NCBI RefSeq assembly: GCF_056746865.1
Contig: NZ_CM163382.1
Length of the DNA stretch: 64,000 nucleotides
Direction: 5' to 3' (one strand)
Shown: positions 1 to 64,000 of the stretch, piece by piece
How the letters are laid out: the number at the start of each line of letters is the position of its first letter
Position numbering within the stretch: the stretch's first letter is position 1
Notes under the pieces: model-generated
The model's database searches: none
Seen by the model: only the letters and a program-made list of their open reading frames with translations
What the model was told of the DNA's origin: nothing
Program-made: the position numbers and the translations under genes

Positions 1-664
1 CAACGGTACGGAAGAAAACCGCTCACCGGAAGCGTTATCCAAACACAGCGAAAGCAAGCGCGATTACTCTTACGACCGCAGCGTCCAGCATATTCAGCAT
101 CCTGGTTTTGCGGTGAAACGCCTCAACGTGGCGGTGGTGCTCAATCAAAACGCCCCGGCGCTGAAAAACTGGAAGCCGGAGCAGACTGCGCAACTGACCG
201 CGTTGCTGAACAATGCCGCCGGGATCGACGTCCAGCGCGGTGACAATCTCACCTTATCGCTGCTTAACTTTGTCCCGCAGGCGGTGCCGGTCGAACCAAT
301 TATTCCGCTGTGGAAAGATGACAGCGTGCTGGCCTGGGTACGCCTGATTGGCTGCGGCCTGCTGGCGCTGTTGTTGCTGTTCTTTGTGGTGCGCCCGGTA
401 ATGAAACGCCTGACGGCGGTGCGTGCGCCGGTTATCACACCAGAACCGGAAGCTGTCAGCGAACCGTGGATTGCCATGCCGGAAGAGGAGCGCAAAAACG
501 TCGACCTGCCGTCGCTGCCCGGCGATGACAGCCTGCCGTCCCAGAGTTCCGGCCTCGAAGTAAAACTCGAGTTCCTGCAAAAACTGGCCATGAGCGACAC
601 CGATCGCGTAGCCGAAGTTCTCAGACAATGGATCACCAGCAATGAGCGAATTGACAACAAATAA
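1..664 (+). CDS. lfiF: Flagellar MS-ring protein FliF, C-terminal part (5' end lies outside the window)
   Basis: Frame is open from the window edge to the stop at 664. It has a C-terminal TM helix (LIGCGLLALLLLFFVV) and an acidic FliG-binding tail, and is followed by fliG/H/I/J homologs in canonical order. Confidence 0.85.
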   Translation, partial: NGTEENRSPEALSKHSESKRDYSYDRSVQHIQHPGFAVKRLNVAVVLNQNAPALKNWKPEQTAQLTALLNNAAGIDVQRGDNLTLSLLNFVPQAVPVEPIIPLWKDDSVLAWVRLIGCGLLALLLLFFVVRPVMKRLTAVRAPVITPEPEAVSEPWIAMPEEERKNVDLPSLPGDDSLPSQSSGLEVKLEFLQKLAMSDTDRVAEVLRQWITSNERIDNK

Positions 665-1652
665 GAGCAACAGCTACCTGGAACAGGCGGCGATCCTGCT
701 ACTGTGCCTTGGCGAAGAAGCGGCGGCGACGGTGATGCAAAAACTCAGCCGCGAAGAAGTGGTGCGCCTGAGCGAAAACATGGCGCGGCTTTCCGGTGTC
801 AAAACCAGCATGGCGCGTAAAGTAATCAACAACTTCTTTGATGAATTCCGCGAACAGAGCGGCATCAACGGCGCATCGCGATCCATGTTGCAGGGGATCC
901 TCAACAAAGCCCTCGGCACCGAGATCGCCAGCAGCGTGATCAACGGCATCTACGGCGATGAGATCCGCTCGCGGATGGCGCGACTGCAATGGGTGGAACC
1001 ACGCCAGCTGGCGATGCTGATCTCCGAAGAGCATCTGCAATTGCAGGCGGTATTCCTCGCGTTTCTGACGCCGGAAATCTCGGCGGCGGTGCTATCGTAT
1101 CTCAACGAATCGGTGCAAAACGAAATTCTCTACCGGGTGGCGAAACTCAACGACGTTAACCGCGACGTGGTGGATGAGCTGGATCGCCTGATCGAACGCG
1201 GCCTGTCGGTGCTCTCTGAACATGGCTCGAAGGTGAAAGGCATCAAACAGGCGGCGGATATCGTCAACCGCTTCCAGGGTAACCAGCAGGTGATCCTCGA
1301 CCAGATGCGCGAGCGCGACGAGGACGTGCTGGAGCAGCTCCAGGATGAGATGTACGACTTCTTTATCCTCAGCCGCCAGAACGAAGAGGTGCGTCGACGT
1401 CTGCTCGACGAAGTGCCGATGGAAGACTGGGCGGTGGCGCTGAAAGGCACCGAAGCCCTGTTGCGCCGCTCGATTTACGCGGTAATGCCAAAACGGCAGG
1501 CGCAGCAACTGGAAGCCATCACCGCGCGCCTGGGGCCGGTGCCGGTCAGCCGTATCGAACAGATCCGCCGCGAAATCATGGGCATTGCCCGTGAACTGGA
1601 AGAGGCGGGCGAAATTCAGCTACAGCTCTTTGCGGAACAGACGGCGGAGTAA
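642..1652 (+). CDS. lfiG: Flagellar rotor/switch protein FliG (lateral system)
   Basis: 336 aa, the typical FliG length. It overlaps the fliF 3' end and precedes the fliH-like gene. Confidence 0.9.
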   Translation: MSELTTNKSNSYLEQAAILLLCLGEEAAATVMQKLSREEVVRLSENMARLSGVKTSMARKVINNFFDEFREQSGINGASRSMLQGILNKALGTEIASSVINGIYGDEIRSRMARLQWVEPRQLAMLISEEHLQLQAVFLAFLTPEISAAVLSYLNESVQNEILYRVAKLNDVNRDVVDELDRLIERGLSVLSEHGSKVKGIKQAADIVNRFQGNQQVILDQMRERDEDVLEQLQDEMYDFFILSRQNEEVRRRLLDEVPMEDWAVALKGTEALLRRSIYAVMPKRQAQQLEAITARLGPVPVSRIEQIRREIMGIARELEEAGEIQLQLFAEQTAE

Positions 1653-1654
1653 CC

Positions 1655-2365
1655 ATGACCATTGAAACACTGCGCGGGCGCTATCGCCTGCATCGTTTCC
1701 CGCCGCGCCAGCGTGCGGTGACCGGAGAACCGCTCACCGCCAGCATCAGCGCCGCCGATTACCAGCGCCAGTTGATGGACGGTTTTCAGGAAGGGCTGCA
1801 AAAAGGCTTTGCTCAGGGAATGACCGAAGGCCAAGAGCAGGGCTTTAGCGAAGGTCATCAGCAAGGTTTTGCCGAGGGGCGACGCCAGGGTTACACCGAA
1901 GGCAGCCTCGCCGGGCAGCAGGAAGGGCGCAAACAGTTTGTTGAGGCGGCGCAGCCGCTGGAAGCTATAAGCGGAAAAGTGAACGACTTTCTCGCCCATA
2001 TCGAACGTAAACAGCGGGAAGATTTGCTGCAACTGGTGGAAAAAGTCACCCGCCAGGTGATCCGCTGCGAACTGGCGCTGCAACCGACGCAGTTGCTGGC
2101 GCTGGTGGAAGAGGCACTGGCGGCCTTCCCGGCGATGCCGGAGACCCTGCAAGTGATGCTGAGTACGGAAGAGTTTAACCGCCTGCGCGACGCGGTGCCG
2201 GAAAAGGTCAGCGAATGGGGGCTGACGCCTTCGCCGGATCTGCCGCCGGGCGAATGCCGGGTCATTACCGATAAATCTGAACTGGATATCGGCTGCGAGC
2301 ACCGCCTTGAACAGTGCATGACCGCGCTGAAAGAAACACTCACGCCGGAGTCGCAGGGTGAGTGA
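1655..2365 (+). CDS. lfiH: Flagellar export/assembly protein FliH
   Basis: 236 aa with repeated Q/E-G-F motifs (GFQEGLQKGFAQG...) as in FliH. The stop overlaps the fliI start. Confidence 0.85.
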   Translation: MTIETLRGRYRLHRFPPRQRAVTGEPLTASISAADYQRQLMDGFQEGLQKGFAQGMTEGQEQGFSEGHQQGFAEGRRQGYTEGSLAGQQEGRKQFVEAAQPLEAISGKVNDFLAHIERKQREDLLQLVEKVTRQVIRCELALQPTQLLALVEEALAAFPAMPETLQVMLSTEEFNRLRDAVPEKVSEWGLTPSPDLPPGECRVITDKSELDIGCEHRLEQCMTALKETLTPESQGE

Positions 2366-3695
2366 TTTTTCCGCTTTCGATAACGCCCTGCGCTCGCTGG
2401 AGTCGATCCCGCTGGCCCGCGTCGCCGGGCGGCTGGTGCGTCTGAACGGCATTCTGCTGGAGAGCGTCGGCTGCCCGCTAATGACCGGGCAACTGTGCCG
2501 CATCGAAAGCGCCAATCACACGCTGATCGACGCGCAGGCAGTGGGCTTTAATCGCGACATCACCTACTTAATGCCGTTTAAACAGCCGGTCGGCCTGATG
2601 GCAGGCGCACGCGTCTTCCCGGAAGAAAAAGCCCACGACATCCTGATTGGCGAAAGCTGGTTAGGCCGCGTGGTTAACGGTCTCGGCGAACCGCTGGATG
2701 GCAAAGGCCGCCTGAACGGTAACGACCTTCTGCCGCCGCTGCCACCCTCAGTCAATCCCTTAACCCGCCGTTCAGTGGACGAACCGCTAGACGTGGGCGT
2801 GAAAGCGATTAACGGCCTGCTGACCATCGGCAAAGGCCAGCGTGTCGGGCTGATGGCGGGCAGCGGCGTCGGGAAAAGCGTGCTGCTGGGGATGATCACC
2901 CGCCAGACCAAAGCCGACATTGTGGTGGTCGGGTTGATTGGCGAACGCGGGCGCGAAGTAAAAGAGTTTATCGACCACTCGCTGGGCGCGGACGGGCTGG
3001 CAAAGTCTATCGTCGTCGTCGCACCCGCCGATGAATCGCCGCTAATGCGACTGAAAGCCACCGAACTGTGCCACTCCATCGCCGCCTGGTTTCGCGACCG
3101 CGGGCATCACGTCTTACTGCTGGTGGATTCCCTGACCCGCTACGCGATGGCTCAGCGGGAAATTGCTCTCTCGCTCGGCGAACCACCCGCCACCAAAGGC
3201 TATCCGCCATCGGCATTCGGCATGATCCCCAAACTGGTCGAGAGCGCAGGCAACAGCGAAAGCGCGGGATCGATGACCGCTATCTACACCGTGCTGGCGG
3301 AAGGCGACGACCAGCAAGATCCGATTGTCGACTGCGCCCGTGCGGTGCTGGACGGGCATATCGTATTAACCCGCAAGCTGGCGGAAGCGGGGCATTATCC
3401 GGCCATTGATATCGGCCAGTCGATCAGCCGCTGCATGAACCAGGTGACCAGCCTGGATCATCAGCAATCTGCCCGCGCGTTAAAGCAAAACTACGCCGCC
3501 TATATGGAGATCAAACCGCTGATCCCACTCGGCGGCTACGTGGCAGGTGCCGACGCCAGCGTCGACAAAGCGGTGAAAATGTTCCCGGCTATCGAGCGAT
3601 TTTTGCGCCAGGATATGCGCGAACCCGCCGCCCTGGAACTGGTGCAAAGCCGCCTGCAAATCCTCTTTCCTGGTGTCAAAAAGGCAGAACAGTAA
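2358..3695 (+). CDS. lfiI: Flagellum-specific type III export ATPase FliI
   Basis: 445 aa with Walker A (GSGVGKS) and F1/T3SS ATPase-like motifs. Confidence 0.92.
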   Translation: MSDFSAFDNALRSLESIPLARVAGRLVRLNGILLESVGCPLMTGQLCRIESANHTLIDAQAVGFNRDITYLMPFKQPVGLMAGARVFPEEKAHDILIGESWLGRVVNGLGEPLDGKGRLNGNDLLPPLPPSVNPLTRRSVDEPLDVGVKAINGLLTIGKGQRVGLMAGSGVGKSVLLGMITRQTKADIVVVGLIGERGREVKEFIDHSLGADGLAKSIVVVAPADESPLMRLKATELCHSIAAWFRDRGHHVLLLVDSLTRYAMAQREIALSLGEPPATKGYPPSAFGMIPKLVESAGNSESAGSMTAIYTVLAEGDDQQDPIVDCARAVLDGHIVLTRKLAEAGHYPAIDIGQSISRCMNQVTSLDHQQSARALKQNYAAYMEIKPLIPLGGYVAGADASVDKAVKMFPAIERFLRQDMREPAALELVQSRLQILFPGVKKAEQ

Positions 3696-3697
3696 CT

Positions 3698-4132
3698 ATG
3701 CGACAAATCATCGACACCCTGGCGCAGTTGCAGCGCCTGCGGGATAAATCGGTCAAAGACAAAACCGTCGAGCTGGCAAAGCAAAAACAGATTTGTGCGG
3801 GCTATGACAACAATATCAAAGCATTAGGCTACCTGGTGGAGAAAACGTCTGCAGGCGCGGCGGCCTCGGTGGAATCGCTGAAAAACGTTAGCGGCTACAA
3901 AGGCACCCTGCGCAAGGTGATCGCCTGGCAGGAGCAGGAAAAAACGCTGGCCGACATCAAAGCCACGCGAATGCAGAAAAACCTGACGGCGGCGGCGTGC
4001 GAAGAGAAAGTGGTGGCCCTGACGCTGGACGACAAACGCCGCGAGCAGCAGGAAAGCGCCACCGCGAAAGCGCAGAAAGCGGTGGATGACATCGCCGTTC
4101 AGTGCTGGCTGCGGCATAAGTTAGCGGAGTAA
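3698..4132 (+). CDS. lfiJ: Flagellar export chaperone FliJ
   Basis: 144 aa, predicted coiled coil, lying immediately after fliI. Confidence 0.7.
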   Translation: MRQIIDTLAQLQRLRDKSVKDKTVELAKQKQICAGYDNNIKALGYLVEKTSAGAAASVESLKNVSGYKGTLRKVIAWQEQEKTLADIKATRMQKNLTAAACEEKVVALTLDDKRREQQESATAKAQKAVDDIAVQCWLRHKLAE

Positions 4133-4134
4133 CC

Positions 4135-4539
4135 ATGAAAACGGTCATCACCTTCGGCACCTTTGATGTGTTTCACGTCGGTCATCTGCGCCTTTTACAA
4201 CGCGCCCGCAAGCTGGGCGAGCGGCTGCTGGTCGGCGTATCGTCCGACGCCCTGAACATCGCCAAAAAGGGCAGGGCACCGGTTTACCATCAGGATGACC
4301 GCATGGCGATTATCGCCGGTCTGGCGTGCGTGGATGGCGTTTTTCTGGAGGAATCGCTGGAGCAGAAAGCGGAGTATTTGCGGGGGTACGGTGCGGATAT
4401 TTTGGTGATGGGCGATGACTGGGCGGGGAAGTTTGACGATTTCTCGTGTGTCTGTGAGGTGGTCTATTTTCCCCGTACGCCATCGGTATCGACGACGGGG
4501 ATCATTGAGGTGATTAGGGGTAAATCAGCCACCTACTGA
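4135..4539 (+). CDS. Glycerol-3-phosphate cytidylyltransferase-like protein (TagD family; predicted to make CDP-glycerol)
   Basis: 134 aa with an N-terminal GTFDVFHVGHLRLL motif, the HxGH signature of the cytidylyltransferase fold. It starts 3 nt after the lfiJ stop, so it is probably co-transcribed with the flagellar operon. Confidence 0.75.
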   Translation: MKTVITFGTFDVFHVGHLRLLQRARKLGERLLVGVSSDALNIAKKGRAPVYHQDDRMAIIAGLACVDGVFLEESLEQKAEYLRGYGADILVMGDDWAGKFDDFSCVCEVVYFPRTPSVSTTGIIEVIRGKSATY

Positions 4540-4594
4540 TTTAATTCCCGCGGTGAGAGAAGATGATGCCGTCTGCCGTTTGGCTATGTTAAAT

Positions 4595-4690
4595 ATGTTT
4601 AAAAAATCGCGTTTTTTCGACATATCCCCAAAACATGTCGATGGCATAAACGTATTCCAACGACATGTTTAAAAATCGCATTTTATCGAC
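4595..4690. repeat. Direct ~32-bp repeats and CGACAT/ATGTCG inverted repeats in a convergent intergenic region
   Basis: GTTTAAAAAATCGCGTTTTTTCGACATATCCC at about 4597 and GTTTAAAAATCGCATTTTATCGACATATCCC at about 4658, with AACATGTCG...CGACATGTT between them. Confidence 0.6.
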
Positions 4691-7154
4691 ATATCCCTGA
4701 CGATTCCTTGCCCGCCAGCGCCTCCACAATCACCATCGCCGCCCGTTCTCCCGCCTTGCCATCCATAAACGCATCGCAATAGTGATGACGAATCTCCTTA
4801 AGCCGCGCCAGCAACGCACCCCAGTCAAACGCCTCTGACAACAAATAACGCAGTTCCGCAACATCATGAGCCACCGGCAATATTTCGCGGATTTGCTGGT
4901 CGGCGCTTTCGGGCGTGGAGTAACTTTTCTCACCGTCGAGCAACGCTGCCATTTCCGGAAAGTCGAGCAGGATTACCCGCTTATCAACGTGGATAGCATC
5001 GAAAATAAAGCCGCTGTTATCGGTCAGCACGTAATCGGCCTTTGCCAGTAGCGCCAGCGTGTGGTGGACGGAGTCGGTGCGCTGTTTTAAGTGCCTGCGC
5101 GCCAGGGCCAGCGATGCAGCTTCTTCCGGGCGCGAGCAGGTGCCGTGGTGCAGTTTGCAAATCAGATTCACATTGCCACTTAAGCGCCCCAATTTTTCTG
5201 CCCAGTGGGGCAGGGAGCTTAATGCGCCAAACGTGGGGGCGTAGAGCACCGTAGGTTTACGGGAATCGGGTTGAATATTTTCTGGCAGAATGCGGTCAAA
5301 CGTGCCGTTATGCCAGGCGTCGAAGCGCGGGTTGCCGACTGCTTTTGCATTGCCGAAATGCGCCAGCGCCCGCTGGCTGTAGTGGCTGTAACACAAAATG
5401 CGTTGATAAAAACGGTTCCAGTCGGCGTGGTTCCACGTCTCTTTGGCTAAGCCATACATGGCGCGAACGTTCACCGCTGCCAGGCCATTGAGCGCGGGCG
5501 TGTGGTAGGGGCTGACCAGGCATTTCACCCGCTGACCGTGTGCCTGCATTTCAGATAAGCGCATTCCTTTGAGCTGCGGATCGTCGATGCTTTTTAGCGT
5601 CTCCAGCATTTCATCCAGAAACGGTTTAAACACGCGGTCGTTGATCACCAGCGTGCAGCCTTGCCCCTGCGCCTGTAGGGCGGTGATGATTGGGCGGTAG
5701 AGCGCGTAATGGAAAGAAGTTTCCATAAAAAAGCCGATGGTGTCGGCGATGGGTAACGCGGATGGCTTTGTGATAGCAGGTAACTTATTGAAATAGTGAG
5801 CAATATTATCAGTCATTTTTTTCTCGATATCGCTAAAGCCTGGTCGCTGATAACTAAGGCTCGGGTAACAGGCCAGCCATTTGTCGGCGCGTAGCAGCGG
5901 CTGCCAGCCGTCTTCCAGCGAATGCTCATCGTTGCTCATCTGCTGCGCCAGTTGCGGGTAGTAGCGGCGGTTCACCAGATAAGCGCATACCTTGCGGCAG
6001 TCCCGCGCGTGCACCAGCCCCGGCAAACTTTTTAGCATCGTTCCCTGCGAAATTTCGCCGCCGAGGATCATCACCTGCCAGGGAATTTTCGCCAGGCTCG
6101 CCAGCAGCGTGTTCAGCACCTGAATATGTTTCTCCTGCTTGAGAATAACCGCGTCATCTTCCAGCAGCAGATAGTTTTGCCAGCCGTGCTGTTGCGCCAG
6201 GCGCAGCGCCTGCAAGTGCGACTGACGTCGTCCCCGTTGGCCGTTTTGATCTTCACTGGCGGCAAGGCGGGTGATCTTCTCAGGTGGAATATGCAGCAAT
6301 GCCAGTTCTTCACGGATCTGTTGTAAGCGATCCGGGCGTTTATCCAGATTCACAACAACTACCTGATCGATCGTCTGATGGTTGATCCCTTGGTGATGAG
6401 TGGCGTTATGTAGACTCAGATAAGCATTGCGCAGCAGCGGATCGCTGACGATATCTGTAAGCGCCGCGTTTACAGGCGTGCTGGCCCCGAGAATAAAGTC
6501 TTTATCAAAGGTGTTGTGGCTGTGCGAGATACACAGAATCGTGCGCTCGCCGGGCAGTTGTAGCGGGTTAACGCTGAAATTGTCGGTGAAACTTTTCTCT
6601 TCGCCTAAATTGCAATCATCGTCGTAACGGTGCTTTTTCAGGTAGTTACGGTGATAGCAAAAGGTGCCGTTGAGGATGTTATGTGGGCCAAAGCTGCGGC
6701 TTTGAAAGATGCGATTGATGTGGCTGTACCAGATGGGGATCTGGTCGGAGCCGGAGATGAGCGCCCGGTGTTTTTGCATCTTGGCGATGGTCCAGGAGAT
6801 TTTATCTGCCGGGTAGTAGTCGTCATCGTCCATGCAGAGGATGTATTCGCCGCGCGCCAGTTCGTTGAGCATATTGCGTTTTTTGCCCAGCGGCAGTTTT
6901 TCCGGGTGATGAATATAGCGGATGTTAAAGGCTTCCGGCGTGCCATTGGTCAGGCGGTCGATGATGTGTTGATGGCTTTGCGGGGAATCGTCGAGGATGA
7001 TGAGTTCGCGGCGGTCTGCCGGGTAGTCCTGATAGCGGTACATATAAAGCAGGTACGGCAGGAATGCGCTGCGGTTCCAGGTTGGCGTGACGACGCTGAT
7101 GAACGGTTTTTCGCGCTGGGTGGCGAGTGTTTTGATAATGGTTGGTGTTGGCAT
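4683..7154 (-). CDS. Multidomain glycosyltransferase: N-terminal GT2-like, central GT25-like, C-terminal CDP-glycerol glycerophosphotransferase (TagB/TagF)-like
   Basis: The ORF track gives 4683..7226, but its first 24 codons translate the repeat element, so the ATG at 7154 (MPTPTIIK) is the probable start. GT2-like motifs: VVTPTWNRS and LCMDDDDYY (DxD). GT25-like segment: VVVNLDKRPDRL...LLEDDAVI. TagF-like C-terminus: ADYVLTDNSGFIFDAIHVDKRVILLD. Confidence 0.8.
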   Translation of the reverse strand: MPTPTIIKTLATQREKPFISVVTPTWNRSAFLPYLLYMYRYQDYPADRRELIILDDSPQSHQHIIDRLTNGTPEAFNIRYIHHPEKLPLGKKRNMLNELARGEYILCMDDDDYYPADKISWTIAKMQKHRALISGSDQIPIWYSHINRIFQSRSFGPHNILNGTFCYHRNYLKKHRYDDDCNLGEEKSFTDNFSVNPLQLPGERTILCISHSHNTFDKDFILGASTPVNAALTDIVSDPLLRNAYLSLHNATHHQGINHQTIDQVVVVNLDKRPDRLQQIREELALLHIPPEKITRLAASEDQNGQRGRRQSHLQALRLAQQHGWQNYLLLEDDAVILKQEKHIQVLNTLLASLAKIPWQVMILGGEISQGTMLKSLPGLVHARDCRKVCAYLVNRRYYPQLAQQMSNDEHSLEDGWQPLLRADKWLACYPSLSYQRPGFSDIEKKMTDNIAHYFNKLPAITKPSALPIADTIGFFMETSFHYALYRPIITALQAQGQGCTLVINDRVFKPFLDEMLETLKSIDDPQLKGMRLSEMQAHGQRVKCLVSPYHTPALNGLAAVNVRAMYGLAKETWNHADWNRFYQRILCYSHYSQRALAHFGNAKAVGNPRFDAWHNGTFDRILPENIQPDSRKPTVLYAPTFGALSSLPHWAEKLGRLSGNVNLICKLHHGTCSRPEEAASLALARRHLKQRTDSVHHTLALLAKADYVLTDNSGFIFDAIHVDKRVILLDFPEMAALLDGEKSYSTPESADQQIREILPVAHDVAELRYLLSEAFDWGALLARLKEIRHHYCDAFMDGKAGERAAMVIVEALAGKESSGICR

Positions 7155-7198
7155 GGTGTTTGGGTGAGTTAATGGGTGAATGTGATGAATGTGCGTGC

Positions 7199-7313
7199 TG
7201 ATGCCCTCACCCCGACCCTCTCCCACAGGGAGAGGGAGAAAACCAGCGCTGATTTTAACACCGTGCTCGATCGGTTCCCTCGCCCCTTTGGGGAGAGGGG
7301 TAGGGGGAGGGGA
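7199..7313. repeat. G/C-rich nested-palindrome repeat element, copy 1
   Basis: CCCTCACCCCGACCCTCTCCCACAGGGAGAGGG ... CCCCTTTGGGGAGAGGGGTAGGGGGAGGGG, with the same architecture and flanks (GTGCGnnCTGATG) as the copy at 14561..14685. Confidence 0.7.
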
Positions 7314-7332
7314 AAAGCGCGCACAGAGCGAC

Positions 7333-8301
7333 TCACGTCAGCAGCGAAAACGCTGAAAGCAGCGGCTCTGCCGCACATAACGACTGAATTTGCTGGCGAA
7401 TCGACGCAGCATTTTCACTCTCTCGCCAGCGTTCAAACACCGCAAAAAGGGCGAAAATATCCTCCTGTCGCAGCGGTGAACCATCCAGCGTCCATAAACT
7501 GATTAACGTGCGGATAAGATAAAAATCGCACACCAGCGGGCAATAATCTGCTCCGTCTGCCTGCCCAATCACCTCATGGTAAACGCGGTAAATCAGCCAG
7601 TTACGCATCATCCAGGGCGCGGTAGCAAAATGCTGTTGCCAGGTGGTTTGCCACTGTGCCTGAAGCTGATGTTGTAACAGGGCTTCGCTGTTGGCGTCAT
7701 GTAGCGCCAGCAAAGGCATCTGCAACGGCAGCGAAGTTTTGCGCGGGCTTTCCGGCAAAATCGACCAGTCAAACGCACAACTGCCGAGCAGCGTCATCAA
7801 CTGGCGCGCCAGTTGTGGCACGGGCGGCAACTGGGCGAACTGTGCCTGTAGCGTGCCTTTTTTCGCATGATCGGCCAGCGCCTGCGGCAGCGTCGTCAAA
7901 CGGGCAAGAATATCTCCGTCTCTGCCCGGCATTTTACTGGCGCGGGAGAGTAAAATCCCGATGGCATACAGGGAAAGCTCTGGGGTTAAATCGGGGAGCG
8001 TGAGGGTACTCAAAATCACCTGGTTTACTATCGCATCGCGCGCGGAAAGCTCTGCGGCATTTTCTTCCACAGGACGGTAGGTGAGCTGTAAATCAAAGGC
8101 CCTGGCATCGTTGAGTACCGCTTCGCAGCTGGCTGGCTCTGTCAGCATCAGGCTCTGGCGAATCTCGTTTTTCCACACCTTGCGGATGTACAAAGGCGAA
8201 TCGGGATATTGCGTCATAAAATTGCGCACGTATTCCGGTTCGTAACATTCAATAAAACTCATAGGTGGCTTCCAGTCTTTATTACTTTGCGGAATATGCA
8301 A
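7333..8301 (-). CDS. Hypothetical protein (322 aa) at the end of the lfgA-lfgM-lfgN gene string
   Basis: Long ORF co-oriented with lfgN and ending just upstream of the glycosyltransferase gene. I recognise no motif. Confidence 0.5.
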   Translation of the reverse strand: MHIPQSNKDWKPPMSFIECYEPEYVRNFMTQYPDSPLYIRKVWKNEIRQSLMLTEPASCEAVLNDARAFDLQLTYRPVEENAAELSARDAIVNQVILSTLTLPDLTPELSLYAIGILLSRASKMPGRDGDILARLTTLPQALADHAKKGTLQAQFAQLPPVPQLARQLMTLLGSCAFDWSILPESPRKTSLPLQMPLLALHDANSEALLQHQLQAQWQTTWQQHFATAPWMMRNWLIYRVYHEVIGQADGADYCPLVCDFYLIRTLISLWTLDGSPLRQEDIFALFAVFERWRESENAASIRQQIQSLCAAEPLLSAFSLLT

Positions 8302-8388
8302 TAAGCGTGCCGGGAATTTTTATAATCAAAAACAAAGGATTGTGAATCAGGCGGAAAATCCGTTTCCGCTATGGGGAAGGTGTTCGCG

Positions 8389-8817
8389 TTATTCCTGATA
8401 CAGAAAATCTGCTTCGTTGCCTAAAAACGACTGGATAAATTCATACTGGCGAATCAACAGATCACCGTTTTTGTCGTTGTAGGTTTTGCAGCGTTCCGCT
8501 TTTTGCTCAAGGCGTTGCCACAACTGTTGTGCTGCCGCTTTTTGTACCGCCGGAAGCCAGGCAAACACCTGCGCCAGACCGTCACGATTTACGCTAACAC
8601 CGAGCATTTTCAGCAGGCTATGCCGCTGATGGCTATGTCCATGCAACTGCTCATAGTGATGGGTTATCTCATCGTTTACCGCCAGCAACTCTTCGCTGGC
8701 GCGGCGAATCATGCAGATCCGCTGACGTTGGAGAAGTTCGCGCAGGGAATCATACAGCGCGTCGTCGTCACGAATTCCCTGCAACAACGCCTTCACCTGT
8801 TGTAACCGGATACTCAC
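8389..8817 (-). CDS. lfgN: Flagellar export chaperone FlgN-like
   Basis: 142 aa, helical, in the flgA-flgM-flgN position. Confidence 0.65.
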   Translation of the reverse strand: MSIRLQQVKALLQGIRDDDALYDSLRELLQRQRICMIRRASEELLAVNDEITHHYEQLHGHSHQRHSLLKMLGVSVNRDGLAQVFAWLPAVQKAAAQQLWQRLEQKAERCKTYNDKNGDLLIRQYEFIQSFLGNEADFLYQE

Positions 8818-8829
8818 TTCATCGGCCTC

Positions 8830-9108
8830 TTAGTTCTGGAAAAAACTCAGCATATCGCTGGCTAACTGTTCGGTGTCCACTTGCAGGCTGCCGGAGGCCA
8901 GCATCGCCTGCATTTGCGCCACTTTATCGCTGTCGATATCGCTCTCTTGCTGGTCGTTCAGTGTTTGCTGGGCAGACTGCAATCCCGCCTGGGTAATGTC
9001 GTCGGCGCTTAGCGTCGTGGCGGTGGTCGCCGTGCTTTTGCGCGACTGGCTGGAGCCTGCCGTTGTGGCTGTCGGGCGATTGCCTGGCATAGTCGGGGTG
9101 ATTTTCAT
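8830..9108 (-). CDS. lfgM: Anti-sigma-28 factor FlgM-like
   Basis: 92 aa with a Ser/Thr-rich disordered N-terminus and a conserved FlgM-like C-terminal helix, lying between flgA and flgN homologs. Confidence 0.7.
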   Translation of the reverse strand: MKITPTMPGNRPTATTAGSSQSRKSTATTATTLSADDITQAGLQSAQQTLNDQQESDIDSDKVAQMQAMLASGSLQVDTEQLASDMLSFFQN

Positions 9109-9147
9109 CGCAACCTCGTCTCGGTATTTAGGTGGGTTACTCCAGTA

Positions 9148-9174
9148 AAGCGGTTAACAGGCGGCAAAACTTTA
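9148..9174 (-). promoter_or_regulatory. Candidate sigma-28-type promoter upstream of lfgM
   Basis: The minus strand reads TAAAGTTT-N11-AACCGCTT. The -35 half matches the sigma-28 consensus TAAAGTTT; the -10 half is a weak match to GCCGATAA. Confidence 0.3.
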
Positions 9175-9188
9175 ATCGCCTGCGCAAA

Positions 9189-9926
9189 TTACTCCGCGCT
9201 TACCGTCGTCACCACGCCGCTTTCCGCCACCATCGCGCTGATGACCCGCTGGCTGCTGGCGTTACGCACTTTCACCATCTCGCCTTTGCGACCATTTTTC
9301 AGCGCCACGCCGGGCATCGAGGCGGTGATCCCCGCGCTCTGGTAAACAATCATCACCGGCTGATCGCGTTCGACCAGCACTGGCGAAACCAGCTCTTCTT
9401 TGGTGATGGGCCTGCCCGGTTGCAGCGCGTGTTTACTGCTGAAACCAATCGCGTCATCGGGATCCATCAACACATTGCGGCGCTGGGCGCTGACGTTGTA
9501 GGGCTTCAACTCCACATCATTTGCCGTGAGCGGCGTGTCGCGGGCAACCAGTGACTTCGCCATTACCACCGGCACCAGAACATCCGGGCGCACCGCCACG
9601 TTCATCTGCCAGCTTTGCGGGCAACTGACGGTGAAGTTCATCCGGTTGAGGGTGATTTCCGCAGGCGAAGTGAGCGTGACGCCGGGTGTAGTCGCACAGG
9701 GGGCGGCGGTCGCAATCTGCGAGGGAATATAGACCTTAAAGGTGTAGCGATAGTCATGCCAGCGCCGCTGTTGCGCCAGCGATTCAATTTCCTGGCTCGC
9801 GGCATTTAGCACCTGGGCGTTGACTTGTTCCCGCGCGCTGTGTTGCACGGGGTGGACGGCGGCGTAGCCCGGTAAGGCCAGCACCAGGAGGAAGAACAAC
9901 TTCCGCCTGCAAAATTGAAAACTCAT
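9189..9926 (-). CDS. lfgA: Flagellar P-ring assembly chaperone FlgA
   Basis: 245 aa with a signal peptide (LFFLLVLALPGYAA), divergent from flgB as in canonical flagellar loci. Confidence 0.8.
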   Translation of the reverse strand: MSFQFCRRKLFFLLVLALPGYAAVHPVQHSAREQVNAQVLNAASQEIESLAQQRRWHDYRYTFKVYIPSQIATAAPCATTPGVTLTSPAEITLNRMNFTVSCPQSWQMNVAVRPDVLVPVVMAKSLVARDTPLTANDVELKPYNVSAQRRNVLMDPDDAIGFSSKHALQPGRPITKEELVSPVLVERDQPVMIVYQSAGITASMPGVALKNGRKGEMVKVRNASSQRVISAMVAESGVVTTVSAE

Positions 9927-9955
9927 AAACCCTTTCTCATCAGTGACTTAAAAAA

Positions 9956-9970
9956 TGGCACGGCGATTGC
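9956..9970 (+). promoter_or_regulatory. Candidate sigma-54 (-24/-12) promoter for the lfgB-lfgL operon
   Basis: TGGCAC-ggcga-TTGC with exactly 10 nt between GG and GC, about 38 nt upstream of the lfgB ATG. Confidence 0.6.
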
Positions 9971-10007
9971 TTAGCGTATGCGGATTGAAGCAGGAGTGAC
10001 GCAGGAA

Positions 10008-10343
10008 ATGGGGATCAGTTTTCAACAGGCATTGGGAGTGCATCCGCAGGCAGTGAAGTTACGTCTTGAGAGGACCGAGCTACTGACTGCGAATCTGGCG
10101 AACGTCGATACGCCAAATTTCAAGGCTAAAGATATTGATTTTGCCAGGGAGATGCAACGGGCAAATAACGCGGCGGTGGATGTCCAGTACCGCGTACCGA
10201 TGCAGCCGTCAGAAGATGGCAACACCGTGGAACTGAACAGCGAACAGGCACGGTTTTCACAAAATAGTATGGATTATCAAAGCAGTCTGACCTTTCTGAA
10301 TCTGCAAATCAGCGGCATCAGAGAGGGCATTGAAGGGAAATAA
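10008..10343 (+). CDS. lfgB: Flagellar proximal rod protein FlgB
   Basis: Contains the rod-family N-terminal motif (LANVDTPNFKA). The ORF track starts at 9978; the internal ATG at 10008 gives the typical ~111-aa length. Confidence 0.85.
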   Translation: MGISFQQALGVHPQAVKLRLERTELLTANLANVDTPNFKAKDIDFAREMQRANNAAVDVQYRVPMQPSEDGNTVELNSEQARFSQNSMDYQSSLTFLNLQISGIREGIEGK

Positions 10344-10345
10344 GC

Positions 10346-10777
10346 ATGTCATTTACTGATATCTATCAGATTTCCGGCTCGGCGATGACGGCGCAAACCA
10401 TTCGTCTGAATACCGTTGCCAGTAACCTGGCGAATGCCAATGCACCTGCCGGCAGCGAGGCGCAGGCGTATAAAGCGCGCAGCCCGGTGTTTGCGGCGGT
10501 GTATCACCACAGCTTGCTGGCGGGAACGCATCGTCATGCCATTGATGGTGCCAGCGTGCAGGTGCAGGACGTGCTGCAAACCGGCGGGGCGGTGAAACGC
10601 TATGAACCGCATTCGCCGCTGGCGGATGCTAACGGGGATGTCTGGTATCCCGACGTCAACGTGGTGGAACAGATGGCGGACATGATGTCGGCCTCGCGCG
10701 ATTTTGAAACCAACGTCGATGTGCTCAACAACGTGAAAAGTATGCAGCAAAGCCTGCTGAAACTGGGAGAAGCCTGA
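10346..10777 (+). CDS. lfgC: Flagellar proximal rod protein FlgC
   Basis: 143 aa with the SNLANANAP rod motif. The frame is intact. Confidence 0.85.
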   Translation: MSFTDIYQISGSAMTAQTIRLNTVASNLANANAPAGSEAQAYKARSPVFAAVYHHSLLAGTHRHAIDGASVQVQDVLQTGGAVKRYEPHSPLADANGDVWYPDVNVVEQMADMMSASRDFETNVDVLNNVKSMQQSLLKLGEA

Positions 10778-11490
10778 TGAATACCCTGGCGCTGAATGCG
10801 CAATCGCCGCAGCCGACCGCCACGGCGGAAAGCAACAACGTGGCAGCCAGCGACACGACAAGCAGCAGCGATAGCTCGCCCGTCGATACCTTCCTGACGC
10901 TGTTTGTCGCTGAGATCCAAAACCAGGACCCGACCGACCCGACTGACGCCACCGAATATATCGACCAGCTTTCTTCGATGGCGCAGGTGGCGATGATGGA
11001 AGAGATGAGCGTGCAGGCCAACACCAACGCGGTGCTGATGAGCAACATTCAGGTGATGGCGCTCGGCAACCTGGTGGGTGACGACATTATGGTGCAGACC
11101 ACCGCCTTGCAGGTGAGCGACCAGACCATTAATGGTCGCGCCACGCTTGACGACGCCTGTACCACCGCCGATCTCCACTTTACCGATGCCGCAGGCGATG
11201 ACTACACCGTCTCGCTGATCCCGCAGGGCAGTTCGTCCGTCGGGCCAGGCCAGGTCGATTTCTCGATTAATCCGGCGGATTACGGTATCCCGCCCGGTGA
11301 TTACGACGTCTCGGTGGTGACCAACACCGGGGAAGAAGAGGTGCCGATTGAAGTTTCCGGCGAAGTGGAAGATGTACGCATCCCGCTCGACGGCGGCTCT
11401 CCGGTGCTCAATGTTGCAGGCGTGGGCGAAGTGCCGTTCACCATGATTAGCCAGTTTGGCGTACCCGATGCCGACAGTGATGTGGCGTGA
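10777..11490 (+). CDS. lfgD: Flagellar hook capping/scaffold protein FlgD
   Basis: 237 aa, in the flgD position. Confidence 0.8.
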   Translation: MNTLALNAQSPQPTATAESNNVAASDTTSSSDSSPVDTFLTLFVAEIQNQDPTDPTDATEYIDQLSSMAQVAMMEEMSVQANTNAVLMSNIQVMALGNLVGDDIMVQTTALQVSDQTINGRATLDDACTTADLHFTDAAGDDYTVSLIPQGSSSVGPGQVDFSINPADYGIPPGDYDVSVVTNTGEEEVPIEVSGEVEDVRIPLDGGSPVLNVAGVGEVPFTMISQFGVPDADSDVA

Positions 11491-11504
11491 TGTCCGGTGC
11501 CAAA

Positions 11505-11592
11505 TTGCCTGATGCGCTTCGCTTATCAGGCCTACATGAAACTGCATGGTTTTGTAGGCCGGATAAGGCGTTCACGCCGCATCCGGCAAAAC
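11505..11592. repeat. REP/BIME palindromic units
   Basis: GCCTGATGCG...CTTATCAGGCCTAC and GTAGGCCGGATAAGGCGTTCACGCCGCATCCGGCA units in the flgD-flgE intergenic region. Confidence 0.85.
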
Positions 11593-11633
11593 AACGGGCA
11601 CGCTGTCAAAATTTGAATTAACAGGACGAAACA

Positions 11634-12836
11634 ATGAGTTATGAAATTGCCGCAACGGGGCTGAATGCCGTTAACGAACAGCTCGACGGGATCAGTAACA
11701 ACATCGCCAACGCCGGAACGGTAGGCTATAAGTCGATGACCACCCAGTTTTCAGCCATGTATGCCGGAAGTCAGGCGATGGGCGTCAGCGTGGCAGGCAC
11801 CGCGCAAAGCATTTCGCGCGGCGGTTCGCTGGTCTCCACCGGTAACGCGCTGGATCTGGCGATTAACAACGATGGCTTTTTTGTGACCTGCGACAGCGCG
11901 GGCAACATTTCTTATACCCGCGCCGGATCGTTTGAAACCGACAAAAACGGCTATATTGTCAACGCCTCAGGCGCTTATTTGCAGGGTTATCCGGTCGATG
12001 ACACTGGCACCCTGCAAACCGGTACGGTCACCGATATCCAGATCAAAACCGGCAATATCCCGGCGCAGGCCAGCAGCAGCCTGACCTTTACCGCTAACTT
12101 CGATGCCAGCGACGACGCTATCGACCGCACCACCGTACCATTCGACCCGACCAACAGCAGCTCGTACACCGACAGCTACACCACCACGGTGTATGACTCA
12201 TTGGGTAACGAACATTCGGTATGCCAGTACTTCACCAAAACCAGCGACAACACCTGGGAAGTGCAGTACACCTTCGACGGCCAGCAGCAGACCGGCGTTC
12301 CGGCGACGACATTAACCTTCGACCCGAATACCGGGAAGCTGACCTCGCTAACTACGCCGCAAACCATTGAGTTTCAGACCGACGCCGCCGCGCCCATCGA
12401 CTTAACCGTCGATTACTCCACCTGTACGCAATACGGCTCTGACTTCTCGGTCACCACCAACTCTGCCAACGGCTACGCTTCCGCGACTCAGAACGGTGTG
12501 CAGGTTGATGACGATGGCAAAGTTTACGCCACCTACAGCAACGGCGAGCGCATGTTGCAGGGCCAGGTGGTGCTGGCGACTTTCCCGAATGAAAACGGCC
12601 TGGAGGCAGTGAGCGGCACCGCGTGGGTACAAACCGGGGAATCCGGCACCCCGCTGATTGGCGTTCCAGGCTCCGGTACCTGCGGTACGCTCACGTCCGG
12701 CGTGCTCGAAAGCTCTAACGTCGATATAACCAGCGAGTTAGTCAACCTGATGACCGCCCAGCGTAACTATCAGGCCAACACCAAAGTTATCGCCACCAGC
12801 ACGCAGCTCGATGACGCGCTGTTCCAGGCGATGTAA
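11634..12836 (+). CDS. lfgE: Flagellar hook protein FlgE
   Basis: 400 aa with conserved rod/hook N-terminus (ISNNIANAGTVGYK) and C-terminus (TAQRNYQANTKVI). Confidence 0.9.
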   Translation: MSYEIAATGLNAVNEQLDGISNNIANAGTVGYKSMTTQFSAMYAGSQAMGVSVAGTAQSISRGGSLVSTGNALDLAINNDGFFVTCDSAGNISYTRAGSFETDKNGYIVNASGAYLQGYPVDDTGTLQTGTVTDIQIKTGNIPAQASSSLTFTANFDASDDAIDRTTVPFDPTNSSSYTDSYTTTVYDSLGNEHSVCQYFTKTSDNTWEVQYTFDGQQQTGVPATTLTFDPNTGKLTSLTTPQTIEFQTDAAAPIDLTVDYSTCTQYGSDFSVTTNSANGYASATQNGVQVDDDGKVYATYSNGERMLQGQVVLATFPNENGLEAVSGTAWVQTGESGTPLIGVPGSGTCGTLTSGVLESSNVDITSELVNLMTAQRNYQANTKVIATSTQLDDALFQAM

Positions 12837-13573
12837 TGGACCGTTTGATTTATACCGCCCTGAGCGGTGCTTCTCAGACCCTGTACGAGCAGCAGATCAG
12901 CGCCAACAACCTGGCGAACGTCAACACCAACGGTTTTCGCGCCGATATGGCAATGGCAACCAACGACAAGGTGAAAGGCGGCGGCTTCGACACGCGCTAT
13001 ATGGCGCAGGAAGGGGCCAGCGGCGTGAACGACAGCACAGGTGTTGCGGAGAAAACCGAACGCCCGCTGGACGTGGCGATTCAGGGCGCGGGTTACATTG
13101 CGGTGCAGGATAAAAACGGCAACGAAGTCTATACCCGCAACGGCAACATTCAGCAGGATGACCAGGGGCAACTGACCATCGACGGCAATCTGGTGCTGGG
13201 GGATAACGGCCCGATCATTCTGCCGCCGAACGCCATTGCTTCGTTTGGCAGCGACGGCACGCTGTCGGTGACGCCCGATGACGGCGACGTGACTGCAACC
13301 ATGGATATCGACCGCCTGAAGCTGGTGGATATTCCTGTCGCTAACCTGGCGAAAAATCCTGAAGGGATGCTGATAACTGCCGACGGCGTTCCGGCCCAGC
13401 GCGATGAAAATATCAAAGTCAGTGGCGGTTTTCTCGAAGGCAGCAACGTCTCGGCGGTGAGCGAGATGATGTCGTCCATCGCCATGAACCGCCAGTTTGA
13501 AGCGCAGATCAAGATGATGAAAACCGCCGAAGATATCAGCGACGCGGGCAACCGCTTATTGCGCGGCTCGTAA
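12836..13573 (+). CDS. lfgF: Flagellar proximal rod protein FlgF
   Basis: 245 aa with N-terminal ANNLANVNTNGFR. Confidence 0.85.
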   Translation: MDRLIYTALSGASQTLYEQQISANNLANVNTNGFRADMAMATNDKVKGGGFDTRYMAQEGASGVNDSTGVAEKTERPLDVAIQGAGYIAVQDKNGNEVYTRNGNIQQDDQGQLTIDGNLVLGDNGPIILPPNAIASFGSDGTLSVTPDDGDVTATMDIDRLKLVDIPVANLAKNPEGMLITADGVPAQRDENIKVSGGFLEGSNVSAVSEMMSSIAMNRQFEAQIKMMKTAEDISDAGNRLLRGS

Positions 13574-13579
13574 CCGCAC

Positions 13580-13720
<141 letters not shown>

Positions 13721-13751
13721 GCGGCCGAAAAACAACACGGAATTTACCACC

Positions 13752-14537
13752 ATGAACGCAGCACTATGGATCAGCAAAACCGGCCTCTCGGCGCAGGATG
13801 CTGAAATGAGCGCGATTGCCAACAACATCGCCAACGTTAACACCACCGGCTTCAAGCGTGACCGGGTGATGTTTCAGGATCTGTTCTACCAGACCCAGGA
13901 AGCGCCGGGCGCGATGCTCGATCAGAACAACATCATGCCGACCGGGCTGCAATTCGGTAGCGGCGTGCGCATTGTCGGCACCCAGAAAACCTTCACCGAA
14001 GGCAACGTCGAAACCACCGACAACGCCATGAATGTCGCCATTATGGGGCAGGGGTTTTTGCAGGTGCAAAAGGCCAACGGCGATATCGCCTATACCCGCG
14101 ACGGCAACTTGCAGGTGAACGCCGACGGCGTACTGACCAACTCGCAGGGCTTGCCGTTGCAGCCGGAAATCGACGTTCCGGCGGGGGCGACCAACGTCGC
14201 GTTTGGCGAGGACGGCACGGTGACGGCGATCTTACCCGGCGACAGCGATGTGACCGAGTTAGGGCAACTGACACTGGTGAACTTCGCCAACCCAGCGGGG
14301 CTTTCTGCCGAGGGCGACAACCTGTATCTGGAAACCGCCGCCAGCGGTCAGCCGACCGAAGGTGTGCCGGGCGAAGATGGGCTTGGCACCTTGCAGGACA
14401 ACGCGCTCGAAGGCTCGAACGTGGATATCGTCAACGAAATGGTGGCGATGATTACGGTGCAACGCGCGTACGAGATGAACGCCAAAATGGTGTCGGCAGC
14501 GGACGATATGTTGCAGTACATCAGCCAGACGCTGTAA
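13752..14537 (+). CDS. lfgG: Flagellar distal rod protein FlgG
   Basis: The ATG at 13752 (MNAALWISKTGLSAQDA) gives ~261 aa. The upstream in-frame extension in the ORF track runs through the REP elements. Confidence 0.9.
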   Translation: MNAALWISKTGLSAQDAEMSAIANNIANVNTTGFKRDRVMFQDLFYQTQEAPGAMLDQNNIMPTGLQFGSGVRIVGTQKTFTEGNVETTDNAMNVAIMGQGFLQVQKANGDIAYTRDGNLQVNADGVLTNSQGLPLQPEIDVPAGATNVAFGEDGTVTAILPGDSDVTELGQLTLVNFANPAGLSAEGDNLYLETAASGQPTEGVPGEDGLGTLQDNALEGSNVDIVNEMVAMITVQRAYEMNAKMVSAADDMLQYISQTL

Positions 14538-14560
14538 GGGAGTGGGGGCAACGTGCGGTC

Positions 14561-14685
14561 TGATGCCCTCACCCCGGCCCTCTCCCACAGGGAGAGGGGG
14601 AAAAGCGGTGCACGATGTAACAACGCGCACAGGTCAGTCCCCTCTCCCTTGAGGGAGAGGGTTAGGGTGAGGGGGAACAAACAGC
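14561..14685. repeat. G/C-rich nested-palindrome repeat element, copy 2
   Basis: CCCTCACCCCGGCCCTCTCCCACAGGGAGAGGG ... CCCCTCTCCCTTGAGGGAGAGGGTTAGGGTGAGGG. Two inverted arms, each itself a hairpin, closely similar to the element at 7199..7313. Confidence 0.7.
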
Positions 14686-14743
14686 TCCGCACCCACTAAA
14701 CAACCGGCCACCCCCGTGGCCTGCAACACTAAACAGGCAGAAC

Positions 14744-15409
14744 GTGAAAAATTATCTCTGGCTGGTGGCGCTGCTTCCACTCCTTAGCGGGTGTGAATCA
14801 CAGGCCATTCTGGTCAAAAAAGACGACGCATACTTTGCGCCACCCAAAACCGAAGCGCCGCCTCCGGCAGACGGGCGTGCCGGGGGCGTGTTTGAAACTG
14901 GCTACAACTGGTCGCTAACCGCCGACCGGCGGGCTTACCGCGTGGGCGATATCCTGACGGTGATCCTCGAAGAATCTACCCAGTCGAGCAAACAGGCGAA
15001 AACCAACTTCGGCAAAAACAACACCGTCGATATCGGCGCGCCGACCATTTTTGGTCACACCAAAGATAAGCTTTCCGGCTCTATCGACGCCAACCGCGAC
15101 TTTGACGGCAGCGCCACTTCCCAGCAGCAGAACAGCCTGCGCGGGGAGATCACCGTTTCCGTCCATGCGGTGCAGCCCAACGGCATTCTGGAAATTCGCG
15201 GCGAAAAATGGCTCACCCTCAACCAGGGTGATGAGTACATCCGCTTAAGCGGCCTGGTGCGCGCCGACGATATCCAGAACGACAACTCGGTTTCCTCCCA
15301 GCGGATCGCCGACGCCCGCATTTCCTATGCCGGACGCGGCGCGTTAAGCGACGCCAACGCCGCAGGCTGGCTGACGCGGTTGTTTAACCATCCTCTGTTC
15401 CCGATTTAA
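14744..15409 (+). CDS. lfgH: Flagellar L-ring lipoprotein FlgH
   Basis: 221 aa with a lipoprotein signal and lipobox (LLPLLSGC). Confidence 0.9.
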
Positions 15410-16524
15410 TGCCGGAGAGTGCAATGCAAAACTGGATAAAGGCCGCAGCGATCGCTGTAAGCCTGGCGCTGCCCGGCGTGGCGCTGGCGCAATCGCTGGA
15501 GTCGCTGGTCAACGTACAGGGCGTGCGTGAAAACCAACTGGTCGGCTACAGCCTGGTGGTCGGCCTCGACGGCACGGGTGATAAAAACCAGGTCAAATTC
15601 ACCAACCAGACCATCACCAATATGCTGCGCCAGTTTGGCGTGCAGCTGCCGAATAAAATCGACCCGAAGGTGAAAAACGTCGCGGCGGTGGCGGTGAGCG
15701 CCACGCTGCCGCCGATGTACTCGCGCGGGCAGACCATTGACGTCACCGTTTCGTCGATTGGCGATGCCAAAAGTATTCGCGGCGGCACTTTATTGCTTAC
15801 GCAGCTGCACGGCGCAGATGGCGAAGTGTATGCCCTGGCGCAGGGAAGTGTGGTGGTGGGCGGGATGAATGCCACCGGGGCCAGCGGTTCCAGCGTGACG
15901 GTTAACACACCGACCGCCGGGTTAATTCCCAACGGCGCGACGGTGGAGCGTGAGATCCCCAGCGATTTTCAGATGGGCGACACCATCACCCTCAACCTGA
16001 AACGCCCGTCGTTTAAAGATGCCAACAATATTGCGGCGGCGATCAACGCTTCGTTTGGCGGCATCGCCACCGCGCAGAGTTCCACCAACGTTACCGTGCG
16101 CGCGCCCACCAGCCCCGGCGCGCGGGTGGCGTTTATGTCGCAACTGGATGATGTACAGGTGCAGGCAGAGAAAATCCGCGCCCGCGTGGTGTTTAACTCG
16201 CGCACTGGCACGGTGGTAATGGGCGATGGCGTTGCGCTGCACGCGGCGGCGGTGTCGCACGGCAGTTTGACCGTCTCGATTAACGAAACCAGCAACGTCA
16301 GCCAGCCGAATGCCTTTGCGGGCGGGCGCACGGCGGTAACGCCGCAGAGCAATATCGCGGTGAATCACGCCCGTCCGGGGGTGGTGAGTTTGCCGGAGTC
16401 GAGCAGCCTGAAAACGTTGGTTAATGCGTTGAACAGTTTAGGCGCGACGCCGGATGACATTATGTCGATTTTGCAGGCGCTGCATGAAGCGGGCGCGCTG
16501 GATGCCGACCTGGAGGTGATCTGA
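15409..16524 (+). CDS. lfgI: Flagellar P-ring protein FlgI
   Basis: 371 aa with a signal peptide ([17 protein letters not shown]). Confidence 0.9.
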
Positions 16525-16823
16525 TGAAAGTTAACGGCAGCGGCGGGATTGATGGCAGCGACGCATTAATGGGGCCGAAGGTTCAGGCCAATGATATCAA
16601 GCAGGCTGCGGAACAGTTTGAGGCGATTTTTTTACGCAACATGTTGAAAGAGATGCGTAAAACCAACGAGTTGTTCGATTCGAAAGATAACCCGTTTAAC
16701 AGCGATTCGGTGCGCATGATGCAGGGGTTTTATGACGATGAGTTGTGTAACACCCTGGCGCAGCAGCACGGGATTGGGATTGCGGCGATGATTGTGAAGC
16801 AGTTGTCGCCGAAGCATAAATGA
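16524..16823 (+). CDS. lfgJ: FlgJ-like rod-assembly protein, N-terminal rod-binding domain only
   Basis: 99 aa in the flgJ position between flgI and flgK. It is too short to carry the C-terminal muramidase domain of enterobacterial FlgJ. Confidence 0.65.
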   Translation: MKVNGSGGIDGSDALMGPKVQANDIKQAAEQFEAIFLRNMLKEMRKTNELFDSKDNPFNSDSVRMMQGFYDDELCNTLAQQHGIGIAAMIVKQLSPKHK

Positions 16824-16837
16824 GGCTCCGACGTTCG

Positions 16838-16925
16838 GTGCCTGATGCGACGCTGGCGCGTCTTATCAGGCCTACGAGTCGCCCGTATGTAGGCCGGATA
16901 AGGCGTTCACGCCGCATCCGGCACC
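16838..16925. repeat. REP/BIME palindromic units
   Basis: GCCTGATGCGACGC...CTTATCAGGCCTAC and GTAGGCCGGATAAGGCGTTCACGCCGCATCCGGCA in the flgJ-flgK intergenic region. Confidence 0.85.
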
Positions 16926-16998
16926 CGGTTTACGGAACTTAAGAATCCCCAACCTAACGCCGCTTTTAACCGGCACGATTTACCGGTAAGGATCCAAC

Positions 16999-18375
16999 AT
17001 GGACATGATTAACATCGGCTACAGCGGCGCATCAACCGCGCAGGTGGAGCTGAACGTCACGGCGCAAAACACCGCCAACACCATGACCACGGGCTACACC
17101 CGTCAGGTGGCGGAGATCAGCACCATCGGTGCCAGCGGCGGTTCGCCGAACAGCGCCGGTAACGGCGTGCAGGTCGATAGCATTCGCCGCGTCTCCAACC
17201 AGTATCAGGTGAATCAGGTGTGGTATGCCGCCAGCGATTACGGCTATTACAGCACCCAGCAAGGGTATCTCACGCAACTGGAAGCGGTACTGAGCGACGA
17301 TAACAGCAGCCTGAGCGGCGGCTTCGATAACTTTTTCGCCGCCCTTAACGAAGCGACCACCAGCCCCGATGATTCCGCCCTGCGCGAGCAGGTGATCAGC
17401 GAAGCCGGGGCGCTGTCGCTGCGTATCGACAACACGCTGGATTACATCGACTCGCAAAGCACGGAAATCATCAGCCAGCAGCAGGCGATGGTGTCGCAAA
17501 TTAATACGCTCACCAGCGGTATCGCCAGCTATAACCAGCAAATCGCTCAGGCCGAAGCCAACGGCGATAACGCCTCCGCGCTGTACGACGCCCGCGACCA
17601 GATGGTGGAAGAACTCAGCGGGATGATGGATGTGCAGGTCAATATCGACGACCAGGGCAACTACAACGTTACCCTGAAAAACGGTCAACCGCTGGTGAGC
17701 GGGCAGCAAAGCTCGACCATCGCGCTGGAAACCAACGCCGACGGCACGCCGACCATGTCGCTGACCTTCGCCGGAACCACCTCGACGATGACCACCGACA
17801 CTGGAGGTTCATTAGGCGCACTGTTTGATTATCAAAACGACGTGCTGACGCCGCTGACCGACACCATCAACAGCATGGCGTCGCAGTTTGCCGATGCGGT
17901 CAACAATCAACTGGCGCAGGGCTACGATCTCAACGGCAACCCCGGCGAGCCGCTGTTTATTTATGACGCCAGCAACGCCGATGGCCCGCTGACCGTCAAC
18001 CCGGATATCACCGCCGATGAGCTGGCGTTTTCCAGTTCACCGGACGAAAGCGGTAACAGCGACAACTTACAGGCGCTGATCAATATCTCCACCGAACCGC
18101 TGGAGATAGCCAACCTCGGCAGCGTGACGGTCGGGCAGGCGTGCTCGTCAATCATCAGCAATATCGGCATTTACAGCCAGCAAAACCAGACGGAAGTCGA
18201 TGCCGCGTCCAATGTCTATTCCGCAGCGCAAAACCAGCAGAGCAGCGTCAGCGGCGTCAGCATGGACGAAGAGGCGGTTAACCTGATCACCTATCAACAA
18301 ATTTATGAAGCCAATCTGAAAGTCATTTCCGCCGGGGCCGAGATTTTCGATTCGGTGCTGGAAATGTGCAGCTAA
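16999..18375 (+). CDS. lfgK: Flagellar hook-associated protein 1 FlgK
   Basis: 458 aa with the N-terminal rod/hook-family motif and a conserved C-terminal helix. Confidence 0.85.
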   Translation: MDMINIGYSGASTAQVELNVTAQNTANTMTTGYTRQVAEISTIGASGGSPNSAGNGVQVDSIRRVSNQYQVNQVWYAASDYGYYSTQQGYLTQLEAVLSDDNSSLSGGFDNFFAALNEATTSPDDSALREQVISEAGALSLRIDNTLDYIDSQSTEIISQQQAMVSQINTLTSGIASYNQQIAQAEANGDNASALYDARDQMVEELSGMMDVQVNIDDQGNYNVTLKNGQPLVSGQQSSTIALETNADGTPTMSLTFAGTTSTMTTDTGGSLGALFDYQNDVLTPLTDTINSMASQFADAVNNQLAQGYDLNGNPGEPLFIYDASNADGPLTVNPDITADELAFSSSPDESGNSDNLQALINISTEPLEIANLGSVTVGQACSSIISNIGIYSQQNQTEVDAASNVYSAAQNQQSSVSGVSMDEEAVNLITYQQIYEANLKVISAGAEIFDSVLEMCS

Positions 18376-18389
18376 GCGGGAGCGCGAAA

Positions 18390-19319
18390 ATGCGAGTAAC
18401 CACCCAACAAACCTACGTCTCGATGACGCAAAGTTTTAATAATCTCTCCGGCGATCTGGCGCATGTGGTCGAGCAGATGGCAACCGGCAAGGAAATTTTG
18501 CAGCCGTCGGATGACCCGATCGCCGCCACGCGCATCACCCAGTTGAACCGCCAACAGTCGGCGATTGAGCAGTATCAGAGCAATATCGACTCCGCGTCGG
18601 CGGGGTTAAGTCAGCAGGAATCAATCCTTGATGGCGTCAACAACAGCCTGCTGGCGGTGCGCGACGACCTGCTGGAAGCGGCGAATGGCACCAATACCGC
18701 CGATTCGCTCGCAAGTCTCGGGCAGGATATTGAGTCGCTCACCGAATCAATGGTCGTGGCGCTGAACTATCAGGACGAAGACGGGCATTACGTGTTTGGC
18801 GGTACCATCAACGATCAGCCGCCGATTGTGGCGGTGGACGATGACGGCGATGGCGTGACCGACAGCTACAGCTATCAGGGCAACAGCGACCACCGCCAGA
18901 CCACGGTGTCGAACGGCGTGGAAGTGGATACCAACGTGGCGGCGAGCGATTTCTTCGGCAGCAATTTAGATGTGCTCAACACACTGAATACCCTGTCGCA
19001 GGAGTTGCAAGACCCAAACGTTGACCCGGCCGATCCGCAGGTGCAGAGCGATATTCAGAACGCCGTTGATGTGGTGGACACCGCCTCGGATAACCTCAAC
19101 GCCTCGATTGCGTCGCTCGGCGAGACGCAGAACACCATGTCGATGTTGAGCGATGCGCAGACCGATATCTCTACCTCTAATGATGAGCTGATTGGTTCAT
19201 TACAGGATCTCGATTACGGCCCGGCGTCGATCACCTTTACCGGACTGGAAGTAGCAATGGAAGCTACCCTCAAGACTTACTCGAAAGTGAGTGAGTTGAA
19301 TTTGTTCAGCGTTCTCTAA
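18390..19319 (+). CDS. lfgL: Flagellar hook-associated protein 3 FlgL
   Basis: The ATG at 18390 (MRVTTQQTY) follows the flgK stop and gives ~309 aa with a flagellin-like N-terminus. Confidence 0.8.
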   Translation: MRVTTQQTYVSMTQSFNNLSGDLAHVVEQMATGKEILQPSDDPIAATRITQLNRQQSAIEQYQSNIDSASAGLSQQESILDGVNNSLLAVRDDLLEAANGTNTADSLASLGQDIESLTESMVVALNYQDEDGHYVFGGTINDQPPIVAVDDDGDGVTDSYSYQGNSDHRQTTVSNGVEVDTNVAASDFFGSNLDVLNTLNTLSQELQDPNVDPADPQVQSDIQNAVDVVDTASDNLNASIASLGETQNTMSMLSDAQTDISTSNDELIGSLQDLDYGPASITFTGLEVAMEATLKTYSKVSELNLFSVL

Positions 19320-19335
19320 CTCTTTCAGGAACAGT

Positions 19336-20313
19336 ATGCAGGTCGGACTTACATCTTCGTCACTCGCCACCGGCGGCGCGCATAGCGCTGCGGTATCGTC
19401 GTCAACCGTTGCGCCCACTCAGGCGGTGCGGCAAAAACTCCCGGCGACGGCGAGTGAATATCCGGCCTCGCCGCTGATTACCACTCGCCCGCAGCGTTAC
19501 AGCGTGCAGCTTAACGACCAGCTCACCACGTTGCAGCAGGCGGATCACTATCTCGGGCAACTGGAGCAGCAGTTGCTCGATTATCGTCACAGCCAGCGCA
19601 AAGGCGGGCAGGCGCAGAGTTCGGCGCTGATGCAGATGCTGGACAAACGCACCGCGCTTTCCGGCGGTGCGGTGGACCGCCAGTTGCAGCCAGTGTTGCA
19701 GGGGGAAGCGCGGGTGACTTTTCACTCGCCGGATCTGGCGAATCTGGTACACAATCCCACGCCGGGAACGCGCATGTTCAGCGTCTCTGACGGGCGGCAG
19801 ACTCAGCTTTCGGCGGTGATGCTGTCTGAGGATGACAGCGCTGGGCAGTACCAGACGCGGCTGACCAACGCCCTGCGCCGCGTGGGCGTGCAGATGCATC
19901 AAAACGCCGATGGTATAAGTTTCTCCACCACTGAAAAACAGTGGCCCAACATTGAAAGCACCCTAAGCGTGCGCACCGATGGTGATAAATCAGCGTTTAT
20001 GCCACTAAAAACCTTTGCCGAACCGTCGCAGGCGGACCGCTTAGTGCAAAGCCTGCAACAGGGCGGAGCGGGGATTTCTCAGACGTTAGAAAGCATTAAT
20101 CAGCAGCGTGTGCAGATGGCGGTACAGCAGGAAAAGGCGCGGCAGTTGATCGACGGCATGTCGCGCTTCCCGCAAACGGAAAGCGCCGTGCAGGCGTCGG
20201 AAAATCTCGGCGGCGTGCTGGATAGCGCCAATCATAACTATCAGGTTTTATTGCAGGCGGTGAACGGTCAGGCGCGAATTTCCAGCCAGACGGTGAGGAG
20301 TTTATTGGGTTAG
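19336..20313 (+). CDS. lafW: Flag-2-specific protein of unknown function (position of lafW)
   Basis: 325 aa with a Ser/Ala/Thr-rich N-terminus, located between flgL and the regulator/flagellin genes. Function is not evident from sequence. Confidence 0.5.
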   Translation: MQVGLTSSSLATGGAHSAAVSSSTVAPTQAVRQKLPATASEYPASPLITTRPQRYSVQLNDQLTTLQQADHYLGQLEQQLLDYRHSQRKGGQAQSSALMQMLDKRTALSGGAVDRQLQPVLQGEARVTFHSPDLANLVHNPTPGTRMFSVSDGRQTQLSAVMLSEDDSAGQYQTRLTNALRRVGVQMHQNADGISFSTTEKQWPNIESTLSVRTDGDKSAFMPLKTFAEPSQADRLVQSLQQGGAGISQTLESINQQRVQMAVQQEKARQLIDGMSRFPQTESAVQASENLGGVLDSANHNYQVLLQAVNGQARISSQTVRSLLG

Positions 20314-20334
20314 GGTTATTGTCATTGTTGCTTT

Positions 20335-20378
20335 TATAGCTATTAAGCTATAGTTTATCTATAGCATAAAAGCTATGA
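20335..20378. promoter_or_regulatory. Two inverted repeats (TATAGC...GCTATA) upstream of the toxin gene; candidate toxin-antitoxin operator
   Basis: TATAGCTATTAAGCTATA and CTATAGCATAAAAGCTATG lie immediately upstream of a GAGGGA ribosome-binding site and the ATG at 20386. Confidence 0.5.
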
Positions 20379-20385
20379 GGGACCG

Positions 20386-20730
20386 ATGATGTGGGACGTC
20401 GAGACAACGGAGACTTTCGACAACTGGTTTGATGCCCAGACTGTTGCGCTGAAAGAAGATTTACTTGCTGCAATGCTGATTCTTGCTGAGTATGGCCCAC
20501 AGTTGGGCAGACCCTTTGCGGATACGGTTAATGATTCACAGTTTTCAAATATGAAAGAATTACGCGTCCAACATCAGGGAAACCCGGTACGTGCTTTTTT
20601 TGCTTTCGATCCTGCGCGCCGTGGCATTGTATTATGTGCGGGTGATAAAACGGGGTTAAATGAGAAAAAGTTTTATCGCGATATGATCAAGCTCGCTGAT
20701 TCTGAATACCGTAAGCATCTGAAAAAGTAA
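20386..20730 (+). CDS. Type II toxin, RelE/ParE superfamily (HigB-like 'addiction module killer' family)
   Basis: 114 aa with a C-terminal GIVLCAGDK...KKFYRDMIKLAD region reminiscent of HigB-like killer proteins. It lies 9 nt upstream of a small HTH gene, and the toxin-first order is typical of higBA. Confidence 0.7.
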   Translation: MMWDVETTETFDNWFDAQTVALKEDLLAAMLILAEYGPQLGRPFADTVNDSQFSNMKELRVQHQGNPVRAFFAFDPARRGIVLCAGDKTGLNEKKFYRDMIKLADSEYRKHLKK

Positions 20731-20739
20731 GGAACGATA

Positions 20740-21039
20740 ATGGCTACTCTAAAAGAACTGATGGCAAAGCAAAGCCCTGAAAGCCAGGTGCGTATTGCGG
20801 CAAAAGTTGAGGAAATGCGCCAGACCATCGCCTTGCATCAGCTGAGAGAAGAACTCAATATTTCGCAAACGGAAATGGCGGCAGCGATGGGCATTAAGCA
20901 ACCGACTCTTGCAAAAATGGAGCAGGCAGATAACGATCCTCGGTTGTCTACGCTAAAACGCTATGTTGCGGCTTTAGGTGGGGAATTGAGTATCGACGTT
21001 AAACTGCCGAATGGTAAGAGAATTGCATTTCAGATTTAA
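20740..21039 (+). CDS. Type II antitoxin, XRE/HigA-family helix-turn-helix protein
   Basis: 99 aa with an HTH motif (ISQTEMAAAMGIKQPTLAKME), tightly coupled to the upstream toxin gene. Confidence 0.75.
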   Translation: MATLKELMAKQSPESQVRIAAKVEEMRQTIALHQLREELNISQTEMAAAMGIKQPTLAKMEQADNDPRLSTLKRYVAALGGELSIDVKLPNGKRIAFQI

Positions 21040-21096
21040 TTTTGGGGTGCATTTTATGAACCGGATTAGATAAAACGGTATCTAATCCGGTAAACA

Positions 21097-21990
21097 TCAG
21101 CATTTCTGCACAGTATTTAACAACTTCTCTAAATTCTGATACATCGCGCTATTAATATCGCTATTCTGCCAGCTATCCACATTAAAAGTTAATTGCCAGC
21201 TACCGTTGCACTGGTTGCGCAGAACAATATCACTCTCCAGTCGGTTACGAACATATTTATAATAGGTTGTCATTGTCATATTATGCGCTGACAATAAATT
21301 ATCGAGTTTGTCTTTTCCTGGTGCGAGGGTTTGTGACAGTAACGGTACGGAATTATTTTCCTTTCCAGAACTAAGATGAAATATTTTTATTCTTGGACTG
21401 TTAATTGACTCTTTTACCAGTTGCGGGGCGTCAGGTGTACTTTTCAAGTGTGAATACCCCACGGTTGAGCCAACCAATATAACAGCTGCGGCCAACGCTA
21501 ACCCCATCAGTCCTTTATGTTTTTTTCTAACAGGCACATACGGTGTTGTCGAAGATATCTCTTCTGGGGCTGTATCCTGTATCTGGTCGGTAATAATCAG
21601 CGCTTCTGCAGGCGATGACTCCGGCAAAGACACATACTCTTTATTGCATAAGTAACCTTTCTTCGGAATTGTTTTAATAATGTTCTGTTGTTTGCCATCA
21701 TCGTCGATAGCAACGCGCAACGCATGGATCGCCGTCGGCAGGCTGTTTCCGCCGACAATACGGTTCTTCCATACTTCGGCACATAAATAAGATCGCGATA
21801 AAACCACATCGGCATTTTTTGCTAATGTTTCCAGCAAAATAAAATGGTATTCGCCGAGACGACGTGTTTCACCCGTTTCGCAATGTATTAAGGCATTAAG
21901 CGACGGGTCCATCCGCCAGTTGTTGATAATAATACTCATAGTTGAGTTTACCTTAGCAAGGGATAAATGTTTCCTGATAGTGCTTTGCAT
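21097..21990 (-). CDS. lafZ: Membrane-anchored ToxR/CadC-like transcriptional regulator (position of lafZ)
   Basis: 297 aa with an N-terminal winged-helix OmpR/CadC-type DNA-binding region, a single TM helix (GLMGLALAAAVILVGSTVGY) and a periplasmic C-terminal domain. The gene is AT-rich relative to its flanks. Confidence 0.6.
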   Translation of the reverse strand: MQSTIRKHLSLAKVNSTMSIIINNWRMDPSLNALIHCETGETRRLGEYHFILLETLAKNADVVLSRSYLCAEVWKNRIVGGNSLPTAIHALRVAIDDDGKQQNIIKTIPKKGYLCNKEYVSLPESSPAEALIITDQIQDTAPEEISSTTPYVPVRKKHKGLMGLALAAAVILVGSTVGYSHLKSTPDAPQLVKESINSPRIKIFHLSSGKENNSVPLLSQTLAPGKDKLDNLLSAHNMTMTTYYKYVRNRLESDIVLRNQCNGSWQLTFNVDSWQNSDINSAMYQNLEKLLNTVQKC

Positions 21991-22424
21991 AAAGCACAGT
22001 CTTATACGTCCCTGAGAAGATGATTTTTCTGCGTGATAATTAATATTTTATGGTGATAAGATTATTCTTAATCACTATATAGCGTGGAAATGTAACGAAA
22101 TGACAGGACAGGTACAATAGCCAAATGTGTACTATTTGCAACGCAATGTAAATTTTGGCATCAGTACATTGAGAACAAAACGCGATAATTGATGACAATC
22201 TTAACTATATCAAGCGTTTGATAAAGACATATTTTGATACCTGGCCATGTGGCAGATATTGCTAATAATCTTTTTATCTGAATTTAAACTCTGCTTTTTT
22301 TAGCTAAAAGTGGCATCGGATAATACGTGGCGAAAAAATTTTAACGGCGATTTTAAGTTTGCTCCTGAGGTGTCGTTTTTACAGGGTATCGAAACGAAAA
22401 CGATTAATCCCAAGGAGCAGTATC

Positions 22425-23339
22425 ATGTTATCTATTAACACCAATAACGCCTCAATGGCCGCCGTTAATGCAATCAGCAAAAGCAGCTCTTCTCTGTCTA
22501 CATCTATGGAACGCCTGGCGACAGGTAACCGGATTAACTCTTCTGCCGATGACGCCGCAGGCAAACAAATTGCTAACCGTCTGACAGCACAGTCCAGCGG
22601 TATGGGTGTTGCGCTGAGCAACATCAATGATGCCACCGCGATGCTGCAAACCGCTGACAGCATGTTCGACGAAATGTCTGACGTGCTGGGTCGTATGAAA
22701 GACCTGTCAACTCAGGCAGCGAACGGCACCTACAGCGACGACGACCTGCAGGCGATGCAGGACGAATACGACGAACTGGGCCAGCAGATGTCTGACATGC
22801 TGCAAAACACCACTTACGGCGGCACCAACCTGTTCGGTGTTTCCGGTACCAGCAACACCGGTACTGACGGTCTGTTCCAGAGCGCGGTAACTTTCCAGGT
22901 GGGCGCGGAATCTTCCGACACCATGACCGTGAATATTTCAAGCCAGCTGAATACCCTGGTGACGGATCTTTCTGCAATCAGCAACTCCTTTAGTGCGGAT
23001 CAGGCTGACACCACTGGCACCGCAGGCGTTTCTGGCGGTACTGAGCTGACTGCGTCTGGCTCGGCTAACCAGATGATCACCAGCATCTCTACCGCGATGG
23101 ATGACGTGTCTCAGATCCAGTCCAAGCTGGGTGCCTCTATCAACCGTCTGAACGACACTGCCAACAACCTGACCAGTATGCAAGACAACACCGAAGTCGC
23201 TATCGGTAACATCATGGATACCGACTACGCGACGGAAGCGTCCAATATGACCAAACAGCAAGTGCTGATGCAGACTGGCATCACCATGCTGAAACAGTCC
23301 AACAGCATGTCCAGCATGGTTTCCAGCCTGCTGCAGTAA
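22425..23339 (+). CDS. lafA: Lateral flagellin
   Basis: The ATG at 22425 follows an AAGGAG ribosome-binding site. It has the flagellin N-terminus (MLSINTNNASMAAVNA...RLATGNRINSSADDAAG) and C-terminus (MTKQQVLMQTGITMLKQSNSM), about 304 aa. Confidence 0.9.
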   Translation: MLSINTNNASMAAVNAISKSSSSLSTSMERLATGNRINSSADDAAGKQIANRLTAQSSGMGVALSNINDATAMLQTADSMFDEMSDVLGRMKDLSTQAANGTYSDDDLQAMQDEYDELGQQMSDMLQNTTYGGTNLFGVSGTSNTGTDGLFQSAVTFQVGAESSDTMTVNISSQLNTLVTDLSAISNSFSADQADTTGTAGVSGGTELTASGSANQMITSISTAMDDVSQIQSKLGASINRLNDTANNLTSMQDNTEVAIGNIMDTDYATEASNMTKQQVLMQTGITMLKQSNSMSSMVSSLLQ

Positions 23340-23344
23340 TGGCG

Positions 23345-23380
23345 GACTTGCCGATGCGGCGTAAACGCCTTATCCGGCCA
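23345..23380. repeat. REP unit downstream of lafA
   Basis: GCCGATGCGGCGTAAACGCCTTATCCGGCC. Confidence 0.7.
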
Positions 23381-23385
23381 CGAAC

Positions 23386-23414
23386 AACACCGCCTGCGGG
23401 CGGTGTTGTGCTTT
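23386..23414 (+). terminator. Rho-independent terminator candidate after lafA
   Basis: Hairpin AACACCGCCTGCGGGCGGTGTT followed by a T-rich run (GTGCTTT). Confidence 0.6.
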
Positions 23415-23496
23415 CAGCGGCAGGCTTTTTTCCGCCAGAACGGAAACGTCATTTCCGCCTGTTTTTCAATCTATTGATTATTCACATAAAAAATAT

Positions 23497-23511
23497 TGGC
23501 ACGCCTTTTGC
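23497..23511 (+). promoter_or_regulatory. Candidate sigma-54 (-24/-12) promoter for lafB through lafU
   Basis: TGGCAC-gcctt-TTGC with canonical spacing, about 33 nt upstream of the lafB ATG. Confidence 0.6.
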
Positions 23512-23543
23512 CATTAACCTGACATCGTTACCCGGAGTCATCA

Positions 23544-24860
23544 ATGATTAACCCAAGAACCATTGCGCAAGAAATTGCTTATGCGGATGTCGCCACCCAG
23601 GCGGCAAATTTGCAGGAGAAGCAGACCGAGCTGGACGCTGAAAGCAGCGGCCTGGACTCGCTCAGCTCGGCGTTAAGCGATTTCCAGAGCGCCGTTGACG
23701 CGCTGAACAGCGATACCGACGGCCCGGTGACTTTTGCCGCCACCAGCAATAATGACTCGGCGACCGTTTCCGCTAACTCGCAGGCACAGGCGGGAAGCTA
23801 CTCGTTTTTCGTTGAGCAACTGGCGCAGGGGCAGCAAACCACGTTCAGTATGGGCGACGACGCCTTTTCCGCTACCGGTACTTTTGAACTGACGATGGGC
23901 GACAGCACCATGGATATCGATCTGTCGGCGGCAGATCAGAACGGTGACGGCGACGGTTTTATCGACGCCAGCGAACTGGTGAACGCGATTAACGACTCCG
24001 ATGATAATCCAGGCGTTTCAGCGGCGTTGGTGAAAACCGACGGCACCACCACCATTATGCTCACCTCCGATAGCACCGGGGCGCAGAGCGCGTTTTCGGT
24101 GAGCGTAACGGGGCATGATGCCAGCAACGATAGCACCAGCGCGCCCGTTGCCACGGTTGTTTCCTCAGCCCAGGACGCGATTATTCATCTCGGTAGCGCC
24201 ACGGGCCCGGCGATCACCAACAGCAGCAATACGTTTGATGATGTGATCCCCGGCGTCACCATGACTTTTACCGAAGTCAGCGATTCTGACAGCGACCTCA
24301 CCACTTTTAACATCAGCGAAGATTCCAGCTCCAGCCAGGAGAAAGTACAGACTTTTGTCGATGCCTATAACACCTTGATTGATACGGTTGATTCGCTAAC
24401 CACTCACGGTGATGACAGTACCAGCGCCGGGGTATTTGCAGGCGACGCCGGACTCAGTTCACTGGCGAACCAGCTCGATGACATCGCCCATGCCAGCTAC
24501 AACGGCGTGTCGATTGTTGACTATGGCATCACCCTCGATTCTCACGGCCACTTACAGATTGACTCCGACCAGTTCAACGACGAAATGGCGAAAAATCCTG
24601 ACGGTCTGACCTCTATTTTCGTTGGCGACAACAGCATGGTAGCGCAGATGGACGACCTGATTAACACCTACACGGACTCCAGCAACGGCATCATCACCCT
24701 GCGCCAGCAGAACATTGACGATCAGATGAGCAAAATTCAGGACGAAGGCGATCAGCTTACTGATACCTATAACGCCAACTACGACCGTTATCTGGAGGAG
24801 TACACCAACACGCTGGTCGAGGTGTACACCATGAAAGCCAGCATGGCGGCATTCGCGTAA
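23544..24860 (+). CDS. lafB: Flagellar filament cap protein FliD-like
   Basis: 438 aa in the fliD position after the flagellin gene, with a coiled-coil N-terminus. Confidence 0.75.
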   Translation: MINPRTIAQEIAYADVATQAANLQEKQTELDAESSGLDSLSSALSDFQSAVDALNSDTDGPVTFAATSNNDSATVSANSQAQAGSYSFFVEQLAQGQQTTFSMGDDAFSATGTFELTMGDSTMDIDLSAADQNGDGDGFIDASELVNAINDSDDNPGVSAALVKTDGTTTIMLTSDSTGAQSAFSVSVTGHDASNDSTSAPVATVVSSAQDAIIHLGSATGPAITNSSNTFDDVIPGVTMTFTEVSDSDSDLTTFNISEDSSSSQEKVQTFVDAYNTLIDTVDSLTTHGDDSTSAGVFAGDAGLSSLANQLDDIAHASYNGVSIVDYGITLDSHGHLQIDSDQFNDEMAKNPDGLTSIFVGDNSMVAQMDDLINTYTDSSNGIITLRQQNIDDQMSKIQDEGDQLTDTYNANYDRYLEEYTNTLVEVYTMKASMAAFA

Positions 24861-24882
24861 CTCAGAAGGAATATCCCTAAAG

Positions 24883-25275
24883 ATGTACCAAGTACAGGAC
24901 GGCTATTCGCAATATAAAGAGGTCGATCTCGCGGCGCGTACTGCGGCGGCCTCTCCGCTTGAACTGGTGCTGGTGCTGTTCGCCGGGCTTCTCGACGAGC
25001 TGGAACGCGCCAAAAGCCATATTGAAGGGCGGCGTTTCGAGAAGAAAGCCCAGAGCATCAATAAATGCATCGACATTCTCAATGCGCTCACCAGTTCGCT
25101 GGAGTTTGAAACCGGCGGCGAGCTGGTGGTCAACCTTTCGCGACTCTATGACCACTGTGTGTATCGCTTGTATGAGGCCAGCGGCGAACTGTCGGCAGAG
25201 AAAATCGATGAAGTGATGCTGATCTTAAGCAACCTGCGCGAAGGCTGGGAAGGGCTTTCGGGCAAGCTGGGTTAA
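24883..25275 (+). CDS. lafC: Flagellin-specific chaperone FliS-like
   Basis: 130 aa of FliS-like size and character, following fliD. Confidence 0.8.
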   Translation: MYQVQDGYSQYKEVDLAARTAAASPLELVLVLFAGLLDELERAKSHIEGRRFEKKAQSINKCIDILNALTSSLEFETGGELVVNLSRLYDHCVYRLYEASGELSAEKIDEVMLILSNLREGWEGLSGKLG

Positions 25276-25279
25276 GACG

Positions 25280-25591
25280 ATGGAAAAACAACGCAGGCAA
25301 CTTTTCGCACTGGTTGAGGCGATGAACGAAGCCCTCGACAAGCAACGCTGGCGACGGCTTCCGGCACTGCATCAGCAGTTGATGCGCCAGTTTCACGATT
25401 ACGTGGCGGCGGAAACCGACGCGGCGCAGTTGTGTGCGGTGAAGGCGCAGCTGTACGGCGCGTTTAATGCCCTGATTAAACGGCGCGAGCAGCGTGCAGA
25501 AGTGTTGAAGGCGCGTATGGAACAGCATCAGCGGCATCAGGAAGGCGTACTGGCCTACTCAATTGTTAATTTACTTTCGGAGAAGTCATGA
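25280..25591 (+). CDS. lafD: Small helical flagellar protein (FliT-like position)
   Basis: 103 aa, predicted helical, between fliS and fliK homologs. Confidence 0.5.
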   Translation: MEKQRRQLFALVEAMNEALDKQRWRRLPALHQQLMRQFHDYVAAETDAAQLCAVKAQLYGAFNALIKRREQRAEVLKARMEQHQRHQEGVLAYSIVNLLSEKS

Positions 25592-26646
25592 ATCCGGCAT
25601 TGCTTGCCACGCTCGGAACGCTTGCGGAAACGGCGTCGCTGAAAACGGACATCTTACCGCCGGTGAGCGGTGAAAACGCGCCCGCGTTTACCCTGCCGAA
25701 AATGGCGGGCGCGGCGGTGGCAGAGCGCGTTCATAGCGCTAAAACCAGTCAGCAACAGGCGACGCGCCCGCAGGAGAACGATCCGGTGGCGATGCAGGCG
25801 CTAATGGCGCTGTTACTTCCGCAACCTGCCGCGCCGCATCAGGAGACGCCGCAGCCGCGAAACGCCGCAACATCGCCAGTTATTCAGCAATTGACGAAAG
25901 CGGTGGTGCAAAACGCGCCGCAACGCTCGACACAACAGCAGGAACTCACGCCGTTGCCGCCACAGTTGCAGGAACTGATCGGTCAGTTGCCGCAGGCGAA
26001 ACCCGAACAGCAGGCCAGACTGGCGACTTACGCCAGTGAAGATTTACATGCCATTGCGCCGACGCAGCCGCGCGTCTCAACACAGCCAGCTCGCCCGAAA
26101 ACTGAACTAACCCGTGTGACCGCGCGCCCGCAGGTCGAGCGTAAAACGGAAAAAGTGACGGACAGCGAACCGGTTATTGCGCGTGCGGTGTTGCAGGTTA
26201 AGACGCCGGAACTGGTCAGCGATCATCAGGAGATTGTCGCCAAACCAGCCACGCTTTCGATGGACGAACTGGGTGAAAAACTGACGACGCTTTTGAAAGA
26301 TCAGATCCACTTTCAGCTCAACAAACAACAGCAGATCTCCACCATCCGTCTCGATCCACCGTCGCTTGGCAAGCTTGAGATCGCCGTACAACTCGACAAC
26401 GGCAAACTGATGGTGCACATCGGCGCGAATCAAAGCGAAGTTTGCCGCGCGTTACAGCAGTTTAGCGACGATCTCCGCCAGCATCTGACGGCGCAAAATT
26501 TTATGGAGGTGAACGTACAGGTTTCCTCCGAAGGGCAGTCGCAGCAACAACAGTCGGGCCATCAGCAGGAAGAGGTGAGTGCCGCCTTACAGCTTGATGA
26601 TGCGCCTCAATTTCAACAGAACGAATCCGTTTTGATCAAAGTGTAA
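25588..26646 (+). CDS. lafE: Flagellar hook-length control protein FliK-like
   Basis: 352 aa with a Pro/Gln-rich central region and a FliK-like C-terminal domain. Confidence 0.7.
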   Translation: MNPALLATLGTLAETASLKTDILPPVSGENAPAFTLPKMAGAAVAERVHSAKTSQQQATRPQENDPVAMQALMALLLPQPAAPHQETPQPRNAATSPVIQQLTKAVVQNAPQRSTQQQELTPLPPQLQELIGQLPQAKPEQQARLATYASEDLHAIAPTQPRVSTQPARPKTELTRVTARPQVERKTEKVTDSEPVIARAVLQVKTPELVSDHQEIVAKPATLSMDELGEKLTTLLKDQIHFQLNKQQQISTIRLDPPSLGKLEIAVQLDNGKLMVHIGANQSEVCRALQQFSDDLRQHLTAQNFMEVNVQVSSEGQSQQQQSGHQQEEVSAALQLDDAPQFQQNESVLIKV

Positions 26647-26653
26647 AGGCAAT

Positions 26654-27121
26654 ATGAAGAAAATCGTGGTGGCGGGCGTGGTCAGCGCCGTTCTGGCGTT
26701 GGTGGTGGGGGCCGGAGCTGGATGGGGTGTCTGGCATCATTATGCCGGAAAAGGAAAACCGACGGCCGTTGCACGGGCGGAAACGGTGGAAACCCTGGAT
26801 GAAAGCAAAAGCGTGTTTGTGACGTTGCCGGAAACCATTGTCACGCTGCATGACAACAACGGTGCGGACCATTATTTGTCGGCGGAATTAGTGATGGTGG
26901 TCGCCAGTGATAAAGAAGCGGAAAAAATAAAACATCAGGAGCCGCTGTATCAAAGTATTGCAGTTGAATGCCTGACGGAAATGAAATTTGAAGATTTGCG
27001 CGGCATGAAAATATCCGCCATCCGCAAACTGATTTCTGATGCGTTAAAGAAAGATCTTCAGCGTCGCAAAATGAGCGCACCGTATAAGGATTTGCTGGTG
27101 AAAAAAGTGGTCTTCCAGTAA
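26654..27121 (+). CDS. lafF: Flagellar basal-body-associated protein FliL-like
   Basis: 155 aa with a single N-terminal TM helix and FliL-like architecture, preceding the sigma-28 and motor genes. Confidence 0.7.
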   Translation: MKKIVVAGVVSAVLALVVGAGAGWGVWHHYAGKGKPTAVARAETVETLDESKSVFVTLPETIVTLHDNNGADHYLSAELVMVVASDKEAEKIKHQEPLYQSIAVECLTEMKFEDLRGMKISAIRKLISDALKKDLQRRKMSAPYKDLLVKKVVFQ

Positions 27122-27140
27122 TCACCAGGCGGATATAAAC

Positions 27141-27857
27141 ATGCTACAGGACGTATTCGAGTCAGAAGAATTTGCTGCCGCGCCGGTATTAACCCCGCAG
27201 CAGGAGAGCCACTACTTGCAGGCCTATCTACCGTTGGTGCGTAAAGTGGTGCGGCAACTTGCTCCGCAGTGTAATTGCATTATTGACCGTCAGGATATGG
27301 AACAAACGGCGTTAATGGGGCTGCTTAATGCCATTCGTCGCTATGGGCTGCCGGACGAAGGTTTTGCGGGCTATGCCGTGCACCGGATTCGCGGCGCGAT
27401 CCTGGATGAGCTGCGCGCTCTCGACTGGCGACCGCGCCAGCTGCGACAGAAATATCATCAGATGAAAGATCTGATTCGTGAGACGCGCAAAAAACTGGGG
27501 CACGAACCGGAGTGGTCAGAACTGGCCGTGGAAGGGATTTCGCATGAAGATTATCTCGAATATCAGCAACTGGAAGGGGCGGAAACGCTCGCCAGCCTTG
27601 ACGAACTGCTGAACGGTGAAGGGCCAGGCATTCCACTTGCTGGCAGGGAACTGGAAGATCAGTTTGTTACCCAGCAAATGCTGCAATACGCGCTTTCACA
27701 ATTAAGCGAAAAAGAGCAACTGATCCTCTCCATGTATTACCAGCATGAGATGAATCTCAAAGAGATTGCGCTGGTATTAGGGCTAACCGAAGCCCGAATT
27801 TGTCAACTGAATAAACAGATCGCGCAGAAAATTCGTGATTTTGTCTATCCGAATTAA
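27141..27857 (+). CDS. lafS: Flagellar sigma factor (FliA/sigma-28 family)
   Basis: 238 aa with a sigma-70 region-2-like segment and a C-terminal region-4 HTH (LKEIALVLGLTEARICQLNKQ). Confidence 0.85.
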   Translation: MLQDVFESEEFAAAPVLTPQQESHYLQAYLPLVRKVVRQLAPQCNCIIDRQDMEQTALMGLLNAIRRYGLPDEGFAGYAVHRIRGAILDELRALDWRPRQLRQKYHQMKDLIRETRKKLGHEPEWSELAVEGISHEDYLEYQQLEGAETLASLDELLNGEGPGIPLAGRELEDQFVTQQMLQYALSQLSEKEQLILSMYYQHEMNLKEIALVLGLTEARICQLNKQIAQKIRDFVYPN

Positions 27858-27869
27858 AGTGAAGAAATC

Positions 27870-28733
27870 ATGCAAAAAATATTAGGTTTACTGGTGGTGC
27901 TCGGCTGCGTATTTGGCGGTTATTTTGAAGCGGGCGGGCAATTAGTGGCTATCTGGCAACCGGCGGAAATGATCATTATTTTGGGGGCGGGTTTCGGGGC
28001 AATGATTATTGGTAATCCGAAACATGTGCTGAAAGAGATTGCTCATCAAATTAAAGGCGTGATCAGTAAAAAACAGCTCGGGCCGGAGTTTCAGCGCCAG
28101 CTATTAATGTGTCTGTATGAGTTGCTCGAAATGGTGCAAAACGGTGGTCTGCGCATGTTGGATCAGCATATTGAGCAGCCGGAAGAGAGCACCATTTTCC
28201 AGAAATACCCGCTGGTGTTAACCCAGAAGCGGCTGGTGACCTTTATTGCCGATAACTTTCGCCTGATGGCGATGGGCAAAATCGACGCCCACGAACTGGA
28301 AGGGATTCTCGATCAGGAGCTGGACACCGCCGAAGAGTCGCTGCTAACGCCGTCACGCTCGCTGCAACGTACCGCCGAGGCGATGCCAGGGTTTGGCATT
28401 TGCGCGGCGGTGCTGGGCATCATCATCACCATGCAGTCGATTGATGGGTCTATCGCCCTGATTGGCCTGAAAGTGGCGGCAGCGCTGGTGGGGACGTTTT
28501 TAGGCGTCTTTATCTGCTACTGCCTGATGGACCCGCTCGCCAACGCCATGGAACAACAGGCGCGGGCGGAACATTCTTTGCTGGAATGCGTGCGCACCGT
28601 GCTGGTGGCGCAGGCAGGCGGCAAACCGACGCTGCTGGCAGTGGACGCCGGGCGTAAGCTGCTGCATCTGGCGTCCAAACCGACCTTCGCCAACCTCGAC
28701 GCGTGGGTGAATGCGATGCTGGAGCAAGAATAA
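27870..28733 (+). CDS. lafT: Flagellar motor stator protein MotA-like
   Basis: 287 aa with four predicted TM helices and conserved MotA C-terminal segments. Confidence 0.9.
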   Translation: MQKILGLLVVLGCVFGGYFEAGGQLVAIWQPAEMIIILGAGFGAMIIGNPKHVLKEIAHQIKGVISKKQLGPEFQRQLLMCLYELLEMVQNGGLRMLDQHIEQPEESTIFQKYPLVLTQKRLVTFIADNFRLMAMGKIDAHELEGILDQELDTAEESLLTPSRSLQRTAEAMPGFGICAAVLGIIITMQSIDGSIALIGLKVAAALVGTFLGVFICYCLMDPLANAMEQQARAEHSLLECVRTVLVAQAGGKPTLLAVDAGRKLLHLASKPTFANLDAWVNAMLEQE

Positions 28734-28735
28734 GC

Positions 28736-29659
28736 ATGAGAAAGACGGGCAACCGCCGCGAGCGTGGGGCAAAAACCACCATCGTCCGGCGGCAGATCAA
28801 AAAAAATCATGCCGGGCATCACGGCGGGGCGTGGAAGGTGGCGTTCGCCGACTTTACTTTGGCAATGATGGCGCTATTTATGACGCTGTGGATTGTCAAC
28901 AGCGTCAGTAAATCCGAGCGTGAAAGCATTATCGCCGCGCTGCACGGGCAGTCGATTTTTAACGGTGGCGGGCTGTCGCCGTTAAATAAAATCAGACCGT
29001 CTCATCCGCCAAAACCTGCCACCGTGGCGGTGCCGGAAGAGACGGAGAAAAAAGCGCATGACGTCAACGAGAAAACGGCGCTGCTGAAGAAGAAATCCGC
29101 TACTGAGCTTGGCGAGCTGGCAACCAGTATCAACACCATTGCCCGTGATGCGCATATGGAAGCGAATCTGGAGATGGAGATTGTTCCCCAGGGACTGCGC
29201 GTGCTGATTAAAGATGACCAGAACCGCAATATGTTTGAACGCGGCAGCGCGCAGATTATGCCGTTCTTTAAAACTTTGCTGGTGGAGTTAGCACCGGTTT
29301 TTGATTCGCTCGACAATAAGATCATCATCACCGGGCATACCGATGCGATGGCCTACAAAAACAATATCTACAACAACTGGAACCTTTCGGGCGATCGCGC
29401 GCTTTCAGCTCGTCGGGTGCTGGAAGAGGCCGGAATGCCGGAAGATAAAGTGATGCAGGTAAGTGCAATGGCGGACCAGATGCTGCTGGATGCCAAAAAT
29501 CCGCAAAGCGCGGGCAACCGGCGCATTGAGATTATGGTGCTGACCAAAAGTGCGTCCGATACGCTGTATCAATACTTTGGTCAGCATGGGGATAAAGTGG
29601 TGCAACCGCTGGTGCAAAAGCTGGATAAGCAGCAGGTGCTTTCGCAGCGAACGCGTTAA
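28736..29659 (+). CDS. lafU: Flagellar motor stator protein MotB-like (OmpA-type peptidoglycan-binding domain)
   Basis: The ATG at 28736 follows the lafT stop. It has a TM helix (FADFTLAMMALFMTLWIV) and a C-terminal OmpA-like motif (NWNLSGDRALSARRV). Confidence 0.85.
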   Translation: MRKTGNRRERGAKTTIVRRQIKKNHAGHHGGAWKVAFADFTLAMMALFMTLWIVNSVSKSERESIIAALHGQSIFNGGGLSPLNKIRPSHPPKPATVAVPEETEKKAHDVNEKTALLKKKSATELGELATSINTIARDAHMEANLEMEIVPQGLRVLIKDDQNRNMFERGSAQIMPFFKTLLVELAPVFDSLDNKIIITGHTDAMAYKNNIYNNWNLSGDRALSARRVLEEAGMPEDKVMQVSAMADQMLLDAKNPQSAGNRRIEIMVLTKSASDTLYQYFGQHGDKVVQPLVQKLDKQQVLSQRTR

Positions 29660-29697
29660 ATGCTGAATCTTTATGCATTTCTCAAACTCTGAAATCA

Positions 29698-29713
29698 CTG
29701 TATACTTTACCAG
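29698..29713. promoter_or_regulatory. LexA (SOS) box upstream of dinB
   Basis: CTGTATACTTTACCAG matches the CTG-N10-CAG SOS box, about 17 nt upstream of the dinB ATG. Confidence 0.85.
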
Positions 29714-29729
29714 TGTTGAGAGGTGAGCA

Positions 29730-30785
29730 ATGCGTAAAATCATTCATGTGGATATGGACTGCTTTTTCGCAGCGGTGGAGATGCGCGACAATCCTGCCCT
29801 GCGCGATATCCCTATTGCTATTGGCGGCAGCCGCGAACGTCGGGGGGTGATCAGCACCGCCAATTATCCCGCGCGTAAATTTGGCGTACGTAGCGCTATG
29901 CCGACAGGGATGGCGCTCAAATTTTGCCCACATCTCACGCTGCTTCCAGGGCGCTTTGACGCCTACAAAGAAGCCTCAAATCATATCCGCGAAATTTTCT
30001 CGCGCTATACCTCGCGCATTGAACCGTTATCACTGGATGAAGCCTATCTCGACGTCACCGATAGTGTGCATTGCCACGGTTCTGCGACCCTCATCGCCCA
30101 GGAAATCCGCCAGACAATCTTCAACGAGCTGCAACTGACGGCGTCTGCGGGCGTTGCGCCGGTAAAGTTTCTCGCTAAAATCGCTTCCGACATGAATAAA
30201 CCCAACGGTCAGTTTGTGATTACTCCGGCAGAAGTTCCGGCATTTCTGCAAACCTTACCGCTGGCAAAAATTCCTGGCGTCGGCAAAGTCTCGGCGGCAA
30301 AACTGGAAGCGATGGGGCTGCGGACCTGCGGTGATGTGCAAAAGTGTGATCTGGTGACTCTGCTCAAACGTTTTGGCAAATTTGGCCGCATTTTGTGGGA
30401 GCGTAGTCAGGGGATTGACGAGCGCGACGTTAACAGCGAACGGTTGCGAAAATCCGTCGGCGTGGAACGCACGATGGCGGAAGATATTCATCACTGGTCT
30501 GAATGTGAAGCGATTATCGAGCGGCTGTACCCGGAACTTGAACGCCGTCTGGCAAAGGTAAAACCTGATTTACTGATTGCCCGTCAGGGAGTGAAATTAA
30601 AGTTCGACGATTTCCAGCAAACCACTCAGGAGCACGTCTGGCCACGGCTGAATAAAGCTGATCTAATCGCCACCGCGCGTAAAACCTGGGATGAACGCCG
30701 CGGCGGGCGCGGTGTGCGACTGGTGGGGCTGCATGTGACGTTGCTTGACCCTCAAATGGAAAGACAACTGGTGCTGGGATTATGA
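29730..30785 (+). CDS. dinB: DNA polymerase IV (Y-family translesion polymerase)
   Basis: 351 aa with the Y-family N-terminus [26 protein letters not shown]. Confidence 0.95.
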
Positions 30786-30836
30786 TGTATACTATTATGT
30801 CTATTCTGGTGTGCATTATTATGAGGGGATCACTGT

Positions 30837-31130
30837 ATGCATCGAATTCTTGCGGAAAAATCGGTCAATATCACTGAGTTACGTAAAAACCCAGCTAAAT
30901 ACTTTATTGATCAACCAGTTGCGGTTCTTTCTAATAATCGCCCCGCAGGATATCTCTTAAGTGCCAGCGCATTCGAAGCGTTAATGGACATGCTTGCTGA
31001 ACAAGAGGAGAAAAAGCCTATAAAGGCGCGCTTCCGTCCAAGTGCTGCAAGATTAGAGGAAATTACACGCCGAGCTGAAAAATATCTTAATGATATGACG
31101 GATGATGATTTCAATGACTTTAAGGAATAA
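30837..31130 (+). CDS. yafN: Antitoxin YafN (Phd/YefM family)
   Basis: 97 aa, immediately upstream of the yafO reading frame. Confidence 0.85.
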   Translation: MHRILAEKSVNITELRKNPAKYFIDQPVAVLSNNRPAGYLLSASAFEALMDMLAEQEEKKPIKARFRPSAARLEEITRRAEKYLNDMTDDDFNDFKE

Positions 31131-31132
31131 GG

Positions 31133-31531
31133 ATGCGGGTATTCAAAACAAAACTCATTCGCCTGCAACTTACAGCAGAGGAACTTGAAGCGTTAACGGC
31201 GGATTTTATTTCCTATAAGCGTGACGGTGTTTTGCCAGATATATTTGGTCGCGATGCACTCTACGACGACTCGTTTACCTGGCCATTAATCAAATTTGAG
31301 CGAGTTGCTCATATTCATCTGGCAAATTAGAATAATCCATTTCCGCCACAGTTGCGCCAATTCAGCAGAACGAATGACGAAGCGCATTTGGTATATTGTC
31401 AGGGTGCGTTTGATGAGCAAGCATGGTTGCTCATTGCCATTCTGAAACCTGAACCTCATAAACTGGCTCGAGATAACAACCAAATGCATAAAATTGGGAA
31501 AATGGCAGAAGCGTTTCGCATGCGTTTTTGA
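31133..31531 (+). pseudogene. yafO: yafO toxin gene interrupted by an in-frame amber codon at codon 66
   Basis: The frame stops at TAG (31328..31330). The same frame then stays open for 66 more codons to TGA at 31529..31531, giving the 132-codon length expected for YafO. Confidence 0.6.
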
Positions 31532-31540
31532 ATTTATATT

Positions 31541-31993
31541 ATGAATAACATACATATAAGAAACTATCAGCCTGGCGATTTTCAGCAACTATGCGCTATT
31601 TTCCTTCGAGCGGTTACGATGACTGCCAGTCAGCACTATTCTCCACAGCAAATTGCCGCCTGGGCGCAGATTGACGAATCTCGCTGGAAAGATAAACTCG
31701 CGAAATCACAAGTGCGGGTTGCAGTCATTAATGCACAACCGGTTGGTTTTATTTCCCGCATTGAACATTATATCGATATGTTATTTGTTGACCCTGAATA
31801 CACCCGCCGTGGGGTTGCCAGCGCTTTGTTAAAACCTTTGATTAAGTCTGAATCCGAACTTACGGTGGACGCCAGCATAACCGCAAAGCCCTTTTTTGAA
31901 CGTTATGGTTTTCAGACAGTTAAGCAGCAGTGCGTTGAATGCCGGGGAGCGTGGTTTACTAATTTTTATATGCGATATAAACCGCAACATTAA
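31541..31993 (+). CDS. yafP: GNAT-family N-acetyltransferase YafP
   Basis: 150 aa in the dinB-yafNOP operon position. Confidence 0.8.
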   Translation: MNNIHIRNYQPGDFQQLCAIFLRAVTMTASQHYSPQQIAAWAQIDESRWKDKLAKSQVRVAVINAQPVGFISRIEHYIDMLFVDPEYTRRGVASALLKPLIKSESELTVDASITAKPFFERYGFQTVKQQCVECRGAWFTNFYMRYKPQH

Positions 31994-32171
31994 ATCCAGC
32001 TTGCAATGAAAATAACGCCCGCCTAGTATGTGCGCGTTTTCTTATTCCACAAACTGCAAGGAGGTAAATCATGACAAATCCTTTATCAATGACTCTTTGC
32101 AGACCTTTCCAGGATTAATTCTTTTTTTCTTGCCCTGGATTCGTCTGCCATTTCCTGATTTTTATTCATAA

Positions 32172-33323
32172 ATGGAATGGTTTATGGGCAAATATATTCG
32201 TCCCTTATCCGATGCGGTATTTACCATCGCATCTGATGACCTGTGGATCGAGAGTTTAGCGATCCAACAATTACACACCACGGCAAATTTACCCAACATG
32301 CAGCGCGTAGTAGGGATGCCAGATTTACATCCCGGACGCGGCTACCCGATTGGCGCAGCGTTCTTCTCCGCAGGCCGTTTTTACCCGGCACTGGTCGGCA
32401 ATGATATCGGCTGCGGCATGGCGCTATGGCAAACAGATATTCTCGCTCGCAAATACAACGCCGATAAGTTTGAAAAGCGATTATCAGCTTTGGATGACGT
32501 TGCTGAAGAAAGCTGGCTGGAGGAAAACCTGCCGTCAGCATTTGCACAGCATCCGTGGCGCAGCTCGCTTGGCTCTATCGGTGGCGGAAACCACTTCGCA
32601 GAACTGCAACAAGTTGATGAAATCATCGACGCTGAACTGTTTGCACTGGCAGGTCTGGATGCGCAGCATCTGCAACTGCTGGTTCATAGCGGCTCGAGGG
32701 GGTTGGGGCAGTCTATTTTACAGCGGCATATTGCCTCGTTTTCGCATCATGGTTTGCCTGAAGGCAGTGACGACGCGCTACGGTATATTGCGGAACATGA
32801 CGATGTGCTAGCGTTTGCGCGTATTAATCGCCAGATGATTGCTTTGCGCATAATGCAACAAGTTAAGGCCACCGGAAGTCCGGTTCTGGATGTGGCGCAT
32901 AACTTTGTTAGCGCGTGCCAAATCGGCGATCAACAGGGTTGGTTGCATCGTAAAGGTGCCACGCCGGATGACAACGGTCTGGTGATTATTCCCGGTTCAC
33001 GCGGTGATTACTCCTGGCTTGTACAGCCTGTTGCGAACGAAAAAACGCTCCACTCGCTGGCGCATGGGGCAGGGCGTAAATGGGGGCGCACCGAGTGTAA
33101 AGGGCGTCTGGCAGCGAAATGCACGGCGACGCAACTCTCGCGTACTGAACTTGGCAGTCGGGTAATTTGTCGCGATAAACAACTCATCTTTGAAGAAGCG
33201 CCACAAGCCTATAAATCGGCTGAAAGCGTGGTGCAATGTCTGGTGCAAGCCGGTTTAATTATTCCTGTCGCGCGGCTGCGTCCGGTGCTAACGCTCAAAA
33301 ACAGTGGAGGGAAAAAAGGATGA
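32172..33323 (+). CDS. rtcB: RtcB-family RNA ligase paralog (partner of PrfH)
   Basis: 383 aa with RtcB-like metal-binding segments ([14 protein letters not shown]; [10 protein letters not shown]). Its stop overlaps the prfH start in an ATGA arrangement. Confidence 0.85.
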
Positions 33324-33934
33324 TCTTGCTACAACTCTCCTCAGCGCAGGGGCCGGAAGAATGTTGCCTCGCAGTGAAAAAGGCGCTGGACAGGTTGATT
33401 AAAGAAGCTACCCGACAAGACGTCGCGATAACGGTGCTGGAAACAGAAACGGGTCGCTACTCTGACACGTTGCGTTCAGCGCTGATTTCTCTGGATGGCG
33501 ATAACGCATGGGCATTAAGCGAAAGTTGGTGCGGCACTATCCAGTGGATTTGTCCGAGTCCGTATCGGCCTCATCATGGGCGCAAAAACTGGTTTCTGGG
33601 CATTGGGCGTTTTACTGCTGATGAGCAGGAACAATCGGATGCAATCCGTTATGAGACGCTGCGTTCGTCGGGGCCGGGCGGTCAACATGTCAATAAAACC
33701 GACTCGGCGGTACGCGCCACGCATCTGGCATCCGGGATTAGCGTGAAGGTTCAGTCAGAGCGCAGCCAACATGCCAACAAACGGCTGGCGCGATTGCTGA
33801 TTGCCTGGAAGCTGGAGCAACAGCAACAGGAAAATAGCGCGGCGCTGAAATCGCAGCGGCGAATGTTCCATCACCAGATTGAACGTGGCAACCCGCGACG
33901 AACGTTTACAGGGATGGCTTTTGTCGCTGTGTAA
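33320..33934 (+). CDS. prfH: Peptide chain release factor homolog PrfH (GGQ motif)
   Basis: 204 aa with [16 protein letters not shown], the class-I release-factor GGQ motif. The start overlaps the rtcB stop. Confidence 0.85.
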
Positions 33935-33995
33935 TTGAGGAATGTCTCCCGCCGTTTTCTATATGAAAGCGGCGGGAAAAACGAAAGGAATAGTC

Positions 33996-34505
33996 ATGTT
34001 TATCGGTCATCTTCCGGCTGGTTATTTAATAACTTGTACTTTAATGAAACGCTTGCCACTGATTGCTCGTCATGCGCGCTGGGCGATGGTTATTGGCTTA
34101 CTTGGGGCCGTTGCGCCCGATTTTGATCTTTTTTGGTGCTATCTGGTTGATAACGGGCAACGACATCATCATCTTTACCCGTCTCATTGGCCATTATTAT
34201 GGTTTGCTCTGCTGGCGGCGACATTAGTCTGGGCAGGAATTGCGAAGAATAAACTTCCGGCGTGGCTGGGCGTGGTGTTTTGCCTGAATAGTATCGCGCA
34301 TTTATTACTCGATACGCTGGTCGGTGATATCTGGTGGCTGATGCCTTTCGTTAACCAACCGTTTGCATTCTTTCATATTACGGCGGTACATCATCCGTGG
34401 TGGCTCAATTTTTTATTACACTGGTCGTTTTTACTGGAACTGGCATTAGTGGTTGCCGCCATTGCCATGTGGTGCAGGCGTAATGCCAAAATGGTAAATG
34501 CATGA
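33996..34505 (+). CDS. Inner-membrane protein, YdjM/DUF457-like membrane-bound hydrolase family
   Basis: About 169 aa from MFIGHLPAGYLI, with several TM helices and His-rich motifs. The ORF track's upstream extension is probably spurious. Confidence 0.5.
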   Translation: MFIGHLPAGYLITCTLMKRLPLIARHARWAMVIGLLGAVAPDFDLFWCYLVDNGQRHHHLYPSHWPLLWFALLAATLVWAGIAKNKLPAWLGVVFCLNSIAHLLLDTLVGDIWWLMPFVNQPFAFFHITAVHHPWWLNFLLHWSFLLELALVVAAIAMWCRRNAKMVNA

Positions 34506-34521
34506 AAAAATTATTCTGACT

Positions 34522-34803
34522 TTAAGCGGCGTAACATGTTTCCTGGGGAAATTCTCCCGTGGTTAAGTATGCTCTCCTGACTTTGCCCCAGGCTCTGAAC
34601 ATATAAAATTTCTGCTTTTCACCCTTAAGTTCTTTCACGGATTCCAGCGCAAAACCTTCTTTGGTGATCAGAAATTCTCCCCATGAAATATGGTCGCAGC
34701 TATATAAATATGCGACCTTTTCATGAGTTTCATAATGTTTTGTTATTTCGATATAGATAGCCATTGGCTTCAAACAGTAGTCCACGCCCGCAGGCGTGGA
34801 CAT
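34522..34803 (-). CDS. Hypothetical small protein
   Basis: 93-aa ORF in the gap between the membrane-protein gene and pepD. No motif recognised. Confidence 0.25.
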   Translation of the reverse strand: MSTPAGVDYCLKPMAIYIEITKHYETHEKVAYLYSCDHISWGEFLITKEGFALESVKELKGEKQKFYMFRAWGKVRRAYLTTGEFPQETCYAA

Positions 34804-34811
34804 TATTGTAA

Positions 34812-36269
34812 TTACTTCGCCGGAATTTCTTTCAGCAGTTCAGTCAGTAGTGTCCAGTAATGACCTACGCTTTCGATGTGAACTTGCTCATCCGGAGAGT
34901 GTGGACCGGTGATGGTTGGCCCGATAGAAACCATGTCCATTTCCGGATACGGTTTTTTGAACAGACCACATTCCAGGCCCGCGTGGATAATCTGGATGTT
35001 CGGCGTCTTGTTGAACAGACGCTGATAAGTTTCACGTACCAGATGCATCACCGGAGAATTAGCGTCCGGCTGCCAGCCAGGATATGCGCCTTTCGCTTCG
35101 GTTTTCGCGCCAGCCAGTTTACCCAGCGAATCCAGCATGCTCACCACGTAGTCTTTACCGCTGTCGATCAGAGAACGGATCAGGCAGTGAATTTCTACGT
35201 TATTGTCAGTCATGGTCACCACACCGACGTTCAGGGAGGTTTCCACCACACCTTTTGCCACATCGGAATTGCGGATCACACCGTTCGGGGTGGCGTTCAG
35301 CAGACGAATAAAGGTATCGCGAGATTTCGCAATCAGGGCAGCTTTATCGTTCGCAACAGAGTCCAGCAGCAATGCCAGATTTTTCTCTTTCTCTGCCAGC
35401 TCGTTTTTCAGGATTTCCTGATAGGTATTCACCAGAGATTTCAGGGCGTCGACTTTATCAGCTGCGACAGCAATGGTCGCAAAGGCTTCACGCGGGATGG
35501 CGTTACGCAGTGTGCCACCGTTGAAATCGATAAGGCGCAGGTCCAGCTCTTCTGCATGACCCGCCAGGAAGCGCACCAGCAGTTTGTTGGCATTACCCAG
35601 GCCAACGTGGATTTCACCGCCGGAGTGACCGCCTTTTAGACCTTTTAAGGTTAACTTGAAGGTTTCAAAACCAGCTGGAACTGCTTCACGATCTAAATGC
35701 AGGTTGGAGGTGAAGTCGATACCCCCCGCGCAACCCATGTAGATTTCACCTTCCTCTTCGGAGTCGGTGTTAATCAGAATATCAGCCTGCAACCAGTTGC
35801 TCTGTAAGCCAAAAGCACCATCCATACCGGCTTCTTCGGTCATGGTCAGCAGCACTTCCAGCGGGCCGTGAACCACGTTTTCGTCAGCCAGAACCGCCAG
35901 CGCAGACGCCATACCAATGCCGTTATCCGCACCCAGCGTGGTGCCGCGCGCTTTAACCCATTCGCCATCAATATAAGGCTGGATAGGATCTTTAGTGAAG
36001 TCATGCACGGTGTCGTTATTTTTCTGCGGCACCATATCGAGGTGGGCCTGCAAGACGACCGGTTTACGATTTTCCATACCTGCGGTAGCAGGTTTACGAA
36101 TCAGGATATTACCTACCTGATCGCGTTCGACATGGAAACCTTTCTCTTTTGCCCAACCAACAATGTATTCAGCGAGTTGCTCTTCATGATAGGACGGGTG
36201 AGGAATAGAACAGATTTTGGCAAAAATATCCCACAGCGGCTGTGGAGATAATTGAGACAGTTCAGACAC
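34812..36269 (-). CDS. pepD: Cytosol nonspecific dipeptidase (aminoacyl-histidine dipeptidase)
   Basis: 485 aa with M20-family metal-binding motifs, in the conserved pepD-gpt-frsA-crl-phoE-proBA neighbourhood. Confidence 0.93.
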   Translation of the reverse strand: MSELSQLSPQPLWDIFAKICSIPHPSYHEEQLAEYIVGWAKEKGFHVERDQVGNILIRKPATAGMENRKPVVLQAHLDMVPQKNNDTVHDFTKDPIQPYIDGEWVKARGTTLGADNGIGMASALAVLADENVVHGPLEVLLTMTEEAGMDGAFGLQSNWLQADILINTDSEEEGEIYMGCAGGIDFTSNLHLDREAVPAGFETFKLTLKGLKGGHSGGEIHVGLGNANKLLVRFLAGHAEELDLRLIDFNGGTLRNAIPREAFATIAVAADKVDALKSLVNTYQEILKNELAEKEKNLALLLDSVANDKAALIAKSRDTFIRLLNATPNGVIRNSDVAKGVVETSLNVGVVTMTDNNVEIHCLIRSLIDSGKDYVVSMLDSLGKLAGAKTEAKGAYPGWQPDANSPVMHLVRETYQRLFNKTPNIQIIHAGLECGLFKKPYPEMDMVSIGPTITGPHSPDEQVHIESVGHYWTLLTELLKEIPAK

Positions 36270-36529
36270 GTTAAGTCTCCTTGTCGATCACCCGCAAAAC
36301 AGTATTGCAGGTCACAGGGTTAGCAGAAAATGTTGTCAACACAAGACAGGCTTGCGAGATATGTTTGAGAATACCACTTTATCCCGCGTCAGGGAGAGGC
36401 AGTGCGTAAAAAGACGCGGACTCATGTGAAATACTGGTTTTTAGTGCGCCAGATCTCTATAATCTCGCGCAACCTATTTTCCCCTCGAACACTTTTTAAG
36501 CCGTAGATAAACAGGCTGGGACACTTCAC

Positions 36530-36988
36530 ATGAGCGAAAAATACATCGTCACCTGGGACATGTTGCAGATCCATGCACGTAAACTCGCAAGCCGACTGAT
36601 GCCTTCTGAACAATGGAAAGGCATTATTGCCGTAAGCCGTGGCGGTCTGGTACCGGGTGCGTTACTGGCGCGTGAACTGGGTATTCGTCATGTCGATACC
36701 GTTTGTATTTCCAGCTATGATCACGACAACCAGCGCGAGCTTAAAGTGCTAAAACGCGCAGAAGGCGATGGCGAAGGCTTCATCGTTATTGATGACCTGG
36801 TGGATACCGGTGGCACTGCGGTTGCGATTCGTGAAATGTATCCAAAAGCGCACTTTGTCACCATCTTCGCAAAACCGGCTGGTCGTCCGCTGGTTGATGA
36901 TTATGTTGTTGATATCCCGCAAGATACCTGGATCGAACAACCGTGGGATATGGGCGTCGTATTCGTCCCGCCAATCTCCGGTCGCTAA
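36530..36988 (+). CDS. gpt: Xanthine-guanine phosphoribosyltransferase
   Basis: 152 aa with the PRPP-binding motif [14 protein letters not shown]. Confidence 0.95.
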
Positions 36989-37079
36989 TCTTTTCAACGC
37001 CTGGCACTGCCGGGCGTTGTTCTTTTTAACTTCAGGCAGGTTACAATAGTTTCCAGTAAGTATTCTGGAGGCTGCATCC

Positions 37080-38324
37080 ATGACACAGGCAAACCTGAGC
37101 GAAACCCTGTTCAAACCCCGCTTTAAACATCCTGAAACCTCGACGCTAGTTCGCCGCTTTAATCACGGCGCACAACCGCCTGTGCAGTCGGCCCTTGATG
37201 GTAAAACCATCCCTCACTGGTATCGCATGATTAACCGTCTGATGTGGATCTGGCGCGGCATTGACCCACGTGAAATCCTCGACGTCCAGGCACGTATTGT
37301 GATGAGCGATGCCGAACGTACCGACGATGATTTATACGATACGGTGATTGGCTACCGTGGTGGCAACTGGATTTATGAGTGGGCCACCCAGGCGATGGTG
37401 TGGCAACAAAAAGCCTGTGCGGAAGAAGATCCGCAACTCAGTGGTCGTCACTGGCTGCATGCGGCTACGTTGTACAACATTGCCGCCTATCCTCATCTGA
37501 AAGGAGATGACCTGGCCGAGCAAGCGCAGGCTTTGTCAAACCGCGCCTATGAAGAGGCCGCTCAGCGTCTGCCGGGCACCATGCGGCAGATGGAGTTTAC
37601 CGTACCCGGCGGTGCGCCCATCACCGGCTTTTTGCATATGCCGAAAGGCGATGGCCCGTTCCCGACAGTATTAATGTGTGGTGGTCTGGATGCGATGCAG
37701 ACGGACTATTACAGCCTGTATGAACGTTATTTTGCGCCGCGCGGCATTGCGATGCTGACTATTGATATGCCGTCGGTGGGCTTTTCTTCAAAATGGAAGC
37801 TCACCCAGGACTCCAGCCTGTTGCATCAGCACGTCTTAAAGGCGCTGCCTAACGTACCGTGGGTAGATCACACTCGCGTCGCGGCCTTTGGTTTCCGTTT
37901 CGGCGCTAACGTTGCCGTGCGTCTGGCATACCTTGAATCGCCGCGTCTGAAAGCGGTTGCCTGTCTTGGTCCGGTAGTTCATACCCTGTTGAGTGATTTT
38001 AAGTGCCAGCAACAGGTGCCGGAAATGTATCTTGACGTTCTGGCGAGTCGTTTGGGTATGCATGATGCTTCCGACGAAGCGTTACGCGTGGAGTTGAATC
38101 GCTATTCATTAAAAGTGCAAGGATTGCTGGGACGTCGTTGCCCAACGCCAATGTTATCAGGCTACTGGAAGAACGATCCGTTCAGCCCGGAAGAGGACTC
38201 ACGCTTAATCACCTCATCAACTGCTGACGGTAAATTGTTAGAGATCCCATTTAACCCGGTGTATCGGAATTTTGACAAAGGTCTTCAGGAAATCACCGAC
38301 TGGATCGAAAAACGATTGTGTTAA
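37080..38324 (+). CDS. frsA: Esterase FrsA (fermentation/respiration switch protein)
   Basis: 414 aa alpha/beta-hydrolase, in conserved synteny. Confidence 0.9.
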
Positions 38325-38783
<459 letters not shown>

Positions 38784-38821
38784 GTGAAATGTGCCGGATG
38801 CATCACATCCGGCAATATCCA

Positions 38822-39877
38822 TTAAAACTGATAGGTCATGCCAACCGCGACAATATCATCATTATTGATGTTCAGCTTATTATCGCTATCCAGTTGGTTT
38901 ATTTTATAATCAACAAATGCCGACATATTTTTGTTGAAATAATACGTAGCACCAACATCGATATAATTGACCAGATCTTCATCACCGATGCCTTCAATAT
39001 CTTTCCCTTTCGATAAGACATAACCCAGCGACGGACGCAGACCAAAGTCAAACTGGTATTGGGCGACCGCTTCAAAGTTCTGTGTCTTATTGGCAAAGCC
39101 GCCAGTTATTGGCGTCATTTTGCGTGTTTCAGAATAGAAAGTTGCCAGATAAATATTATTGGCATCGTATTTCAGACCTGTTGCCCATGCTTCTGCACGC
39201 TTGCCTGTGCCACGGCTTTGCAGGTTCTGCTCGTTAGTGCGATCGGAGTTGGTATAGGCCCCACTGATGGCGAAATCGCTGCCACCAAAGTCATATGTCA
39301 ATGACGTACCGAAGCCATCGCCGTTTTGCTTTTTAACGTCGCGGTTTTCGTTTTTCCCTTGATATTGCAGGGTTAAGTTCAGGCCATCGATAACGCCGAA
39401 GAAGTCAGTGTTACGGTAAGTGGCCAGACCGCTGGCGCGTTTGGTCATAAAGTTGTCGGTCTGCGCCGAGGAGTCGCCACCAAATTCCGGGAACATATCG
39501 GTCCAGGCTTCCACGTCATACAGCGCGCCCAGGTTACGACCATAATCGAAAGAACCCAAATCTTTATATTTCAACCCGGCAAAAGCGAGACGCGTTTTTT
39601 GCTGTGCAGTATCACTCTCCGCTTTATTACCGGCAAACTCTGCTTCCCAACGACCATAACCAGTCAGTTGATCGTTAATTTGTGTTTCGCCTTTAAAACC
39701 AAAACGGATATAACTCTGGTCGCCATCTTTACTGTCGTTATCACTCATATAATGCATGGCTTTAACTTTGCCATAGACATCCAGTTTATTACCGTCTTTG
39801 TTATATATTTCTGCGGCCTGTACGGATGCAGATGCCACAATGCCCATCACCACTAATGCCAGAGTGCTCTTTTTCAT
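38822..39877 (-). CDS. phoE: Outer-membrane phosphoporin PhoE
   Basis: Signal peptide [21 protein letters not shown], porin beta-barrel and C-terminal Phe. An alternative start lies 2 codons upstream at 39883. Confidence 0.9.
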
Positions 39878-39950
39878 TTTCATTCCTGATTTTAATTAAC
39901 GCGCGAATATTCAGCGGGAGAGTCCCGTTGAAAACAGGAAAGTTTTTAAC

Positions 39951-39977
39951 CTGAGATTGTTAAAGATATATTACAGA
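39951..39977 (-). promoter_or_regulatory. Pho box (PhoB binding site) in the phoE promoter
   Basis: The minus strand reads CTGTAATATATCTTTAACAATCTCAG, i.e. direct CTGTAAT/CTTTAAC-type repeats upstream of phoE. Confidence 0.7.
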
Positions 39978-40164
39978 TTAATAATATTCTTAAAATGTGG
40001 TAATTTATTAAATCTGTAATAAAAGCGTAAACAACTGCCGCTACGCTTGCTGATCCCGCGCAACAAAACGCCATGCTTTGCTCGCAGATGGTTGGCAACC
40101 GACGACAGTCCTGCTAAAACGTTCGTTTGATATCATTTTTCCTAAAATTGAATGGCAGAGAATC

Positions 40165-41268
40165 ATGAGTGACAGCCAGACGCTGGTGGTAAAACTCGGC
40201 ACCAGTGTGCTAACAGGCGGATCGCGCCGTCTGAACCGTGCCCATATCGTTGAACTTGTTCGCCAGTGCGCGCAGTTACATGCCGCCGGGCATCGGATTG
40301 TTATTGTGACGTCGGGCGCGATCGCCGCCGGACGTGAGCACCTAGGTTACCCGGAACTGCCAGCGACTATCGCCTCGAAACAACTGCTGGCGGCGGTAGG
40401 GCAGAGTCGACTGATTCAACTGTGGGAACAGCTGTTTTCGATTTATGGCATTCACGTCGGGCAAATGCTGCTGACCCGTGCTGATATGGAAGACCGTGAA
40501 CGCTTCCTGAACGCCCGCGACACCCTGCGAGCGTTGCTCGATAACAATATCGTTCCGGTAATCAATGAGAACGATGCTGTCGCTACTGCAGAGATTAAGG
40601 TCGGCGATAACGATAACCTTTCTGCGCTGGCGGCGATTCTGGCGGGTGCCGATAAACTGTTGCTGCTGACCGATCAAAAAGGTTTGTATACCGCTGACCC
40701 GCGCAGCAATCCGCAGGCAGAACTGATTAAAGATGTTTACGGCATTGATGACGCACTGCGCGCGATTGCTGGCGACAGCGTTTCAGGCCTCGGAACTGGC
40801 GGCATGAGTACCAAATTGCAGGCCGCGGACGTGGCTTGCCGTGCGGGTATCGACACCATTATTGCCGCGGGCAGCAAGCCGGGCGTTATTGGTGATGTGA
40901 TGGAAGGCATTTCCGTCGGTACCCTGTTTCATGCCCAGGCGACCCCGCTTGAAAACCGTAAACGCTGGATTTTCGGTGCACCACCTGCGGGTGAAATCAC
41001 GGTAGATGAAGGGGCAACCGCCGCCATTCTTGAACGCGGCAGCTCCCTGTTGCCGAAAGGTATTAAAAGCGTGACTGGCAATTTCTCGCGTGGTGAAGTC
41101 ATCCGCATTTGCAACCTCGAAGGTCGCGATATCGCCCACGGCGTCAGTCGTTACAACAGCGATGCATTACGCCGTATTGCTGGACACCACTCGCAAGAAA
41201 TTGATGCAATACTGGGATATGAATATGGCCCGGTTGCCGTTCACCGTGATGACATGATTACCCGTTAA
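40165..41268 (+). CDS. proB: Glutamate 5-kinase
   Basis: The ATG at 40165 ([16 protein letters not shown]) gives 367 aa with amino-acid kinase and PUA domains. Confidence 0.95.
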
Positions 41269-41279
41269 GGAGCTGGCCG

Positions 41280-42533
41280 ATGCTGGAACAAATGGGCATT
41301 GCCGCAAAGCAAGCCTCGTATAAATTAGCGCAACTCTCCAGCCGCGAAAAAAATCGCGTGCTGGAAAAAATCGCCGATGAACTGGAAGCACAAAGCGAAA
41401 TCATCCTCAACGCTAACGCCCAGGATGTTGCTGACGCGCGTGCCAATGGCCTTAGCGAAGCGATGCTTGACCGTCTGGCACTGACGCCCGCACGGCTGAA
41501 AGGCATTGCCGATGATGTGCGCCAGGTGTGCAACCTCGCCGATCCGGTGGGGCAGGTGATTGATGGTGGCGTACTGGACAGCGGCCTGCGTCTTGAGCGT
41601 CGTCGCGTACCGCTGGGGGTTATTGGCGTGATTTATGAAGCTCGCCCGAACGTGACGGTTGATGTCGCTTCGCTGTGCCTGAAAACCGGTAACGCAGTGA
41701 TCCTGCGTGGTGGCAAAGAAACCTGTCGCACTAACGCTGCAACGGTGGCGGTGATTCAGGACGCCCTGAAATCCTGCGGCTTACCGGCGGGTGCCGTGCA
41801 GGCGATTGATAATCCTGACCGTGCGCTGGTCAGTGAAATGCTGCGTATGGATAAATACATCGACATGCTGATCCCGCGTGGTGGCGCTGGCCTGCATAAA
41901 CTGTGCCGCGAACAGTCGACGATCCCGGTGATCACAGGTGGTATAGGCGTATGCCATATTTACGTTGATGAAAGCGCGGAGATCGCTGAAGCATTAAAAG
42001 TGATCGTCAACGCGAAAACTCAGCGACCGAGCACATGTAATACGGTTGAAACGTTGCTGGTGAATAAAAACATCGCCGATAGTTTCCTGCCCGCATTAAG
42101 CAAACAAATGGCGGAAAGTGGCGTGACGTTACACGCTGATGCAGGTGCACTGGCGCAGTTGCAGACAGGCCCCGCGAAGGTGGTGGCTGTTAAAGCGGAA
42201 GAGTATGACGATGAGTTTCTGTCATTAGATTTGAACGTCAAAATCGTCAGCGATCTTGACGATGCCATCGCCCATATTCGTGAACACGGCACACAACACT
42301 CCGATGCGATCCTGACCCGCGATATGCGCAACGCCCAGCGTTTTGTTAACGAAGTGGATTCGTCCGCTGTTTACGTTAACGCCTCTACGCGTTTTACCGA
42401 CGGCGGTCAGTTTGGACTGGGTGCGGAAGTGGCGGTAAGCACACAAAAACTCCACGCGCGTGGCCCAATGGGGCTGGAAGCACTGACCACTTACAAGTGG
42501 ATCGGCATTGGTGATTACACCATTCGTGCGTAA
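41280..42533 (+). CDS. proA: Gamma-glutamyl phosphate reductase
   Basis: 417 aa aldehyde dehydrogenase-fold protein following proB. Confidence 0.95.
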
Positions 42534-42647
42534 ATAAAACCGGGTGATGCAAAAGTAGCCATTTGATTCACAAGGCCATTGACGCATCGCCCGGTTAGTT
42601 TTAACCTTGTCCACCGTGATTCACGTTCGTGAACATGTCCTTTCAGG

Positions 42648-42723
42648 GCCGATATAGCTCAGTTGGTAGAGCAGCGCATTCGTAATGCGAAGGTCGGAGG
42701 TTCGACTCCTCTTATCGGCACCA
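42648..42723 (+). tRNA. thrW: tRNA-Thr (anticodon CGU)
   Basis: GCCGATATAGCTCAGTTGGTAGAGCAGCGCATTCGTAATGCGAAGGTCGGAGGTTCGACTCCTCTTATCGGCACCA: cloverleaf, T-loop GGTTCGA, encoded CCA end. Confidence 0.92.
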
Positions 42724-42850
42724 TTTAAATCAAGTAGTTACCTCACATTCAATTACACCACATTTTCCTCCTGTGCCGTATTTGTGCCATTGTAACCCTG
42801 GCAATTCATCAAAATACTGTTCTGACATCAGGCAGTGCAGGTGCAGACAT

Positions 42851-43066
42851 TTAAGCCAATTGCTGCCGCCATTCCTTGACGTGGTCAATCAGGGCGCGGA
42901 GCTTTGGTGCAATATTGCGACGCTGTGGGAAATACAGATAGAAGCCCGGAAATTGTGGAAGAAAGTCATCAAGCAGCGATACAAGCTTACCGCTTTCAAT
43001 ATATGGCCTGAAAGTTTCCTGAGTGGCAATTGTTATGCCTGCGCCGGCAAGAGCCAGCCTCAACAT
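42851..43066 (-). pseudogene. Remnant of a LysR-family regulator (C-terminal fragment only)
   Basis: The 71-aa ORF ...LVSLLDDFLPQFPGFYLYFPQRRNIAPKLRALIDHVKEW resembles a LysR C-terminal substrate-binding domain end. No N-terminal HTH portion is present. Confidence 0.4.
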
Positions 43067-43164
43067 CAGACGCAGATCATTCTGCTAATCCCACCGATGC
43101 TTCGGTCTGGAGTGGTAAATTAATATTGGACACAGTTTTATTTTCTCTCTTTTTCGAGGGCTAT

Positions 43165-43431
43165 ATGAACAGGAAGAATACATCCCTAAGCGGTTAATGC
43201 TGGCGTAATCAATAGACCAGCATTAATCACGGATGATTACCAATCAGACAGATATGGTTAAATCGTCGAATTCATAATTAATACTTTTTCTTACGCCGCT
43301 GAACAGCTTGAAAAGGATACATATTTTAAATATCAGTGAAGTGAACAGTTTATTGCCGTTATTAATAGAGATGGAGGAATAAATACGCGTATTCTACTAT
43401 TGCAACAAAAACAACGATGATGATCAGTTTT
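43165..43431. repeat. Copy A of a ~270-bp duplicated segment (homologous to 63041..63193 plus 63890..64000)
   Basis: By eye, roughly 80-90% identity to two separated segments near ykgO/ykgM. In copy A the two halves are contiguous. Confidence 0.75.
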
Positions 43432-43641
43432 CATAATGAAGTAACCTGACAGATATAAAAATGTTGATTGAGGCTCAATGCCCGGATGAAGGTTGTCGAG
43501 GGAGCCAGGTGGTTTTTTCTTTTGGGTGATCTCCATTGCTGGATAGTCCCCTCTTTCTCGCTCAAAGCAGACCCTGGAATTGAACGCAGAGGGACTACCT
43601 GACACAATTTTGCACAGTGAAGAGTCGGTCGTTATTAACGT

Positions 43642-44526
43642 TCAGATTTTCAATGTATCAATGACCATCCGCAGGGCGGGGGAGACGTTGCGATGAGGGT
43701 AATAGAGAAACAATCCCTCCATTCGCAGGCTGTAACGCTGCAACACCCTGATAAGCTTACCGTGTTCTAAATCATCCGCGACCAGTTCAACAGGAACATA
43801 GGCCAATCCGAGGCCCAGCCGGGCTGCTTCTGCTTCCATATAGCTGTCGGATAAGGCCCATTGCCCTTCAGGGCGATGAGTGATTTTTTTATCATCCTGA
43901 TTGAGTTCCCACTGGTATACGCTGCCGTCGGCAAACTGATAGGCGATACAGGGATGCGCCTTTAAATCCGCCGGGGTTTGCGGAAAACCATAGCGACGAA
44001 AATGTTCCGGAGTCCCCACAATTGCCATCTCCATATCGGGCGTGATGCGTACCGCGACCATACCCTGGCCGACTTCAGGCCCCAGGCGGACACCTGCATC
44101 GAATCTTTCCTCGATGATATCGACGAACCGGCTCTCATTTATCAGTTCAAGCCGGATATCAGGATATCGCTGTTTAAATACCGCCAGCTTTGGCAGCAGG
44201 CATTTATCAATCGCGTGCTGGCTGGCATTGATACGCACCGTGCCGGAGGGCGTCTCTCGATAGTGCGCCAGCGTGGCAAGCCCAAGATCTAACATTTCAA
44301 ATCCAGATGCCGTCTTCTGGTAGAGCTGCTCGCCTGCTTGTGTCAGCGACAGTTTACGCGTGGTGCGCACTAGCAGCTGGACGCCGAGCCTTTCTTCAAG
44401 CTCGCGAACAGAACGGCTGACTCCTGACTGAGCAAGACCCAGCCGCTGAGCCGCTGCGGTAAAGCTGCCTTCCCGCACCACCTGCATAAACAGGTACAGC
44501 TCGTTGTAGTTCTCCCTTTTCGCCAT
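43642..44526 (-). CDS. LysR-family transcriptional regulator
   Basis: 294 aa with an N-terminal HTH (FTAAAQRLGLAQSGVSRSVRELEERLGVQLL), divergent from the hydrolase gene. Confidence 0.85.
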   Translation of the reverse strand: MAKRENYNELYLFMQVVREGSFTAAAQRLGLAQSGVSRSVRELEERLGVQLLVRTTRKLSLTQAGEQLYQKTASGFEMLDLGLATLAHYRETPSGTVRINASQHAIDKCLLPKLAVFKQRYPDIRLELINESRFVDIIEERFDAGVRLGPEVGQGMVAVRITPDMEMAIVGTPEHFRRYGFPQTPADLKAHPCIAYQFADGSVYQWELNQDDKKITHRPEGQWALSDSYMEAEAARLGLGLAYVPVELVADDLEHGKLIRVLQRYSLRMEGLFLYYPHRNVSPALRMVIDTLKI

Positions 44527-44691
44527 TGAAACATCCCCCCTTCATGCCGGCAATCTCCGCATTAATTTATAACAATATGGTATTAATCTTAGCATTAATC
44601 GCCCCCTAATCAGCACTAATTCTGCTCATTATAATGACCCCATCAAAGCAAAGCACCGCAGCGTTTTCCGTCGGAAACCTGTATCTCTCTA

Positions 44692-45849
44692 TTGTTTTTT
44701 ATGGGGATTTTTATGAAAGCCTTCACCCGAACGCTAAAAACCGCGATGCCGACCATGCTGCTTTTCGCATCATTAAGTGGAGTCACGACAATGAGTTATG
44801 CTGATTCAACCAATCCTAATGCCCCTGTGTCCATGACAGATAAATGGGATAAAACGTTCGCCGAGAGCCAGAAAGTCGATCACCGTAAAGTCTCGTTCCC
44901 GAACCGATATGGCATCACCTTAGTGGGCGATCTTTACCTGCCTAAAGACCGTGGCGATCGCAAGCTGGCGGCGATTGCGGTCAGTGGGCCATTTGGCGCG
45001 GTGAAAGAGCAATCCAGCGGCTTGTATGCGCAGACGCTGGCGGAACGAGGGTTTGTTACCCTGGCGTTCGATCCTTCTTACACCGGGGAAAGCGGCGGCT
45101 ATCCGCGAAACGTCGCCTCACCGGATATCAACACTGAAGATTTCAGCGCGGCGGTGGATTTCTTAGGGCTGCAAAAAGAGGTAGATCGCAACCGTATCGG
45201 GCTGCTCGGTATTTGTGGCTGGGGCGGCATGGCGCTGAACGACGTGGCGATGGATACCCGCGTTAAAGCGGTAGCTACCAGCGTGATGTATGACATGAGC
45301 CGGGCGATGGGTCATGGTGTGGGGGATGGCAAAGACCGTTATTCTACCGCCGACCGTCGTGCCGTTCTGCAATATCTGAATGAACAGCGCTGGCAGGATG
45401 CGCAGAGCGGAACGTTCGCTCACGGTGGTCATGATATTAATGTCGATAGCAACGGCAAGGTCAGTGCGGGCGAGCGCATTCTGCCAGAAACGCTGCCGGC
45501 AAATCCTCATCCGGTACTGAAAGAGTTCTTTGACTACTATCGCATGCCGCGCGGCTTCCACGAACGTTCCGTTAACTCTACCGGGGCGTGGACGGCAACG
45601 ATGCCGCTGTCATTTATGAATATGCCGCTGTTGAGCTACGCCAGTGAAATCACCATTCCGACGCTGATTGTGACCGGTGAGAAAGCACATTCACGCTATT
45701 TTGCTGAAGATGCTTACAAGGCGGTTGGCAGTAAAGACAAAGAGTTGGTGGTGGTACCAGGGGCAAATCACGTGGACCTGTACGATAACGTGGCCGGAAA
45801 AATACCTTTCGCGAAGTTCGAACAATTTTTCCAGACCAAACTGAAATAA
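44692..45849 (+). CDS. Secreted alpha/beta-hydrolase with a Cys-type nucleophile elbow (dienelactone-hydrolase-like)
   Basis: Signal-peptide-like N-terminus and a GICGWGG (G-x-C-x-G) motif. Confidence 0.65.
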   Translation: MFFMGIFMKAFTRTLKTAMPTMLLFASLSGVTTMSYADSTNPNAPVSMTDKWDKTFAESQKVDHRKVSFPNRYGITLVGDLYLPKDRGDRKLAAIAVSGPFGAVKEQSSGLYAQTLAERGFVTLAFDPSYTGESGGYPRNVASPDINTEDFSAAVDFLGLQKEVDRNRIGLLGICGWGGMALNDVAMDTRVKAVATSVMYDMSRAMGHGVGDGKDRYSTADRRAVLQYLNEQRWQDAQSGTFAHGGHDINVDSNGKVSAGERILPETLPANPHPVLKEFFDYYRMPRGFHERSVNSTGAWTATMPLSFMNMPLLSYASEITIPTLIVTGEKAHSRYFAEDAYKAVGSKDKELVVVPGANHVDLYDNVAGKIPFAKFEQFFQTKLK

Positions 45850-45924
45850 AACCTCTCCTGAATTGATGCAAAGCCACCGGCCATAGGCTGGTGGCTTTTA
45901 TCCTGATCTTTGTGAAATTTCACT

Positions 45925-47118
45925 ATGTCGACACTAAGCCAAACACTATCACCTCATCATCAGCGCGCATACTGGGGCGGTATTTTTGCCATGACCCTGT
46001 GCGTGTTTGTGCTGATTGCTTCTGAATTTATGCCCGTCAGCCTGCTCACGCCGATTACCCGCGATTTAGGCGTGACGGAGGGGCTTGCAGGGCAGGGGAT
46101 TGCTATCTCCGGCGCGCAGGCGGTTCTGACCAGCCTGACGCTTTCAACGCTAGCTGGAAAGATGAATCGTAAGTTCCTGCTGCTGGGGATGACGGTTCTG
46201 ATGGCCGTATCGGGGCTTATTATTGCGCTGGCTTCCAGTTATCTGATGTATATGGTCGGTCGTGCGATGATTGGTGTGGCTATTGGCGGATTCTGGTCGA
46301 TGTCAGCGGCAACGGCGATTCGTCTGGTGCCGCAGCATCAGGTCACGCGTGCGCTGGCAATTTTCAACGCCGGTAATGCGCTGGCGACGGTCGTGGCCGC
46401 ACCGCTGGGAAGCTATCTGGGGGCTACGGTCGGATGGCGAGGCGCTTTCTTGTGCCTGGTGCCCATCGCGGTTGTCGCCTTTATCTGGCAGTGCATCAGC
46501 CTGCCAAGCATGGATGCGAATAAAAGCCACACTTCATGTGGCGCGGTATTCCGCTTATTTAGCCGCCGCATGGTTGTGGTCGGCATGATAGCTTGTGGCC
46601 TGTTTTTCATGGGGCAGTTTGCGCTATTCACCTATGTGCGCCCGTTTCTGGAGTCGGTGACACGGGTTAATTCCTTAGGCTTGTCGTCGATTTTGCTGAT
46701 TATCGGCGTGGCCGGTTTTATTGGCACGCTGGTTGTTTCGGCATTTCTCAACAGAAAATTCTACCCCACGCTGATGGCCATACCCGGACTGATGGCCGTC
46801 ATTGCCATCGGTCTGATGCTTACCGGGCATCACGTCTGGACGGTCTCGCTGCTGTTAGGACTCTGGGGCATGCTGGCCACCGCCGCGCCAACCGGATGGT
46901 GGACATGGATTGCGCGTACGTTGCCTGACAACGCCGAAGCTGGAGGCGGGCTCATGGTCGCGGTGATTCAGCTCGCCATCGCCCTTGGATCAACGGCAGG
47001 AGGCATTGTGTTTGACCGCCTTGGCTGGCAGAGCACGTTTGCTATGAGTAGCGTGCTGCTCCTTTGCGCTGGCGTACTGACCTTTGTTACCGCACGCCAG
47101 AAGGCCGGTGCGCTTTAG
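45925..47118 (+). CDS. MFS-family transporter
   Basis: 397 aa with about 12 predicted TM helices, following the hydrolase gene. Confidence 0.85.
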   Translation: MSTLSQTLSPHHQRAYWGGIFAMTLCVFVLIASEFMPVSLLTPITRDLGVTEGLAGQGIAISGAQAVLTSLTLSTLAGKMNRKFLLLGMTVLMAVSGLIIALASSYLMYMVGRAMIGVAIGGFWSMSAATAIRLVPQHQVTRALAIFNAGNALATVVAAPLGSYLGATVGWRGAFLCLVPIAVVAFIWQCISLPSMDANKSHTSCGAVFRLFSRRMVVVGMIACGLFFMGQFALFTYVRPFLESVTRVNSLGLSSILLIIGVAGFIGTLVVSAFLNRKFYPTLMAIPGLMAVIAIGLMLTGHHVWTVSLLLGLWGMLATAAPTGWWTWIARTLPDNAEAGGGLMVAVIQLAIALGSTAGGIVFDRLGWQSTFAMSSVLLLCAGVLTFVTARQKAGAL

Positions 47119-47298
47119 TCCGGCGAGGGCGCGCGTTGCTGAATAAGTTACACAAGGCGATGAGCGCCCACTATGGGTTGGGCGCTCTTTTAAACGATTT
47201 AGGTGATTTTCTAAAACGGCTACTGCAGATTTTTTCTCTTAATTTATGGGTATTTCCCCCGGAGGCGAGAAAGCGCTCTCCACGCCCGGCCGCAAGGA

Positions 47299-48255
47299 TC
47301 AGGACGACGGGGGCAGGCATGAATCCTCATCCTGATGGAGACGTACAGAGGCGACTTCTGCCAGCACGGAGAGTGCCAGAGTATGCGCATCCCGGGCTTT
47401 GGGGAATATCCCGACGGGTGCCCGGATTTGCGCTGTCTCCTCCCTGGACCATCCCAGCTCGTGGAGCTTTTGCAGACGTAAAGTGTGGGTTCGATAGCTG
47501 CCCAATGCGCCGAGATAAAAGGGTTTTGCTTCTCGCGCGGCCTGCAACACTGGCAGCTCCCGGTTGAGATCATGGCACAGCAAAATGACCGCCGTATCGG
47601 TATCGATCTGAGCGCTGGCTGAGGCCGGAAAAAGATCGAAGATATGGCTGTCATAGCCTGTGGCTGCTGCAAGACTCGCGGTTGCCTGCGCCTCAAGAGA
47701 ACGTCCGTAAATCATCAGACTGACGCATGGCCTGAACCCCACCTCAAAGCCATTGAGATTCCAGCCCGTCCGGGTTTGCGTGGGCAGGCACACCAGCGAT
47801 TGAGCTTGCGGATCGTAGCGCAGACCCGCCGGTTTTCTCTGTTCCAGGCGGTTCAGCACGGCGAGCAGAGGCTGTGCCGAGCGTAGTTTATGGAGCGTCA
47901 GCGTGATCCCACCGCCGCAGGGCAGAACGATGTCAAACCACGGCGAACCTTCGCCATAGCAAATTTCGCGATCGCGGCCTGAGCCCATCACCTCCAGCGC
48001 TTCAAAAGCGGCAGCGGCCTCCACGCAGCCGCCAGAGACAAAACCGCAGTAACGGCCATCTTCGCGCACCACCATCTGCGCCCCGAGCGGGCGCGCCGCG
48101 CCGCCGCGTATCTCCACCAGCGTCACCAGCACCGCTCCTTTACCGGACATTAGCGCCTCTACGGCGAAGCGCAGAATGGTCCGGTGGTCATCGGTGAGAA
48201 ACGCCTGCTCTGGCTTATGCCAGTGCTCGTCTTTGTCAAAAAGCGAGTATGACAT
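47299..48255 (-). CDS. paoD: XdhC-type molybdenum-cofactor insertion chaperone
   Basis: 318 aa, lying downstream on the minus strand of the three oxidoreductase subunit genes. Confidence 0.8.
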   Translation of the reverse strand: MSYSLFDKDEHWHKPEQAFLTDDHRTILRFAVEALMSGKGAVLVTLVEIRGGAARPLGAQMVVREDGRYCGFVSGGCVEAAAAFEALEVMGSGRDREICYGEGSPWFDIVLPCGGGITLTLHKLRSAQPLLAVLNRLEQRKPAGLRYDPQAQSLVCLPTQTRTGWNLNGFEVGFRPCVSLMIYGRSLEAQATASLAAATGYDSHIFDLFPASASAQIDTDTAVILLCHDLNRELPVLQAAREAKPFYLGALGSYRTHTLRLQKLHELGWSREETAQIRAPVGIFPKARDAHTLALSVLAEVASVRLHQDEDSCLPPSS

Positions 48256-48264
48256 TGTTCCTCC

Positions 48265-50463
48265 TTAAACCACATCCGGCAGTTTATCGAGCAGCTTATC
48301 CAGAGTGATGGGATAATCCCGTACCCGAATACCGGTGGCGTTATACACCGCGTTGGCGATAGCCGCGCTCACGCCGCACAGGCCCAGCTCACCGACACCT
48401 TTGGCCTTCATCGGGGAGGAGATGGGGTCGGTATCATCCAGGAAAATCACCTCCTGTTTTGGGATATCCGCATGAACCGGCACCTCATACCCCGCCATAT
48501 CGTGATTAACGAAGTAGCCCAAACGGTCATCCACCGCCAGCTCCTCCATCAGTGCCGCGCCCATGCCCATAGTCATTGCGCCAATGACCTGGCTGCGTGC
48601 GGTTTTCGGATTCAGGATGCGTACTGCAGCACACACAGCGAGCATACGCCGGACCCGAACTTCTCCCGTCGCGCTATGCACGCCGACCTCCACAAAATGC
48701 CCGGCAAAGGTCGATTGCTGGTACTCCTTGCTCAGTGTTCCGAATTCAATGCTCTCTTCCGCTGTCAGCCTGCCGCCTGCGGTGGCCTCATGTAGCGTGG
48801 CGCTTCGGGTACCGTTGGTAATCTTGCCGTCGGCAAACTGCGACTGCCCAGGATCAAACCCGACTGCCGAGGCAATCATTTCGCGAAGTTTCACACAGGC
48901 GGCGTAAACGCCGGAGGTGGAGGTATTCGCGCCCCATTGTCCACCAGAACCCGCAGAAACCGGGAAACTGGAATCGCCGAGGTGAACCGCAACCTGCTCC
49001 AGCGGTACGCCAAGCATTTCCGCTGCCGTCTGAGCCAGAATTGTGTAGCTGCCGGTGCCAATATCGGTCATGTCCGTTTCCACGGTAACGGTGCCGTTTT
49101 GTTCTAGGTGAACCCGAGCACCCGATTTTTCCAGCAGATTATTGCGAAAGCCCGCCGCAACACCGTGGCCGACTAGCCACTCCCCGTCGCGTACCTGTCC
49201 GGGTGTGGCGTTGCGCTGCTTCCAGCCAAATTTATCCGCTCCGGTGCGCAAGCACTCAATAAGCTGACGGCGAGAGAAGCGGCGCGTCGGGTCGGCGGGG
49301 TCAACCTGAGTGTCATTCAGGATGCGAAACTCGACGGGATCGATGCCTGCTTTTTCCGCCAGTTCATCGATCGCGATTTCGAGCGCCATCAGACCGGGGG
49401 CTTCGCCGGGCGCACGCATGGCGTTCCCTTCCGGCAAATCAAGCGTGGCGAGCCGCAGGCCGGTATGACGATTCGCCCCTGCGTAGAGTAATTCGCTTTG
49501 CTGTACCGCCGTTTCCGGCGTGCCGCCGGGCAGGTTTCCGGACCAGCTTTCATGTGAGATAGCAGTGATTTTCCCGCTCTGGTCGGCACCGATACGCAGG
49601 TGCTGAAGGGTGGCGGGGCGGTGCGTTGTGTTATTGGGAATAGTGGGGCGGGGGAGCATCACTTTAACCGGACGTTTCACCGCACGGGCGGCGAGGGCCG
49701 CCAGCAGCGCATCGCTTCTCAGGAACAGCTTGCCGCCAAACCCTCCGCCGATATACGGGGAGATAATACGCACATTCTCCACGGGCACTTTCAGCGTTTT
49801 TGCCAGATCGGTGCGGCACCAGTCAATCATCTGATTTGAGGTCCAGAGGGTAAGCTTATTTCCATCCCAGACGGCCATCGAGGCATGCGGCTCCATCGCC
49901 ATATGGCTCTGGTCCGGGGTCGTGTAGGTAGCATCAATCTTCACCGCAGCGGAGGTGAAAGCCCCGTCAAAGTCACCAACATTTTTATCGGGCGTGTCTT
50001 CCGGCGGCTGACTGACGGCCTGTTTCTCGTCCGCCAGGGAGTAAGCTCCTTTATTACGGCGATAGTGCGCCTGCACCAGCGAGGCCGCCGCTCGTGCCTG
50101 TTCGAAGGTCTCGGCCACTACCAGCGCAATGGCCTGATGATAGTGCTCAATAGTGGGGCCGGCTAACAGCCTGGCGGTGTTTTTGTCGCCTTTGCCGAGT
50201 GCCCCGGCGTTACTGGCGGTAATGACAGCCAGTACGCCCGGCGCTTTTTGCGCGGCGTCCGTATCAAGGGCGGTGAGGCATCCTTTGGCAATGGCGGAAC
50301 CGACGATATAACCATAGGCGGCGTTGGGAGCTTCTTCATACCATTCGTAGGCGTAGCGTGCCGTGCCGGTAGTTTTCAGCGGTCCGTCGATGCGGTCATG
50401 GGGACGACCGACAACCTTCAGCTGATCGATCGGGTTTTCCCCTGCGGGTTTATCAAATTTCAT
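48265..50463 (-). CDS. paoC: Aldehyde oxidoreductase molybdopterin-binding large subunit
   Basis: 732 aa of the xanthine dehydrogenase/aldehyde oxidase MoCo-subunit family. Confidence 0.9.
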
Positions 50464-51416
50464 GCCTGTGCCCTCGCTTCAGCCAGTACGGAGGCAAGCG
50501 TTCGCTTCGCCAACAGGAGTTTAAAGGTGTTTTCAGCGGTGGGATGGGCGCTGGCGAACAGCGCGTCATACACGGCCTGCGCCCCCTGGGATAGCTGAGC
50601 ATTCGCAGCCTCAATGCGCCAGGGCTTATGTGCTACTCCGCCCAGCGCGACGCGCCCGCTGCCGTCAGGCTGAATAATCGCCGCGACCGATACCAGGGCA
50701 AAGGCGTAGGAGGCGCGATCGCGCACCTTACGGTAAATATGTTTTCCGCCGAGCGGCGGAGGTAACGTCACCGCAACGATAAGCTCACCGGGAAGCAGGG
50801 CGGTTTCAATGTGCGGCGTTTTCCCCGGTGGGTGATAAAAATCAGCCAGTGTGATACTGCGAGTCTTTCCCTCCGGCGTGATGGTTTCCACCACCGCATC
50901 CAGCAACCGCATTGCGACCGCCATATCGCTCGGATGGGTGGCAATGCAGGCTTCGCTTACGCCTACCACCGCGTGCTGACGGCTAAAGCCTTCAAGTGCC
51001 GCGCAGCCGCTCCCGGGCAGGCGCTTATTGCAGGGCTGATTGGTGTCGTAAAAATAGGGGCAGCGCGTGCGCTGGAGCAGATTACCTGCGGTGGTTGCCT
51101 GATTACGTAACTGACCAGACGCGCCAGCGAGCAGGGCGCGGGAGAGTACCGCGTAATCACGACGCACGCGCTCGTGAGCCGCCAGGTCGGTGTTCCGTAC
51201 CAGTGCGCCGATGCGCAGCCCACCCGCGTCGGTCACTTCAATCTTATCGAGCCCGAGGCCGTTCACATCGATAAGGTGGGTGGGCGTTTCAATTTCCAGC
51301 TTCATCAGGTCCAGCAGATTGGTCCCGCCCGCGATAAATTTTGCGCCGGGTACGCGCTGAGCGCTAAGTGCCGCCTCGGCCGGGGTGTTCACTCGTTCAT
51401 AGGTAAACGCCTTCAT
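50460..51416 (-). CDS. paoB: Aldehyde oxidoreductase FAD-binding subunit
   Basis: 318 aa, FAD-binding CO dehydrogenase/xanthine dehydrogenase medium-subunit-like. Confidence 0.9.
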
Positions 51417-51903
51417 GATTTTATCTCCCCCGCAGCGTCTTCAATGGCGGCAAGGATGTTAGCGTATGCTCCACAGCGACAGATGTTGCCGCTCATACGT
51501 TCACGGATCTCATCGGCAGTTCTTTCTGGAGGGGAAACCAAATCGACCGTGACGTGACTGGGAATGCCGTCCTGAATCTCTTTTAGCACCGCTACTGATG
51601 AGCAAATTTGCCCGGAGGTGCAGTAGCCGCACTGGAAGCCATCATGCTTGATAAAGGCCGCCTGCATGGGGTGAAGATTCTCTGGTGAACCCAGGCCTTC
51701 AATGGTGGTGATCTCGGCCCCCTGATGCATGACTGCAAGCGTCAGGCAGGCATTAAGCCTGCGACCATTGACCAGCACGGTACAGGCTCCGCACTGTCCG
51801 TGATCGCAACCTTTCTTGGTACCGAACAGATGCAGATTTTCACGCAAAGCGTCCAGTAGCGTGGTTCGGGTATCCACCTCAAGCTGCTCGGTTTTGCCGT
51901 TCA

Positions 51904-53162
<1,259 letters not shown>

Positions 53163-53769
53163 CACCTTAAGTGTCAGGGGCATTATCTCTGGCGCGGGTG
53201 TAGCTGCCGGAACGCTTGCTGCAAGCGTAGAATGAGGATAAACCACGGCGGTCGCCGCCGTTGCGGCGCTGACTTTAATCAGATCGCGACGGGTCAAACT
53301 AAAATCGTGCGGCTCGTGCTTCCCAACCCGATTATCTTCGGGGTATTCGCCTTGGTTGCTCATACCAGGCCTCCGGTATTCTAAAGGGGAAAATAAGAGA
53401 GCGTTGCGAGAGTGCTGATGCTTTTTTAAACGTTAAGCATAGTCGGTGAGAGCAGGAGGATTATTCTTAAAACGCGAATGCAGCTATGAGCCCGGCTAAT
53501 TAATTCATATTCGCCGATGACGGGAGCTCGTTTATTGCTTTAGTTGTGCGATGCAAAAACCGATAAGGAAACCTGTGATTGTCAGCTCTGCATCACCCTA
53601 CAAATCTTTGTCACTTCTAACATAAAAATAGGGAGAAATGATGGTGCTTATATTCATTGGCGATTAGGAAACTATCTTGTTATACAAAACAATACAGTTC
53701 TTTACATTTGTCTTGTTTTATGAATACTCCTGAAGAGGTGTATAACATAATGGTACAAGCAGGGTAGAT

Positions 53770-54384
53770 ATGAATATATTTGAACAAACTCCACCGAACC
53801 GCAGACGTTATGGTCTTGCTGCATTCATTGGGCTGATTGCTGGCGTTGTTTCCGCATTTGTGAAGTGGGGTGCTGAAGTTCCATTGCCGCCACGTAGCCC
53901 GGTGGATATGTTTAATGCAGCGTGTGGCCCGGAATCATTAATCAGGGCTGCTGGGCAAATTGATTGCTCCCGTAATTTTCTCAATCCTCCGTATATTTTT
54001 CTTCGAGACTGGCTAGGGCTGACAGATCCCAATGCGGCTGTTTATACCTTTGCCGGGCATGTCTTTAACTGGGTTGGCGTTACGCACATTATCTTTTCGA
54101 TAGTGTTTGCTGTCGGTTATTGTGTGGTTGCTGAAGTATTTCCAAAAATTAAACTCTGGCAGGGCTTACTGGCAGGTGCTTTAGCCCAACTTTTTGTTCA
54201 TATGATTTCATTCCCTCTCATGGGACTGACGCCACCTCTGTTTGATCTCCCGTGGTATGAGAATGTTTCTGAAATTTTTGGACATTTAGTCTGGTTCTGG
54301 TCCATTGAAATTATTCGCAGAGATTTACGAAACAGAATTACTCATGAGCCAGACCCTGAGATCCCTTTAGGCTCAAACAGATAA
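53770..54384 (+). CDS. yagU: Inner-membrane protein YagU (DUF1440)
   Basis: 204 aa with multiple TM helices, located between the pao and ecp genes. Confidence 0.85.
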
Positions 54385-54397
54385 TGCATTGAATAAT

Positions 54398-54426
54398 AAA
54401 AATGGCGCAAATGCAGCGCCATTTTT
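54398..54426. terminator. Bidirectional rho-independent terminator candidate between yagU and ykgJ
   Basis: AAAAATGGCGC-AAATGCA-GCGCCATTTTT: an 11-bp perfect stem flanked by A-runs and T-runs. Confidence 0.7.
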
Positions 54427-54632
54427 ATAGGTTAAAAACATTGCTTTTTACTTTCTGAAGCAGATAGCCAGTGAGTACATCGCGCTACTTCAGGATGCTG
54501 TAGATCCGGAGAACACTATAGAGGAAGAGGCATTGTTGCTGGCAGATGGAAGAAGTTTCGGGTTTTGTTATCCCTGAAAAACGAAGCCCCGCGGTTATAG
54601 CTGGCGGGGCAGTGCAATTAATTATTGCATAT

Positions 54633-54962
54633 TTATAACGGTGTCAGCCCGTATTTAGCTCTTGCACGATTGCAAGCCTCATTGACGACTCCGTTCTCAC
54701 CAGACATGGCGAATTCTCTGCATGTGGACGATCGATTTTTATATATCGTGCAGCAGGCATTTTTGCCCGGGGTTCCTGCAAGGGCAATACATCGGGGGTT
54801 TTTCTGATTGGTACCGCTCATGCATCGGTGAAAAGGGGATATTTGTTCAGTGAGCCTGGCGGGAATGGTACCGCCAGCATCGTCGGCTTCGGCCCAGTAA
54901 AAAGAGACGCGGAAAAATGCACAACAGGCACCACACGTCATGCATGGATTCAGATTGCTCAT
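54633..54962 (-). CDS. ykgJ: Cys-rich zinc/iron-chelating domain protein YkgJ
   Basis: 109 aa with CxxC clusters ([11 protein letters not shown]; CRCGAY-like). Confidence 0.8.
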
Positions 54963-55275
54963 AATTCACCAGTACAGCTATAAATCGTAAAGAGAACAGC
55001 GGTACATCGTATGTAAGAACGTACCGCGGTTGGCTGGGGAACTTTCGATAGTGTGAGTATTGAATGATTTCCAGCCGTTACCGATTTTACGTACTAATTC
55101 GTGAATAAACCACTCGTTAGCAGGCTGCCTGGCACCTTTCCGTGTCTCCTGAACACTATGGTGTACATATGAGAAAGCCCATCATTACAGGTGACATTGA
55201 CGATCGCTTCCACATCATTTAAACGATTATTTGAGTCTCTGAGGTGGAATTCTTCCCTCGACCGATGGATAAGTC

Positions 55276-55986
55276 TTAGTCCGCCGAAGGGGGCTTAGCC
55301 GGACAGGAATCGCTAATCTTAATGAATTTGTCGTTATAGACCAGATAATGATTCCCCGGCTGACGTAACTCAGGCTGATGAACCACGTCTCCCGGACGTA
55401 GATACCAGGCATCGCCTTCCTCTTCGGTCGAATCACATCCTGGCTTAATCAGTAGCTTAAACCATGTGTTGCCAGTGTTACTTACCGTTCCTGTCACCTT
55501 GTCGAAGGACCATTTAAACTGAACCTGACGAGGTCGTACTACCAGAATGGTATCCATCACCACCACCGGCTCCGTGCTAACCTCGCCGCCGGTTGGGCTG
55601 CGTCTTGTCTGGTTGCGAGTGGGGACCTCGCGAAATGAGACCCGGTAGTAGCGCTCGCGGTTATCCCGTGGACCATGATAGTAAAATTTAAAATACTCGC
55701 TCTCACCAGCCTGCAACGCCAGCTGGCGGGGGGCGAAAAGCAGTTCACCATCCACCGGTCGGGTGCGCAATTCACTGCTGCCCGGGCTATCGATAGCACT
55801 GATGGCAATACGGTATATCCGTGCGCTTTTGTTGTTATTCACTACACGTTTGCTGACAAAGTCAGTCTCGGACGGCAGCGAAAATGTCAGATTGCCGACC
55901 GAAATCGCCTGTGTCAAAGGTGCCGCCAGCATACAGACCGCTGTCAGCAGGGCCTTAGTTAATGTTACGCCACGTCGCCTGAACAT
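55276..55986 (-). CDS. ecpE: ECP (Mat) pilus chaperone EcpE
   Basis: The probable start at 55986 ([21 protein letters not shown]) gives 236 aa. It is the last gene of the ecpRABCDE string. Confidence 0.85.
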
Positions 55987-57598
55987 GAATCTCTCCTGAA
56001 GCGCTGACTTCGCCAAACCAGCCGTTATCATCTACCGTACGCAGAGAAATGGCGTTATCCATTGGAATCGAAAATTTGACTGTGGTCTTATCCATCTGCC
56101 CCACTTCGCCAGAGATATCAGTCCACGGTGTGGTCAACCACAGCGCATCGGTCATATCCCGCCAGCTATCATCGCACCCGGCATCGTAGGTTTTTGTAGC
56201 TCCGTTGCGGGTAATAAAGGAAAGTGTCGCCGGGAACGGTACTTTCGCCTTACCGTCATCGGAGCTGAAGACACAATAGGAGCGCCCGCCAATCACCTGC
56301 GCGGGTCCGGTCACCTTGATCAGCACTTCGTCGGCAGCTGTTTTACCGCTGGTGGTTACGATATAGCCGAAATCGAGTGCCGACTCGCCGCTGCCAACAT
56401 ATCCCTCCCGCGACGGTGTCTGAGTATATTCATCGGAGATAATACTGATGCTGAAATCACGGGGTTTGATAATCAGCGTGTTGGAGGTAGAAAATTCATA
56501 CCAGCCAGACTCCGGTGATGTGGTGTTCTGAAAGCGAAAGTTGAACAGATCTTTGGTGTTGATATCGCTGATCCCCAGGTTCACCATCTGCTTAAAGAAG
56601 TTGCTCGAGAAGAAAACATAGATCGAGTCTGCGCTCTTCATCTCGTTGAAGGTGTAGTAATAGGCAGTATTGCTCACCGGTTTCCATGAACTGCCATTCA
56701 GACTGAACTGCATATCGTACGCCCCGACGGCCGAGGCTAACGACGAGTTGGCGATCGCCGGGAAGATATGGATTGAGGTGTTGCTGAGTCCGTTTGTTTG
56801 CAGGGTATAGTTAACCATCTTACAACTTAATCCTGAACGGCTGCCGATGGTTTGCGTCCGGCAGTCGGCGTTCCCTTCGCCCAGAGTCGGTACTCCGTCG
56901 CTGTTGATAAACACCTCCGCCAGCGAGTGGGTATTTATCAACCGTAGATTTGCTGCTTTCGTATGGGTGACGTTGCGAACATACCAGTTGCCGGAGGCCT
57001 GATCCTTACAGCGTGCGCCGCTGCTGGCGTCATAGTTCACAGAGGTCTGGCAGGCATTGATGGTCATTGTAAAGCTGCTGCCGACGGGCATTTGTTGCAG
57101 ATACTGGTAAAACGCGTCTGACAACATGCCGTGCATCCACTTCGCGCCGCCGCTGGTCACCGTCGCGCCATAAAATCCACTGGCGTCGGTGGTTTGCGGC
57201 AGGATAAGACTGGTGGTCATATTACACCCTGCGTACCAGTTGATGCAGCGCAAGCCAGTTAAAGGAGATGAAACTGGTGAATTTTCCAGCCACATATCAA
57301 ACTTCCAGTTGGTATAAAGGCCGGTGTTGTAACCGTTATCAATGTAGCCGAGACTTTGCTGATAGATGGTTCCTGAACCATTGTATTTTAAACCGGTCCA
57401 GCGGTTGGCACCGGTCAGGCGCGGATCCAGCGCCCCGCCAGGCGTGACGAAAAAGTTGTCGTCTGAGTTGTTTTCGACAAACACAAACTCGCGTGCCGGA
57501 GCATCCGCCCAGGTTGTTTTGCTCACTGCCGCTCTGAGCGCGGTTGCAGGCCAGATTAGCGCAAAGATTATCATCGCTATCAGTAGGTTAACTCTCAT
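55955..57598 (-). CDS. ecpD: ECP pilus tip adhesin EcpD
   Basis: 547 aa with a signal peptide, between the usher and chaperone genes. Confidence 0.9.
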
Positions 57599-60119
57599 TC
57601 TCTTCTCCTGTCTGCGTCACCGCCGCCCACGATGAGAGGCCGCTGCAGACCACATCACCGACCCAGACGGCACCGCGCGCCTGGTTGAGTTCCAGCGCCA
57701 CTTCGCAGGTTTTATTGCCACTGTAGCGAAAATCGATAGTGGGGTATTTCTTATCCACGTCCATGACAAACTCGCCGTTTTCATCGGTTCGAGTTCGGCC
57801 GATATGGTTGTTAATCCGTGCGTTAGCCAGCAGTGTGCCGTCTTCCGCACGGATACGACCGGAGACGGTAACCATCTGCTTCACTTCTGGCTCAATGACA
57901 GCGACATTGCCTGGATAGAGAGTCAGATGACTTTTGCGGCCGCTGACGATATCGTAGCTGTCGAGTGAGTTTTTGCTGTTCTGTAACTCCACCTCATATC
58001 TCCCATAGGGAGAGAGCGGGAGATAGTTACGCTTGCCGTTAAGCGGGAAAATCCGCCCGTTGATTTTGGCGCTGATCTGACCATCGTTCTCCAGGCCAGT
58101 GTCGAATATCACCCCAGCGTTGCCATCGGTCTGCCCGCTGGCAGCGATGTTTTTACCCTGCCAGCCGATGCTGCCGTTGGCGGTCAAATTGGTATTGATG
58201 TAGCCGTCCGCCGCGCTATTGACGTTCAGCGTTCCGCTGGCGTAACGAGCGTCGAACTGTGCATACGCCCCACCGCTGAGGGTTTTGTCATCACCGGTAT
58301 CGCCGGAGATGGCTCGTGACAGATTGGCACCAACAGTGCGAATGGTTCCTTCATCAAACTGTTTGCGTGCTGACAGGTTTGCCATGGTGTAGCCGTTTTG
58401 ATGGGTCATCCCTGCGCTAAACCAGTTGCCCAGTGGTAGCGAGAGATCGAGAGCGATATATTTCCCTGTATTGGCGCTGCTGTCGCCGTTGTTATAGCGC
58501 TGAATACCGGCCCGCAGGCCAAGCGAACCAAAGGTACCGCTGTAGACACTTTGATAGTAATCTGCCGTGTAATAATGGCTGTTGTAGCGGCGGTCATCAT
58601 TGTAGCTGATGCTGAACGTACCCAGCTTCGACCACAGTGAGTTCAGGTTGAGTGTGCCGCCGATTGCACGGTTGTCGGCATCGCTACGTCGCAATTGATT
58701 GCCAATGCGGGTTTTTTCCTGGTTAACCCACAGCGAACTGAAGCCTCCAGGTAGAGTGGCGCTGATGCTGGCGATGTTGCTCCATGAGCTGTCACTGGCC
58801 AGCATGTTTTGCAGGTTAACGTTGATCGCCCCCCCAAGCGGCAGCGTCAGACGGGTTTCACCCACCGCCTGATTATCGTATCCATATCCCGTTGCCGCCC
58901 AGCTAAGCGTACTCAGTGAGCCGGAGGTCGAGGCACCTGCCAGCCAACTCTCTTTAGCTGGTCGCGTCTTTTTCCCGTTTTCCGACCAGCGATCCATATG
59001 AAAGCTACCGCCCCATATCTGCCACGCCAGTGGTGCACCGACGCCGCGCCCCCGGCTAAACAGCTTATTGACCCGTTGAGTGCGTTTGCTGATCACGCGA
59101 CCGTTAACGATGACCTCAACTTCCACATCGTAAATACCGTACGGTAGACCCCGGGTATCCACTTCATGATTGCCCATGGTGAAGTTCTGAACGCTTAGTA
59201 GCCGCCCATCACGGGTGAGATGTACTTCGCCCGCCGCCGGTAAAAAGGCGATCACTGGCGTGGCTGACTGGCTGCTGTCGAAGATGGTGGAGCTGGCCTG
59301 GTTTCCCCAGGAAAGGCCGTAAATCTTCCCTGCTGAAATGGCGGTCATCGGCCCTAAGGACTGCAAGTTCCAGGTATCGAGCATTCCACCGGCAAATCGG
59401 TGACCGGCAAAATCGCGTTCATACATCGCTTTATATAATTCACTGTCCTGTTGACCGCTACCGATCCCGTACAGCGAGCCGTCGAGCACCACGTGATGTT
59501 CGCGCAGTGCAGTAACGTTATTCAGCGACAGATAGCTGGATGTGTTGCTCCCGCCGTTACGCAACTGGTTGTTATAGACGCCGAAGTTATAGCTCAGATT
59601 ACTGCTGAGGGTGTTAACACTGGACTGCCCGATGTCTTCGCTACGTGAGCGTAGTACGGTGCCCAGCGCTTCGCGCTTGACCACCAGCTGCAGCAGCAGT
59701 TGGCGCAAGCTGAGATCCAGCTGCGCGTTGTCAGTCAGGGGGATGGTAAGGGCCTCATTGAACGGGGCGTTCGCCAGAGCCATCAGCTGCTGTCGAGTTT
59801 GTTCGCTGACACTGGCGTTATCTTCACTCTCTTCCAGCTGTATTTTCCGGATGCGTAGCTGTCCATCATCCAGCCAGATAAAAGCGCTGCCGATTCGCTG
59901 ATCGTCCTGGCGCCCCTGGCTACCGGCGAGATGAATATAAAGTGGGACGCTCATGCCGTCCTGAAGCGCCTGACTGAAGGCCTGCGGAATAATCACCCCA
60001 CCTATTTGCTGCGCACTTATGTCAGCAGCGCTGGCATCGGGCTGAACGAACAAAAAGACCATGCCGAAGGCAAACTGGGCTTTCAGTCCTGGGGAGAACC
60101 GTCGTAAAGGCATTGTCAT
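57588..60119 (-). CDS. ecpC: ECP pilus outer-membrane usher EcpC
   Basis: About 841 aa usher-sized beta-barrel protein. Confidence 0.9.
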
Positions 60120-60138
60120 TATCCATCTGCACAGCTAT

Positions 60139-60807
60139 CTATTTCACGGGAATGAACTTATCACCCTGCCAAAGTGCAACCCGTCCTTTGTTATCCGCCG
60201 TGTCCACGCGGGTAAAACGACGCGACTTGCCCGGCATCAGGTAGTAATTCTCTTTACACTCCTTACCATTGGCGGCTTTCAGGCAGGGGCCGTAGGCGAG
60301 GATCCGCAGCGTCGCATTTCCTGTATTTGTCAGGGAGCCGTTGGCGTACTGAAAGTGGTAGTTCGCCTGGCGGGGGGCGACGACCAGAATGGTGCCGATG
60401 CGGGCGGAAGCAGTGGCCACAGCGCTACGGTTGGCATTATCGCGCTGCGCATCACTGAGGGCCTGATCAAACCAGACAATGCGGTAGTAGCGCTCTTTTT
60501 CATCTGCTGGTCCCTTATAGAAGAAGCGGATCACTTCGCTGGCTTGGGCGGGTAGCAGCAAGCTGGCGGGAGTGAGTAGCAACTCATCCGGCTTGTCCAT
60601 TGCGATAACCTGCCCGTCGTCAAGCGGTGAAGAGAGCCGTTCGAGACGGATATTGATGAGGCGGCCACTGTCGGTACTGTTTTGGATCGTTTTGCTCAGC
60701 GTGCTGCTGTCACTGTTCATAAACGATGATATATCGCCGACATCCAGCGCCTGGGCCGGAGATATTCCGGAAAACAGCAGAGCGAGAGGCAGAAGGTGCT
60801 TTTTCAT
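60139..60807 (-). CDS. ecpB: ECP pilus periplasmic chaperone EcpB
   Basis: 222 aa with a signal peptide, downstream of ecpA. Confidence 0.9.
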
Positions 60808-60821
60808 AACAATTCCGTCCA

Positions 60822-60850
60822 GGAATAAAGCAGGGGGGCTACCCCTGCTG
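60822..60850 (-). terminator. Stem-loop / attenuator-like terminator between ecpA and ecpB
   Basis: The minus strand reads AGCAGGGGTAGCCCCCCTGCTTTATTCC: a GC-rich hairpin followed by a T-rich run, directly after the ecpA stop. Confidence 0.6.
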
Positions 60851-60864
60851 GTACATCAGAGAGA

Positions 60865-61452
60865 TTAACTGGTCCAGGTCGCGTCGAACTGTACGCTAAC
60901 GTCGCCGCTCCAGATGCCTTCCGGTAGAGTGCTGTAATCGGTTACTGCGGTGGTACCATTGGTGGTGCCGCTGATGATGGAGAAAGTGAAACCATCCTGT
61001 GCGGTGGTACGATTGCTGGCATTGTAACCGTTAGCCAGTGGGCTAAGGTTGCCGCCCAGTACGCCGTTGGCGGTATCGATCATCACGGTATCGCCAGTTT
61101 TTTCGACTGCCGCGCCGTTATAATCCACGCCCACATTCAGTGTGGAACCTGAGGTATCCAACTGGGTTAAGGTGTTGGTGATAAGACGTGAGGTCAGTTT
61201 AAAGGCGGTAGCCGTTGAGTCACCCTCGATAGCCACGTCAAATAGACCTTTCTGTGAGTTAAAACCTTTAATGCCTTCGGCATACTGGAACGCCAGGCTA
61301 CCGAGTGGCGTCACAACCAGCTTACTGGTGGTGTCTTTTTTGGCTGTTGCTGACCAGGTCGCTACAGCCTGAGCTGTTACGTCAGCAGCCTGCGCCACAC
61401 CTGAACCGGTAAACACCGTTACCAGAGCTATTGCCAGAACCTTTTTTTTCAT
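60865..61452 (-). CDS. ecpA: ECP (Mat) major pilin subunit EcpA
   Basis: 195 aa with a signal peptide ([22 protein letters not shown]), second gene after ecpR. Confidence 0.9.
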
Positions 61453-61526
61453 TGCTTTTCTTCCCGAGTTGAATTGAGGACGTGATGTCCCTGTGAGTCA
61501 TTTTTTAAAACTAACTTGCCTGGAGT

Positions 61527-62138
<612 letters not shown>

Positions 62139-63040
62139 TTACAGGTACATTCAGTTTCTTTAGTAAATCGGAAGTAAATAAGATACGTAGCACATATCAA
62201 TATAGGTTAAACGAGATTAAGTTTTAATTATTTTCGATTGGGCTTAAATTTATGTTTTTTTCCTGATGAGTGTCAATATGTGAACAGAAAAGGAATTCCA
62301 TGGTTAAGTCAATATTTACAAAAAATGAAAATATTGCTTTTTTGATAAGAAGAAAAAGACATTCAGTTTCATAAGGTTATTGGCAATATAACGTTCAATT
62401 CTTACTTGCATTTTATATTAGCCAGGAACTTTGCCCTGAGGTGTTAGGAATAGTCTTAATGTGTTGTGTAATGGACTAGTAAAAAAACAAGTTTAAATGA
62501 TAAGAAATAGAATATAAAACTATAATGAGTCATAATTAAAGATGATTTGCCAATCAGTAAAGTGTTTTAATGGATTAACATGCCGCACAAAATGGTTATG
62601 GGTGTTCATTCCAATAAGTGATGAAAAATTAAACAGGTGTAAGTACGTCATCTGTCCGGTAAGCCCCCTAAGAGCCAAATTAAGTGAAGTTAAACGAAGA
62701 CTGCCAGTTGTCACAGGAACGATGGCCTCTTTGCCAGGGCACTGCATTCAGTCATCTGTGCGCGTTACTCTAACTGGCACTCGAACGTCGGCGATGGGGT
62801 TACCGGTGGATCAGGCCGTTCCTGTGGCGTAAACGTTTTTATGTCAGTACCAACAGATTTACCACATTTATCATCTTAACCGTTTGAGTGTAAATGCAGG
62901 CTGCGTCGCAAAGGGAGGAAACTGAGTGGCGTGTTCAGTCTAAAAGAGAGTTGATGCCAGCATACAGGGCGCACCTGGTCAACAAGTCAACATTAATATA
63001 ATGGAATATTCGGAGAGAAACGTCAGGCAGTTGACCTTAA

Positions 63041-63193
63041 ATGAACAGGAAGATACATCCCCAGGAAAATTAATGCTGGTGTAATAAATACACCAACATT
63101 AATCCGGTCTGATTATTAATCAGACAAATATCGTTAATTCGTCGAATTTTGAATCAACGTTTTTTCTTACGACCCTGAACGGCCTTAAAACGT
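63041..63193. repeat. Copy B, part 1 of the duplicated segment (matches 43165..43315)
   Basis: Visible alignment, e.g. ATGAACAGGAAGATACATCCCC...TTAATCAGACAAATATCGTTAATTCGTCGAATT...TTTTTCTTACGACCCTGAAC. It overlaps the 3' end of ykgO. Confidence 0.75.
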
Positions 63194-63293
63194 GGATTAG
63201 ATTTACAAATCACATATAGCCGTCCTTTTCGCTTCACAATCTGACAGTCTGGATGGCGTTCTTTTGCGGTACGCAGAGAGTTAAGGACTTTCA
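63153..63293 (-). CDS. ykgO: Ribosomal protein L36 paralog (zinc-independent type)
   Basis: 46 aa [18 protein letters not shown]...AVQGRKKKR. Its start overlaps the ykgM stop. Confidence 0.8.
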
Positions 63294-63560
63294 TCATGCC
63301 CCCTTTTTCGTGCTAACAAAACGACCAAAACGTTGGGTGAATCGTGCAACATTTCCTTCTGATGCCACTGTTCTCAGCTTCCCTGTATAGAACGGGTGCG
63401 ATTTAGAAGAGACATCAATTGTCACGTACGGATACGTTACGCCATCCAGCTCAATCTCACGGTCTGTTTTGATAGTCGAGCCGATTTTAAAGTACTCATC
63501 AACACTGGTGTCATGGAACACCACAGTACGATACTCAGGATGGATATTGGGTTTCATCAT
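63294..63560 (-). CDS. ykgM: Ribosomal protein L31 paralog (type B, non-zinc-binding)
   Basis: 88 aa [19 protein letters not shown]... lacking the CxxC zinc ribbon, with a Zur box immediately upstream. Confidence 0.9.
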
Positions 63561-63568
63561 TTTTACCT

Positions 63569-63586
63569 GTTATGTTATAACATAAC
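63569..63586. promoter_or_regulatory. Zur box (zinc-uptake-regulator operator) for ykgM-ykgO
   Basis: Perfect 18-bp palindrome GTTATGTTATAACATAAC, 9 nt upstream of the ykgM start. Confidence 0.8.
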
Positions 63587-63610
63587 CGTAAAGATACATG
63601 CTCATCCGGA

Positions 63611-63844
63611 TCATTTCAACACCCAATCCCTGTGACCATTTGTGGTATGTGGAATTTCCTCAACGGGGAAGTCTGGCATTGTTAACAGCCATTGGCTGAC
63701 GCTCCCATAAACGCCTGGATGAGTGATTGATGATGGTTTCGCTGAGAGTATGGATTTTTCGAGAATGGAGGTTATCTCCACTTTACTGGCCGATGATTTA
63801 TCGCAGTATGATTGATTACCTGACAGCGTGTATTCCTCTCCCAC
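63611..63844 (-). CDS. Hypothetical small protein upstream of ykgM
   Basis: 77-aa ORF with no recognised motif. Confidence 0.3.
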   Translation of the reverse strand: MGEEYTLSGNQSYCDKSSASKVEITSILEKSILSAKPSSITHPGVYGSVSQWLLTMPDFPVEEIPHTTNGHRDWVLK

Positions 63845-63889
63845 GGATATAATAATTACTTACAAAAAGGGAGAGGATGCATATTTTAA

Positions 63890-64000
63890 ATATCACTGAA
63901 GTGAACAGTTTATTGCCGTTATTAATAGAAATGGAAAAATAAATAGGCGTATTCTACAATTGCGACAAAAACAACGATATTAATCAGTTTATGACTGATT
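63890..64000. repeat. Copy B, part 2 of the duplicated segment (matches 43319..43431)
   Basis: CATATTTTAAATATCACTGAAGTGAACAGTTTATTGCCGTTATTAATAGA... is about 90% identical by eye to 43319..43431. It runs to the window edge. Confidence 0.75.

Follow-up and report, generated by a model that had tools for sequence, protein, structure and literature searches.

A preliminary description of the left part of the window, a 64,000-nt stretch of DNA, had reported a second flagellar gene set in lateral order next to dinB, with uninterrupted frames and REP/BIME elements between genes, and had read it as an old resident of possible functionality. [quoted passage not shown]

Identity and completeness of the locus

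The published E. coli Flag-2 locus, a lateral-type second flagellar locus, was represented in nt 1–29659 by its downstream three-quarters; it lay between rayT and dinB, with a gap of 70 bp separating lafU from the dinB start at nt 29730 (Table 1). In terms of the known Flag-2 of E. coli, the region very probably corresponds to cluster 1 in its 3′ part and to clusters 2 and 3 in full, as the 042-type variant with lfgC intact. It was collinear with the type locus of E. coli 042 (95.6–98.6% identity) and matched it in gene content, except that the 042 lfgC copy is annotated as "frameshifted", with a 2-base gap and 5 stops, whereas lfgC was intact here; K-12 carries at the same site only the pseudogene stubs lfhA' and lafU', the latter starting at the position equivalent to nt 28888. 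The order of genes was as the preliminary description gave it, namely lfiFGHIJ, lfgNMA on the minus strand (8389–9926), lfgB to lfgL (10008–19319), lafA, lafBCDEF (23544–27121, corresponding to fliD-S-T-K-L), lafS and lafT/lafU. The essentials of the locus have already been published (Ren 2005; De Maayer 2020; PCN033 and EC958 studies).

E. coli CFSAN061770 (NZ_CP023142.1) matched the entire 64 kb at 100% identity, and in this genome the upstream half, lfhAB-lfiRQPNM-lafK-lfiEF, is annotated as intact by PGAP; the state of this half is thus read from identity to one record and not from the window itself. De Maayer 2020 lists 39 Flag-2 genes as conserved; all 39 were annotated in that genome, none of them flagged as a pseudogene. 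No frame was interrupted in nt 1–29659, and NCBIfam matches ran nearly end to end where a family exists, with scores above the curated equivalog cut-offs for LafA, LafU, FliI, FliH, FlgE, FlgF, FlgH, LafS and MotA. The conserved motifs GAFTGA of LafK and NPTH of LfhB were also kept, as was the conserved Asp of the membrane helix of LafU. No family was found for lafW in NCBIfam or Pfam or for lafD in NCBIfam, and lafE had no NCBIfam match at E ≤ 1e-15. LfgJ aligned only to residues 30–102 of K-12 FlgJ (313 aa) and lacked the muramidase domain.

Ten orfs were absent from the preliminary description, among them lafW (19336–20313), lafZ (21097–21939), a toxin-antitoxin pair (20389–21039), whose HigB-like toxin occurred in only 71 of 5426 complete E. 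coli genomes, and the flagellin-modification genes. The latter, three predicted genes spanning nt 4135–8262, encoded a TagD-like protein, described in VR1 by De Maayer 2020, a glycosyltransferase with a weak TagB/F-like match at its C-terminus (PF04464, E 0.028), and a protein for which the name LafV was taken from the literature. LafZ consisted of a winged-helix N-terminus, one hydrophobic segment and a C-terminal domain, and its gene and lafA pointed away from each other, separated by 485 bp of A+T-rich spacer.

Table 1. Features of the Flag-2 locus and its right-hand boundary (positions in nt of the window)
Feature	Position	Strand	Basis or remark
lfiF 3′ end (fliF paralogue, MS ring)	1–664	+	PGAP; last 664 bases only, gene start outside window
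lfiG (FliG, rotor/switch)	642–1652	+	TIGR00207, 12–329 of 338 profile positions, E 9e-60
lfiH (FliH)	1655–2365	+	NF009925, 316.7 bits (cut-off 192), full length
lfiI (FliI export ATPase)	2358–3695	+	NF005535, 772.6 bits (cut-off 715)
lfiJ (FliJ)	3698–4132	+	TIGR02473, full length
TagD-like glycerol-3-phosphate cytidylyltransferase, VR1 cargo	4135–4539	+	TIGR01518, E 1.6e-33, below cut-off
823-aa glycosyltransferase, VR1 cargo	4683–7154	-	N-terminal GT2 domain, Pfam PF00535, E 2.5e-17
Spacer with G+C-rich palindromic repeat CCCTCTCCC...GGGAGAGGG, family D3, copy 1 of 2	7155–7332	.	between glycosyltransferase gene and lafV
lafV (FliB-like flagellin lysine-N-methylase)	7333–8262	-	weak match, NF038110, E 2.8e-11, 43.5 bits (cut-off 85)
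Sigma-54-like site CGGCAC-N5-TTGC	8298–8312	-	one mismatch; 36 bp before lafV
lfgN (FlgN chaperone)	8389–8817	-	PGAP; 37% local identity to K-12 FlgN
lfgM (anti-sigma-28)	8830–9108	-	TIGR03824, full length
Candidate LafS/sigma-28-type promoter TAAAGTTT-N12-ACCGCTTT	9147–9173	-	putative; upstream of lfgM
lfgA (P-ring chaperone)	9189–9926	-	TIGR03170
Sigma-54 promoter TGGCAC-N5-TTGC	9956–9970	+	perfect; 38 bp before lfgB
lfgB (rod)	10008–10343	+	NF009328, full length
lfgC (rod)	10346–10777	+	TIGR01395, 3–136 of 137 positions
lfgD (hook cap)	10777–11490	+	NF007198
BIME, Z-type + Y-type REP	11491–11633	.	lfgD-lfgE spacer; absent in 042 and MFDS1022581
lfgE (hook)	11634–12836	+	NF005286, 538 bits (cut-off 467), 1–402 of 402
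lfgF (rod)	12836–13573	+	NF009280, 316.6 bits (cut-off 210)
BIME, three REPs Y-Z-Y	13574–13751	.	lfgF-lfgG spacer; present in 042, absent in MFDS1022581
lfgG (distal rod)	13752–14537	+	TIGR02488, 351.8 bits; WP_000990540.1
Spacer with CCCTCTCCC...GGGAGAGGG repeat, copy 2 of 2	14538–14743	.	lfgG-lfgH spacer
lfgH (L ring)	14744–15409	+	NF009072, 432 bits (cut-off 323)
lfgI (P ring)	15424–16524	+	NF003676, 450.6 bits
lfgJ (99 aa, rod-binding domain only)	16524–16823	+	PGAP "rod-binding protein"
BIME, Z-type + Y-type REP	16824–16998	.	lfgJ-lfgK spacer
lfgK (hook-filament junction)	16999–18375	+	TIGR02492, full length
lfgL (hook-filament junction)	18390–19319	+	TIGR02550
lafW (conserved, Flag-2-specific)	19336–20313	+	name from literature
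Gp49/HigB-like toxin (RelE/ParE superfamily), VR2 cargo	20389–20730	+	Pfam PF05973, E 1.3e-20; PGAP
HTH (Xre-type) antitoxin, VR2 cargo	20740–21039	+	NCBIfam HipB/Y4mF-type antitoxin matches
lafZ (ToxR/CadC-like regulator)	21097–21939	-	CadC/OmpR-type DNA-binding matches, residues 24–120
Candidate LafS/sigma-28-type promoter TTAAGTTT-N11-GTCGTTTT	22353–22379	+	putative; 46 bp upstream of lafA
lafA (lateral flagellin, 304 aa)	22425–23339	+	NF033376 lat_flg_LafA_1, 667 bits (cut-off 440), 1–304 of 304
Single REP	23352–23380	.	after lafA
11-bp G+C-rich hairpin, putatively terminator-like	23384–23409	+	3′ of lafA
Sigma-54 promoter TGGCAC-N5-TTGC	23497–23511	+	perfect; 33 bp before lafB
lafB (FliD filament cap)	23544–24860	+	NF005955, E 2e-44
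lafC (FliS chaperone)	24883–25275	+	TIGR00208
lafD (FliT-position protein, 103 aa)	25280–25591	+	position and literature only
lafE (FliK hook-length control)	25588–26646	+	PGAP
lafF (FliL)	26654–27121	+	PGAP
lafS (FliA-type sigma-28)	27141–27857	+	NF009091, 447 bits (cut-off 339)
lafT (MotA stator)	27870–28733	+	TIGR03818, 375.5 bits (cut-off 303.8)
lafU (MotB-like stator)	28736–29659	+	NF005273 LafU, 575 bits (cut-off 383)
dinB (boundary gene, outside Flag-2)	29730–30785	+	PGAP of identical genome

Promoters and proposed product

The perfect sigma-54 promoters before lfgB and lafB are the sites reported in the PCN033 study; searches for the sigma-54 consensus before lafK and before the lfiM operon found none. 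Upstream of lafA, no sigma-28 promoter fitting the FliA consensus of E. coli was found, and the two candidates for LafS follow a pattern derived post hoc. By analogy with the lateral systems of Vibrio and Aeromonas, LafK, a receiver-less sigma-54 activator, may act at the two perfect sigma-54 promoters to turn on the operons of lfgB and lafB. The latter operon carried lafS, the product of which would stay under restraint by LfgM up to completion of the hook-basal body and would then drive lafA and lfgMN, with LafZ, a ToxR-like membrane regulator, as the likely input point. The VR1 enzymes (TagD-like cytidylyltransferase, GT2/TagB-like glycosyltransferase and FliB-like methylase) probably modify LafA.

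Nt 1–29659 and the upstream half of the identical genome would together encode a complete second flagellum, of the lateral type of gamma-proteobacteria, which may assemble and rotate. Its predicted parts are a dedicated type III export gate with ATPase (LfhAB, LfiPQR, LfiHIJ), the MS/C ring, the rod, both the L and the P ring, the hook with junction proteins and cap, the short 304-aa flagellin LafA and a MotA/MotB-type stator, LafT/LafU.

Distribution, selection and alternative readings

Flag-2 was carried by 1285 of 5426 complete E. coli genomes (about 24%), the published frequency being 20–24%. Its genes were under strong purifying selection, the pooled pN/pS, used as a proxy for dN/dS, being 0.097 against 042 and 0.063 against MFDS1022581. 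Relative to the latter, lafA had 43 synonymous and 0 non-synonymous differences; the corresponding numbers for lfgG were 28 and 0, and both proteins were identical across four diverged loci.

That nt 1–29659 might be the strain's primary peritrichous flagellar genes, a reading favored by nothing beyond shared gene names, has practically no chance of being correct: the primary genes lie elsewhere on the chromosome, LafA fits the lateral-flagellin model, and the reading was refuted by separate primary flgE-F genes, found once in 5424 of 5426 genomes independently of Flag-2, and by an identity of only 25% to 48% between the products and the K-12 Flag-1 proteins, distant paralogues, which indicates a second flagellar system. 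It is also very improbable that Flag-2 was recently imported into the strain by horizontal transfer. The G+C content (about 57–60% versus about 51% in the flanks; a deviation of +4.8% for Escherichia in De Maayer 2020) still marks a compositionally foreign block, and identity to 042 was mosaic, about 100% at 13.7 to 24.9 kb and 93–97% elsewhere, with flanks at 98.6–99.4%, which shows that segments were exchanged by recombination. However, the chromosomal site was the same in every strain examined, with remnant stubs in K-12; pooled pS against MFDS1022581 equaled that of flanking core genes (0.217 versus 0.206); and E. coli-type REP/BIMEs lay within the locus, in the spacers lfgD-lfgE (BIME present in 1025 genomes), lfgF-lfgG (matching Rfam naRNA4, a REP-derived family, at nt 13586–13662), lfgJ-lfgK and lafA-lafB. 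These elements were polymorphic between strains; they show that the locus has resided in E. coli, but not that it is very old. The old residence proposed in the preliminary description is upheld, mainly by pS and the constant site rather than by the repeats.

Retention of Flag-2 for a role other than locomotion, e.g. protein secretion, adhesion or surface sensing, appears improbable. Secretion was raised by De Maayer 2020 because of effector-like cargo in VR1/VR2 of some taxa, and Flag-2 strains already own a working Flag-1, but the cargo here contained no effectors and consisted of a toxin-antitoxin pair and enzymes for flagellin modification, and lafT and lafU (dN/dS 0.01–0.04) and lafA (0) were among the most constrained Flag-2 genes, which points to a rotating filament. 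As to a working lateral flagellum, the intact frames, conserved motifs and low pN/pS are consistent with, though no proof of, the possible functionality claimed earlier. Expression, filaments or Flag-2 motility have been demonstrated in no E. coli in the literature, and published tests in other strains were negative: LafA could not be detected in ST131 EC958, which has lfgC intact, and a fliC mutant of it lacked motility at both 28 and 37°C, while Flag-2 could not be credited with the swarming seen in strains W and Crooks. The lack of a muramidase domain in LfgJ and of the consensus promoters before lafA, lafK and the lfiM operon also weighs against a working system, as does that of the accessories named below. 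The locus might be an intact but silent relic, naturally unexpressed and heading for a K-12-like deletion, a possibility that we regard as real though rather unlikely. Besides the EC958 result, it is favored by loss of the locus from three quarters of E. coli genomes, the lfgC frameshift in 042, the common insertion of IS, prophage and restriction-modification elements into the locus, and the lack in E. coli loci of MotY and Maf-5, accessories that the Vibrio and Aeromonas lateral systems need (published). Against it, a pooled pN/pS of 0.06–0.10 over a pS of about 0.2, with the differences in lafA and lfgG all synonymous, is incompatible with long-term neutrality, and 042 was the only one of the four loci inspected to have a Flag-2 gene flagged as a pseudogene, those of MFDS1022581 and SA186 being covered from lfiF/lfiG onward.

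Organization and completeness of the Flag-2 locus

The whole 64-kb window matched nt 3999408-4063407, reverse strand, of NZ_CP023142.1 (E. coli CFSAN061770) at 100% identity and gap-free, and its first 25 kb and next 15 kb gave 100% matches in many complete E. coli chromosomes. Because of this identity, NZ_CP023142.1 was taken to stand in for the Flag-2 portion outside the window. Based on the annotation of this identical genome and the ORF map, the gene order fitted three clusters, lfhAB-lfiRQPNM-lafK-lfiEFGHIJ, lfgNMABCDEFGHIJKL, and lafWZABCDEFSTU, the part of cluster 1 upstream of lfiF being seen only in NZ_CP023142.1. The published Flag-2 scheme consists of cluster 1, variable region VR1 (lfiJ-lfgN), cluster 2, and cluster 3 with variable region VR2 between lafW and lafZ (De Maayer 2020). 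The gene dinB was located 70 bp beyond the end of lafU, and rayT, encoding a REP transposase, lay upstream of Flag-2 in the identical genome. In K-12 MG1655, only the pseudogenes lfhA' and lafU' are present between rayT and dinB, and K-12 homology to the window picked up again at nt 28888, inside lafU. Thus, the preliminary description of a Flag-2-type cluster next to dinB was borne out by these stubs, the position of dinB, and collinearity with the type locus of enteroaggregative E. coli 042 (see below).

Coordinates of Flag-2 genes and other features in the window
Feature	Position (nt)	Strand	Remarks
fliF (lfiF), 3' end	1-664		PGAP and ORF map, no pseudogene flag
fliG, H, I, J	642-4132		PGAP and ORF map, no pseudogene flag
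Three non-flagellar genes (VR1)	4135-8262		PGAP and ORF map, no pseudogene flag
30-nt direct repeat	4599-4628 and 4668-4697		90% identity
Spacers with non-REP palindromic repeat	7155-7332 and 14538-14743		repeat at 7188-7266 and 14550-14628
flgN, M, A	8389-9926	minus	PGAP and ORF map, no pseudogene flag
Looser motif upstream of lfgM	9147-9173	minus	
flgB to flgL	10008-19319		PGAP and ORF map, no pseudogene flag
lfgD-lfgE spacer	11491-11633		alternating Y/Z REPs
lfgF-lfgG spacer	13574-13751		alternating Y/Z REPs
lfgJ	16524-16823		99 aa
lfgJ-lfgK spacer	16824-16998		alternating Y/Z REPs
Hypothetical gene (lafW)	19336-20313		PGAP and ORF map, no pseudogene flag
RelE/ParE toxin and HTH protein (VR2)	20389-21039		PGAP and ORF map, no pseudogene flag
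Regulator (lafZ)	21097-21939	minus	PGAP and ORF map, no pseudogene flag
Looser motif upstream of lafA	22353-22379	plus	
lafA	22425-23339		PGAP and ORF map, no pseudogene flag
fliD, fliS, hypothetical gene, fliK, fliL, FliA-type sigma factor, motA, lafU	23544-29659		PGAP and ORF map, no pseudogene flag
yafO	31133-31531		in-frame TAA at codon 66
rtcB-family RNA ligase gene and prfH	32172-33934		
thrW	42648-42720		tRNA-Thr
117-nt direct repeat from ykgR	43314-43430 and 63874-63990		91% identity
ISEc31	51905-53162		Rfam isrC at 51973-52095

The flagellar gene list, gene order, and uninterrupted frames read earlier from the sequence agreed with the ORF map, PGAP, and NCBIfam profile matches, which ran from first to last position for nearly all flagellar products. 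LafA, LafU, FliI, FliH, FlgE, FlgF, FlgH, LafS, and MotA scored above curated equivalog cut-offs of NCBIfam, with 667 bits versus a cut-off of 440 for LafA against lat_flg_LafA_1 (NF033376) and 575 versus 383 for LafU (NF005273); LafA was under the cut-off of a second model, lat_flg_LafA_2 (280 bits versus 365). LafW and LafD matched no NCBIfam or Pfam family. As to the upstream half, frameshifts or missing genes in lfhAB, lfiRQPNM, lafK, or lfiE had been named as a finding against an intact locus; none was observed, lfhA, lfhB, lfiR, Q, P, N, M, lafK, lfiE, and lfiF all being annotated intact in the identical genome, and the Flag-2 gene sequences of that genome contained no internal stops. 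LafK was a 326-aa receiver-less sigma-54 activator possessing an AAA+ sigma-54 interaction domain and the GAFTGA motif, LfhB contained the NPTH autocleavage site, and LafU had the conserved Asp in its membrane helix. In this part, an ISEc31 copy lay between the 3' end of lfhA and rayT and interrupted no gene. Thus, all 39 genes of the conserved Flag-2 complement of De Maayer 2020 are present and unbroken in the identical genome.

The preliminary gene list held for the flagellar genes; the cargo, namely the VR1 enzymes, the VR2 pair, and LafZ, had gone unmentioned. The products of the three VR1 genes were a TagD-like cytidylyltransferase, a protein of 823 aa whose N-terminus carried a GT2 domain and whose C-terminus gave a weak TagB/F-like match, and LafV with a weak match to FliB-like lysine methylase. 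This trio has been described as a flagellin-modification set of Enterobacteriaceae Flag-2 loci (De Maayer 2020). The convergent spacer between the TagD-like and glycosyltransferase genes held a 30-nt direct repeat, whose second copy overlapped the 3' end of the glycosyltransferase ORF. In VR2, the toxin was Gp49/HigB-like (Pfam PF05973, E 1.3e-20; RelE/ParE superfamily), followed after 9 bp by the gene for an HTH protein with profile matches of antitoxin type; the predicted pair fits the type II HigBA-like arrangement, with the toxin gene directly upstream of the antitoxin gene. It was found in 71 of the 5426 complete E. coli genomes, with at least 99% identity, always on the chromosome and at one site. 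LafZ had an N-terminal winged helix of CadC/ToxR type, followed by one hydrophobic segment and a C-terminal domain; lafZ and lafA were divergent, and the 485-bp spacer between them fell in a region of low G+C (41-45% over 21-23 kb).

[quoted passage not shown] The locus encodes its own sigma-28 (LafS), whose gene lies within the lafB operon, and an anti-sigma factor (LfgM). A search of the lafZ-lafA spacer with the E. coli FliA consensus, TAAA-N15-GCCGATAA, gave nothing convincing at up to 2 mismatches or with spacing of 13-17. Looser motifs were found upstream of lafA, TTAAGTTT-N11-GTCGTTTT, and lfgM, TAAAGTTT-N12-ACCGCTTT, and the pattern T[TA]AAGTTT-N11/12-[CT]CG[CT]TTT had no further occurrence in the locus (38.7 kb). 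Both sites may represent LafS promoters whose -10 element departs from the FliA consensus; since the pattern was derived post hoc from the two sites themselves, this hypothesis is to be taken as a lead only. A strong hairpin downstream of lafA suggests that this gene is monocistronic. Lateral hierarchies of Vibrio and Aeromonas proceed from LafK/sigma-54 to LafS. By analogy, the hook-basal-body and lafB operons would be driven by LafK with sigma-54, and LafS would then drive lafA and lfgMN.

Relationship to other flagellar loci and residence in E. coli

The possibility that these are the primary flagellar genes of E. coli (Flag-1) was rejected, since the Flag-2 products shared 25% to 48% protein identity with K-12 FlgN-L, as distant paralogues, and the primary flgE-flgF segment was found separately, as a single occurrence, in 5424 of the 5426 complete E. 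coli genomes. Flag-1 is a machine of the same type, in which nearly all Flag-2 structural genes have a one-to-one paralogue. However, Flag-2 forms a single contiguous locus whereas Flag-1 genes are dispersed, its predicted control is through sigma-54/LafK instead of FlhDC, its flagellin is short and lacks the hypervariable domain, and it contains no che genes. LfgJ consisted of the rod-binding domain only, compared with 313 aa including a muramidase domain in K-12 FlgJ, which bears on how the Flag-2 rod would pass through peptidoglycan.

The lateral systems of Vibrio parahaemolyticus and Aeromonas hydrophila (laf) and those of Plesiomonas shigelloides and Yersinia enterocolitica (Flag-2/lateral) share with the E. 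coli locus the gene repertoire and lateral order, including LafK, LafS, a LafA-type short flagellin, and the LafT/LafU stator, and are treated as homologous to it in the literature. LafW, LafZ, and LafV are Flag-2-specific and set the E. coli locus apart. Within the locus, no ORF was annotated as, or had a profile match to, MotY or Maf; MotY(L) and Maf-5, which are required in Vibrio and Aeromonas, are absent from the loci of E. coli W and Crooks (W/Crooks study). The systems of the four other genera are experimentally functional (swarming and surface induction, with low-temperature expression in Yersinia).

Flag-2 was reportedly first described in 2005, by Ren, Beatson, Parkhill and Pallen (J Bacteriol 187:1430), from E. 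coli 042. Alignment with 042 gave two collinear blastn blocks, with 95.6% and 98.6% identity, which covered the window to nt 30800 except for a 127-bp BIME in the lfgD-lfgE spacer that is absent from 042. The 042 locus has the same rayT to dinB site, gene order, and gene content, including the VR1 TagD-like gene, glycosyltransferase gene, and lafV as well as the VR2 toxin-antitoxin pair, and many proteins were identical, including LafA, LafB, LafW, LafZ, LfgG, LfgH, and LfgJ, and, upstream, LafK and LfhA. The two loci differ in lfgC, which is 432 bp and intact here but 434 bp and annotated as frameshifted in 042, with five stops in the frame used in the window; in lfgD, 9 bp longer here; and in the ISEc31 downstream of lfhA, a feature of the matching genome but not of 042. 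Identity to 042 was 99.9% to 100% for the genes from lfgG to lafB (13.7-24.9 kb), 93% to 98% for the genes on either side, and 98.6% to 99.4% for the flanking core genes. This mosaic identity indicates recombinational replacement of parts of the locus; recombination within Flag-2 has already been noted for ST131 (EC958 study).

Six other E. coli loci (W, Crooks, ST131 EC958, PCN033, MFDS1022581, and SA186) had the 39 core genes at this same site, along with an intact lfgC, identical LafA, and the sigma-54 sites before lfgB and lafB, but differed from the present locus in VR1 content and REP/BIME occupancy. Most other E. coli Flag-2 loci lack the toxin-antitoxin pair (88% coverage in the genome search). 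MFDS1022581 carries EcoRII/Dcm genes between lfgM and lfgA, and some E. coli loci carry a Mu prophage (study of strains W and Crooks).

The preliminary description had regarded REP/BIME elements between genes as a sign of age. REPs are imperfect palindromes of 35-40 nt repeated genome-wide in E. coli. Their presence was confirmed: Y-type (GTAGGCCGGATAAGGCGT...GCATCCGGCA) and Z-type (GCCTGATGCG...CTTATCAGGCCTAC) copies stood in alternating orientation in three intergenic spacers, with one single REP after lafA; four Y-type copies had a mutual identity of 88% to 100%, one BIME matched the REP-derived Rfam family naRNA4 (78.4 bits versus a gathering score of 59.5), and REP-containing queries had 9-57 matches in practically every E. 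coli genome. The embedded elements are thus of E. coli type and, with rayT directly adjoining the locus, therefore show residence in E. coli. As proof of antiquity they were rejected, because occupancy varies between closely related loci: the lfgD-lfgE BIME is also absent from MFDS1022581, as is the lfgF-lfgG BIME. A BIME at the lfgD-lfgE junction is nonetheless common, occurring with length variants in 1025 genomes. The claim of an old resident system itself was upheld, for which the conserved site, the K-12 remnants, and matching synonymous differences (see below) are better evidence. The G+C content of Flag-2, 57% to 60% versus about 51% in the flanks, remains a mark of foreign composition, as also remarked by De Maayer 2020.

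A second G+C-rich palindromic repeat, CCCTCTCCC...GGGAGAGGG, not a REP, was present in two further spacers, where it comprised the palindrome CCCTCTCCCACAGGGAGAGGG with flanking arms of the GGTGAGGG type. It resembles, presumably, the E. coli "Box C" family.

Frequency, selection and possible function

Of 5426 complete E. coli genomes, 1285 (23.7%) carried the lfgK-lafA segment, 1258 of these with a coverage of at least 80%, in agreement with the published frequency of 20% to 24% (De Maayer 2020; PCN033 study). Window positions 1-25000 were covered to at least 80% in only 913 genomes, likely due to the variable VR1 and to inserted genes such as EcoRII/Dcm in MFDS1022581. The full Flag-2 segment was also carried by NZ_CP026085.1, labelled "E. 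coli DH5alpha"; this record is probably mislabelled, because nothing beyond the lfhA'/lafU' stubs is expected in a derivative of K-12.

In a Nei-Gojobori comparison, with pooled values given as uncorrected proportion ratios pN/pS (a proxy for dN/dS), Flag-2 genes had a pN/pS of 0.097 (pS 0.088) versus 042, the flanks having 0.006 (pS 0.043), and 0.063 (pS 0.217) versus MFDS1022581, the flanks having 0.014 (pS 0.206). The equal pooled synonymous differences versus MFDS1022581 argue for a long co-residence of Flag-2 and its flanks. Forty-three synonymous and no non-synonymous differences were observed in lafA, 28 and none in lfgG, and lafT had a dN/dS of 0.01; the glycosyltransferase gene, lafV, lafZ, and lafE were less constrained (0.13 to 0.26). 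Identical LafA and LfgG accessions occurred in four E. coli loci differing by 4% to 6% in DNA. For a flagellin, such invariance is unusually strict. The low pN/pS argues that Flag-2 genes were probably in use during E. coli diversification and, with purifying selection this strong and the flagellin and distal-rod proteins invariant, long-term silence appears unlikely.

The suggestion of possible functionality fared less evenly, with sequence evidence that is favourable but not proof and published experiments in E. coli that were negative or inconclusive. In EC958, where lfgC is intact, LafA was absent on western blot and a fliC mutant was non-motile at 28 or 37°C (EC958 study); 042 did not swarm, and the swarming of W and Crooks was not attributable to Flag-2 (W/Crooks study). 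A functional Flag-2 is known from Plesiomonas, and in Yersinia enterocolitica the system is expressed at low temperature. No report of Flag-2 filaments in E. coli was found in the literature searched. A tentative proposal, which we hold to be somewhat doubtful on balance, is that the 042-type Flag-2 with repaired (intact) lfgC is a fully working second motility organelle, which would be switched on via LafZ/LafK by some as yet untried condition (for example, low temperature, contact with a surface, a highly viscous medium, or gut mucus) and would build a modified lateral filament (glycerol-phosphate/glycan, methyl-lysine) from the invariant flagellin. If so, the extreme conservation of LafA, in which none of the 43 substitutions changes an amino acid, would reflect a constraint beyond filament assembly.

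[quoted passage not shown] Gene order, the dinB position, K-12 remnants, intact lfgC outside 042, sigma-54 promoters, variable regions, and population frequency have already been published, and the additions of most use from the present analysis are the selection figures, LafA/LfgG invariance, the 042 mosaic, the rarity of the toxin-antitoxin pair, and REP polymorphism. About a quarter of E. coli strains keep a 39-kb machine of more than 40 genes never seen working in this species, and the selection data sharpen the question, dating from 2005, of what Flag-2 does there. A strain of this lineage combines the gene content of 042 with an intact lfgC and all genes of the upstream half.

Observations elsewhere in the window

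The toxin gene yafO of the dinB-yafNOP operon contained an in-frame TAA, a lesion also annotated in 042, while K-12 yafO is intact; yafN, encoding the antitoxin, was intact here, so the YafO toxin is predicted to be disarmed in this lineage. The genes for an rtcB-family RNA ligase and release factor H (prfH) were intact, whereas at this site K-12 retains nothing but pseudogenes (ykfJ and prfH). Two identical copies of ISEc31 (IS3 family) were found, one in the window and the other outside it, downstream of lfhA (nt 1519-2732 of the upstream sequence L001). The window copy, within which Rfam isrC also scored, splits paoA, encoding an aldehyde oxidoreductase subunit; this insertion is strain-specific, yet common to NZ_CP023142.1. 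A direct repeat from ykgR brackets about 20 kb adjoining the tRNA-Thr gene thrW and holding LysR, hydrolase, and MFS genes, paoABCD, yagU, and ecpRABCDE, and may be the trace of a rearrangement at the thrW integration hotspot.

Follow-up and report, generated by a model that had tools for sequence, protein, structure and literature searches.

The question raised by this locus is what genes of teichoic-acid type do inside a lateral flagellar gene cluster of Escherichia coli. The window, a 64,000-nucleotide stretch of contig NZ_CM163382.1, holds an intact E. coli Flag-2 (lateral flagellar) locus identical to that of strain 118UI. Variable region 1 (VR1) of Flag-2, between lfiJ and lfgN, was described with the cargo genes GT2-1, TagD and LafV by De Maayer et al. 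2020 (BMC Genomics, PMC6993521), who proposed on purely in silico grounds that teichoic-acid-type glycopolymers are part of the flag-2 flagellin glycan. The module and the flagellin-glycan idea are therefore already published as a genomic prediction. The present analysis is incremental and adds the fused domain architecture of the transferase, the joint occurrence of TagD and an intact TagF-like domain, and a doubt about LafV as a methylase. The reading we favor, at a probability of about 60%, is that VR1 is the flagellin-modification cassette of E. coli Flag-2 and yields O-glycosylated LafA with a predicted glycerol-phosphate-capped glycan.

Gene layout of variable region 1

The gene order lfiJ, tagD, GT, lafV, lfgN corresponds to VR1. 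The tagD-like CTP:glycerol-3-phosphate cytidylyltransferase gene (4135..4539, plus strand, 134 aa) starts two bases past the stop codon of lfiJ (3698-4132). The three-domain transferase gene (4683..7154, minus strand), which is 'GT2-1' of De Maayer 2020, encodes 823 aa from an ATG start. The protein is 100% identical to RefSeq WP_001143100.1 'glycosyltransferase' (P0001); the longest open reading frame reaches back to a GTG at 7226, and the RefSeq form is the one of 823 aa. A sequence-only reading of this DNA had placed both open reading frames correctly, converging across an AT-rich 143-bp spacer, but had counted two genes between lfiJ and lfgN where there are three. The gene it missed is lafV (7333..8262, minus strand, 309 aa), which encodes a FliB-C-terminal-like protein. 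These are the same locus and genes as in the earlier survey (PMC6993521), and the sizes agree with those given there: on average 828 aa for GT2-1 (222 strains), 133 aa for TagD (235 strains) and ~311 aa for LafV (Table S3). The presumed acceptor is encoded by lafA (22425..23339, plus strand), annotated as lateral flagellin LafA.

The convergent intergenic spacer (4540..4682, 143 bp, 38.5% G+C) contains an 18-nt hairpin; a 30-nt direct repeat is also present, and its second copy overlaps the GT stop codon. The flanks of the module had been called repeat-free, but a 136-bp dispersed inverted-repeat element (7190..7325) with 51-nt arms that are 71% complementary lies between lafV and GT, directly upstream of the GT start. 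Of 5,426 E. coli genomes, 3,852 carry its 60-nt core, at ~2 copies each, compared to only 694 genomes with the full lafV-GT spacer, and the E. albertii lafV-GT spacer is 47 bp without the element. The G+C contents of tagD (56.3%), GT (54.5%) and lafV (54.0%) are set among neighbors of 51-61%, so the claim that the module shares its composition with the flagellar genes holds in that the values are similar, but they are slightly under those of the core flagellar genes. NDP-sugar synthesis genes are absent from the module, and because of this the route, which had been described as self-contained, is not fully so.

A TagD-like cytidylyltransferase and a three-domain transferase

The TagD-like assignment of the small gene was borne out over its full length. 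Residues 1-129 match residues 1-128 of Bacillus subtilis TagD (1COZ) with E 4.5e-33 and 62/127 identical positions (49%), the match to Staphylococcus aureus 2B7L has E 5e-28, and the Pfam check for CTP_transf_like was positive (E 2.7e-20). The protein has the TagD fold and motifs, retaining HxGH (H14, H17), K44, R55, D66, GDDW and RTxxxSTT, the last of which is RTPSVSTT and aligns with RTEGISTT of TagD. The catalytic lysines of TagD are K44 and K46; the first is kept, and the K46 position is a Gly flanked by K45 and R47. The PGAP name is only 'adenylyltransferase/cytidyltransferase family protein', and the score of 115.5 bits misses the NCBIfam TIGR01518 equivalog cut-off (165.4).

The missing K46 and the score below the curated threshold would fit a different chemistry, in which the substrate of the cytidylyltransferase is a different phospho-alcohol or the TagF-like domain moves a hexose-phosphate or other phospho-group. 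Hexose-phosphate transfer is possible for the TagF-like domains of capsule polymerases (PMC5974469), and in related flagellar loci the partner of the domain is another nucleotidyltransferase, of phosphoramidate type in Plesiomonas and like CD0242 in Burkholderia. We consider this alternative rather improbable in view of the full-length identity to TagD, the nearly identical GDDW(x)GKFD and RTxxxSTT blocks, and the far weaker matches to ethanolamine- and choline-phosphate cytidylyltransferases in the PDB (1e-16 to 1e-5).

The proposal that the 823-aa protein fuses three catalytic domains is supported, and the motifs quoted for the two proteins are all present: HxGH at 14-17 of the cytidylyltransferase, and DDDDYY (109-114), NLDKRPDR (269-276), EDD (332-334) and LTDNSGFIFDA (710-720) of the transferase. 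Pfam run on the query alone confirmed the GT2 domain and returned no GT25 match; the GT25-like and TagF-like assignments were made through orthologues, profiles and structure models. No transmembrane-like segment was detected in the protein.

Domain 1 (residues 1-252; 6399..7154, minus strand) is a GT2-family GT-A domain that matches Pfam PF00535 with E 2.5e-17, and the same family is matched in 20/20 orthologues. The motifs D55-D56-S57 (DDS) and D109-D112 (DDDD) are kept in 53 of 55 homologues, and the other two carry a single substitution each. The GT2 domain is the only intact glycosyltransferase in the two-domain homologues and is therefore the candidate initiating transferase. From these sequence features, domain 1 is probably an initiating protein O-glycosyltransferase.

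Domain 2 (residues 253-466; 5757..6398, minus strand) is a GT25-like second GT-A domain, assigned from an AF2 model and Foldseek. The AF2 model of residues 1-466 has a pLDDT of 90.5, and human COLGALT1 fills the top eight Foldseek matches (E 5e-18 to 5e-16). Pfam GT25 (PF01755) does not match the query even at E <= 10 and is matched in 1 of 20 orthologues, that of Plesiomonas (5.4e-6). Leaving the query aside, the NxDxRxDR (269-276) and EDD (332-334) motifs are intact in all 20 three-domain homologues, and 33 of the 34 two-domain homologues have lost them. The modeled structure supports a middle domain that is a second GT-A with a GT25-type closest fold. COLGALT1/GLT25D1 (PDB 9EVJ, 8ZGC) is a collagen hydroxylysine galactosyltransferase in which a GT25-type domain likewise forms the second of two tandem GT-A domains, and it glycosylates protein, as is proposed for the E. 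coli enzyme. The two share only 13-14% sequence identity, and the COLGALT1 acceptor is hydroxylysine; in the E. coli enzyme the Asp motifs are kept in both GT-A domains.

Domain 3 (residues 467-823; 4683..5756, minus strand) is a TagF-like GT-B-fold polyol-phosphate transferase by profile, fold and motifs. A PDB profile search with the C-domain and stand-alone homologues returned only Cps3D (9e-9), TarL (2e-7) and TagF (5e-6), and no epimerases. Foldseek matched TagF (3L7J/3L7L) with E 1.5e-9 and TM 0.55-0.59, along with TarL, Cps3D and Bcs3; UDP-GlcNAc 2-epimerases score similarly, and thus the fold alone cannot discriminate TagF likeness. The TagF-like assignment made from sequence is upheld by profile and fold, but the Pfam Glyphos_transf (PF04464) check on the query alone gave only E 0.028 (residues 602-728); E <= 0.001 is reached by 8 of 20 orthologues, with 5e-8 as the lowest value. 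The motifs GNPRFD (607-612), YAPTFG (638-643), KLHHGT (667-672) and TDNSGFIFD (711-719) align with Cps3D, TarL and TagF and correspond to GxPRxD, YAPTxR, the His equivalent of TagF H584 and TDYSS..FD, respectively. The counterpart of the first catalytic His (TagF H444/TarL H300) was not located in the C-domain, the TagF alignments beginning past H444. SPY(H/Y)TP (548-553) is the H444 region by spacing, and the invariant H482 sits elsewhere. The domain thus has in common with Staphylococcus epidermidis TagF and S. aureus TarL the GT-B fold and the GxPRxD, YAPT, H and TDxS..FD motifs, but its N-terminal half is highly divergent from TagF, and the module lacks the membrane-association region and wall-polymer context of these wall teichoic acid enzymes. 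It is also 45% identical to a stand-alone Glyphos_transf gene of the Erwinia flag-2 locus.

The earlier survey annotated GT2-1 as pfam00535 only, and the TagF-like and GT25-like domains fused within it went unremarked. This fusion explains why TagD (235 strains) is far more frequent there than stand-alone TagB (65 strains).

The same combination of a GT-A or GT-B domain with a TagF-like phosphotransferase is found in the capsule polymerases CslB, Cps1B, Cps3D, Cps7D and Haemophilus influenzae type b (Hib) Bcs3, for which an adjoining cytidylyltransferase provides CDP-glycerol (PMC5974469, PMC10299916); the E. coli C-domain has the polymerase structures 8QOY and 8A0M among its fold matches. Teichoic-acid-type chemistry, which had been described as unusual in enterobacteria, is not so unusual there, the E. 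coli K2 capsule being an example (PMC5974469). The CslB/Cps1B-type architecture (PMC5974469), Cps3D as the best PDB profile match of the C-domain, and the bifunctional tandem GT-A polymerases PmHS2 and K4CP among the fold matches to residues 1-466 would all suit a processive polymerase that alternates sugar and glycerol-phosphate to build a teichoic-acid-like poly(glycosyl-glycerol-phosphate) on flagellin or another primer. The capsule enzymes belong to group 2 capsule loci, measure 1,000-1,250 aa, usually carry TPR and make long chains on a lipid primer. The E. coli enzyme differs in its flagellar context and its two GT-A domains; Pfam reports no TPR family for it, the neighbors of GT are flagellar genes, and no kps or ABC-transporter capsule context is seen. 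The flagellar export channel is narrow, and a flagellin carrying a long anionic polymer would have to pass through it. The flagellin system of Clostridioides difficile, in which a TagF-like enzyme has been studied experimentally, also yields a single phospho-substituent (PMC10714395), and we judge a polymerase to be improbable.

Related loci, selection and LafV

A GT and FliB_C pair stays in a flagellar neighborhood in Escherichia, Citrobacter, Enterobacter, Erwinia, Rahnella, Plesiomonas and Burkholderia, and lafV adjoins GT in nearly all related loci. The Erwinia flag-2 locus has the order lfiJ, two-domain GT, FliB_C, TagD, stand-alone TagF-like gene and flgN, so that functions fused in E. 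coli are carried by separate genes. The Burkholderia locus (L003) has the order GT, FliB_C, methyltransferase, SerB-like phosphatase, nucleotidyltransferase, TagF-like gene, flagellin and motAB.

Of 38 loci, 26 have a canonical, intact TagF-like module, and TagD accompanies it in 25; TagD is found in 0/12 loci where the module is degenerate or missing (Fisher p = 5e-9, with loci counted without phylogenetic correction). The single exception, a metagenome-assembled genome (L032), keeps the TagF-like domain intact although its variable region lacks TagD. In loci without TagD the TagF-like motifs are decayed, and the ratio of C-domain to N-terminal-domain identity to E. coli is 0.63-0.72, compared to 0.87-1.06 with TagD. 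The Plesiomonas orthologue lies beside phosphoramidate-pathway genes and not TagD, and the donor of the domain family is therefore not fixed.

The conserved flagellar context of the related loci supports flagellin as the favored target. The module could instead act on another acceptor, such as the LPS core, enterobacterial common antigen, a capsule-like glycan or another flagellar protein, and merely reside in a Flag-2 recombination hotspot. The literature documents VR1 as a hotspot, with cargo genes serving many functions (PMC6993521), LPS or wall polymers are the usual targets of GT25 and TagF relatives, and the tie of the module to LafA is one that we infer. We hold this alternative to be unlikely, given that the GT/FliB_C pair keeps its flagellar neighborhood in seven genera and is directly beside the flagellin gene in Burkholderia, that the module genes come last (3') in strings of flagellar genes, and that flippase, ligase and lipid-carrier priming genes are absent nearby.

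LafV was taken as a lysine methylase in the 2020 survey. LafV matches NCBIfam FliB (NF038110) with E 3e-11 over profile positions 106-367 of 373, but its 43.4 bits are below the cut-off of 85, the N-terminal Cys cluster (CxxCxxCC) is absent, and residues 101-225 of LafA contain 37 Ser/Thr and no Lys. For these reasons a FliB lysine methylase activity is doubted, and LafV is more likely a flagellin-recognition or accessory factor.

The three genes are under purifying selection. The dN/dS values against E. albertii are 0.196 for GT and 0.139 for lafV; tagD, GT and lafV together range over 0.13-0.20, the same as flgN, and the three GT domains taken separately give 0.16-0.22. These values bear on whether the genes, although intact, are effectively silent in a cryptic Flag-2 system, leaving the module without a present role. 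Flag-2 has been lost by most E. coli, in that 1,269 of the 5,426 complete genomes have the region and 4,157 lack it, and a repeat element is inserted between lafV and GT. Flag-2 function is documented mainly outside E. coli (PMC11420993), and the literature searched contained no direct evidence of Flag-2 expression in E. coli. A silent module is nevertheless very unlikely in our estimate, since tagD, the three GT domains and lafV are under purifying selection of the same strength as flgN and none of the Flag-2 genes of this strain is flagged as a pseudogene.

A predicted route to modified LafA

In the predicted order of steps for the favored flagellin-modification cassette, TagD, probably co-transcribed with the flagellar export genes, would start in the cytoplasm by producing CDP-glycerol out of CTP and sn-glycerol-3-phosphate. 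A housekeeping NDP-sugar would serve the GT2 domain of the large soluble enzyme (823 aa) as donor for glycosylation of Ser/Thr residues in the central, exposed region of LafA, and the GT25-like domain may add a second sugar. Both the lack of transmembrane segments in the proteins and the 37 Ser/Thr at residues 101-225 of LafA favor these steps. The TagF-like domain would then move glycerol-phosphate from CDP-glycerol to the glycan, forming a phosphodiester and releasing CMP. The modified LafA would be exported through the lateral type III apparatus, with the FliB-C-terminal-like LafV as the putative conserved partner.

The closest known flagellin system is the type A cluster cd0240-cd0244 of C. 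difficile, which lies within the flagellar locus; its glycosyltransferase places a sugar on flagellin Ser/Thr (PMC4441256, PMC10714395), and the TagF-like CD0244 is needed for addition of phospho-threonine to GlcNAc on FliC (PMC10714395). The likeness extends to a proposed CDP-donor cytidylyltransferase, a TagF-like 'glycerophosphotransferase' homologue and the flagellar location. The proposed C. difficile donor is CDP-threonine in place of the CDP-glycerol predicted for E. coli, and the activities reside on separate polypeptides in a Gram-positive host, in contrast to the fused E. coli enzyme. The Burkholderia locus is closer to the C. difficile type A cluster than the E. coli module is.

Gene content of the lfiJ-lfgN interval

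The DNA is identical to positions 292884-356883 of E. coli strain 118UI (NZ_CP032515.1) and holds a Flag-2 lateral flagellar locus that appears intact, with 0 genes flagged as pseudogenes. Both open reading frames predicted by the sequence-only reading are present: a tagD-like gene at 4135-4539 (+) that encodes 134 aa and starts two bases past the lfiJ stop codon, and a glycosyltransferase gene (GT) at 4683-7154 (-) that encodes 823 aa from its ATG. The 823-aa form has 100% identity to a RefSeq 'glycosyltransferase' whose cluster has 370 member sequences. The two genes are convergent and separated by an AT-rich spacer of 143 bp. A third gene in the interval, lafV (7333-8262, -, 309 aa), had been overlooked. 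The three genes have a G+C content of 54-56%, which is at the low end but inside the range of the neighbouring flagellar genes, as had been claimed. Recent horizontal acquisition is unsupported: G+C and GC3 are in the core flagellar range and the gene order is common to Escherichia species. The lfiJ-lfgN region occurs in 1,269 of 5,426 complete E. coli genomes (coverage ≥80%); K-12 is among the strains without Flag-2.

The flanks had been described as REP-free and are not free of repeats: a 136-bp MITE-like element with 51-nt inverted arms occupies 7190-7325, between lafV and the GT start. Its 60-nt core is a dispersed repeat, with about two copies per genome in 3,852 of 5,426 E. coli genomes; the full lafV-GT spacer occurs in only 694 genomes, and the corresponding E. 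albertii spacer is 47 bp. At the opposite end of GT, a pair of 30-nt direct repeats occupies 4599-4628 and 4668-4697 on either side of an 18-nt hairpin (4631-4670), and the second copy runs over the GT stop codon. Most other orthologues keep a C-terminal tail, NxLLxSLQxKLF, that is absent from the Escherichia GT proteins. The repeats and the missing tail suggest a small rearrangement of the Escherichia GT 3' end. Rfam yielded no known RNAs within or adjoining tagD and GT, and the three sigma-70 promoter matches in 4000-9200 are no excess over the 3.7 expected from shuffled sequence.

Between the homologues of lfgF and lfgG within the Flag-2 cluster, Rfam gave a match to naRNA4, a REP-derived nucleoid-associated RNA (78 bits), at 13586-13662. 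A second Flag-2 variable region, upstream of lafA (20389-21039), holds a RelE/ParE-type toxin gene and an HTH antitoxin gene. Farther along, paoA is interrupted by a copy of the IS3-family element ISEc31 (51941-53154), and matches to isrC (51973-52095) and IS009 (54390-54590) lie in this area; another ISEc31 copy is located just upstream of the Flag-2 locus, beyond the window.

De Maayer et al. 2020 defined the interval between lfiJ and lfgN as variable region VR1, listed TagD (235 strains), TagB1-8 (65 strains), LafV and GT2-1, the counterpart of GT (828 aa, 222 strains, annotated as pfam00535 only), and proposed that the flag-2 flagellin glycan includes teichoic-acid-type polymers (PMC6993521). 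A 2024 E. albertii study repeated this reading, and at least one GT orthologue (P0039) is named bifunctional GT2/CDP-glycerol glycerophosphotransferase by NCBI. The sequence-only reading considered teichoic-acid-type chemistry unusual in enterobacteria, but glycerol-phosphate polymers of this kind have a precedent in the E. coli K2 capsule, among others, and are made by polymerases that fuse a glycosyltransferase to a TagF-like domain (PMC5974469). The module and the flagellin-glycan idea are therefore already known as a prediction. The new elements are the resolution of GT into three domains, the joint occurrence of TagD and an intact TagF-like domain together with decay of this domain where TagD is missing, a motif dichotomy in the middle domain, and doubt about LafV as a lysine methylase.

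Domain assignments in TagD and GT

Pfam places the 134-aa protein in CTP_transf_like (E 2.7e-20), and residues 1-129 align with B. subtilis TagD (PDB 1COZ; E 4.5e-33, 62/127 identical), which bears out its earlier TagD-like assignment. The protein retains HxGH, D38, K44, R55, D66, the GDDWxGKFD block and RTxxxSTT; TagD K46 is replaced by Gly. Matches to ethanolamine- and choline-phosphate cytidylyltransferases are far weaker than the match to TagD. The NCBIfam equivalog score is 115.5 bits against a cut-off of 165.4 bits, so the name TagD is inferred with good support but is not certified.

GT comprises a GT2 domain (residues 1-252), a GT25-like domain (253-466) and a TagF-like C-domain (467-823). 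Searched as a single sequence, it gives one clear Pfam match, to GT2 (E 2.5e-17), and a marginal one to Glyphos_transf (E 0.028); GT25 is not detected. Across 20 orthologues Pfam finds GT2 in all 20, Glyphos_transf in 8 (best 5e-8) and GT25 in Plesiomonas only (5.4e-6). The GT2 domain proposed earlier is upheld by Pfam itself; for the GT25-like and TagF-like domains, negative and marginal in the query, support comes from structural models, profile searches and orthologues.

Because an AlphaFold2 model of the whole protein, built on 20 sequences, had low confidence in GT2 (pLDDT <50 at residues 102-230), residues 1-466 were modelled from a 55-sequence alignment (pLDDT 90.5, pTM 0.87). The top eight structural matches of this model are human COLGALT1, followed by PmHS2 and K4CP. 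COLGALT1 is a tandem GT-A enzyme whose catalytic domain belongs to GT25, and PmHS2 and K4CP are bifunctional tandem GT-A polymerases. The middle-domain motifs NxDxRxDR and EDD are intact in 20/20 three-domain homologues and likewise in the query, whereas 33/34 two-domain proteins have lost them. The GT2 motifs are conserved throughout the homologues, with single substitutions in two. GT2 is the sole intact glycosyltransferase in the two-domain systems and is therefore the best candidate for the initiating transferase. It would attach the first sugar to protein, and the GT25-like domain of the fused form may add a further sugar.

A profile of the C-domain and its stand-alone relatives searched against the PDB matched TagF-family structures only (Cps3D, 9e-9; TarL, 2e-7; TagF, 5e-6), and the GxPRxD, YAPT, His and TDxS..FD motifs align between the C-domain and these structures. 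Fold alone is indecisive because the full-length model matches TagF with a TM-score of 0.55-0.59 and UDP-GlcNAc 2-epimerases score comparably. The many epimerase fold matches, together with weak Pfam Epimerase_2 matches in six orthologues, raised the reading of the C-domain as such an epimerase; it was rejected on the aligned TagF motifs and the restriction of the profile to the TagF family. A residue corresponding to TagF H444, the first catalytic histidine, was sought in the TagF-like C-domain and not located, and a phmmer search of the PDB with a Burkholderia stand-alone TagF-like protein, as a bridge to the H444 region, returned no matches. The 823-aa protein was found to contain no transmembrane-like segment. 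The resolution of GT into three domains explains why the published strain counts are higher for TagD than for TagB.

Co-occurrence of TagD and the TagF-like domain

The Flag-2 locus of Erwinia sorbitola has the order lfiJ, a 468-aa two-domain GT, FliB_C, TagD, a 369-aa stand-alone Glyphos_transf protein with 45% identity to the E. coli C-domain, and flgN. The same functions are separate genes in this species, which identifies E. coli GT as a gene fusion. In Burkholderia oklahomensis (L003:8001-14617), a two-domain GT, FliB_C, a methyltransferase, a SerB-like HAD phosphatase, a nucleotidyltransferase and a TagF-like protein are encoded directly upstream of a flagellin gene and motAB. Gene for gene, this set recalls C. 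difficile cd0240-cd0244, in which the TagF-like CD0244 is needed for phospho-threonine on the FliC GlcNAc according to quantitative proteomics, with CDP-threonine as the proposed donor (PMC10714395). The three-domain gene of a Plesiomonas sp. (L002:11211-15618) lies next to lateral motAB and, in place of TagD, to homologues of the Campylobacter phosphoramidate pathway: a PRK05849 PEP-utilising kinase-like protein, a gamma-glutamyl-CDP-amidate hydrolase family protein (E 3.7e-32) and a nucleotidyltransferase. These neighbours hint that the Plesiomonas TagF-like domain may use another CDP-activated donor.

Co-occurrence was scored in 37 loci from a scan of one genome per species combined with previously collected loci; the variable regions of three (L026, L027 and L014) were incompletely covered. 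TagD accompanies a canonical TagF-like module in 25/26 loci (21/22 fused, 4/4 split) and is found in 0/12 loci without such a module, five with a degenerate TagF-like domain and seven with none (Fisher p = 5e-9, without phylogenetic correction). The exception is a metagenome-assembled genome (L032) with a canonical module and no TagD in its variable region. Motif decay in the TagD-less loci includes KLHHGT to TLPPAV and TDNSGF to GDNRAL. The ratio of C-domain to N-terminal-domain identity to E. coli is 0.63-0.72 without TagD versus 0.87-1.06 with it, a sign of faster divergence of the C-domain than of the N-terminal domains in TagD-less loci. Of the evidence obtained, the co-occurrence and the decay speak most strongly for TagD as the supplier of the TagF-like domain, a role predicted here from comparative data. 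Relative to E. albertii, dN/dS is 0.196 for GT (0.16, 0.22 and 0.19 for its three domains), 0.13 for tagD, 0.14 for lafV and 0.13 for flgN.

Two other architectures were seen. In four TagD-less loci with a decayed TagF-like domain (L009, L010, L011 and L012; Atlantibacter, Enterobacter and relatives), the three-domain gene has as its neighbour a GT4+GT2 fusion gene for 760-800 aa. Phytobacter massiliensis (L037:8001-10583) and the proteins P0078 and P0079 have the same two N-terminal GT-A domains, about 75% identical, joined to an unrelated C-terminal domain, and related proteins carry Pfam PF05159 Capsule_synth where the TagF-like domain would be. This points to a domain swap.

The lateral flagellin as proposed acceptor and the possible role of LafV

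Residues 101-225 of the lateral flagellin LafA (22425-23339, +), expected to be the exposed part, contain 37 Ser/Thr and zero Lys, a composition that fits O-glycosylation. The flagellin-modification proposal is supported by the gene and domain identities and by the flagellar context of the related loci. Cytoplasmic O-glycosylation of LafA with a glycerol-phosphate-capped glycan is the predicted outcome, to which we assign a probability of about 0.6. If correct, it could place an anionic glycerol-phosphate-bearing glycan on the second flagellum of about a quarter of E. coli strains and of many Citrobacter and Enterobacter. The surface charge of the filament, its antigenicity and its recognition by phages and the immune system could all be affected, and the glycan would be a Gram-negative counterpart of the C. 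difficile flagellin phospho-glycan. The practical value of the analysis is to sharpen an existing hypothesis to one activity for each of three domains.

A broader scheme, which we regard as improbable, would make the 823-aa protein a self-contained enzyme with three activities that assembles, directly on the lateral flagellin, a teichoic-acid-like oligomer or polymer of glycosyl-glycerol-phosphate. Under this scheme the protein would belong to a wider, unrecognised flagellar 'phospho-capping' family, in which the TagF-like transferase works with an interchangeable CDP-X supply (glycerol for E. coli, a threonine-like group for Burkholderia and phosphoramidate for Plesiomonas) and the flagellin is selected by an adaptor resembling FliB-C.

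LafV matches the flagellin methylase FliB over no more than its C-terminal two-thirds (profile positions 106-367, under the cut-off), lacks a CxxCxxCC Cys cluster and has no Pfam match. The CxxCxxCC cluster is typical of the FliB N-terminus. The Lys-free centre of LafA also disfavours methylation of surface lysines by LafV. The published 'lysine N-methylase' label looks doubtful on these grounds, and LafV probably does not act as a lysine methylase on LafA. Its near-constant adjacency to GT invites the speculation that it serves as an accessory factor or in substrate recognition. The ykgJ gene (54633-54962), about 46 kb from lafV, encodes a stand-alone protein with a CxxCxxCC cysteine cluster, and this proximity is probably a coincidence.

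Follow-up and report, generated by a model that had tools for sequence, protein, structure and literature searches.

A probable remnant of the upstream repeat array of a SoFic-type fic gene in the flag-2 locus of Escherichia coli

SoFic, catalogued among anti-phage defence genes, encodes a Fic AMP-transferase whose DNA-binding domain is a winged helix. It is toxic and acts in abortive infection, and an antitoxin, AS1, has been reported downstream of EcSofic (PMC12249575). In Shewanella oneidensis, SoFic as a dimer, but not as a monomer, recognizes DNA of its own promoter (300 bp) in vitro; the strongest binding is to the 100 bp beside the start codon, a random fragment of matched composition is left unbound, and AMPylation by the protein needs dimerization (bioRxiv 10.64898/2026.07.09.737422). 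The contacts were mapped to a 100-bp fragment, in S. oneidensis only, and the study names no motif or repeat (10.64898/2026.07.09.737422). In Yersinia pseudotuberculosis, the Fic enzyme CccR represses its own promoter, and footprinting placed its site at a 10-bp inverted repeat near −35 and −10 (PMC9755527). In the related CbFic2 of Coxiella, DNA binding switches AMPylation to deAMPylation. Autoregulatory operators of Fic enzymes with a winged helix-turn-helix (Fic-wHTH), represented by CccR, and the binding of SoFic to its own promoter are, thus far, what is already known. In the literature that we searched, we found no description of a box sequence, of its placement around −10, or of its conservation from Alpha- to Gammaproteobacteria, nor of variable-length 70-bp tandem arrays or orphan copies of them.

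Here, we examine a cluster of repeats in a 64-kb stretch of DNA (the window) that covers the flag-2 (secondary flagella) locus of E. coli and is 100% identical to many E. coli chromosomes. Homologues of fliE to fliJ of the second flagellar system lie upstream of the site, which falls in variable region VR1 between lfiJ and lfgN. VR1 has been described as a hotspot for flagellin-glycosylation cargo gained by horizontal transfer, TagD and GT2 enzymes among it (PMC6993521). The site is flanked by two convergent genes, a tagD-like cytidylyltransferase gene and a GT2 glycosyltransferase gene (hereafter, tagD and GT2), and the repeats lie at the 3′ ends of both. Pfam and NCBIfam were concordant on the two genes, with the tagD-like protein scoring 1.6e-33 against TIGR01518, under the family cut-off, and a FliB-like lysine methylase (Pfam and NCBIfam) adjoins them. 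The coding sequence of GT2 measures 2472 bp in the window allele vs. 2445 bp in alleles carrying a repetitive extragenic palindrome (REP) at the site, and the protein is nine amino acids longer than in the majority allele.

The initial annotation had described the feature as two direct repeats around an inverted repeat, the second direct repeat overlapping the 3′ end of GT2, and this description held. The direct repeats (4599–4628 and 4668–4697) are identical at 27/30 positions, lie 69 bp apart, and can be extended by eye to ∼4597–4629 and 4666–4698 (∼33 bp); a 30-mer with at most three mismatches recurred in 0 of 100 shuffles of the window. Between them, arms at 4631–4648 and 4653–4670 are complementary at 16/18 positions around a loop of 4 nt, and this longer inverted repeat includes the pair AACATGTCG-N20-CGACATGTT first pointed out. 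The GT2 stop codon occupies 4683–4685, and the last five codons of the gene lie inside the second repeat. The end that had been given to the feature, 4690, cuts this repeat; the real span is 4593–4699 (107 bp), with a GC content of 35%. The motif CGACATRT occurs five times in 64 kb vs. 4.2 expected by chance, and four of the five occurrences are clustered within 77 bp (4618–4694). The whole feature amounts to 1.5 units of a 70-bp tandem-repeat family, and the two direct-repeat copies are successive units of that repeat, not an isolated pair. The spacing in the window is 69 bp, the A-run of the second copy being one A short, and the period is 70 bp elsewhere. An nhmmer profile whose seed included the window copy itself matched the full unit at 4595–4661. 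Tandem Repeats Finder (TRF) did not report the window copy because 1.5 units are too short. The features are collected in Table 1.

Table 1. Features of the site and their counterparts in an intact locus (L067, E. coli)
Feature	Window position	Strand	Position in L067	Identity	Remarks
tagD-like glycerol-3-phosphate cytidylyltransferase (134 aa), left neighbour	4135–4539	+			Pfam CTP_transf_like 2e-20; RefSeq annotation
Aligned segment, tagD	4300–4551		1710–1961	92.5%	Opposite strand: fic stop and last six codons
SoFic remnant a	4533–4551	−			Stop and last six codons (RELNQ*) of fic; overlaps tagD 3′ end
SoFic remnant b	4554–4590	−			37 nt, fic codons 316–327 (NIAKRQTASSSL vs. NIAKRQTASSYL)
Aligned segment, fic codons 316–327	4554–4590		2038–2074	97.3% over 37 nt (blastn)	
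Aligned segment, array unit 2 and terminal half-unit	4592–4706		3087–3202	87%	
Full 70-bp repeat unit	4593–4662	+			Unit 2 of the intact 2.5-unit array; contains direct-repeat copy 1 (4597–4629)
Last complete SoFic-box palindrome (putative)	4616–4642	.			TTCGACATAT-CCCCAAA-ACATGTCGAT; family consensus ATCGACAyrT-N7-AyrTGTCGAT
Inverted repeat of the initial annotation	4631–4670	.			Built from a ATGTCGAT box and the beginning of the next unit
Terminal half-unit	4663–4699	+			Direct-repeat copy 2 (4666–4698) and a lone ATCGACAT box (4685–4692); nhmmer profile positions 2–38
GT2 glycosyltransferase	4683–7226	−			Pfam Glycos_transf_2 4.2e-18; RefSeq start = window 7154

When 361 bp spanning the site served as query in a sensitive search, 4593–4699 matched several places in other E. 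coli genomes annotated “fic,” at 77% identity (for the array of a leuX-type island, blastn E 7e-10). In the leuX-type islands, which also hold an integrase, a MobH relaxase, and ArdC, tandem arrays with a period of 70 bp (7.4 copies by TRF, 8.5 units by profile search) begin precisely where the coding sequence of fic (358 aa) starts. Other E. coli islands, and plasmids of Cedecea and Pantoea, have 2.5-unit arrays ahead of fic. The fic gene is a SoFic equivalog (NF046030, 597 bits) with the domains Fic_N, Fic, and SoFic-like_C (winged helix), and its product matched the PADLOC SoFic defence model at 3.7e-121. With one genome taken per species, a DNA-pattern scan turned up 55 loci in other bacterial species, mostly Gammaproteobacteria (among them Photorhabdus, Citrobacter, Pantoea, Erwinia, Salmonella, Edwardsiella, Mangrovibacter, Shewanella, and Moraxellaceae). 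Wherever a locus gave several matches, the spacing was exactly 70 bp, and at ∼35 of the 55 loci a SoFic homologue (50–99% identity) begins at the array edge. Arrays of the family close with a half-unit, so that they comprise n + 0.5 units, from 1.5 to 10.5; the window has 1.5, its unit being followed head to tail by the closing half-unit. Orphan arrays of 1.5 units with clean edges and no fic occur in other genera, and in view of these the arrays may have some life of their own; islands of Salmonella, Citrobacter, and Atlantibacter hold orphan arrays. Pfam scans of the genes beside the fic-less orphans revealed no unifying function (DUF2857 island genes, HipBA, EamA, GNAT). Viral contigs yielded six loci, four of them weak single-unit profile matches and none beside fic.

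We built a consensus from 80 distinct units at ∼45 loci, nnAtATGTTTAAAAAAncnnnTTTTATCGACATATngccanAAcaTGTCGATgccaTAAACATgTcncggcn, and 4593–4699 fits it. The window copy keeps every strongly conserved block save for an A-to-T change in the first box, which is also present in 5/80 units. Conservation is strongest in paired half-sites, ATCGACAyrT-N7-AyrTGTCGAT, where each of seven core pairs is invariant in 78–80 of the 80 units around a variable, noncomplementary spacer. The palindrome at 4616–4642 (TTCGACATAT-N7-ACATGTCGAT) has this make-up of invariant half-sites and variable spacer, as a Fic-wHTH operator would, and it is the single regex match to its sequence in 64 kb. By contrast, the inverted repeat emphasized by the initial annotation is not the conserved one; its pairs are matched at only 56% across the 80 units. 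The apparent stem in the A half-unit likewise retains conserved mismatches (T.C in 77/80 units, A.A in 60/79). Judged from the sequences, this pattern of conservation is characteristic of a site that a dimeric protein recognizes by its sequence, not of an RNA or DNA hairpin.

The units nearest to fic differ from the rest in carrying a promoter. A σ70-like promoter, GTGACA-17-TAT(T/G)AT (10/12), is found in fic-proximal units on the fic strand, in the same register in 16/19, and its −10 hexamer sits between the two half-sites of the palindrome. Distal units, the window’s included, repeat the palindrome without the promoter. The fic-proximal unit is deleted from the window and the promoter with it; the best promoter-like match in the retained unit scores 8/12 in another register, and the sole promoter-like site on the minus strand (4592–4563) scores 9/12.

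SoFic homologues selected by protein similarity alone, on plasmids, also have predicted boxes at the start codon. The ATG of the homologues on Salmonella plasmids (77% and 74% identity) directly follows the A half-unit and has boxes upstream of it, and at those from Mesorhizobium (57%) and the Agrobacterium vitis pTi (55%) the final 110 bp contain five or six boxes, ATCGACAT-N11-(A/G)TGTCGAT among them, with the start codon itself within a box. Boxes were not found at homologues of less than 48% identity. Palindromes of another sequence (CCTATGCAT) accompany the Azotobacter homologue, which would fit co-evolution of the operator with the DNA-binding domain.

The promoter of S. oneidensis SoFic (mloA, SO_4266) allows a comparison with DNA of known binding behaviour. 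It has the same A half-unit (CATGTTTAAAAAAAccttcTTTTATCGACATA), which adjoins the start codon (nhmmer E 1.3e-5) in fragment F1, and the same ATCGACAT/ATGTCGAT boxes. Counting boxes in the fragments of Table S2 of the binding study, we found three in F1, two in F2, and none in F3 or in the random control, so that the number of boxes follows the reported order of binding. However, the S. oneidensis promoter has no regular 70-bp array, its boxes are separated by N20 and N3 vs. N11 in enterobacteria, and the window copy, for its part, lacks both gene and promoter. CccR, which is ∼29% identical to SoFic, is likewise a dimeric Fic enzyme with a C-terminal (w)HTH and a palindrome near its promoter, and the enterobacterial SoFic palindrome brackets the −10. 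In contrast, the CccR site (AGATAATCAT-N26-ATGATAATCT) occurs once, whereas the SoFic-type site recurs every 70 bp, up to 10.5 times. Tandem units containing an inverted repeat for a dimeric DNA-binding protein, in variable number, are also a property of plasmid iteron and centromere arrays (sopC of F, 43-bp units), but the SoFic arrays have no adjoining replication or partition gene.

We reconstructed how the window copy came to lack its gene by comparing it with loci in which the cassette is intact. A fic gene with a 2.5-unit array is present at exactly the window’s flag-2 site in nine complete E. coli genomes (e.g., 4FM, L067), in Escherichia sp. E1V33 (L049), in Pseudocitrobacter faecalis (L022), and in a Pseudocitrobacter metagenome-assembled genome (L023). 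In L022, L023, L049, and L067, the order is tagD, fic, array, glycosyltransferase. The window array is 86–87% identical to the arrays in these four loci, and 4592–4898 is 87% identical to 7061–7368 of L022, with which the window also shares the junction between array and GT2, including the 9-aa C-terminal extension that derives from the half-unit. On the other side, two fragments of fic persist. In L067, the fic coding sequence ends at 1943, and the 3′ ends of fic and tagD overlap in L022 too; because of this overlap, the AS1 antitoxin cannot occur in the flag-2 cassette as arranged. The second fragment was recovered by tblastn, with fic residues 316–327 aligning to window 4590–4555, and is 88.9% identical to 6014–6049 of L022.

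Relative to L067, the window is missing 76 bp and 1,012 bp (∼1.09 kb in total), and ATGTT motifs are found at both ends of the 1,012-bp gap. Read from this alignment, the deletions removed fic codons 1–315 and the promoter-bearing first unit. The change was a deletion and not an insertion because the window keeps internal fic fragments, which the reverse event would leave unexplained. Five divergent E. coli alleles of the remnant have identical junctions, and the deletion therefore happened once. Neither fic-bearing locus aligned here is the direct ancestor of the window, the flanks being 87–92% identical, and the order of events is a reconstruction. No SoFic was found in the 64-kb window, and no start codon of a SoFic-type fic stands beside the array, where there are two fic fragments and no fic ORF. 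Genomes identical to the window over 3600–5600 have no second copy of the array, and from the absence of other arrays we infer that the strain lacks SoFic altogether. A fragment derived from the leuX-island array was considered as a source and rejected, that array being only 77% identical vs. 86–87% for the syntenic arrays at the same flag-2 site. By sequence and synteny, the window copy is, thus, a remnant of a member of the array family and not a complete member, because it has no fic ORF, whereas L022, L023, L049, and L067 keep the whole cassette at this site.

The remnant is a minority allele. At a threshold of at least 80% coverage of the 361-bp query, it was present in ∼107 of 5,426 complete E. 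coli genomes, of which 1,516 gave any match at the site and nine had the intact cassette. Most other sampled flag-2 loci (∼92% identical in the flanking genes) have at the same place a palindrome, GCCGGATGCGGCGTAAACGCCTTATCCGGCCTAC, which we take to be a REP; the window has none, and at least one strain, A65EC, has neither REP nor array. The expectation that the array would be conserved in homologous loci was, accordingly, not borne out, most flag-2 loci carrying a REP or nothing. REP/BIME elements of E. coli resemble the window element in occupying the same intergenic slot in the majority flag-2 allele and in being short, structured, and repeated. However, they are GC rich (GCCGGATGCGGCG...) and occur in hundreds of copies per genome, whereas the window element, at its low GC content, is single copy and belongs with one gene family. 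The REP/BIME consensus palindrome is absent from the window, and we rejected this assignment.

Our preferred interpretation, to which we give a probability of roughly 0.85, is that 4593–4699 is the distal part (unit 2 with the closing half-unit), now orphaned, of an autoregulatory region that lay upstream of a SoFic-type fic gene, and is most likely inert. We base this on homology, synteny, the deletion map, the conservation pattern, and the published in vitro binding of S. oneidensis SoFic to box-bearing promoter DNA, and from these, with CccR as an analogue, we infer SoFic contacts at the boxes, repression by the bound protein, and inertness of the remnant. In intact loci, a SoFic dimer would bind the boxes through its C-terminal winged-helix domains and would act as repressor of its own toxic gene, in the same way as its Fic-wHTH relative CccR; the toxicity of SoFic and its role in abortive infection give a reason for tight autorepression. 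In the window, the two deletions would have taken away most of fic along with the promoter-bearing unit. With no cognate protein in the cell, the 107 bp that were retained would do nothing specific, incidentally giving the glycosyltransferase its last codons and stop and placing an AT-rich hairpin between the convergent genes. The initial annotation had preferred a protein-binding array to a simple terminator. The first half of that proposal is favoured by the lack of a canonical terminator, by the invariant palindrome, and by the presence of the same boxes in DNA bound by SoFic, but the array would not regulate the flagellar glycosylation genes, being what remains of the upstream region of a deleted SoFic gene.

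The hairpin itself admits another reading, that the remnant has been co-opted as a 3′-end element of the convergent genes, either a bidirectional terminator or an mRNA stabilizer. Such a role is usually ascribed to REP elements, one of which lies at the same position in the alternative allele. Folding gives two hairpins on each strand (RNA z-scores −2.3 and −1.7; single-stranded DNA z-score −4.6), and on the minus strand, the central hairpin lies 13 nt past the glycosyltransferase stop and is followed by UUUU. The stem is paired at 16/18 positions in the window vs. 13/18, by hand count, in L067. Against this, the z-scores are accounted for by the operator palindromes, the family does not preserve the hairpin (56% paired), the stems are AT rich, and the U-tract is short (longest run of U four, on the minus strand) and absent from the plus strand. 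A consensus scan found no terminator-like site in 4000–5200 and, within 4540–4700, no G+C-rich stem–loop followed by a T run as in an intrinsic terminator. Moreover, A65EC, with neither REP nor array, indicates that nothing is required at the site. Comparison of five remnant alleles, which diverge by ∼2–3%, showed every box to be intact; intact boxes together with the better-paired hairpin would also fit a retained or acquired role, and the divergence is too low to tell. A function at the 3′ ends is compatible with a relic origin, and we consider it unlikely while granting it some weight. A larger role for the arrays in general, which we hold to be distinctly improbable, is that arrays of 1.5 to 10.5 units might form a DNA platform that sets the oligomeric and enzymatic state of SoFic, by analogy with CbFic2, and parks the toxin in a harmless form until phage infection frees it, with orphan arrays persisting because they titrate, or act as decoys for, SoFic that arrives on mobile islands.

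That the array still functions, regulating the flag-2 glycosylation genes through a flagellar regulator or a SoFic encoded elsewhere, seems very improbable to us. A complete palindrome and a further box survive intact and do not vary among the five remnant alleles, and some E. coli have SoFic on leuX-type islands, so that binding in trans is conceivable in such strains. However, the array sits where both genes end and not at a promoter, derives from a foreign cassette, and is missing from most flag-2 loci (present in ∼107/5,426 E. coli genomes), and no further array occurs in genomes with the window allele. Compared by eye with flagellar promoter and operator consensus sequences (σ28), the element matched none, and σ28-type promoters, looked for by eye on both strands, gave no convincing fit. 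We give almost no credence to the repeats acting as RNA, in the manner of a ToxI-like type III antitoxin, or being a self-inserted MITE-like element, and we rejected both. Tandem direct repeats just upstream of a toxin gene do recall toxIN, cptIN, and tenpIN; the units are self-complementary, and fic-less 1.5-unit copies occur in several genera. Unlike in ToxI systems, the toxin here is an AMP-transferase and not an endoribonuclease, most units lie upstream of the promoter, no sign of RNA structure was found, and the repeats match a DNA site bound by a protein. The units show no covariation, keep conserved mismatches in their apparent stems, and are conserved at the sequence level. The sole promoter is in the fic-proximal unit, downstream of the others, which would therefore not be co-transcribed from it. 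Rfam gave no match, and at permissive thresholds the window site and the intact array returned nothing but a chance mir-43 match (E 0.5). SoFic, moreover, binds promoter DNA of this kind (10.64898/2026.07.09.737422). Against a mobile element, the window copy is flanked by fic fragments (on the left, fic-derived sequence) and not by target-site duplications, is single copy in its genome (places = 1), and belongs to a family that is rare in viral contigs (the six loci above, none with fic). A CRISPR array was rejected too, since the segments between the repeats are themselves conserved between units and species.

As the orphaned end of a SoFic-type upstream region, the odd repeat cluster would be explained as a deletion scar, with no need to seek a regulator of flagellin glycosylation here. 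VR1 of flag-2, a hotspot of glycosylation cargo (PMC6993521), would then have gained and later lost an anti-phage defence gene. For the family, the arrays offer a concrete candidate operator of SoFic-type Fic toxins, the paired half-sites bracketing the −10 hexamer and recurring every 70 bp, with candidate boxes conserved from Agrobacterium to Enterobacterales.

The slot between tagD and the convergent glycosyltransferase gene varies among flag-2 loci. In the majority allele it holds a palindrome, GCCGGATGCGGCGTAAACGCCTTATCCGGCCTAC..., which we take to be of the REP/BIME type, and in strain A65EC both REP and array are absent from it. The same intergenic slot therefore occurs in four states: empty, with REP, with the fic cassette (fic and its array of tandem 70-bp units) or with the fic scar. 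Coordinates are collected in the table.

Features of the compared loci and of the window
Feature	Locus	Position	Strand
Slot equivalent to window 4540-4712	L002	350-560	
Slot, same	L004	350-570	
Slot, same	L003	350-480	
Partial tagD duplicate	L049	2489-2783	
REP region, segment matched by many E. coli genomes (query coordinates)	L049	2045-2131	
Fic-less 1.5-unit array, clean-edged	L013	4723-4843	
Same	L037	2567-2674	
Same	L045	10551-10658	
Same	L060	5191-5292	
Same	L061	29-136	
10.5-unit array	L050	1428-2159	
8.5-unit array	L005	1503-2094	
Sigma-70-like site	window	4563-4592	minus
322-aa 'hypothetical protein' gene, adjoins glycosyltransferase gene	window	7333-8301	minus
fic start codon inside box	L070, L071	about 790-903	
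Upstream region of SoFic homologue	L073	about 650-870	

Escherichia sp. E1V33 (L049) has part of tagD in duplicate: a 300-bp copy with 89% identity to window 4221-4520 is placed between array and glycosyltransferase gene. Because this copy lies beyond the array, direct tagD repeats stand on both sides of the fic cassette, an arrangement that would be expected if a circular intermediate had integrated by a single crossover (Campbell-type). REP is likewise present in this region, where positions 2045-2131 of the L049 query are matched by many E. coli genomes.

Clean-edged 1.5-unit arrays without fic occur in Citrobacter youngae, where hipBA adjoins the array, Salmonella arizonae, Salmonella diarizonae, Atlantibacter and Citrobacter sp. 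All five are preceded by the same island genes (494-aa, 192-aa DUF2857 and 383-aa products), and the GTGACA-17-TATTAT promoter is absent from their first unit. They may reflect parallel loss of fic or independent spread. Expanded arrays are found in Citrobacter sp. 18056 (L050) and an E. coli leuX island (L005), each with an XRE/HipB-like HTH gene upstream on the same strand as fic; part of the expansion is in 140-bp double units (95% matches). The latter island and the otherwise near-identical L009 do not have the same number of units (8.5 vs 6.5).

In the window, the deletion junction falls within a weak sigma-70-like sequence (TTAACA-18-CATCAT, 9/12), directed antisense into tagD, which is probably a chance match. 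The 322-aa protein has a match to the flagellin lysine-N-methylase FliB below threshold (NF038110, 3e-11, 43 bits vs a cut-off of 85), consistent with VR1 encoding flagellin modification.

Among SoFic homologues, the alphaproteobacterial genes (Mesorhizobium and Agrobacterium vitis pTi) have their start codon inside the box ATCGACATG and, unlike the enterobacterial unit, lack the AT-rich TTTAAAAAA segment. Upstream of the 46%-identical homologue on an Azotobacter salinestris plasmid (L073), the ATCGACAT boxes give way to another palindrome, ATGCATAGG / CCTATGCAT, present several times, which suggests that changes in operator specificity go along with changes in the wHTH domain.

Follow-up and report, generated by a model that had tools for sequence, protein, structure and literature searches.

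The open reading frame (ORF) at positions 7333 to 8301 of the minus strand of the window, the 64,000-nucleotide stretch of DNA that was analyzed as a whole, is lafV of the Escherichia coli Flag-2 locus, the second, lateral-type flagellar locus of this species, and it has already been named, catalogued, and included in Pfam. The name lafV reportedly goes back to Ren et al. in 2005. Upstream on the same strand are the genes for the P-ring chaperone LfgA (9189 to 9926; PF13144 and TIGR03170), the anti-sigma-28 factor LfgM (8830 to 9108; PF04316 and TIGR03824), and the FlgN-family chaperone LfgN (8389 to 8817; PF05130, 2.6e-19), the last of which is separated from lafV by 126 nt. Downstream, also on the minus strand, is the gene for an 823-amino-acid (aa) glycosyltransferase (4683 to 7154) with a GT2 domain (PF00535, 4e-18). 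The middle part of this protein is weakly GT25-like (PF01755) and its C-terminal part is TagB/Glyphos_transf-like (PF04464), both matches being below the Pfam thresholds. Its gene starts at 7154 and not at 7226, and thus the gap to lafV is 178 nt. The minus-strand order lfgA, lfgM, lfgN, ORF, and glycosyltransferase gene had been proposed by an earlier reading made without database searches (the sequence-only reading), and it was borne out by the Pfam and NCBIfam matches of the neighbors. A gene for a TagD-like glycerol-3-phosphate cytidylyltransferase is found on the plus strand at 4135 to 4539 (PF01467, 2e-20; TIGR01518, 1.6e-33, below the cut-off), and this enzyme is likely to be the supplier of CDP-glycerol. 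With lfiJ (3698 to 4132) marking the far border, lafV lies between lfiJ and lfgN, which is the position of variable region 1 of flag-2 loci; it is the gene in this position that carries the name lafV in the survey of De Maayer et al. (2020; PMC6993521).

The ORF was described in the sequence-only reading as encoding 322 aa from a TTG codon at 8301. An ORF of that length is indeed present, but the start codon had to be revised. All full-length homologues have 309 to 315 aa, and their N termini align with an internal methionine encoded by the ATG at 8262. The RefSeq coding sequence is 930 nt long and begins at this ATG, and a Shine-Dalgarno-like GGAAG (8269 to 8273, minus strand), read from the sequence, is located 6 nt 5' of it. 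On these grounds, lafV extends from 7333 to 8262 (309 aa and the stop codon), and its product consists of an FliB_C domain only, without a cysteine cluster motif. The 13-codon extension (8263 to 8301) was not found in any of the homologues and is probably not translated. RefSeq names the product of the exact window allele "hypothetical protein," and many other LafV alleles are named lysine-N-methylase by NCBI.

The gap between lafV and the glycosyltransferase gene contains an inverted repeat (7190 to 7325) with 51-nt arms (7190 to 7240 and 7275 to 7325) that can form terminator-like hairpins. This repeat belongs to a dispersed family of E. coli intergenic repeats that was detected in 4,731 of 5,426 genomes (median, 11 copies per genome), and the EC958 allele lacks it; terminator-like sites are only about twice as frequent as expected from shuffled sequences and are therefore not decisive. 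No sigma-70 promoter site was identified by scanning in either of the two gaps flanking lafV, and an Rfam scan of positions 6900 to 8500 gave no more than subthreshold hairpin-like chance matches, which fell within lafV and on the intergenic repeat. Elsewhere, lafV and its glycosyltransferase gene overlap (L005) or are separated by 4, 20, 35, or 37 nt in called genes and by 46 to 48 nt in other E. coli alleles. With gaps ranging from an overlap to ~48 nt, cotranscription of the two genes in other alleles and species is plausible.

Strain 118UI and 54 other complete E. coli genomes, 55 in all, carry the DNA of the window ORF at 100% identity. Overall, lafV was detected in 1,278 of 5,426 complete E. 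coli genomes, mostly at 90% to 95% identity, and at least 80% of the gene is in one piece in 1,277 of these 1,278 carriers. In one examined strain, an IS insertion divides lafV, and a frameshift affects the glycosyltransferase gene. The dN/dS ratios relative to the EC958 allele are 0.20 for lafV, 0.18 for the glycosyltransferase gene, 0.11 for lfgN, and 0.03 for lfgC. Thus, lafV is under purifying selection and is a real gene rather than a chance ORF. LafV is 84% to 92% identical to proteins of Escherichia and Pseudocitrobacter and 51% to 57% identical to those of Citrobacter and Phytobacter. An exhaustive HMMER search retrieved many clusters (at 50% identity) of relatives of 297 to 324 aa, with both beta- and gammaproteobacteria represented, and homologues occur in many genera, as was also seen when one genome per species was scanned. 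Ten LafV types (LafV1 to LafV10; 228 to 318 aa) have been described in 342 of 592 flag-2 loci (PMC6993521). Since LafV types are therefore absent from ~42% of these loci, lafV is variable cargo and not part of the conserved core, and the role in assembly of the lateral flagellum itself that the sequence-only reading had considered is not supported for this reason.

The only curated profile matched by LafV is NF038110 (FliB), with residues 43 to 297 (in the 322-aa numbering) aligning to profile positions 106 to 367 of 373. The score, 43.4 bits, is below the cut-off of 85 for equivalog assignment, and a 92% identical LafV allele (P0001) scored 36.7 bits, whereas true FliB proteins scored 263 to 286 bits over positions 1 to 372. 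The domain PF27117 (FliB_C) is precomputed on most of the listed homologues, including one that is 92% identical and every one of at least ~300 aa; seven truncated homologue fragments are without it. A Pfam scan of the window ORF gave no match with a model set that does not include PF27117, and FliB_C membership is thus assigned by proxy from the homologues. The statement that the ORF has no recognizable motif can nevertheless be replaced: on the subthreshold NF038110 match and the PF27117 assignments of its homologues, the protein belongs to the FliB family, of which it represents the C-terminal domain.

In the alignment, the short and long proteins of this family have in common the first ~12 residues (an IxxYxPEFV strand) and the C-terminal ~260 residues. 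Long FliB proteins (392 to 405 aa) additionally contain the motif CX4CX3CC, followed by a second cysteine-rich segment of ~75 aa, with eight conserved cysteines in all. CX4CX3CC is absent from LafV, whose first 60 residues contain two scattered cysteines, and the ~75-aa segment is missing from all short forms aligned. Similarly, PF03692 (CxxCxxCC) gave a weak match in a long FliB and none in LafV. The clade that includes the window protein (Escherichia, Citrobacter, Enterobacter, Phytobacter, and Leminorella) has no cysteine motif, and the entire sequence of some of its members includes no more than one or two cysteines. Three or more clustered cysteines, a trait of Radical-SAM and Dph2-like [4Fe-4S] proteins, were not found in LafV or its clade. 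One other clade of short forms has kept a CxCxxC remnant. In a distance tree (without bootstrap), the short forms constitute one group that is sister to the long forms of Budviciaceae and is split into the cysteine-less and CxCxxC clades. As judged from the alignment, both cysteine-rich segments of FliB, including the [4Fe-4S]-binding CX4CX3CC, are lost from LafV. The C17A/C22A/C26A/C27A mutant of FliB loses its [4Fe-4S] cluster and all methylation activity (PMC8598068). What FliB and LafV do share are the polar residues R35, S37, N80, N221, Y225, Y228, and H229, all of which are retained in the window protein, and the region of the motif NYLxYRLYHDxFP, which is common to the LafV family and FliB. 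The window allele departs from the most conserved motif of the family (NWLIYRVYHEVIG, with a 4-aa deletion).

Two other origins of the short form were considered and rejected. A split gene, with the N-terminal FliB domain encoded nearby, has no room in the flanking gaps (126 and 178 nt), and variable region 1 comprises tagD, the glycosyltransferase gene, and lafV only. A frameshifted full-length fliB is also not compatible with the locus, as just 126 nt separate the end of lfgN from the start of lafV and the short architecture is common to all relatives.

The genomic contexts of diverse short forms were looked up, and their neighbors were annotated by BLAST against the proteins of the window. 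The loci covered Escherichia, Citrobacter, Enterobacter, Phytobacter, Leminorella, Cedecea, Serratia, a symbiont, and Burkholderia pseudomallei. Without exception, the short FliB_C genes of the ~30 loci examined adjoin a co-oriented homologous GT2 gene, and the GT2 partners of other LafV proteins are 40% to 50% identical to the window glycosyltransferase over ~450 aa. There are two gene orders, lfgN-lafV-GT in the cysteine-less clade and lfiJ-GT-lafV in the CxCxxC clade, and the adjacency is constant, often with an overlap between the two genes. In B. pseudomallei, which was found by a search from the glycosyltransferase side, the GT2 gene overlaps the gene for a 311-aa FliB_C protein by 4 nt; the next genes encode a class-I S-adenosylmethionine (SAM) methyltransferase, a HAD enzyme, a nucleotidyltransferase-like protein, a Glyphos_transf protein, a 296-aa flagellin, and MotA. 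The LafV family is thus always encoded directly beside a homologous GT2 gene in lateral-flagellum loci. A one-to-one pairing also fits the published strain counts, which are 219 for LafV6 and 222 for GT2-1 and 112 for LafV1 and 99 for GT2-3 (PMC6993521). The long, cluster-bearing relatives in Budviciaceae adjoin epmB, efp, and groES, and neither glycosyltransferase nor flagellar genes lie in their vicinity; flag-1 loci mostly have either an FliB island or a glycosylation island but not both (PMC4875605). The location in variable region 1 and the GT2 gene next to the family at every locus examined support the other suggestion of the sequence-only reading, namely, that the product takes part in a flagellin modification pathway.

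The AlphaFold2 (AF2) model of LafV, based on a 46-sequence alignment, has a pLDDT of 93 and a pTM of 0.91. No solved structural relative of this model was found, and it contains no Rossmann or SET fold; the SAM-binding motifs of canonical methyltransferases are likewise absent. A sequence search of PDB chains with LafV returned just a chance match to kinesin (E value, 0.012), and no cofactor- or nucleotide-binding motif was recognized in LafV by the Pfam and NCBIfam scans. LafV was also modeled with AF2 as a fused chain, in which it was followed by a 30-residue Gly-Ser linker and residues 1 to 470 of the glycosyltransferase, with 19 loci aligned. The 809-residue chain gave a pLDDT of 80.6 and a pTM of 0.74, disorder being confined to the linker and the termini, for a tethered pair with a shallow 19-sequence alignment and no control. 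Without a confident placement of LafV (309 residues) relative to the glycosyltransferase (470 residues), the pTM would have a ceiling of ~0.5 by our estimate, and the higher value therefore suggests, as indirect evidence, a predicted complex of the two proteins.

The presumed substrate is the lateral flagellin LafA, whose gene was located on the plus strand at 22425 to 23339 by tblastn and translation and is named lafA by RefSeq in EC958. It is ~14 kb from lafV, which lies beside the glycosyltransferase gene, unlike the setting of FliB. E. coli LafA has six lysines, at positions 19, 47, 92, 234, 277, and 290, whereas residues 93 to 233 contain none and consist of serine and threonine to 33%.

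Our preferred reading, to which we assign a probability of roughly 0.45, is that LafV is a cluster-less derivative of FliB that acts as a partner of the glycosyltransferase rather than as a lysine methylase. LafV would be a noncatalytic descendant of FliB (a pseudoenzyme) and would bind the glycosyltransferase as a flagellin recognition or scaffolding subunit. Its task in the cytoplasm, prior to export, would be to present the central, Ser/Thr-rich part of LafA for O-glycosylation; the sugar would then receive phospho-glycerol from the TagB-like part of the enzyme, with CDP-glycerol provided by the TagD-like enzyme. It is because of the TagB/CD0244-like part and the tagD-like gene that a sugar-phospho-glycerol on Ser/Thr residues of LafA is predicted. 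Counted in favor of LafV being such a partner were its domain content, the missing cysteine segments together with the inactivity of the FliB cysteine mutant, the constant GT2 neighbor, the different setting of the long relatives and of the flag-1 islands, the pTM of the fused chain, the composition of the central part of LafA, the dN/dS ratio similar to that of the glycosyltransferase gene, and the separate class-I SAM methyltransferase encoded beside the B. pseudomallei FliB_C gene. Counted against it were the retained polar residues, which may belong to a catalytic or ligand-binding site and not to an interface, and the CxCxxC of the sister clade, which could still hold a metal center and would make an enzymatic function of the entire family possible. 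The one or two central lysines usual in LafA homologues of related genera and the lack of Flag-2 expression in laboratory-grown E. coli (PMC4637896) were also counted against it.

Among the alternatives, the one that survives best, although we consider it unlikely, is that LafV is a lysine-N-methylase of LafA, with catalysis or SAM binding residing in FliB_C and the N-terminal cluster not being needed. The homology to FliB over ~260 residues, the shared polar residues and NYLxYRLYHDxFP region, the NCBI naming of many alleles, and the function predicted for LafV previously (PMC6993521) all point to this activity. However, none of the four cluster ligands is present, a single cysteine is all that is left in some orthologues, and FliB without these ligands is inactive. 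In addition, the profile score is half of the equivalog cut-off and the exact allele is a "hypothetical protein" in RefSeq, the AF2 model shows neither a Rossmann nor a SET fold nor any structural match, and the window allele deviates from the family motif, including the 4-aa deletion. The substrate also argues against a methylase. FliB methylates surface lysines in the variable domains of flagellin and not in D0/D1 (PMC8598068), and since E. coli LafA has no lysine between residues 93 and 233, it offers no obvious target for an FliB-like activity. Related LafA proteins (from the Escherichia/Citrobacter side and one Burkholderia example) have zero to four central lysines, usually one or two and most often one, and the lysine argument is thus confined to E. 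coli and does not extend to the whole family. Should LafV prove to be an active methylase after all, FliB-type methyl transfer would be possible without the cluster.

It is also improbable, in our judgment, that LafV itself catalyzes a step of the glycan pathway, either modifying or transferring the sugar-phosphate decoration or acting on its donor, with a catalytic site in FliB_C unrelated to lysine methylation. The strict linkage to glycosyltransferase and polyol-phosphate genes and the conserved polar residues are in line with such an enzyme, and a fold without known relatives leaves the chemistry possible. On the other hand, the scans recognized no cofactor- or nucleotide-binding motif, the Clostridioides difficile and Pseudomonas aeruginosa clusters have been described without such an extra gene (PMC11833859), and the sole characterized relative acts on a protein substrate and not on a sugar.

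That LafV is a functionless, decaying fliB remnant in a locus rarely or never expressed by E. coli is very improbable, and a decaying pseudogene was rejected as the main reading: the loss of the N-terminal catalytic segments, the deviation of the window allele in the most conserved motif, at least one strain with both an IS-split lafV and a frameshifted glycosyltransferase gene, and the finding that laboratory-grown EC958 neither expressed Flag-2 nor yielded detectable LafA (PMC4637896) are outweighed by the dN/dS of 0.20, the full-length gene in 1,277 of 1,278 E. coli carriers, the constant short form of ~300 to 324 aa across many 50% identity clusters of beta- and gammaproteobacteria, and the confidently predicted fold.

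The gene name, the catalogue entry, the Pfam family, and a nominal function were already known for lafV; what changes is the likely function of LafV. The absence of the FliB-essential segment from LafV and the fixed pairing of LafV with GT2 from Enterobacterales to Burkholderia appear to be unstated in the literature examined. Both the name "lysine-N-methylase" and the published inference of Flag-2 methylation rest solely on homology to FliB, and this homology excludes the part that is essential for catalysis. If LafV is indeed a partner of the glycosyltransferase, an enzyme scaffold has been reused as a noncatalytic subunit, which would also point to the part of FliB that recognizes flagellin. 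Furthermore, the conserved two-gene module of GT2 and FliB_C would serve to predict, in Enterobacterales and Burkholderia and thus also in pathogens such as ST131 E. coli and B. pseudomallei, which lateral flagella are glycosylated. A more general scheme can be put forward tentatively, although the odds are against it as a whole. FliB_C would be a flagellin recognition module, joined in FliB to an iron-sulfur catalytic head; in the lateral systems of gamma- and betaproteobacteria this head would have been shed in two steps, and the protein consisting of FliB_C only would have been kept as an obligatory specificity subunit of a widespread GT2-type flagellin O-glycosyltransferase. Hundreds of "lysine-N-methylase" entries would then be misannotated, at least those of the cysteine-less Escherichia/Citrobacter clade.

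The LafV family of De Maayer et al. (PMC6993521) has the same position between lfiJ and lfgN, a length of ~311 aa, and Citrobacter members that are 52% to 57% identical to the window protein. By its size, its taxa, and its 828-aa GT2-1-type partner, the window LafV most likely corresponds to LafV6 of that study. LafV was treated there as an FliB orthologue and as evidence for flagellin methylation (PMC6993521); the study appeared before the FliB cluster was discovered and is silent on the missing N-terminal segments and on the one-to-one pairing with GT2.

A gene set comparable to the surroundings of lafV is found in PA1088 to PA1091 of P. aeruginosa PAO1 and in CD0240 to CD0244 of C. difficile 630 (PMC11833859). 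In common are a nucleotidyltransferase and a glycosyltransferase that is fused to, or encoded beside, a CD0244/TagB-like phosphotransferase; in PA1091, the glycosyltransferase and the CD0244 homologue are combined in one gene (PMC11833859). The Burkholderia locus adds a HAD enzyme and a class-I methyltransferase to such a set. From this gene content, a sugar-phosphate-X decoration on Ser/Thr residues of flagellin is predicted. The P. aeruginosa and C. difficile clusters, as described in PMC11833859, differ from the lafV locus in being without an FliB_C gene. They also differ in the donor, which is CDP-(methyl)threonine in these clusters and probably CDP-glycerol at the lafV locus. FlmG of Caulobacter crescentus reportedly has a flagellin-binding TPR domain fused to a glycosyltransferase domain and targets flagellins in the cytoplasm. 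The analogy to FlmG, a modular flagellin glycosyltransferase (PMC7591256), is functional only, with no sequence relationship, as the binding module is fused in FlmG and would be a separate protein of unrelated fold here.

Closer to LafV are the short CxCxxC-containing FliB_C proteins of Cedecea, Serratia quinivorans, and the second flagellar cluster of B. pseudomallei, which have a LafV-like length, the same fold family, an adjoining co-oriented glycosyltransferase gene, and a location in lateral-type loci. Unlike LafV, they contain three clustered cysteines and a fourth ~25 residues further on and might bind a metal center, and their gene order is glycosyltransferase followed by FliB_C. Finally, FliB of Salmonella enterica (NF038110; PMC8598068) is, like LafV, a cytoplasmic flagellin-related accessory protein encoded in a flagellar locus and not a structural protein. 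However, LafV is ~90 residues shorter and is without CX4CX3CC and the second cysteine segment, so it cannot hold a [4Fe-4S] cluster. The genetic setting differs as well: the FliB gene adjoins fliC, usually without glycosyltransferases, whereas lafV always lies beside a glycosyltransferase gene.

The lateral flagellin gene lafA (positions 22425 to 23339 of the window) and its EC958 counterpart (L037:3564-4478) encode LafA proteins that are 100% identical, and the nucleotide differences between the two genes (32/915) are synonymous without exception. The products of the genes neighbouring lafA diverge by 3% to 9% between the same two loci. LafA, a flagellin for which laboratory expression has not been seen, is thus under very strong constraint.

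In E. coli FDAARGOS_944 (L010:2916-5151), an inserted ISEc60 element splits lafV, which encodes the FliB_C-domain-only protein, and the glycosyltransferase gene beside it carries a frameshift; this strain has both partner genes inactivated at once. The E. coli LafV alleles carry NWLIYRVYHEVIG in place of NYLxYRLYHDxFP, the most conserved motif of the family (window positions 7563 to 7620, residues about 215 to 233), followed directly by a deletion of four residues. The confidence of the AF2 model of LafV is lowest at this altered stretch (mean pLDDT of 76 for residues 231 to 240). An inverted repeat with 51-nt arms (7190 to 7325) fills the space that separates lafV from the glycosyltransferase gene. 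Since similar sequence recurs in 4,731 of 5,426 E. coli genomes, with a median of 11 copies per genome, it belongs to a dispersed family of intergenic repeats; EC958 has no such repeat between the two genes, which lie 46 nt apart there. A stem-loop with a 7-bp stem (GCGGAAA...TTTCCGC; 8341 to 8362) lies shortly past the lfgN stop codon, lacks a T-run, and was not called by the terminator scan.

The closest long relatives of LafV are full-length FliB-like proteins of 403 to 405 amino acids with the motif C-x4-C-x-C-x-CC, found in the Budviciaceae genera Limnobaculum, Leminorella, and Pragia (L006:8001-9218, L030, L032, L033, and L034). At L006, the only one of these five loci with called genes, the long gene lies between groES and a radical-SAM gene, which is next to efp and is taken to be epmB. 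No flagellar or glycosyltransferase genes were found near the long gene in any of the five loci, and Leminorella grimontii has both the long form and a short LafV, the latter in its flag-2 locus. The substrate of the long proteins may be other than flagellin.

The product of the glycosyltransferase gene (4683 to 7154) is a fusion of a GT2 domain with weak GT25-like and TagB/Glyphos_transf-like parts, the GT25 and TagB assignments being below the Pfam thresholds, and a tagD-like cytidylyltransferase gene (4135 to 4539) adjoins it. This gene set predicts a sugar-phospho-glycerol decoration of the lateral flagellin. A similar arrangement is seen in PA1091 of P. aeruginosa, likewise a fusion, and in the CD0240/CD0244 pair of C. 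difficile. A second-flagellum locus of Burkholderia pseudomallei (contig LWYZ01000117.1; L035:6001-12668) contains, in order, genes for GT2, FliB_C (CxCxxC type; overlapping the GT2 gene by 4 nt), a class-I SAM methyltransferase, a HAD enzyme, an NTP-transferase-like protein, Glyphos_transf, and flagellin, followed by motA. It corresponds almost completely to the flagellin glycan gene sets of C. difficile (type A) and P. aeruginosa (b-type), with the FliB_C gene in addition.

Follow-up and report, generated by a model that had tools for sequence, protein, structure and literature searches.

The window, a stretch of 64,000 nucleotides, comes from an E. coli chromosome, shows 100% identity to strain 118UI and contains an intact flagellar locus of the Flag-2 (lateral) type. 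In E. coli this locus is frequently degenerate; strain 042, for instance, has a frameshift in lfgC. On the minus strand, lfgA is followed by lfgM, which encodes the anti-sigma-28 factor, and by the chaperone gene lfgN, which starts 12 nt past lfgM and is presumably co-transcribed with it; lfgB and the genes behind it run divergently from lfgA, and the sigma-28-type factor gene lafS lies further along the locus (Table 1). The naming of lfgM in the initial annotation is borne out by a Pfam FlgM match, and the product of lafS contains sigma-70 regions 2 and 4. A RelE/ParE toxin gene and an HTH antitoxin gene are located at 20389–21039, between lafW and the lafZ-like gene, a site corresponding to variable region 2 of flag-2 loci (PMC6993521).

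The element studied here sits in the intergenic gap of 80 bp that separates the stop codon of lfgA from the start codon of lfgM, where the minus strand reads, in order, taa (lfgA stop)-tttgcgcaggcgat-TAAAGTTT-tgccgcctgtt-AACCGCTT-tactggagtaacccacctaaataccgagacGAGGttgcg-ATG. It ends 39 nt before the ATG, in agreement with the roughly 40 nt given originally.

Table 1 Genes of the Flag-2 locus, parts of the candidate lfgM promoter and its sister promoters in the window
Feature	Position	Strand	Sequence or signal	Basis and remarks
lfgN, chaperone gene	8389–8817	-		Pfam FlgN, E 2.6e-19
lfgM, anti-sigma-28 factor gene	8830–9108	-	ATG 9108–9106	RefSeq annotation; Pfam FlgM PF04316, E 9.6e-10
Shine-Dalgarno of lfgM	9114–9117	-	GAGG	Block ACGAGGTTG conserved in the 19-locus alignment
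Predicted transcription start zone	9137–9141	-		Leader ~30 nt; from the usual sigma-28 -10-to-start distance
-10 element of lfgM	9146–9154	-	ACCGCTTTA	Core CCGCTTT
Spacer	9155–9165	-		Sequence unconserved, length kept; 11 nt, 9166–9156, in the register of the initial annotation
-35 element of lfgM	9166–9175	-	TTAAAGTTTT	Core TAAAGTTT at 9174–9167
lfgM site, shifted by one base	9174–9147	-	TAAAGTTT-N12-ACCGCTTT	Same two-box type as the sister promoters
lfgA	9189–9926	-	Stop at 9191–9189	RefSeq annotation; upstream neighbour of lfgM
lfgB and following genes	from 10008	+		Divergent from lfgA
lfgK sister promoter	16939–16966	+	TTAAGAAT-N12-GCCGCTTT	Conserved in all flag-2 loci examined
lfgK	from 16999			Candidate late gene
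lafZ-like regulator gene	21097–21939	-
lafA sister promoter	22353–22379	+	TTAAGTTT-N11-GTCGTTTT	Conserved wherever a lafA homologue was found
lafA, lateral flagellin gene	from 22425			Candidate late gene
lafB	from 23544			Perfect sigma-54 promoter at 23497–23511
lafS, sigma-28-type factor gene	27141–27857	+		Annotated FliA/WhiG family; Pfam Sigma70_r2 and Sigma70_r4

The element against the canonical FliA consensus

A sigma-28-type promoter had been proposed in this gap on the basis of TAAAGTTT as the -35 box, followed on the minus strand after 11 nt by AACCGCTT (9155–9148) as the -10 box, and both sequences and coordinates proved exact. The -35 box was rightly called perfect, matching the canonical FliA -35 at 8/8 positions. 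Taken alone, TAAAGTTT nevertheless occurs at chance rate, with two copies in the 64-kb window versus 1.54 expected; the second copy, at 30163, lies inside dinB and was set aside as a chance occurrence.

The downstream box fits the canonical consensus poorly. Compared with GCCGATAA, it agrees at 1/8 positions in the N11 register and at 4/8 when moved to N12 (ACCGCTTT, 9154–9147), and the A that follows CG in the canonical CGA core is absent. Since scanning the whole window for TAAAGTTT-N11-GCCGATAA with up to three mismatches returned no match, the canonical model cannot validate the lfgM site. The lfgM element exceeds chance only through its conservation and through a motif that it has in common with other late promoters, both described below.

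Conservation and the motif shared with lfgK and lafA

Scanning one genome per species for LfgI yielded 74 loci, among them ~28 enterobacterial flag-2 loci spanning the genera Escherichia, Pseudocitrobacter, Citrobacter, Phytobacter, Enterobacter, Leminorella, Rahnella, Rosenbergiella and Tatumella. In a MAFFT alignment of the regions upstream of lfgM from 19 flag-2 loci (LfgM identity 31–97%), the mean column identity was 42% and the only invariant intergenic columns were T9174, A9172, A9171, T9168, C9152 and G9151. These six positions make up the T.AA..T skeleton of the -35 box and the CG within the -10 box. T9169 and T9166 were conserved in at least 90% of these loci, and the spacer and flanks drifted. 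The orthologous sites follow the form T(T/A)AAGTTTT-N-GYCGCTTT(T)A. The alignment also showed that the -10 box had been placed out of register: the conserved core is CCGCTTTA (9153–9146), 1–2 nt downstream of the box first proposed. In the corrected register, 12 nt (9166–9155) separate the 8-mers TAAAGTTT and ACCGCTTT, and the CG begins 18 nt after the G of AAG.

Across the ~28 enterobacterial loci, lfgK and lafA have the same pair of boxes upstream, so that a LafS consensus could indeed be derived from the late promoters, as the initial annotation had suggested. The shared form is T(T/A)AAG(W)(W)T followed by GYCGYTTT, the CG beginning 17–18 nt after the G of AAG, and the lfgM -10 is identical to that of lfgK in its CCGCTTT core and spacing. 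The -10 box of lfgM is thus weak, as originally judged, only when held against GCCGATAA; against the LafS-type GYCGYTTT that judgement does not hold. Spacer lengths vary little: lfgK has N12 in all loci, lfgM has N12 in all but two (L013 and L030, 1 nt shorter), and lafA has N11 in the window (22361–22371) and in L003, L004, L006 and L021, and N12 in Pseudocitrobacter (L002, L005), Citrobacter and other genera. At two positions that are otherwise near-invariant in the LafS consensus, the lfgM site of the window deviates, with TAAAG for TTAAG and ACCG for GYCG, and these two departures suggest that its promoter would be weaker than those of lafA and lfgK.

In the 64-kb window, the pattern TWAAGWWT-N13/14-CGYTTT has four matches versus 0.01 expected, a figure that is no test, the pattern having been drawn up post hoc. 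The fourth match, TTAAGATT...CGCGTTTT at 22204–22177 on the minus strand, faces the lafZ-like gene; it is unconserved elsewhere, scores low, and was rejected as a likely chance product of an AT-rich intergenic region. For a scoring independent of Escherichia, we built a position weight matrix from the lafA, lfgK and lfgM sites of 21 non-Escherichia loci (61 distinct sites), in which the gap between the two blocks is 9, rarely 8. The top scores in the window were those of lafA (24.5), lfgK (23.9), an unrelated site (23.5) and lfgM (20.1), the next being 15.2. A score of at least 20.1 arises anywhere in a shuffled 64-kb window with a probability of 0.034, and ~2e-5 such sites are expected on this strand of the 80-nt gap. 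With a matrix built from the lafA and lfgK sites of other species only, lafA scored 27.9, lfgK 27.1 and lfgM 13.2, the last ranking seventh and falling inside the shuffle noise (mean maximum 14.6). This stricter matrix is too strict for lfgM because TAAAG and ACCG are absent from both orthologue groups.

One alternative is a chance resemblance without function. It would be in keeping with the chance-level frequency of TAAAGTTT, the poor -10 relative to the FliA consensus and the noise-level score under the lafA/lfgK-only matrix. Against it, across loci whose LfgM proteins share only 31–70% identity, the box positions alone are invariant and the spacer and flanks diverge, and the lateral system of Vibrio shows the same (see below). 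We regard chance as highly improbable.

The lfgA–lfgM promoter region was found in 1278/5426 complete E. coli genomes. Both boxes are identical to those of the window in E. coli 042, ZH063 and GSH8M-2, in which neighbouring bases differ, and the boxes are kept in 4/5 of the E. coli alleles sampled. The remaining one, strain 21EVA (L080), has CTG in place of CCG at the otherwise invariant C9152, making this C-to-T change a candidate promoter-down allele. About 16 genomes fall into the lowest identity class for the 50-nt promoter region.

Several observations were made alongside. The unrelated high-scoring site, CTCAATTTTT-N8-TGGTCGTTTTT at 34404–34432 (+), reaches 22.5–23.5 with LafS-type matrices, above lfgM, and lies outside Flag-2, within the 3'-terminal part of a gene for a metal-dependent hydrolase, where the next genes up to pepD are on the minus strand; its -35 lacks TTAAG and no co-oriented gene follows, and it is probably a chance match. 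Directly upstream of the lafA -35, at ~22330–22350, there is an A-tract/T-tract (aaaaaattttt) kept across Citrobacter, Escherichia and other loci, which resembles an UP element and may be a source of strong flagellin expression. REP/BIME-like palindromic repeats (…gcctgatgcgacgc…tgtaggccggataaggcg…) are located at 16840–16925, between lfgJ and the lfgK promoter, and at 23340–23390, after lafA; they are present in the Escherichia loci and absent at the same place in Citrobacter.

Read-through from lfgA and the other promoters of the locus

No terminator-like structure was found on the minus strand of the lfgA–lfgM gap, the only minus-strand hairpin in the scan being a weak one of five pairs at 8860–8848, inside the 3' end of lfgM. 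Without a terminator between the two genes, a combination of read-through and an internal late promoter is plausible, as in Salmonella flgAMN/flgMN, where lfgM's counterpart is served both by read-through from flgA and by an internal late promoter.

A second alternative is that lfgM is transcribed only from the promoter of an lfgA-lfgM-lfgN operon, the two boxes serving some other purpose, such as binding a regulator or acting within the mRNA. Such an arrangement would suit the terminator-free gap of only 80 bp, and in Aeromonas hydrophila the flgAMN_L cluster is reportedly a single class I, sigma-70-dependent unit, hierarchies differing between lateral systems. It accounts less readily for two boxes at fixed spacing around a freely varying spacer, and for boxes of the same type before lafA and lfgK, which lack a comparable co-oriented operon partner upstream. 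Searching the gap against Rfam gave no match at E up to 1, and with neither such a match nor a terminator-like hairpin an RNA element was dismissed. Flag-1, moreover, has a class-3 promoter at the equivalent place and uses it alongside read-through, so the two modes are not mutually exclusive. Transcription from the operon promoter alone therefore appears quite unlikely, and some lfgM transcript probably comes from lfgA read-through in addition to that from an internal promoter.

As for other promoter classes, neither a sigma-54 site (up to two mismatches) nor a sigma-70-like site for lfgA was found on the minus strand of 9927–10007, and a sigma-54 promoter for lfgM was discarded, there being no minus-strand site upstream. 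Perfect sigma-54 sites of the form TGGCAC-N5-TTGC occur on the plus strand at 9956–9970, facing lfgB, and at 23497–23511 (TGGCACgccttTTGC), before lafB. A further site with one mismatch, CGGCACgcttaTTGC (8312–8298, minus strand), lies just past lfgN and faces a hypothetical gene (7333–8262) and a large glycosyltransferase gene (4683–7154) in variable region 1, which suggests that the cargo genes of this region, possibly for glycosylation, may be wired into the LafK/sigma-54 class.

The reader of the motif and comparison with known systems

Among wider relatives, the motif was found with sigma factors of the LafS type. In the Vibrio lateral system, represented by chromosome 2 of Vibrio campbellii, LafS is 40% identical, and flgM_L, flgK_L and lafA, the same three genes as in the window, are each preceded by TTAAT and then CGCCT, the CG beginning 18 nt past the last T of TTAAT. 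In Betaproteobacteria, loci whose sigma factors resemble LafS (47–51% identity) have TTTAAG...GGTCGCC before flgK, and the canonical CTAAAG-N15-GCCGATAA is found at L046, a locus further removed. As the motif stands before the same three units in Enterobacterales and Vibrio, and before flgK in Betaproteobacteria, it tracks the LafS lineage.

Late genes under the control of FliA_L/LafS belong to the lateral flagellar systems of Vibrio parahaemolyticus, Aeromonas hydrophila and Plesiomonas shigelloides. In P. shigelloides, RNA-seq of a fliA_L deletion identified flgMN_L, flgKL_L and fliC_L as dependent on the lateral sigma-28 (PMC11242183), and these are the same three units that carry the motif in the window (lfgMN, lfgKL and lafA). 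The two systems differ in the fliD...fliA_L-lafTU cluster, which is FliA_L-dependent in P. shigelloides (PMC11242183), whereas lafB (fliD) in the window has a perfect sigma-54 promoter instead.

The promoter might be real and yet be read mainly by the flag-1 factor FliA, in which case the two flagellar systems would be cross-wired and LafS would not regulate its own inhibitor. The -35 TAAAGTTT is, after all, the perfect FliA consensus, TAAAG stands at lfgM in E. coli and several Citrobacter where lafA and lfgK have TTAAG, and LafS and E. coli FliA are homologous, with 36.6% identity. The -10, however, lacks the CGATAA core and is of the lafA/lfgK type, and the canonical consensus scan gave no match. 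In addition, Tatumella ptyseos ATCC 33301 (L027) and Leminorella grimontii ATCC 33999 (L023) have no flag-1 (PMC6993521) and both keep the two-box lfgM motif, so that LafS is the presumed reader there. Reading mainly by FliA is, in our view, unlikely.

We consider it very probable, judging from sequence comparisons, that the element is a class-3 promoter, P_lfgM, read by LafS-RNA polymerase and placing lfgMN under negative feedback. The sigma-28-type reading first proposed was favoured by every computational test, namely the conservation footprint, the shared motif and the position equivalent to that in K-12. In the mechanism that we infer, the LafS holoenzyme would bind the -35 TAAAGTTT (9174–9167) and, across a 12-nt spacer, the -10 ACCGCTTTA (9154–9146), and transcription would start near 9140 to give an lfgM-lfgN mRNA with a leader of ~30 nt. 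Free LafS would lead to more of its inhibitor LfgM, which would hold LafS inactive until the finished Flag-2 hook-basal body exports LfgM, as with FlgM and FliA; the loop would damp late-gene expression and replenish LfgM.

More tentatively, and as a possibility to which we give less than even weight, LafS-clade sigma-28 factors may use a promoter dialect of their own that insulates the secondary system from the FliA regulon, with the E. coli lfgM promoter perhaps a deliberate hybrid. The dialect would pair TTAA(G/T) with a downstream GYCGY(C/T)T whose CG mostly begins 18 nt after the G/T of the -35, the spacer thus usually exceeding that of FliA by 1 nt, and would lack the CGATAA core found in sigma-28 promoters elsewhere. 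Insulation would apply in bacteria that carry both a Flag-2/lateral and a primary flagellar system, and a hybrid lfgM promoter, combining the FliA-perfect TAAAGTTT with a LafS-type -10, would let one system sense the other. Neither a LafS consensus nor a description of such a -10 box turned up in the literature accessible to us, which did not extend to the primary Vibrio and Aeromonas work, and De Maayer 2020 contains no promoter analysis.

The candidate promoter would complete the wiring of E. coli Flag-2, with sigma-54 driving the lfgB and lafB operons and LafS-type promoters driving lfgMN, lfgKL and lafA, in a system whose expression is poorly understood even though the lfgA–lfgM promoter region is present in roughly one in four complete E. 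coli genomes. The analysis supplies bases to mutate (C9152, G9151, A9172 and A9171) and a LafS promoter model usable for finding regulon members. In its -10 the LafS lineage apparently departs from the universal sigma-28 consensus, a point relevant to how two flagellar systems can exist side by side without activating each other.

The lfgM promoter is what the well-known flgM design would lead one to expect in a homologous system. That FliA transcribes the gene of its own anti-sigma factor, FlgM, is established, and because the feedback loop follows this textbook FliA/FlgM design the biological surprise is small. In flag-1 of E. coli K-12, TAAAGATT-N11-GCCGATAA comes immediately behind the stop codon of flgA and ~45 nt ahead of flgM. 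P_flgM of E. coli and Salmonella and the lfgM element are alike in lying directly after the flgA/lfgA stop and ~40–45 nt before the anti-sigma gene, in their TAAAG-type -35, in the downstream order flgM, flgN, and in a logic by which the sigma factor transcribes its own anti-sigma factor. They differ in the -10 and spacer (ACCGCTTTA and 12 nt at lfgM versus GCCGATAA and 11 nt at P_flgM), in the presumed reader (LafS versus FliA) and in the tier above, the class-2 promoters of Flag-2 being of the sigma-54 type and those of flag-1 of the FlhDC/sigma-70 type. With the canonical sigma-28 (FliA/SigD/WhiG) promoter TAAAGTTT-N11-GCCGATAA, the lfgM element shares the two-box layout, a nearly identical -35 and a G-C-G skeleton (GYCG) at nearly the same distance. 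In contrast, where canonical sigma-28 promoters have ATAA in the second half of the -10, all LafS-clade promoters examined (Enterobacterales, Vibrio and Betaproteobacteria) have YTTT(T)A and lack the CGA core.
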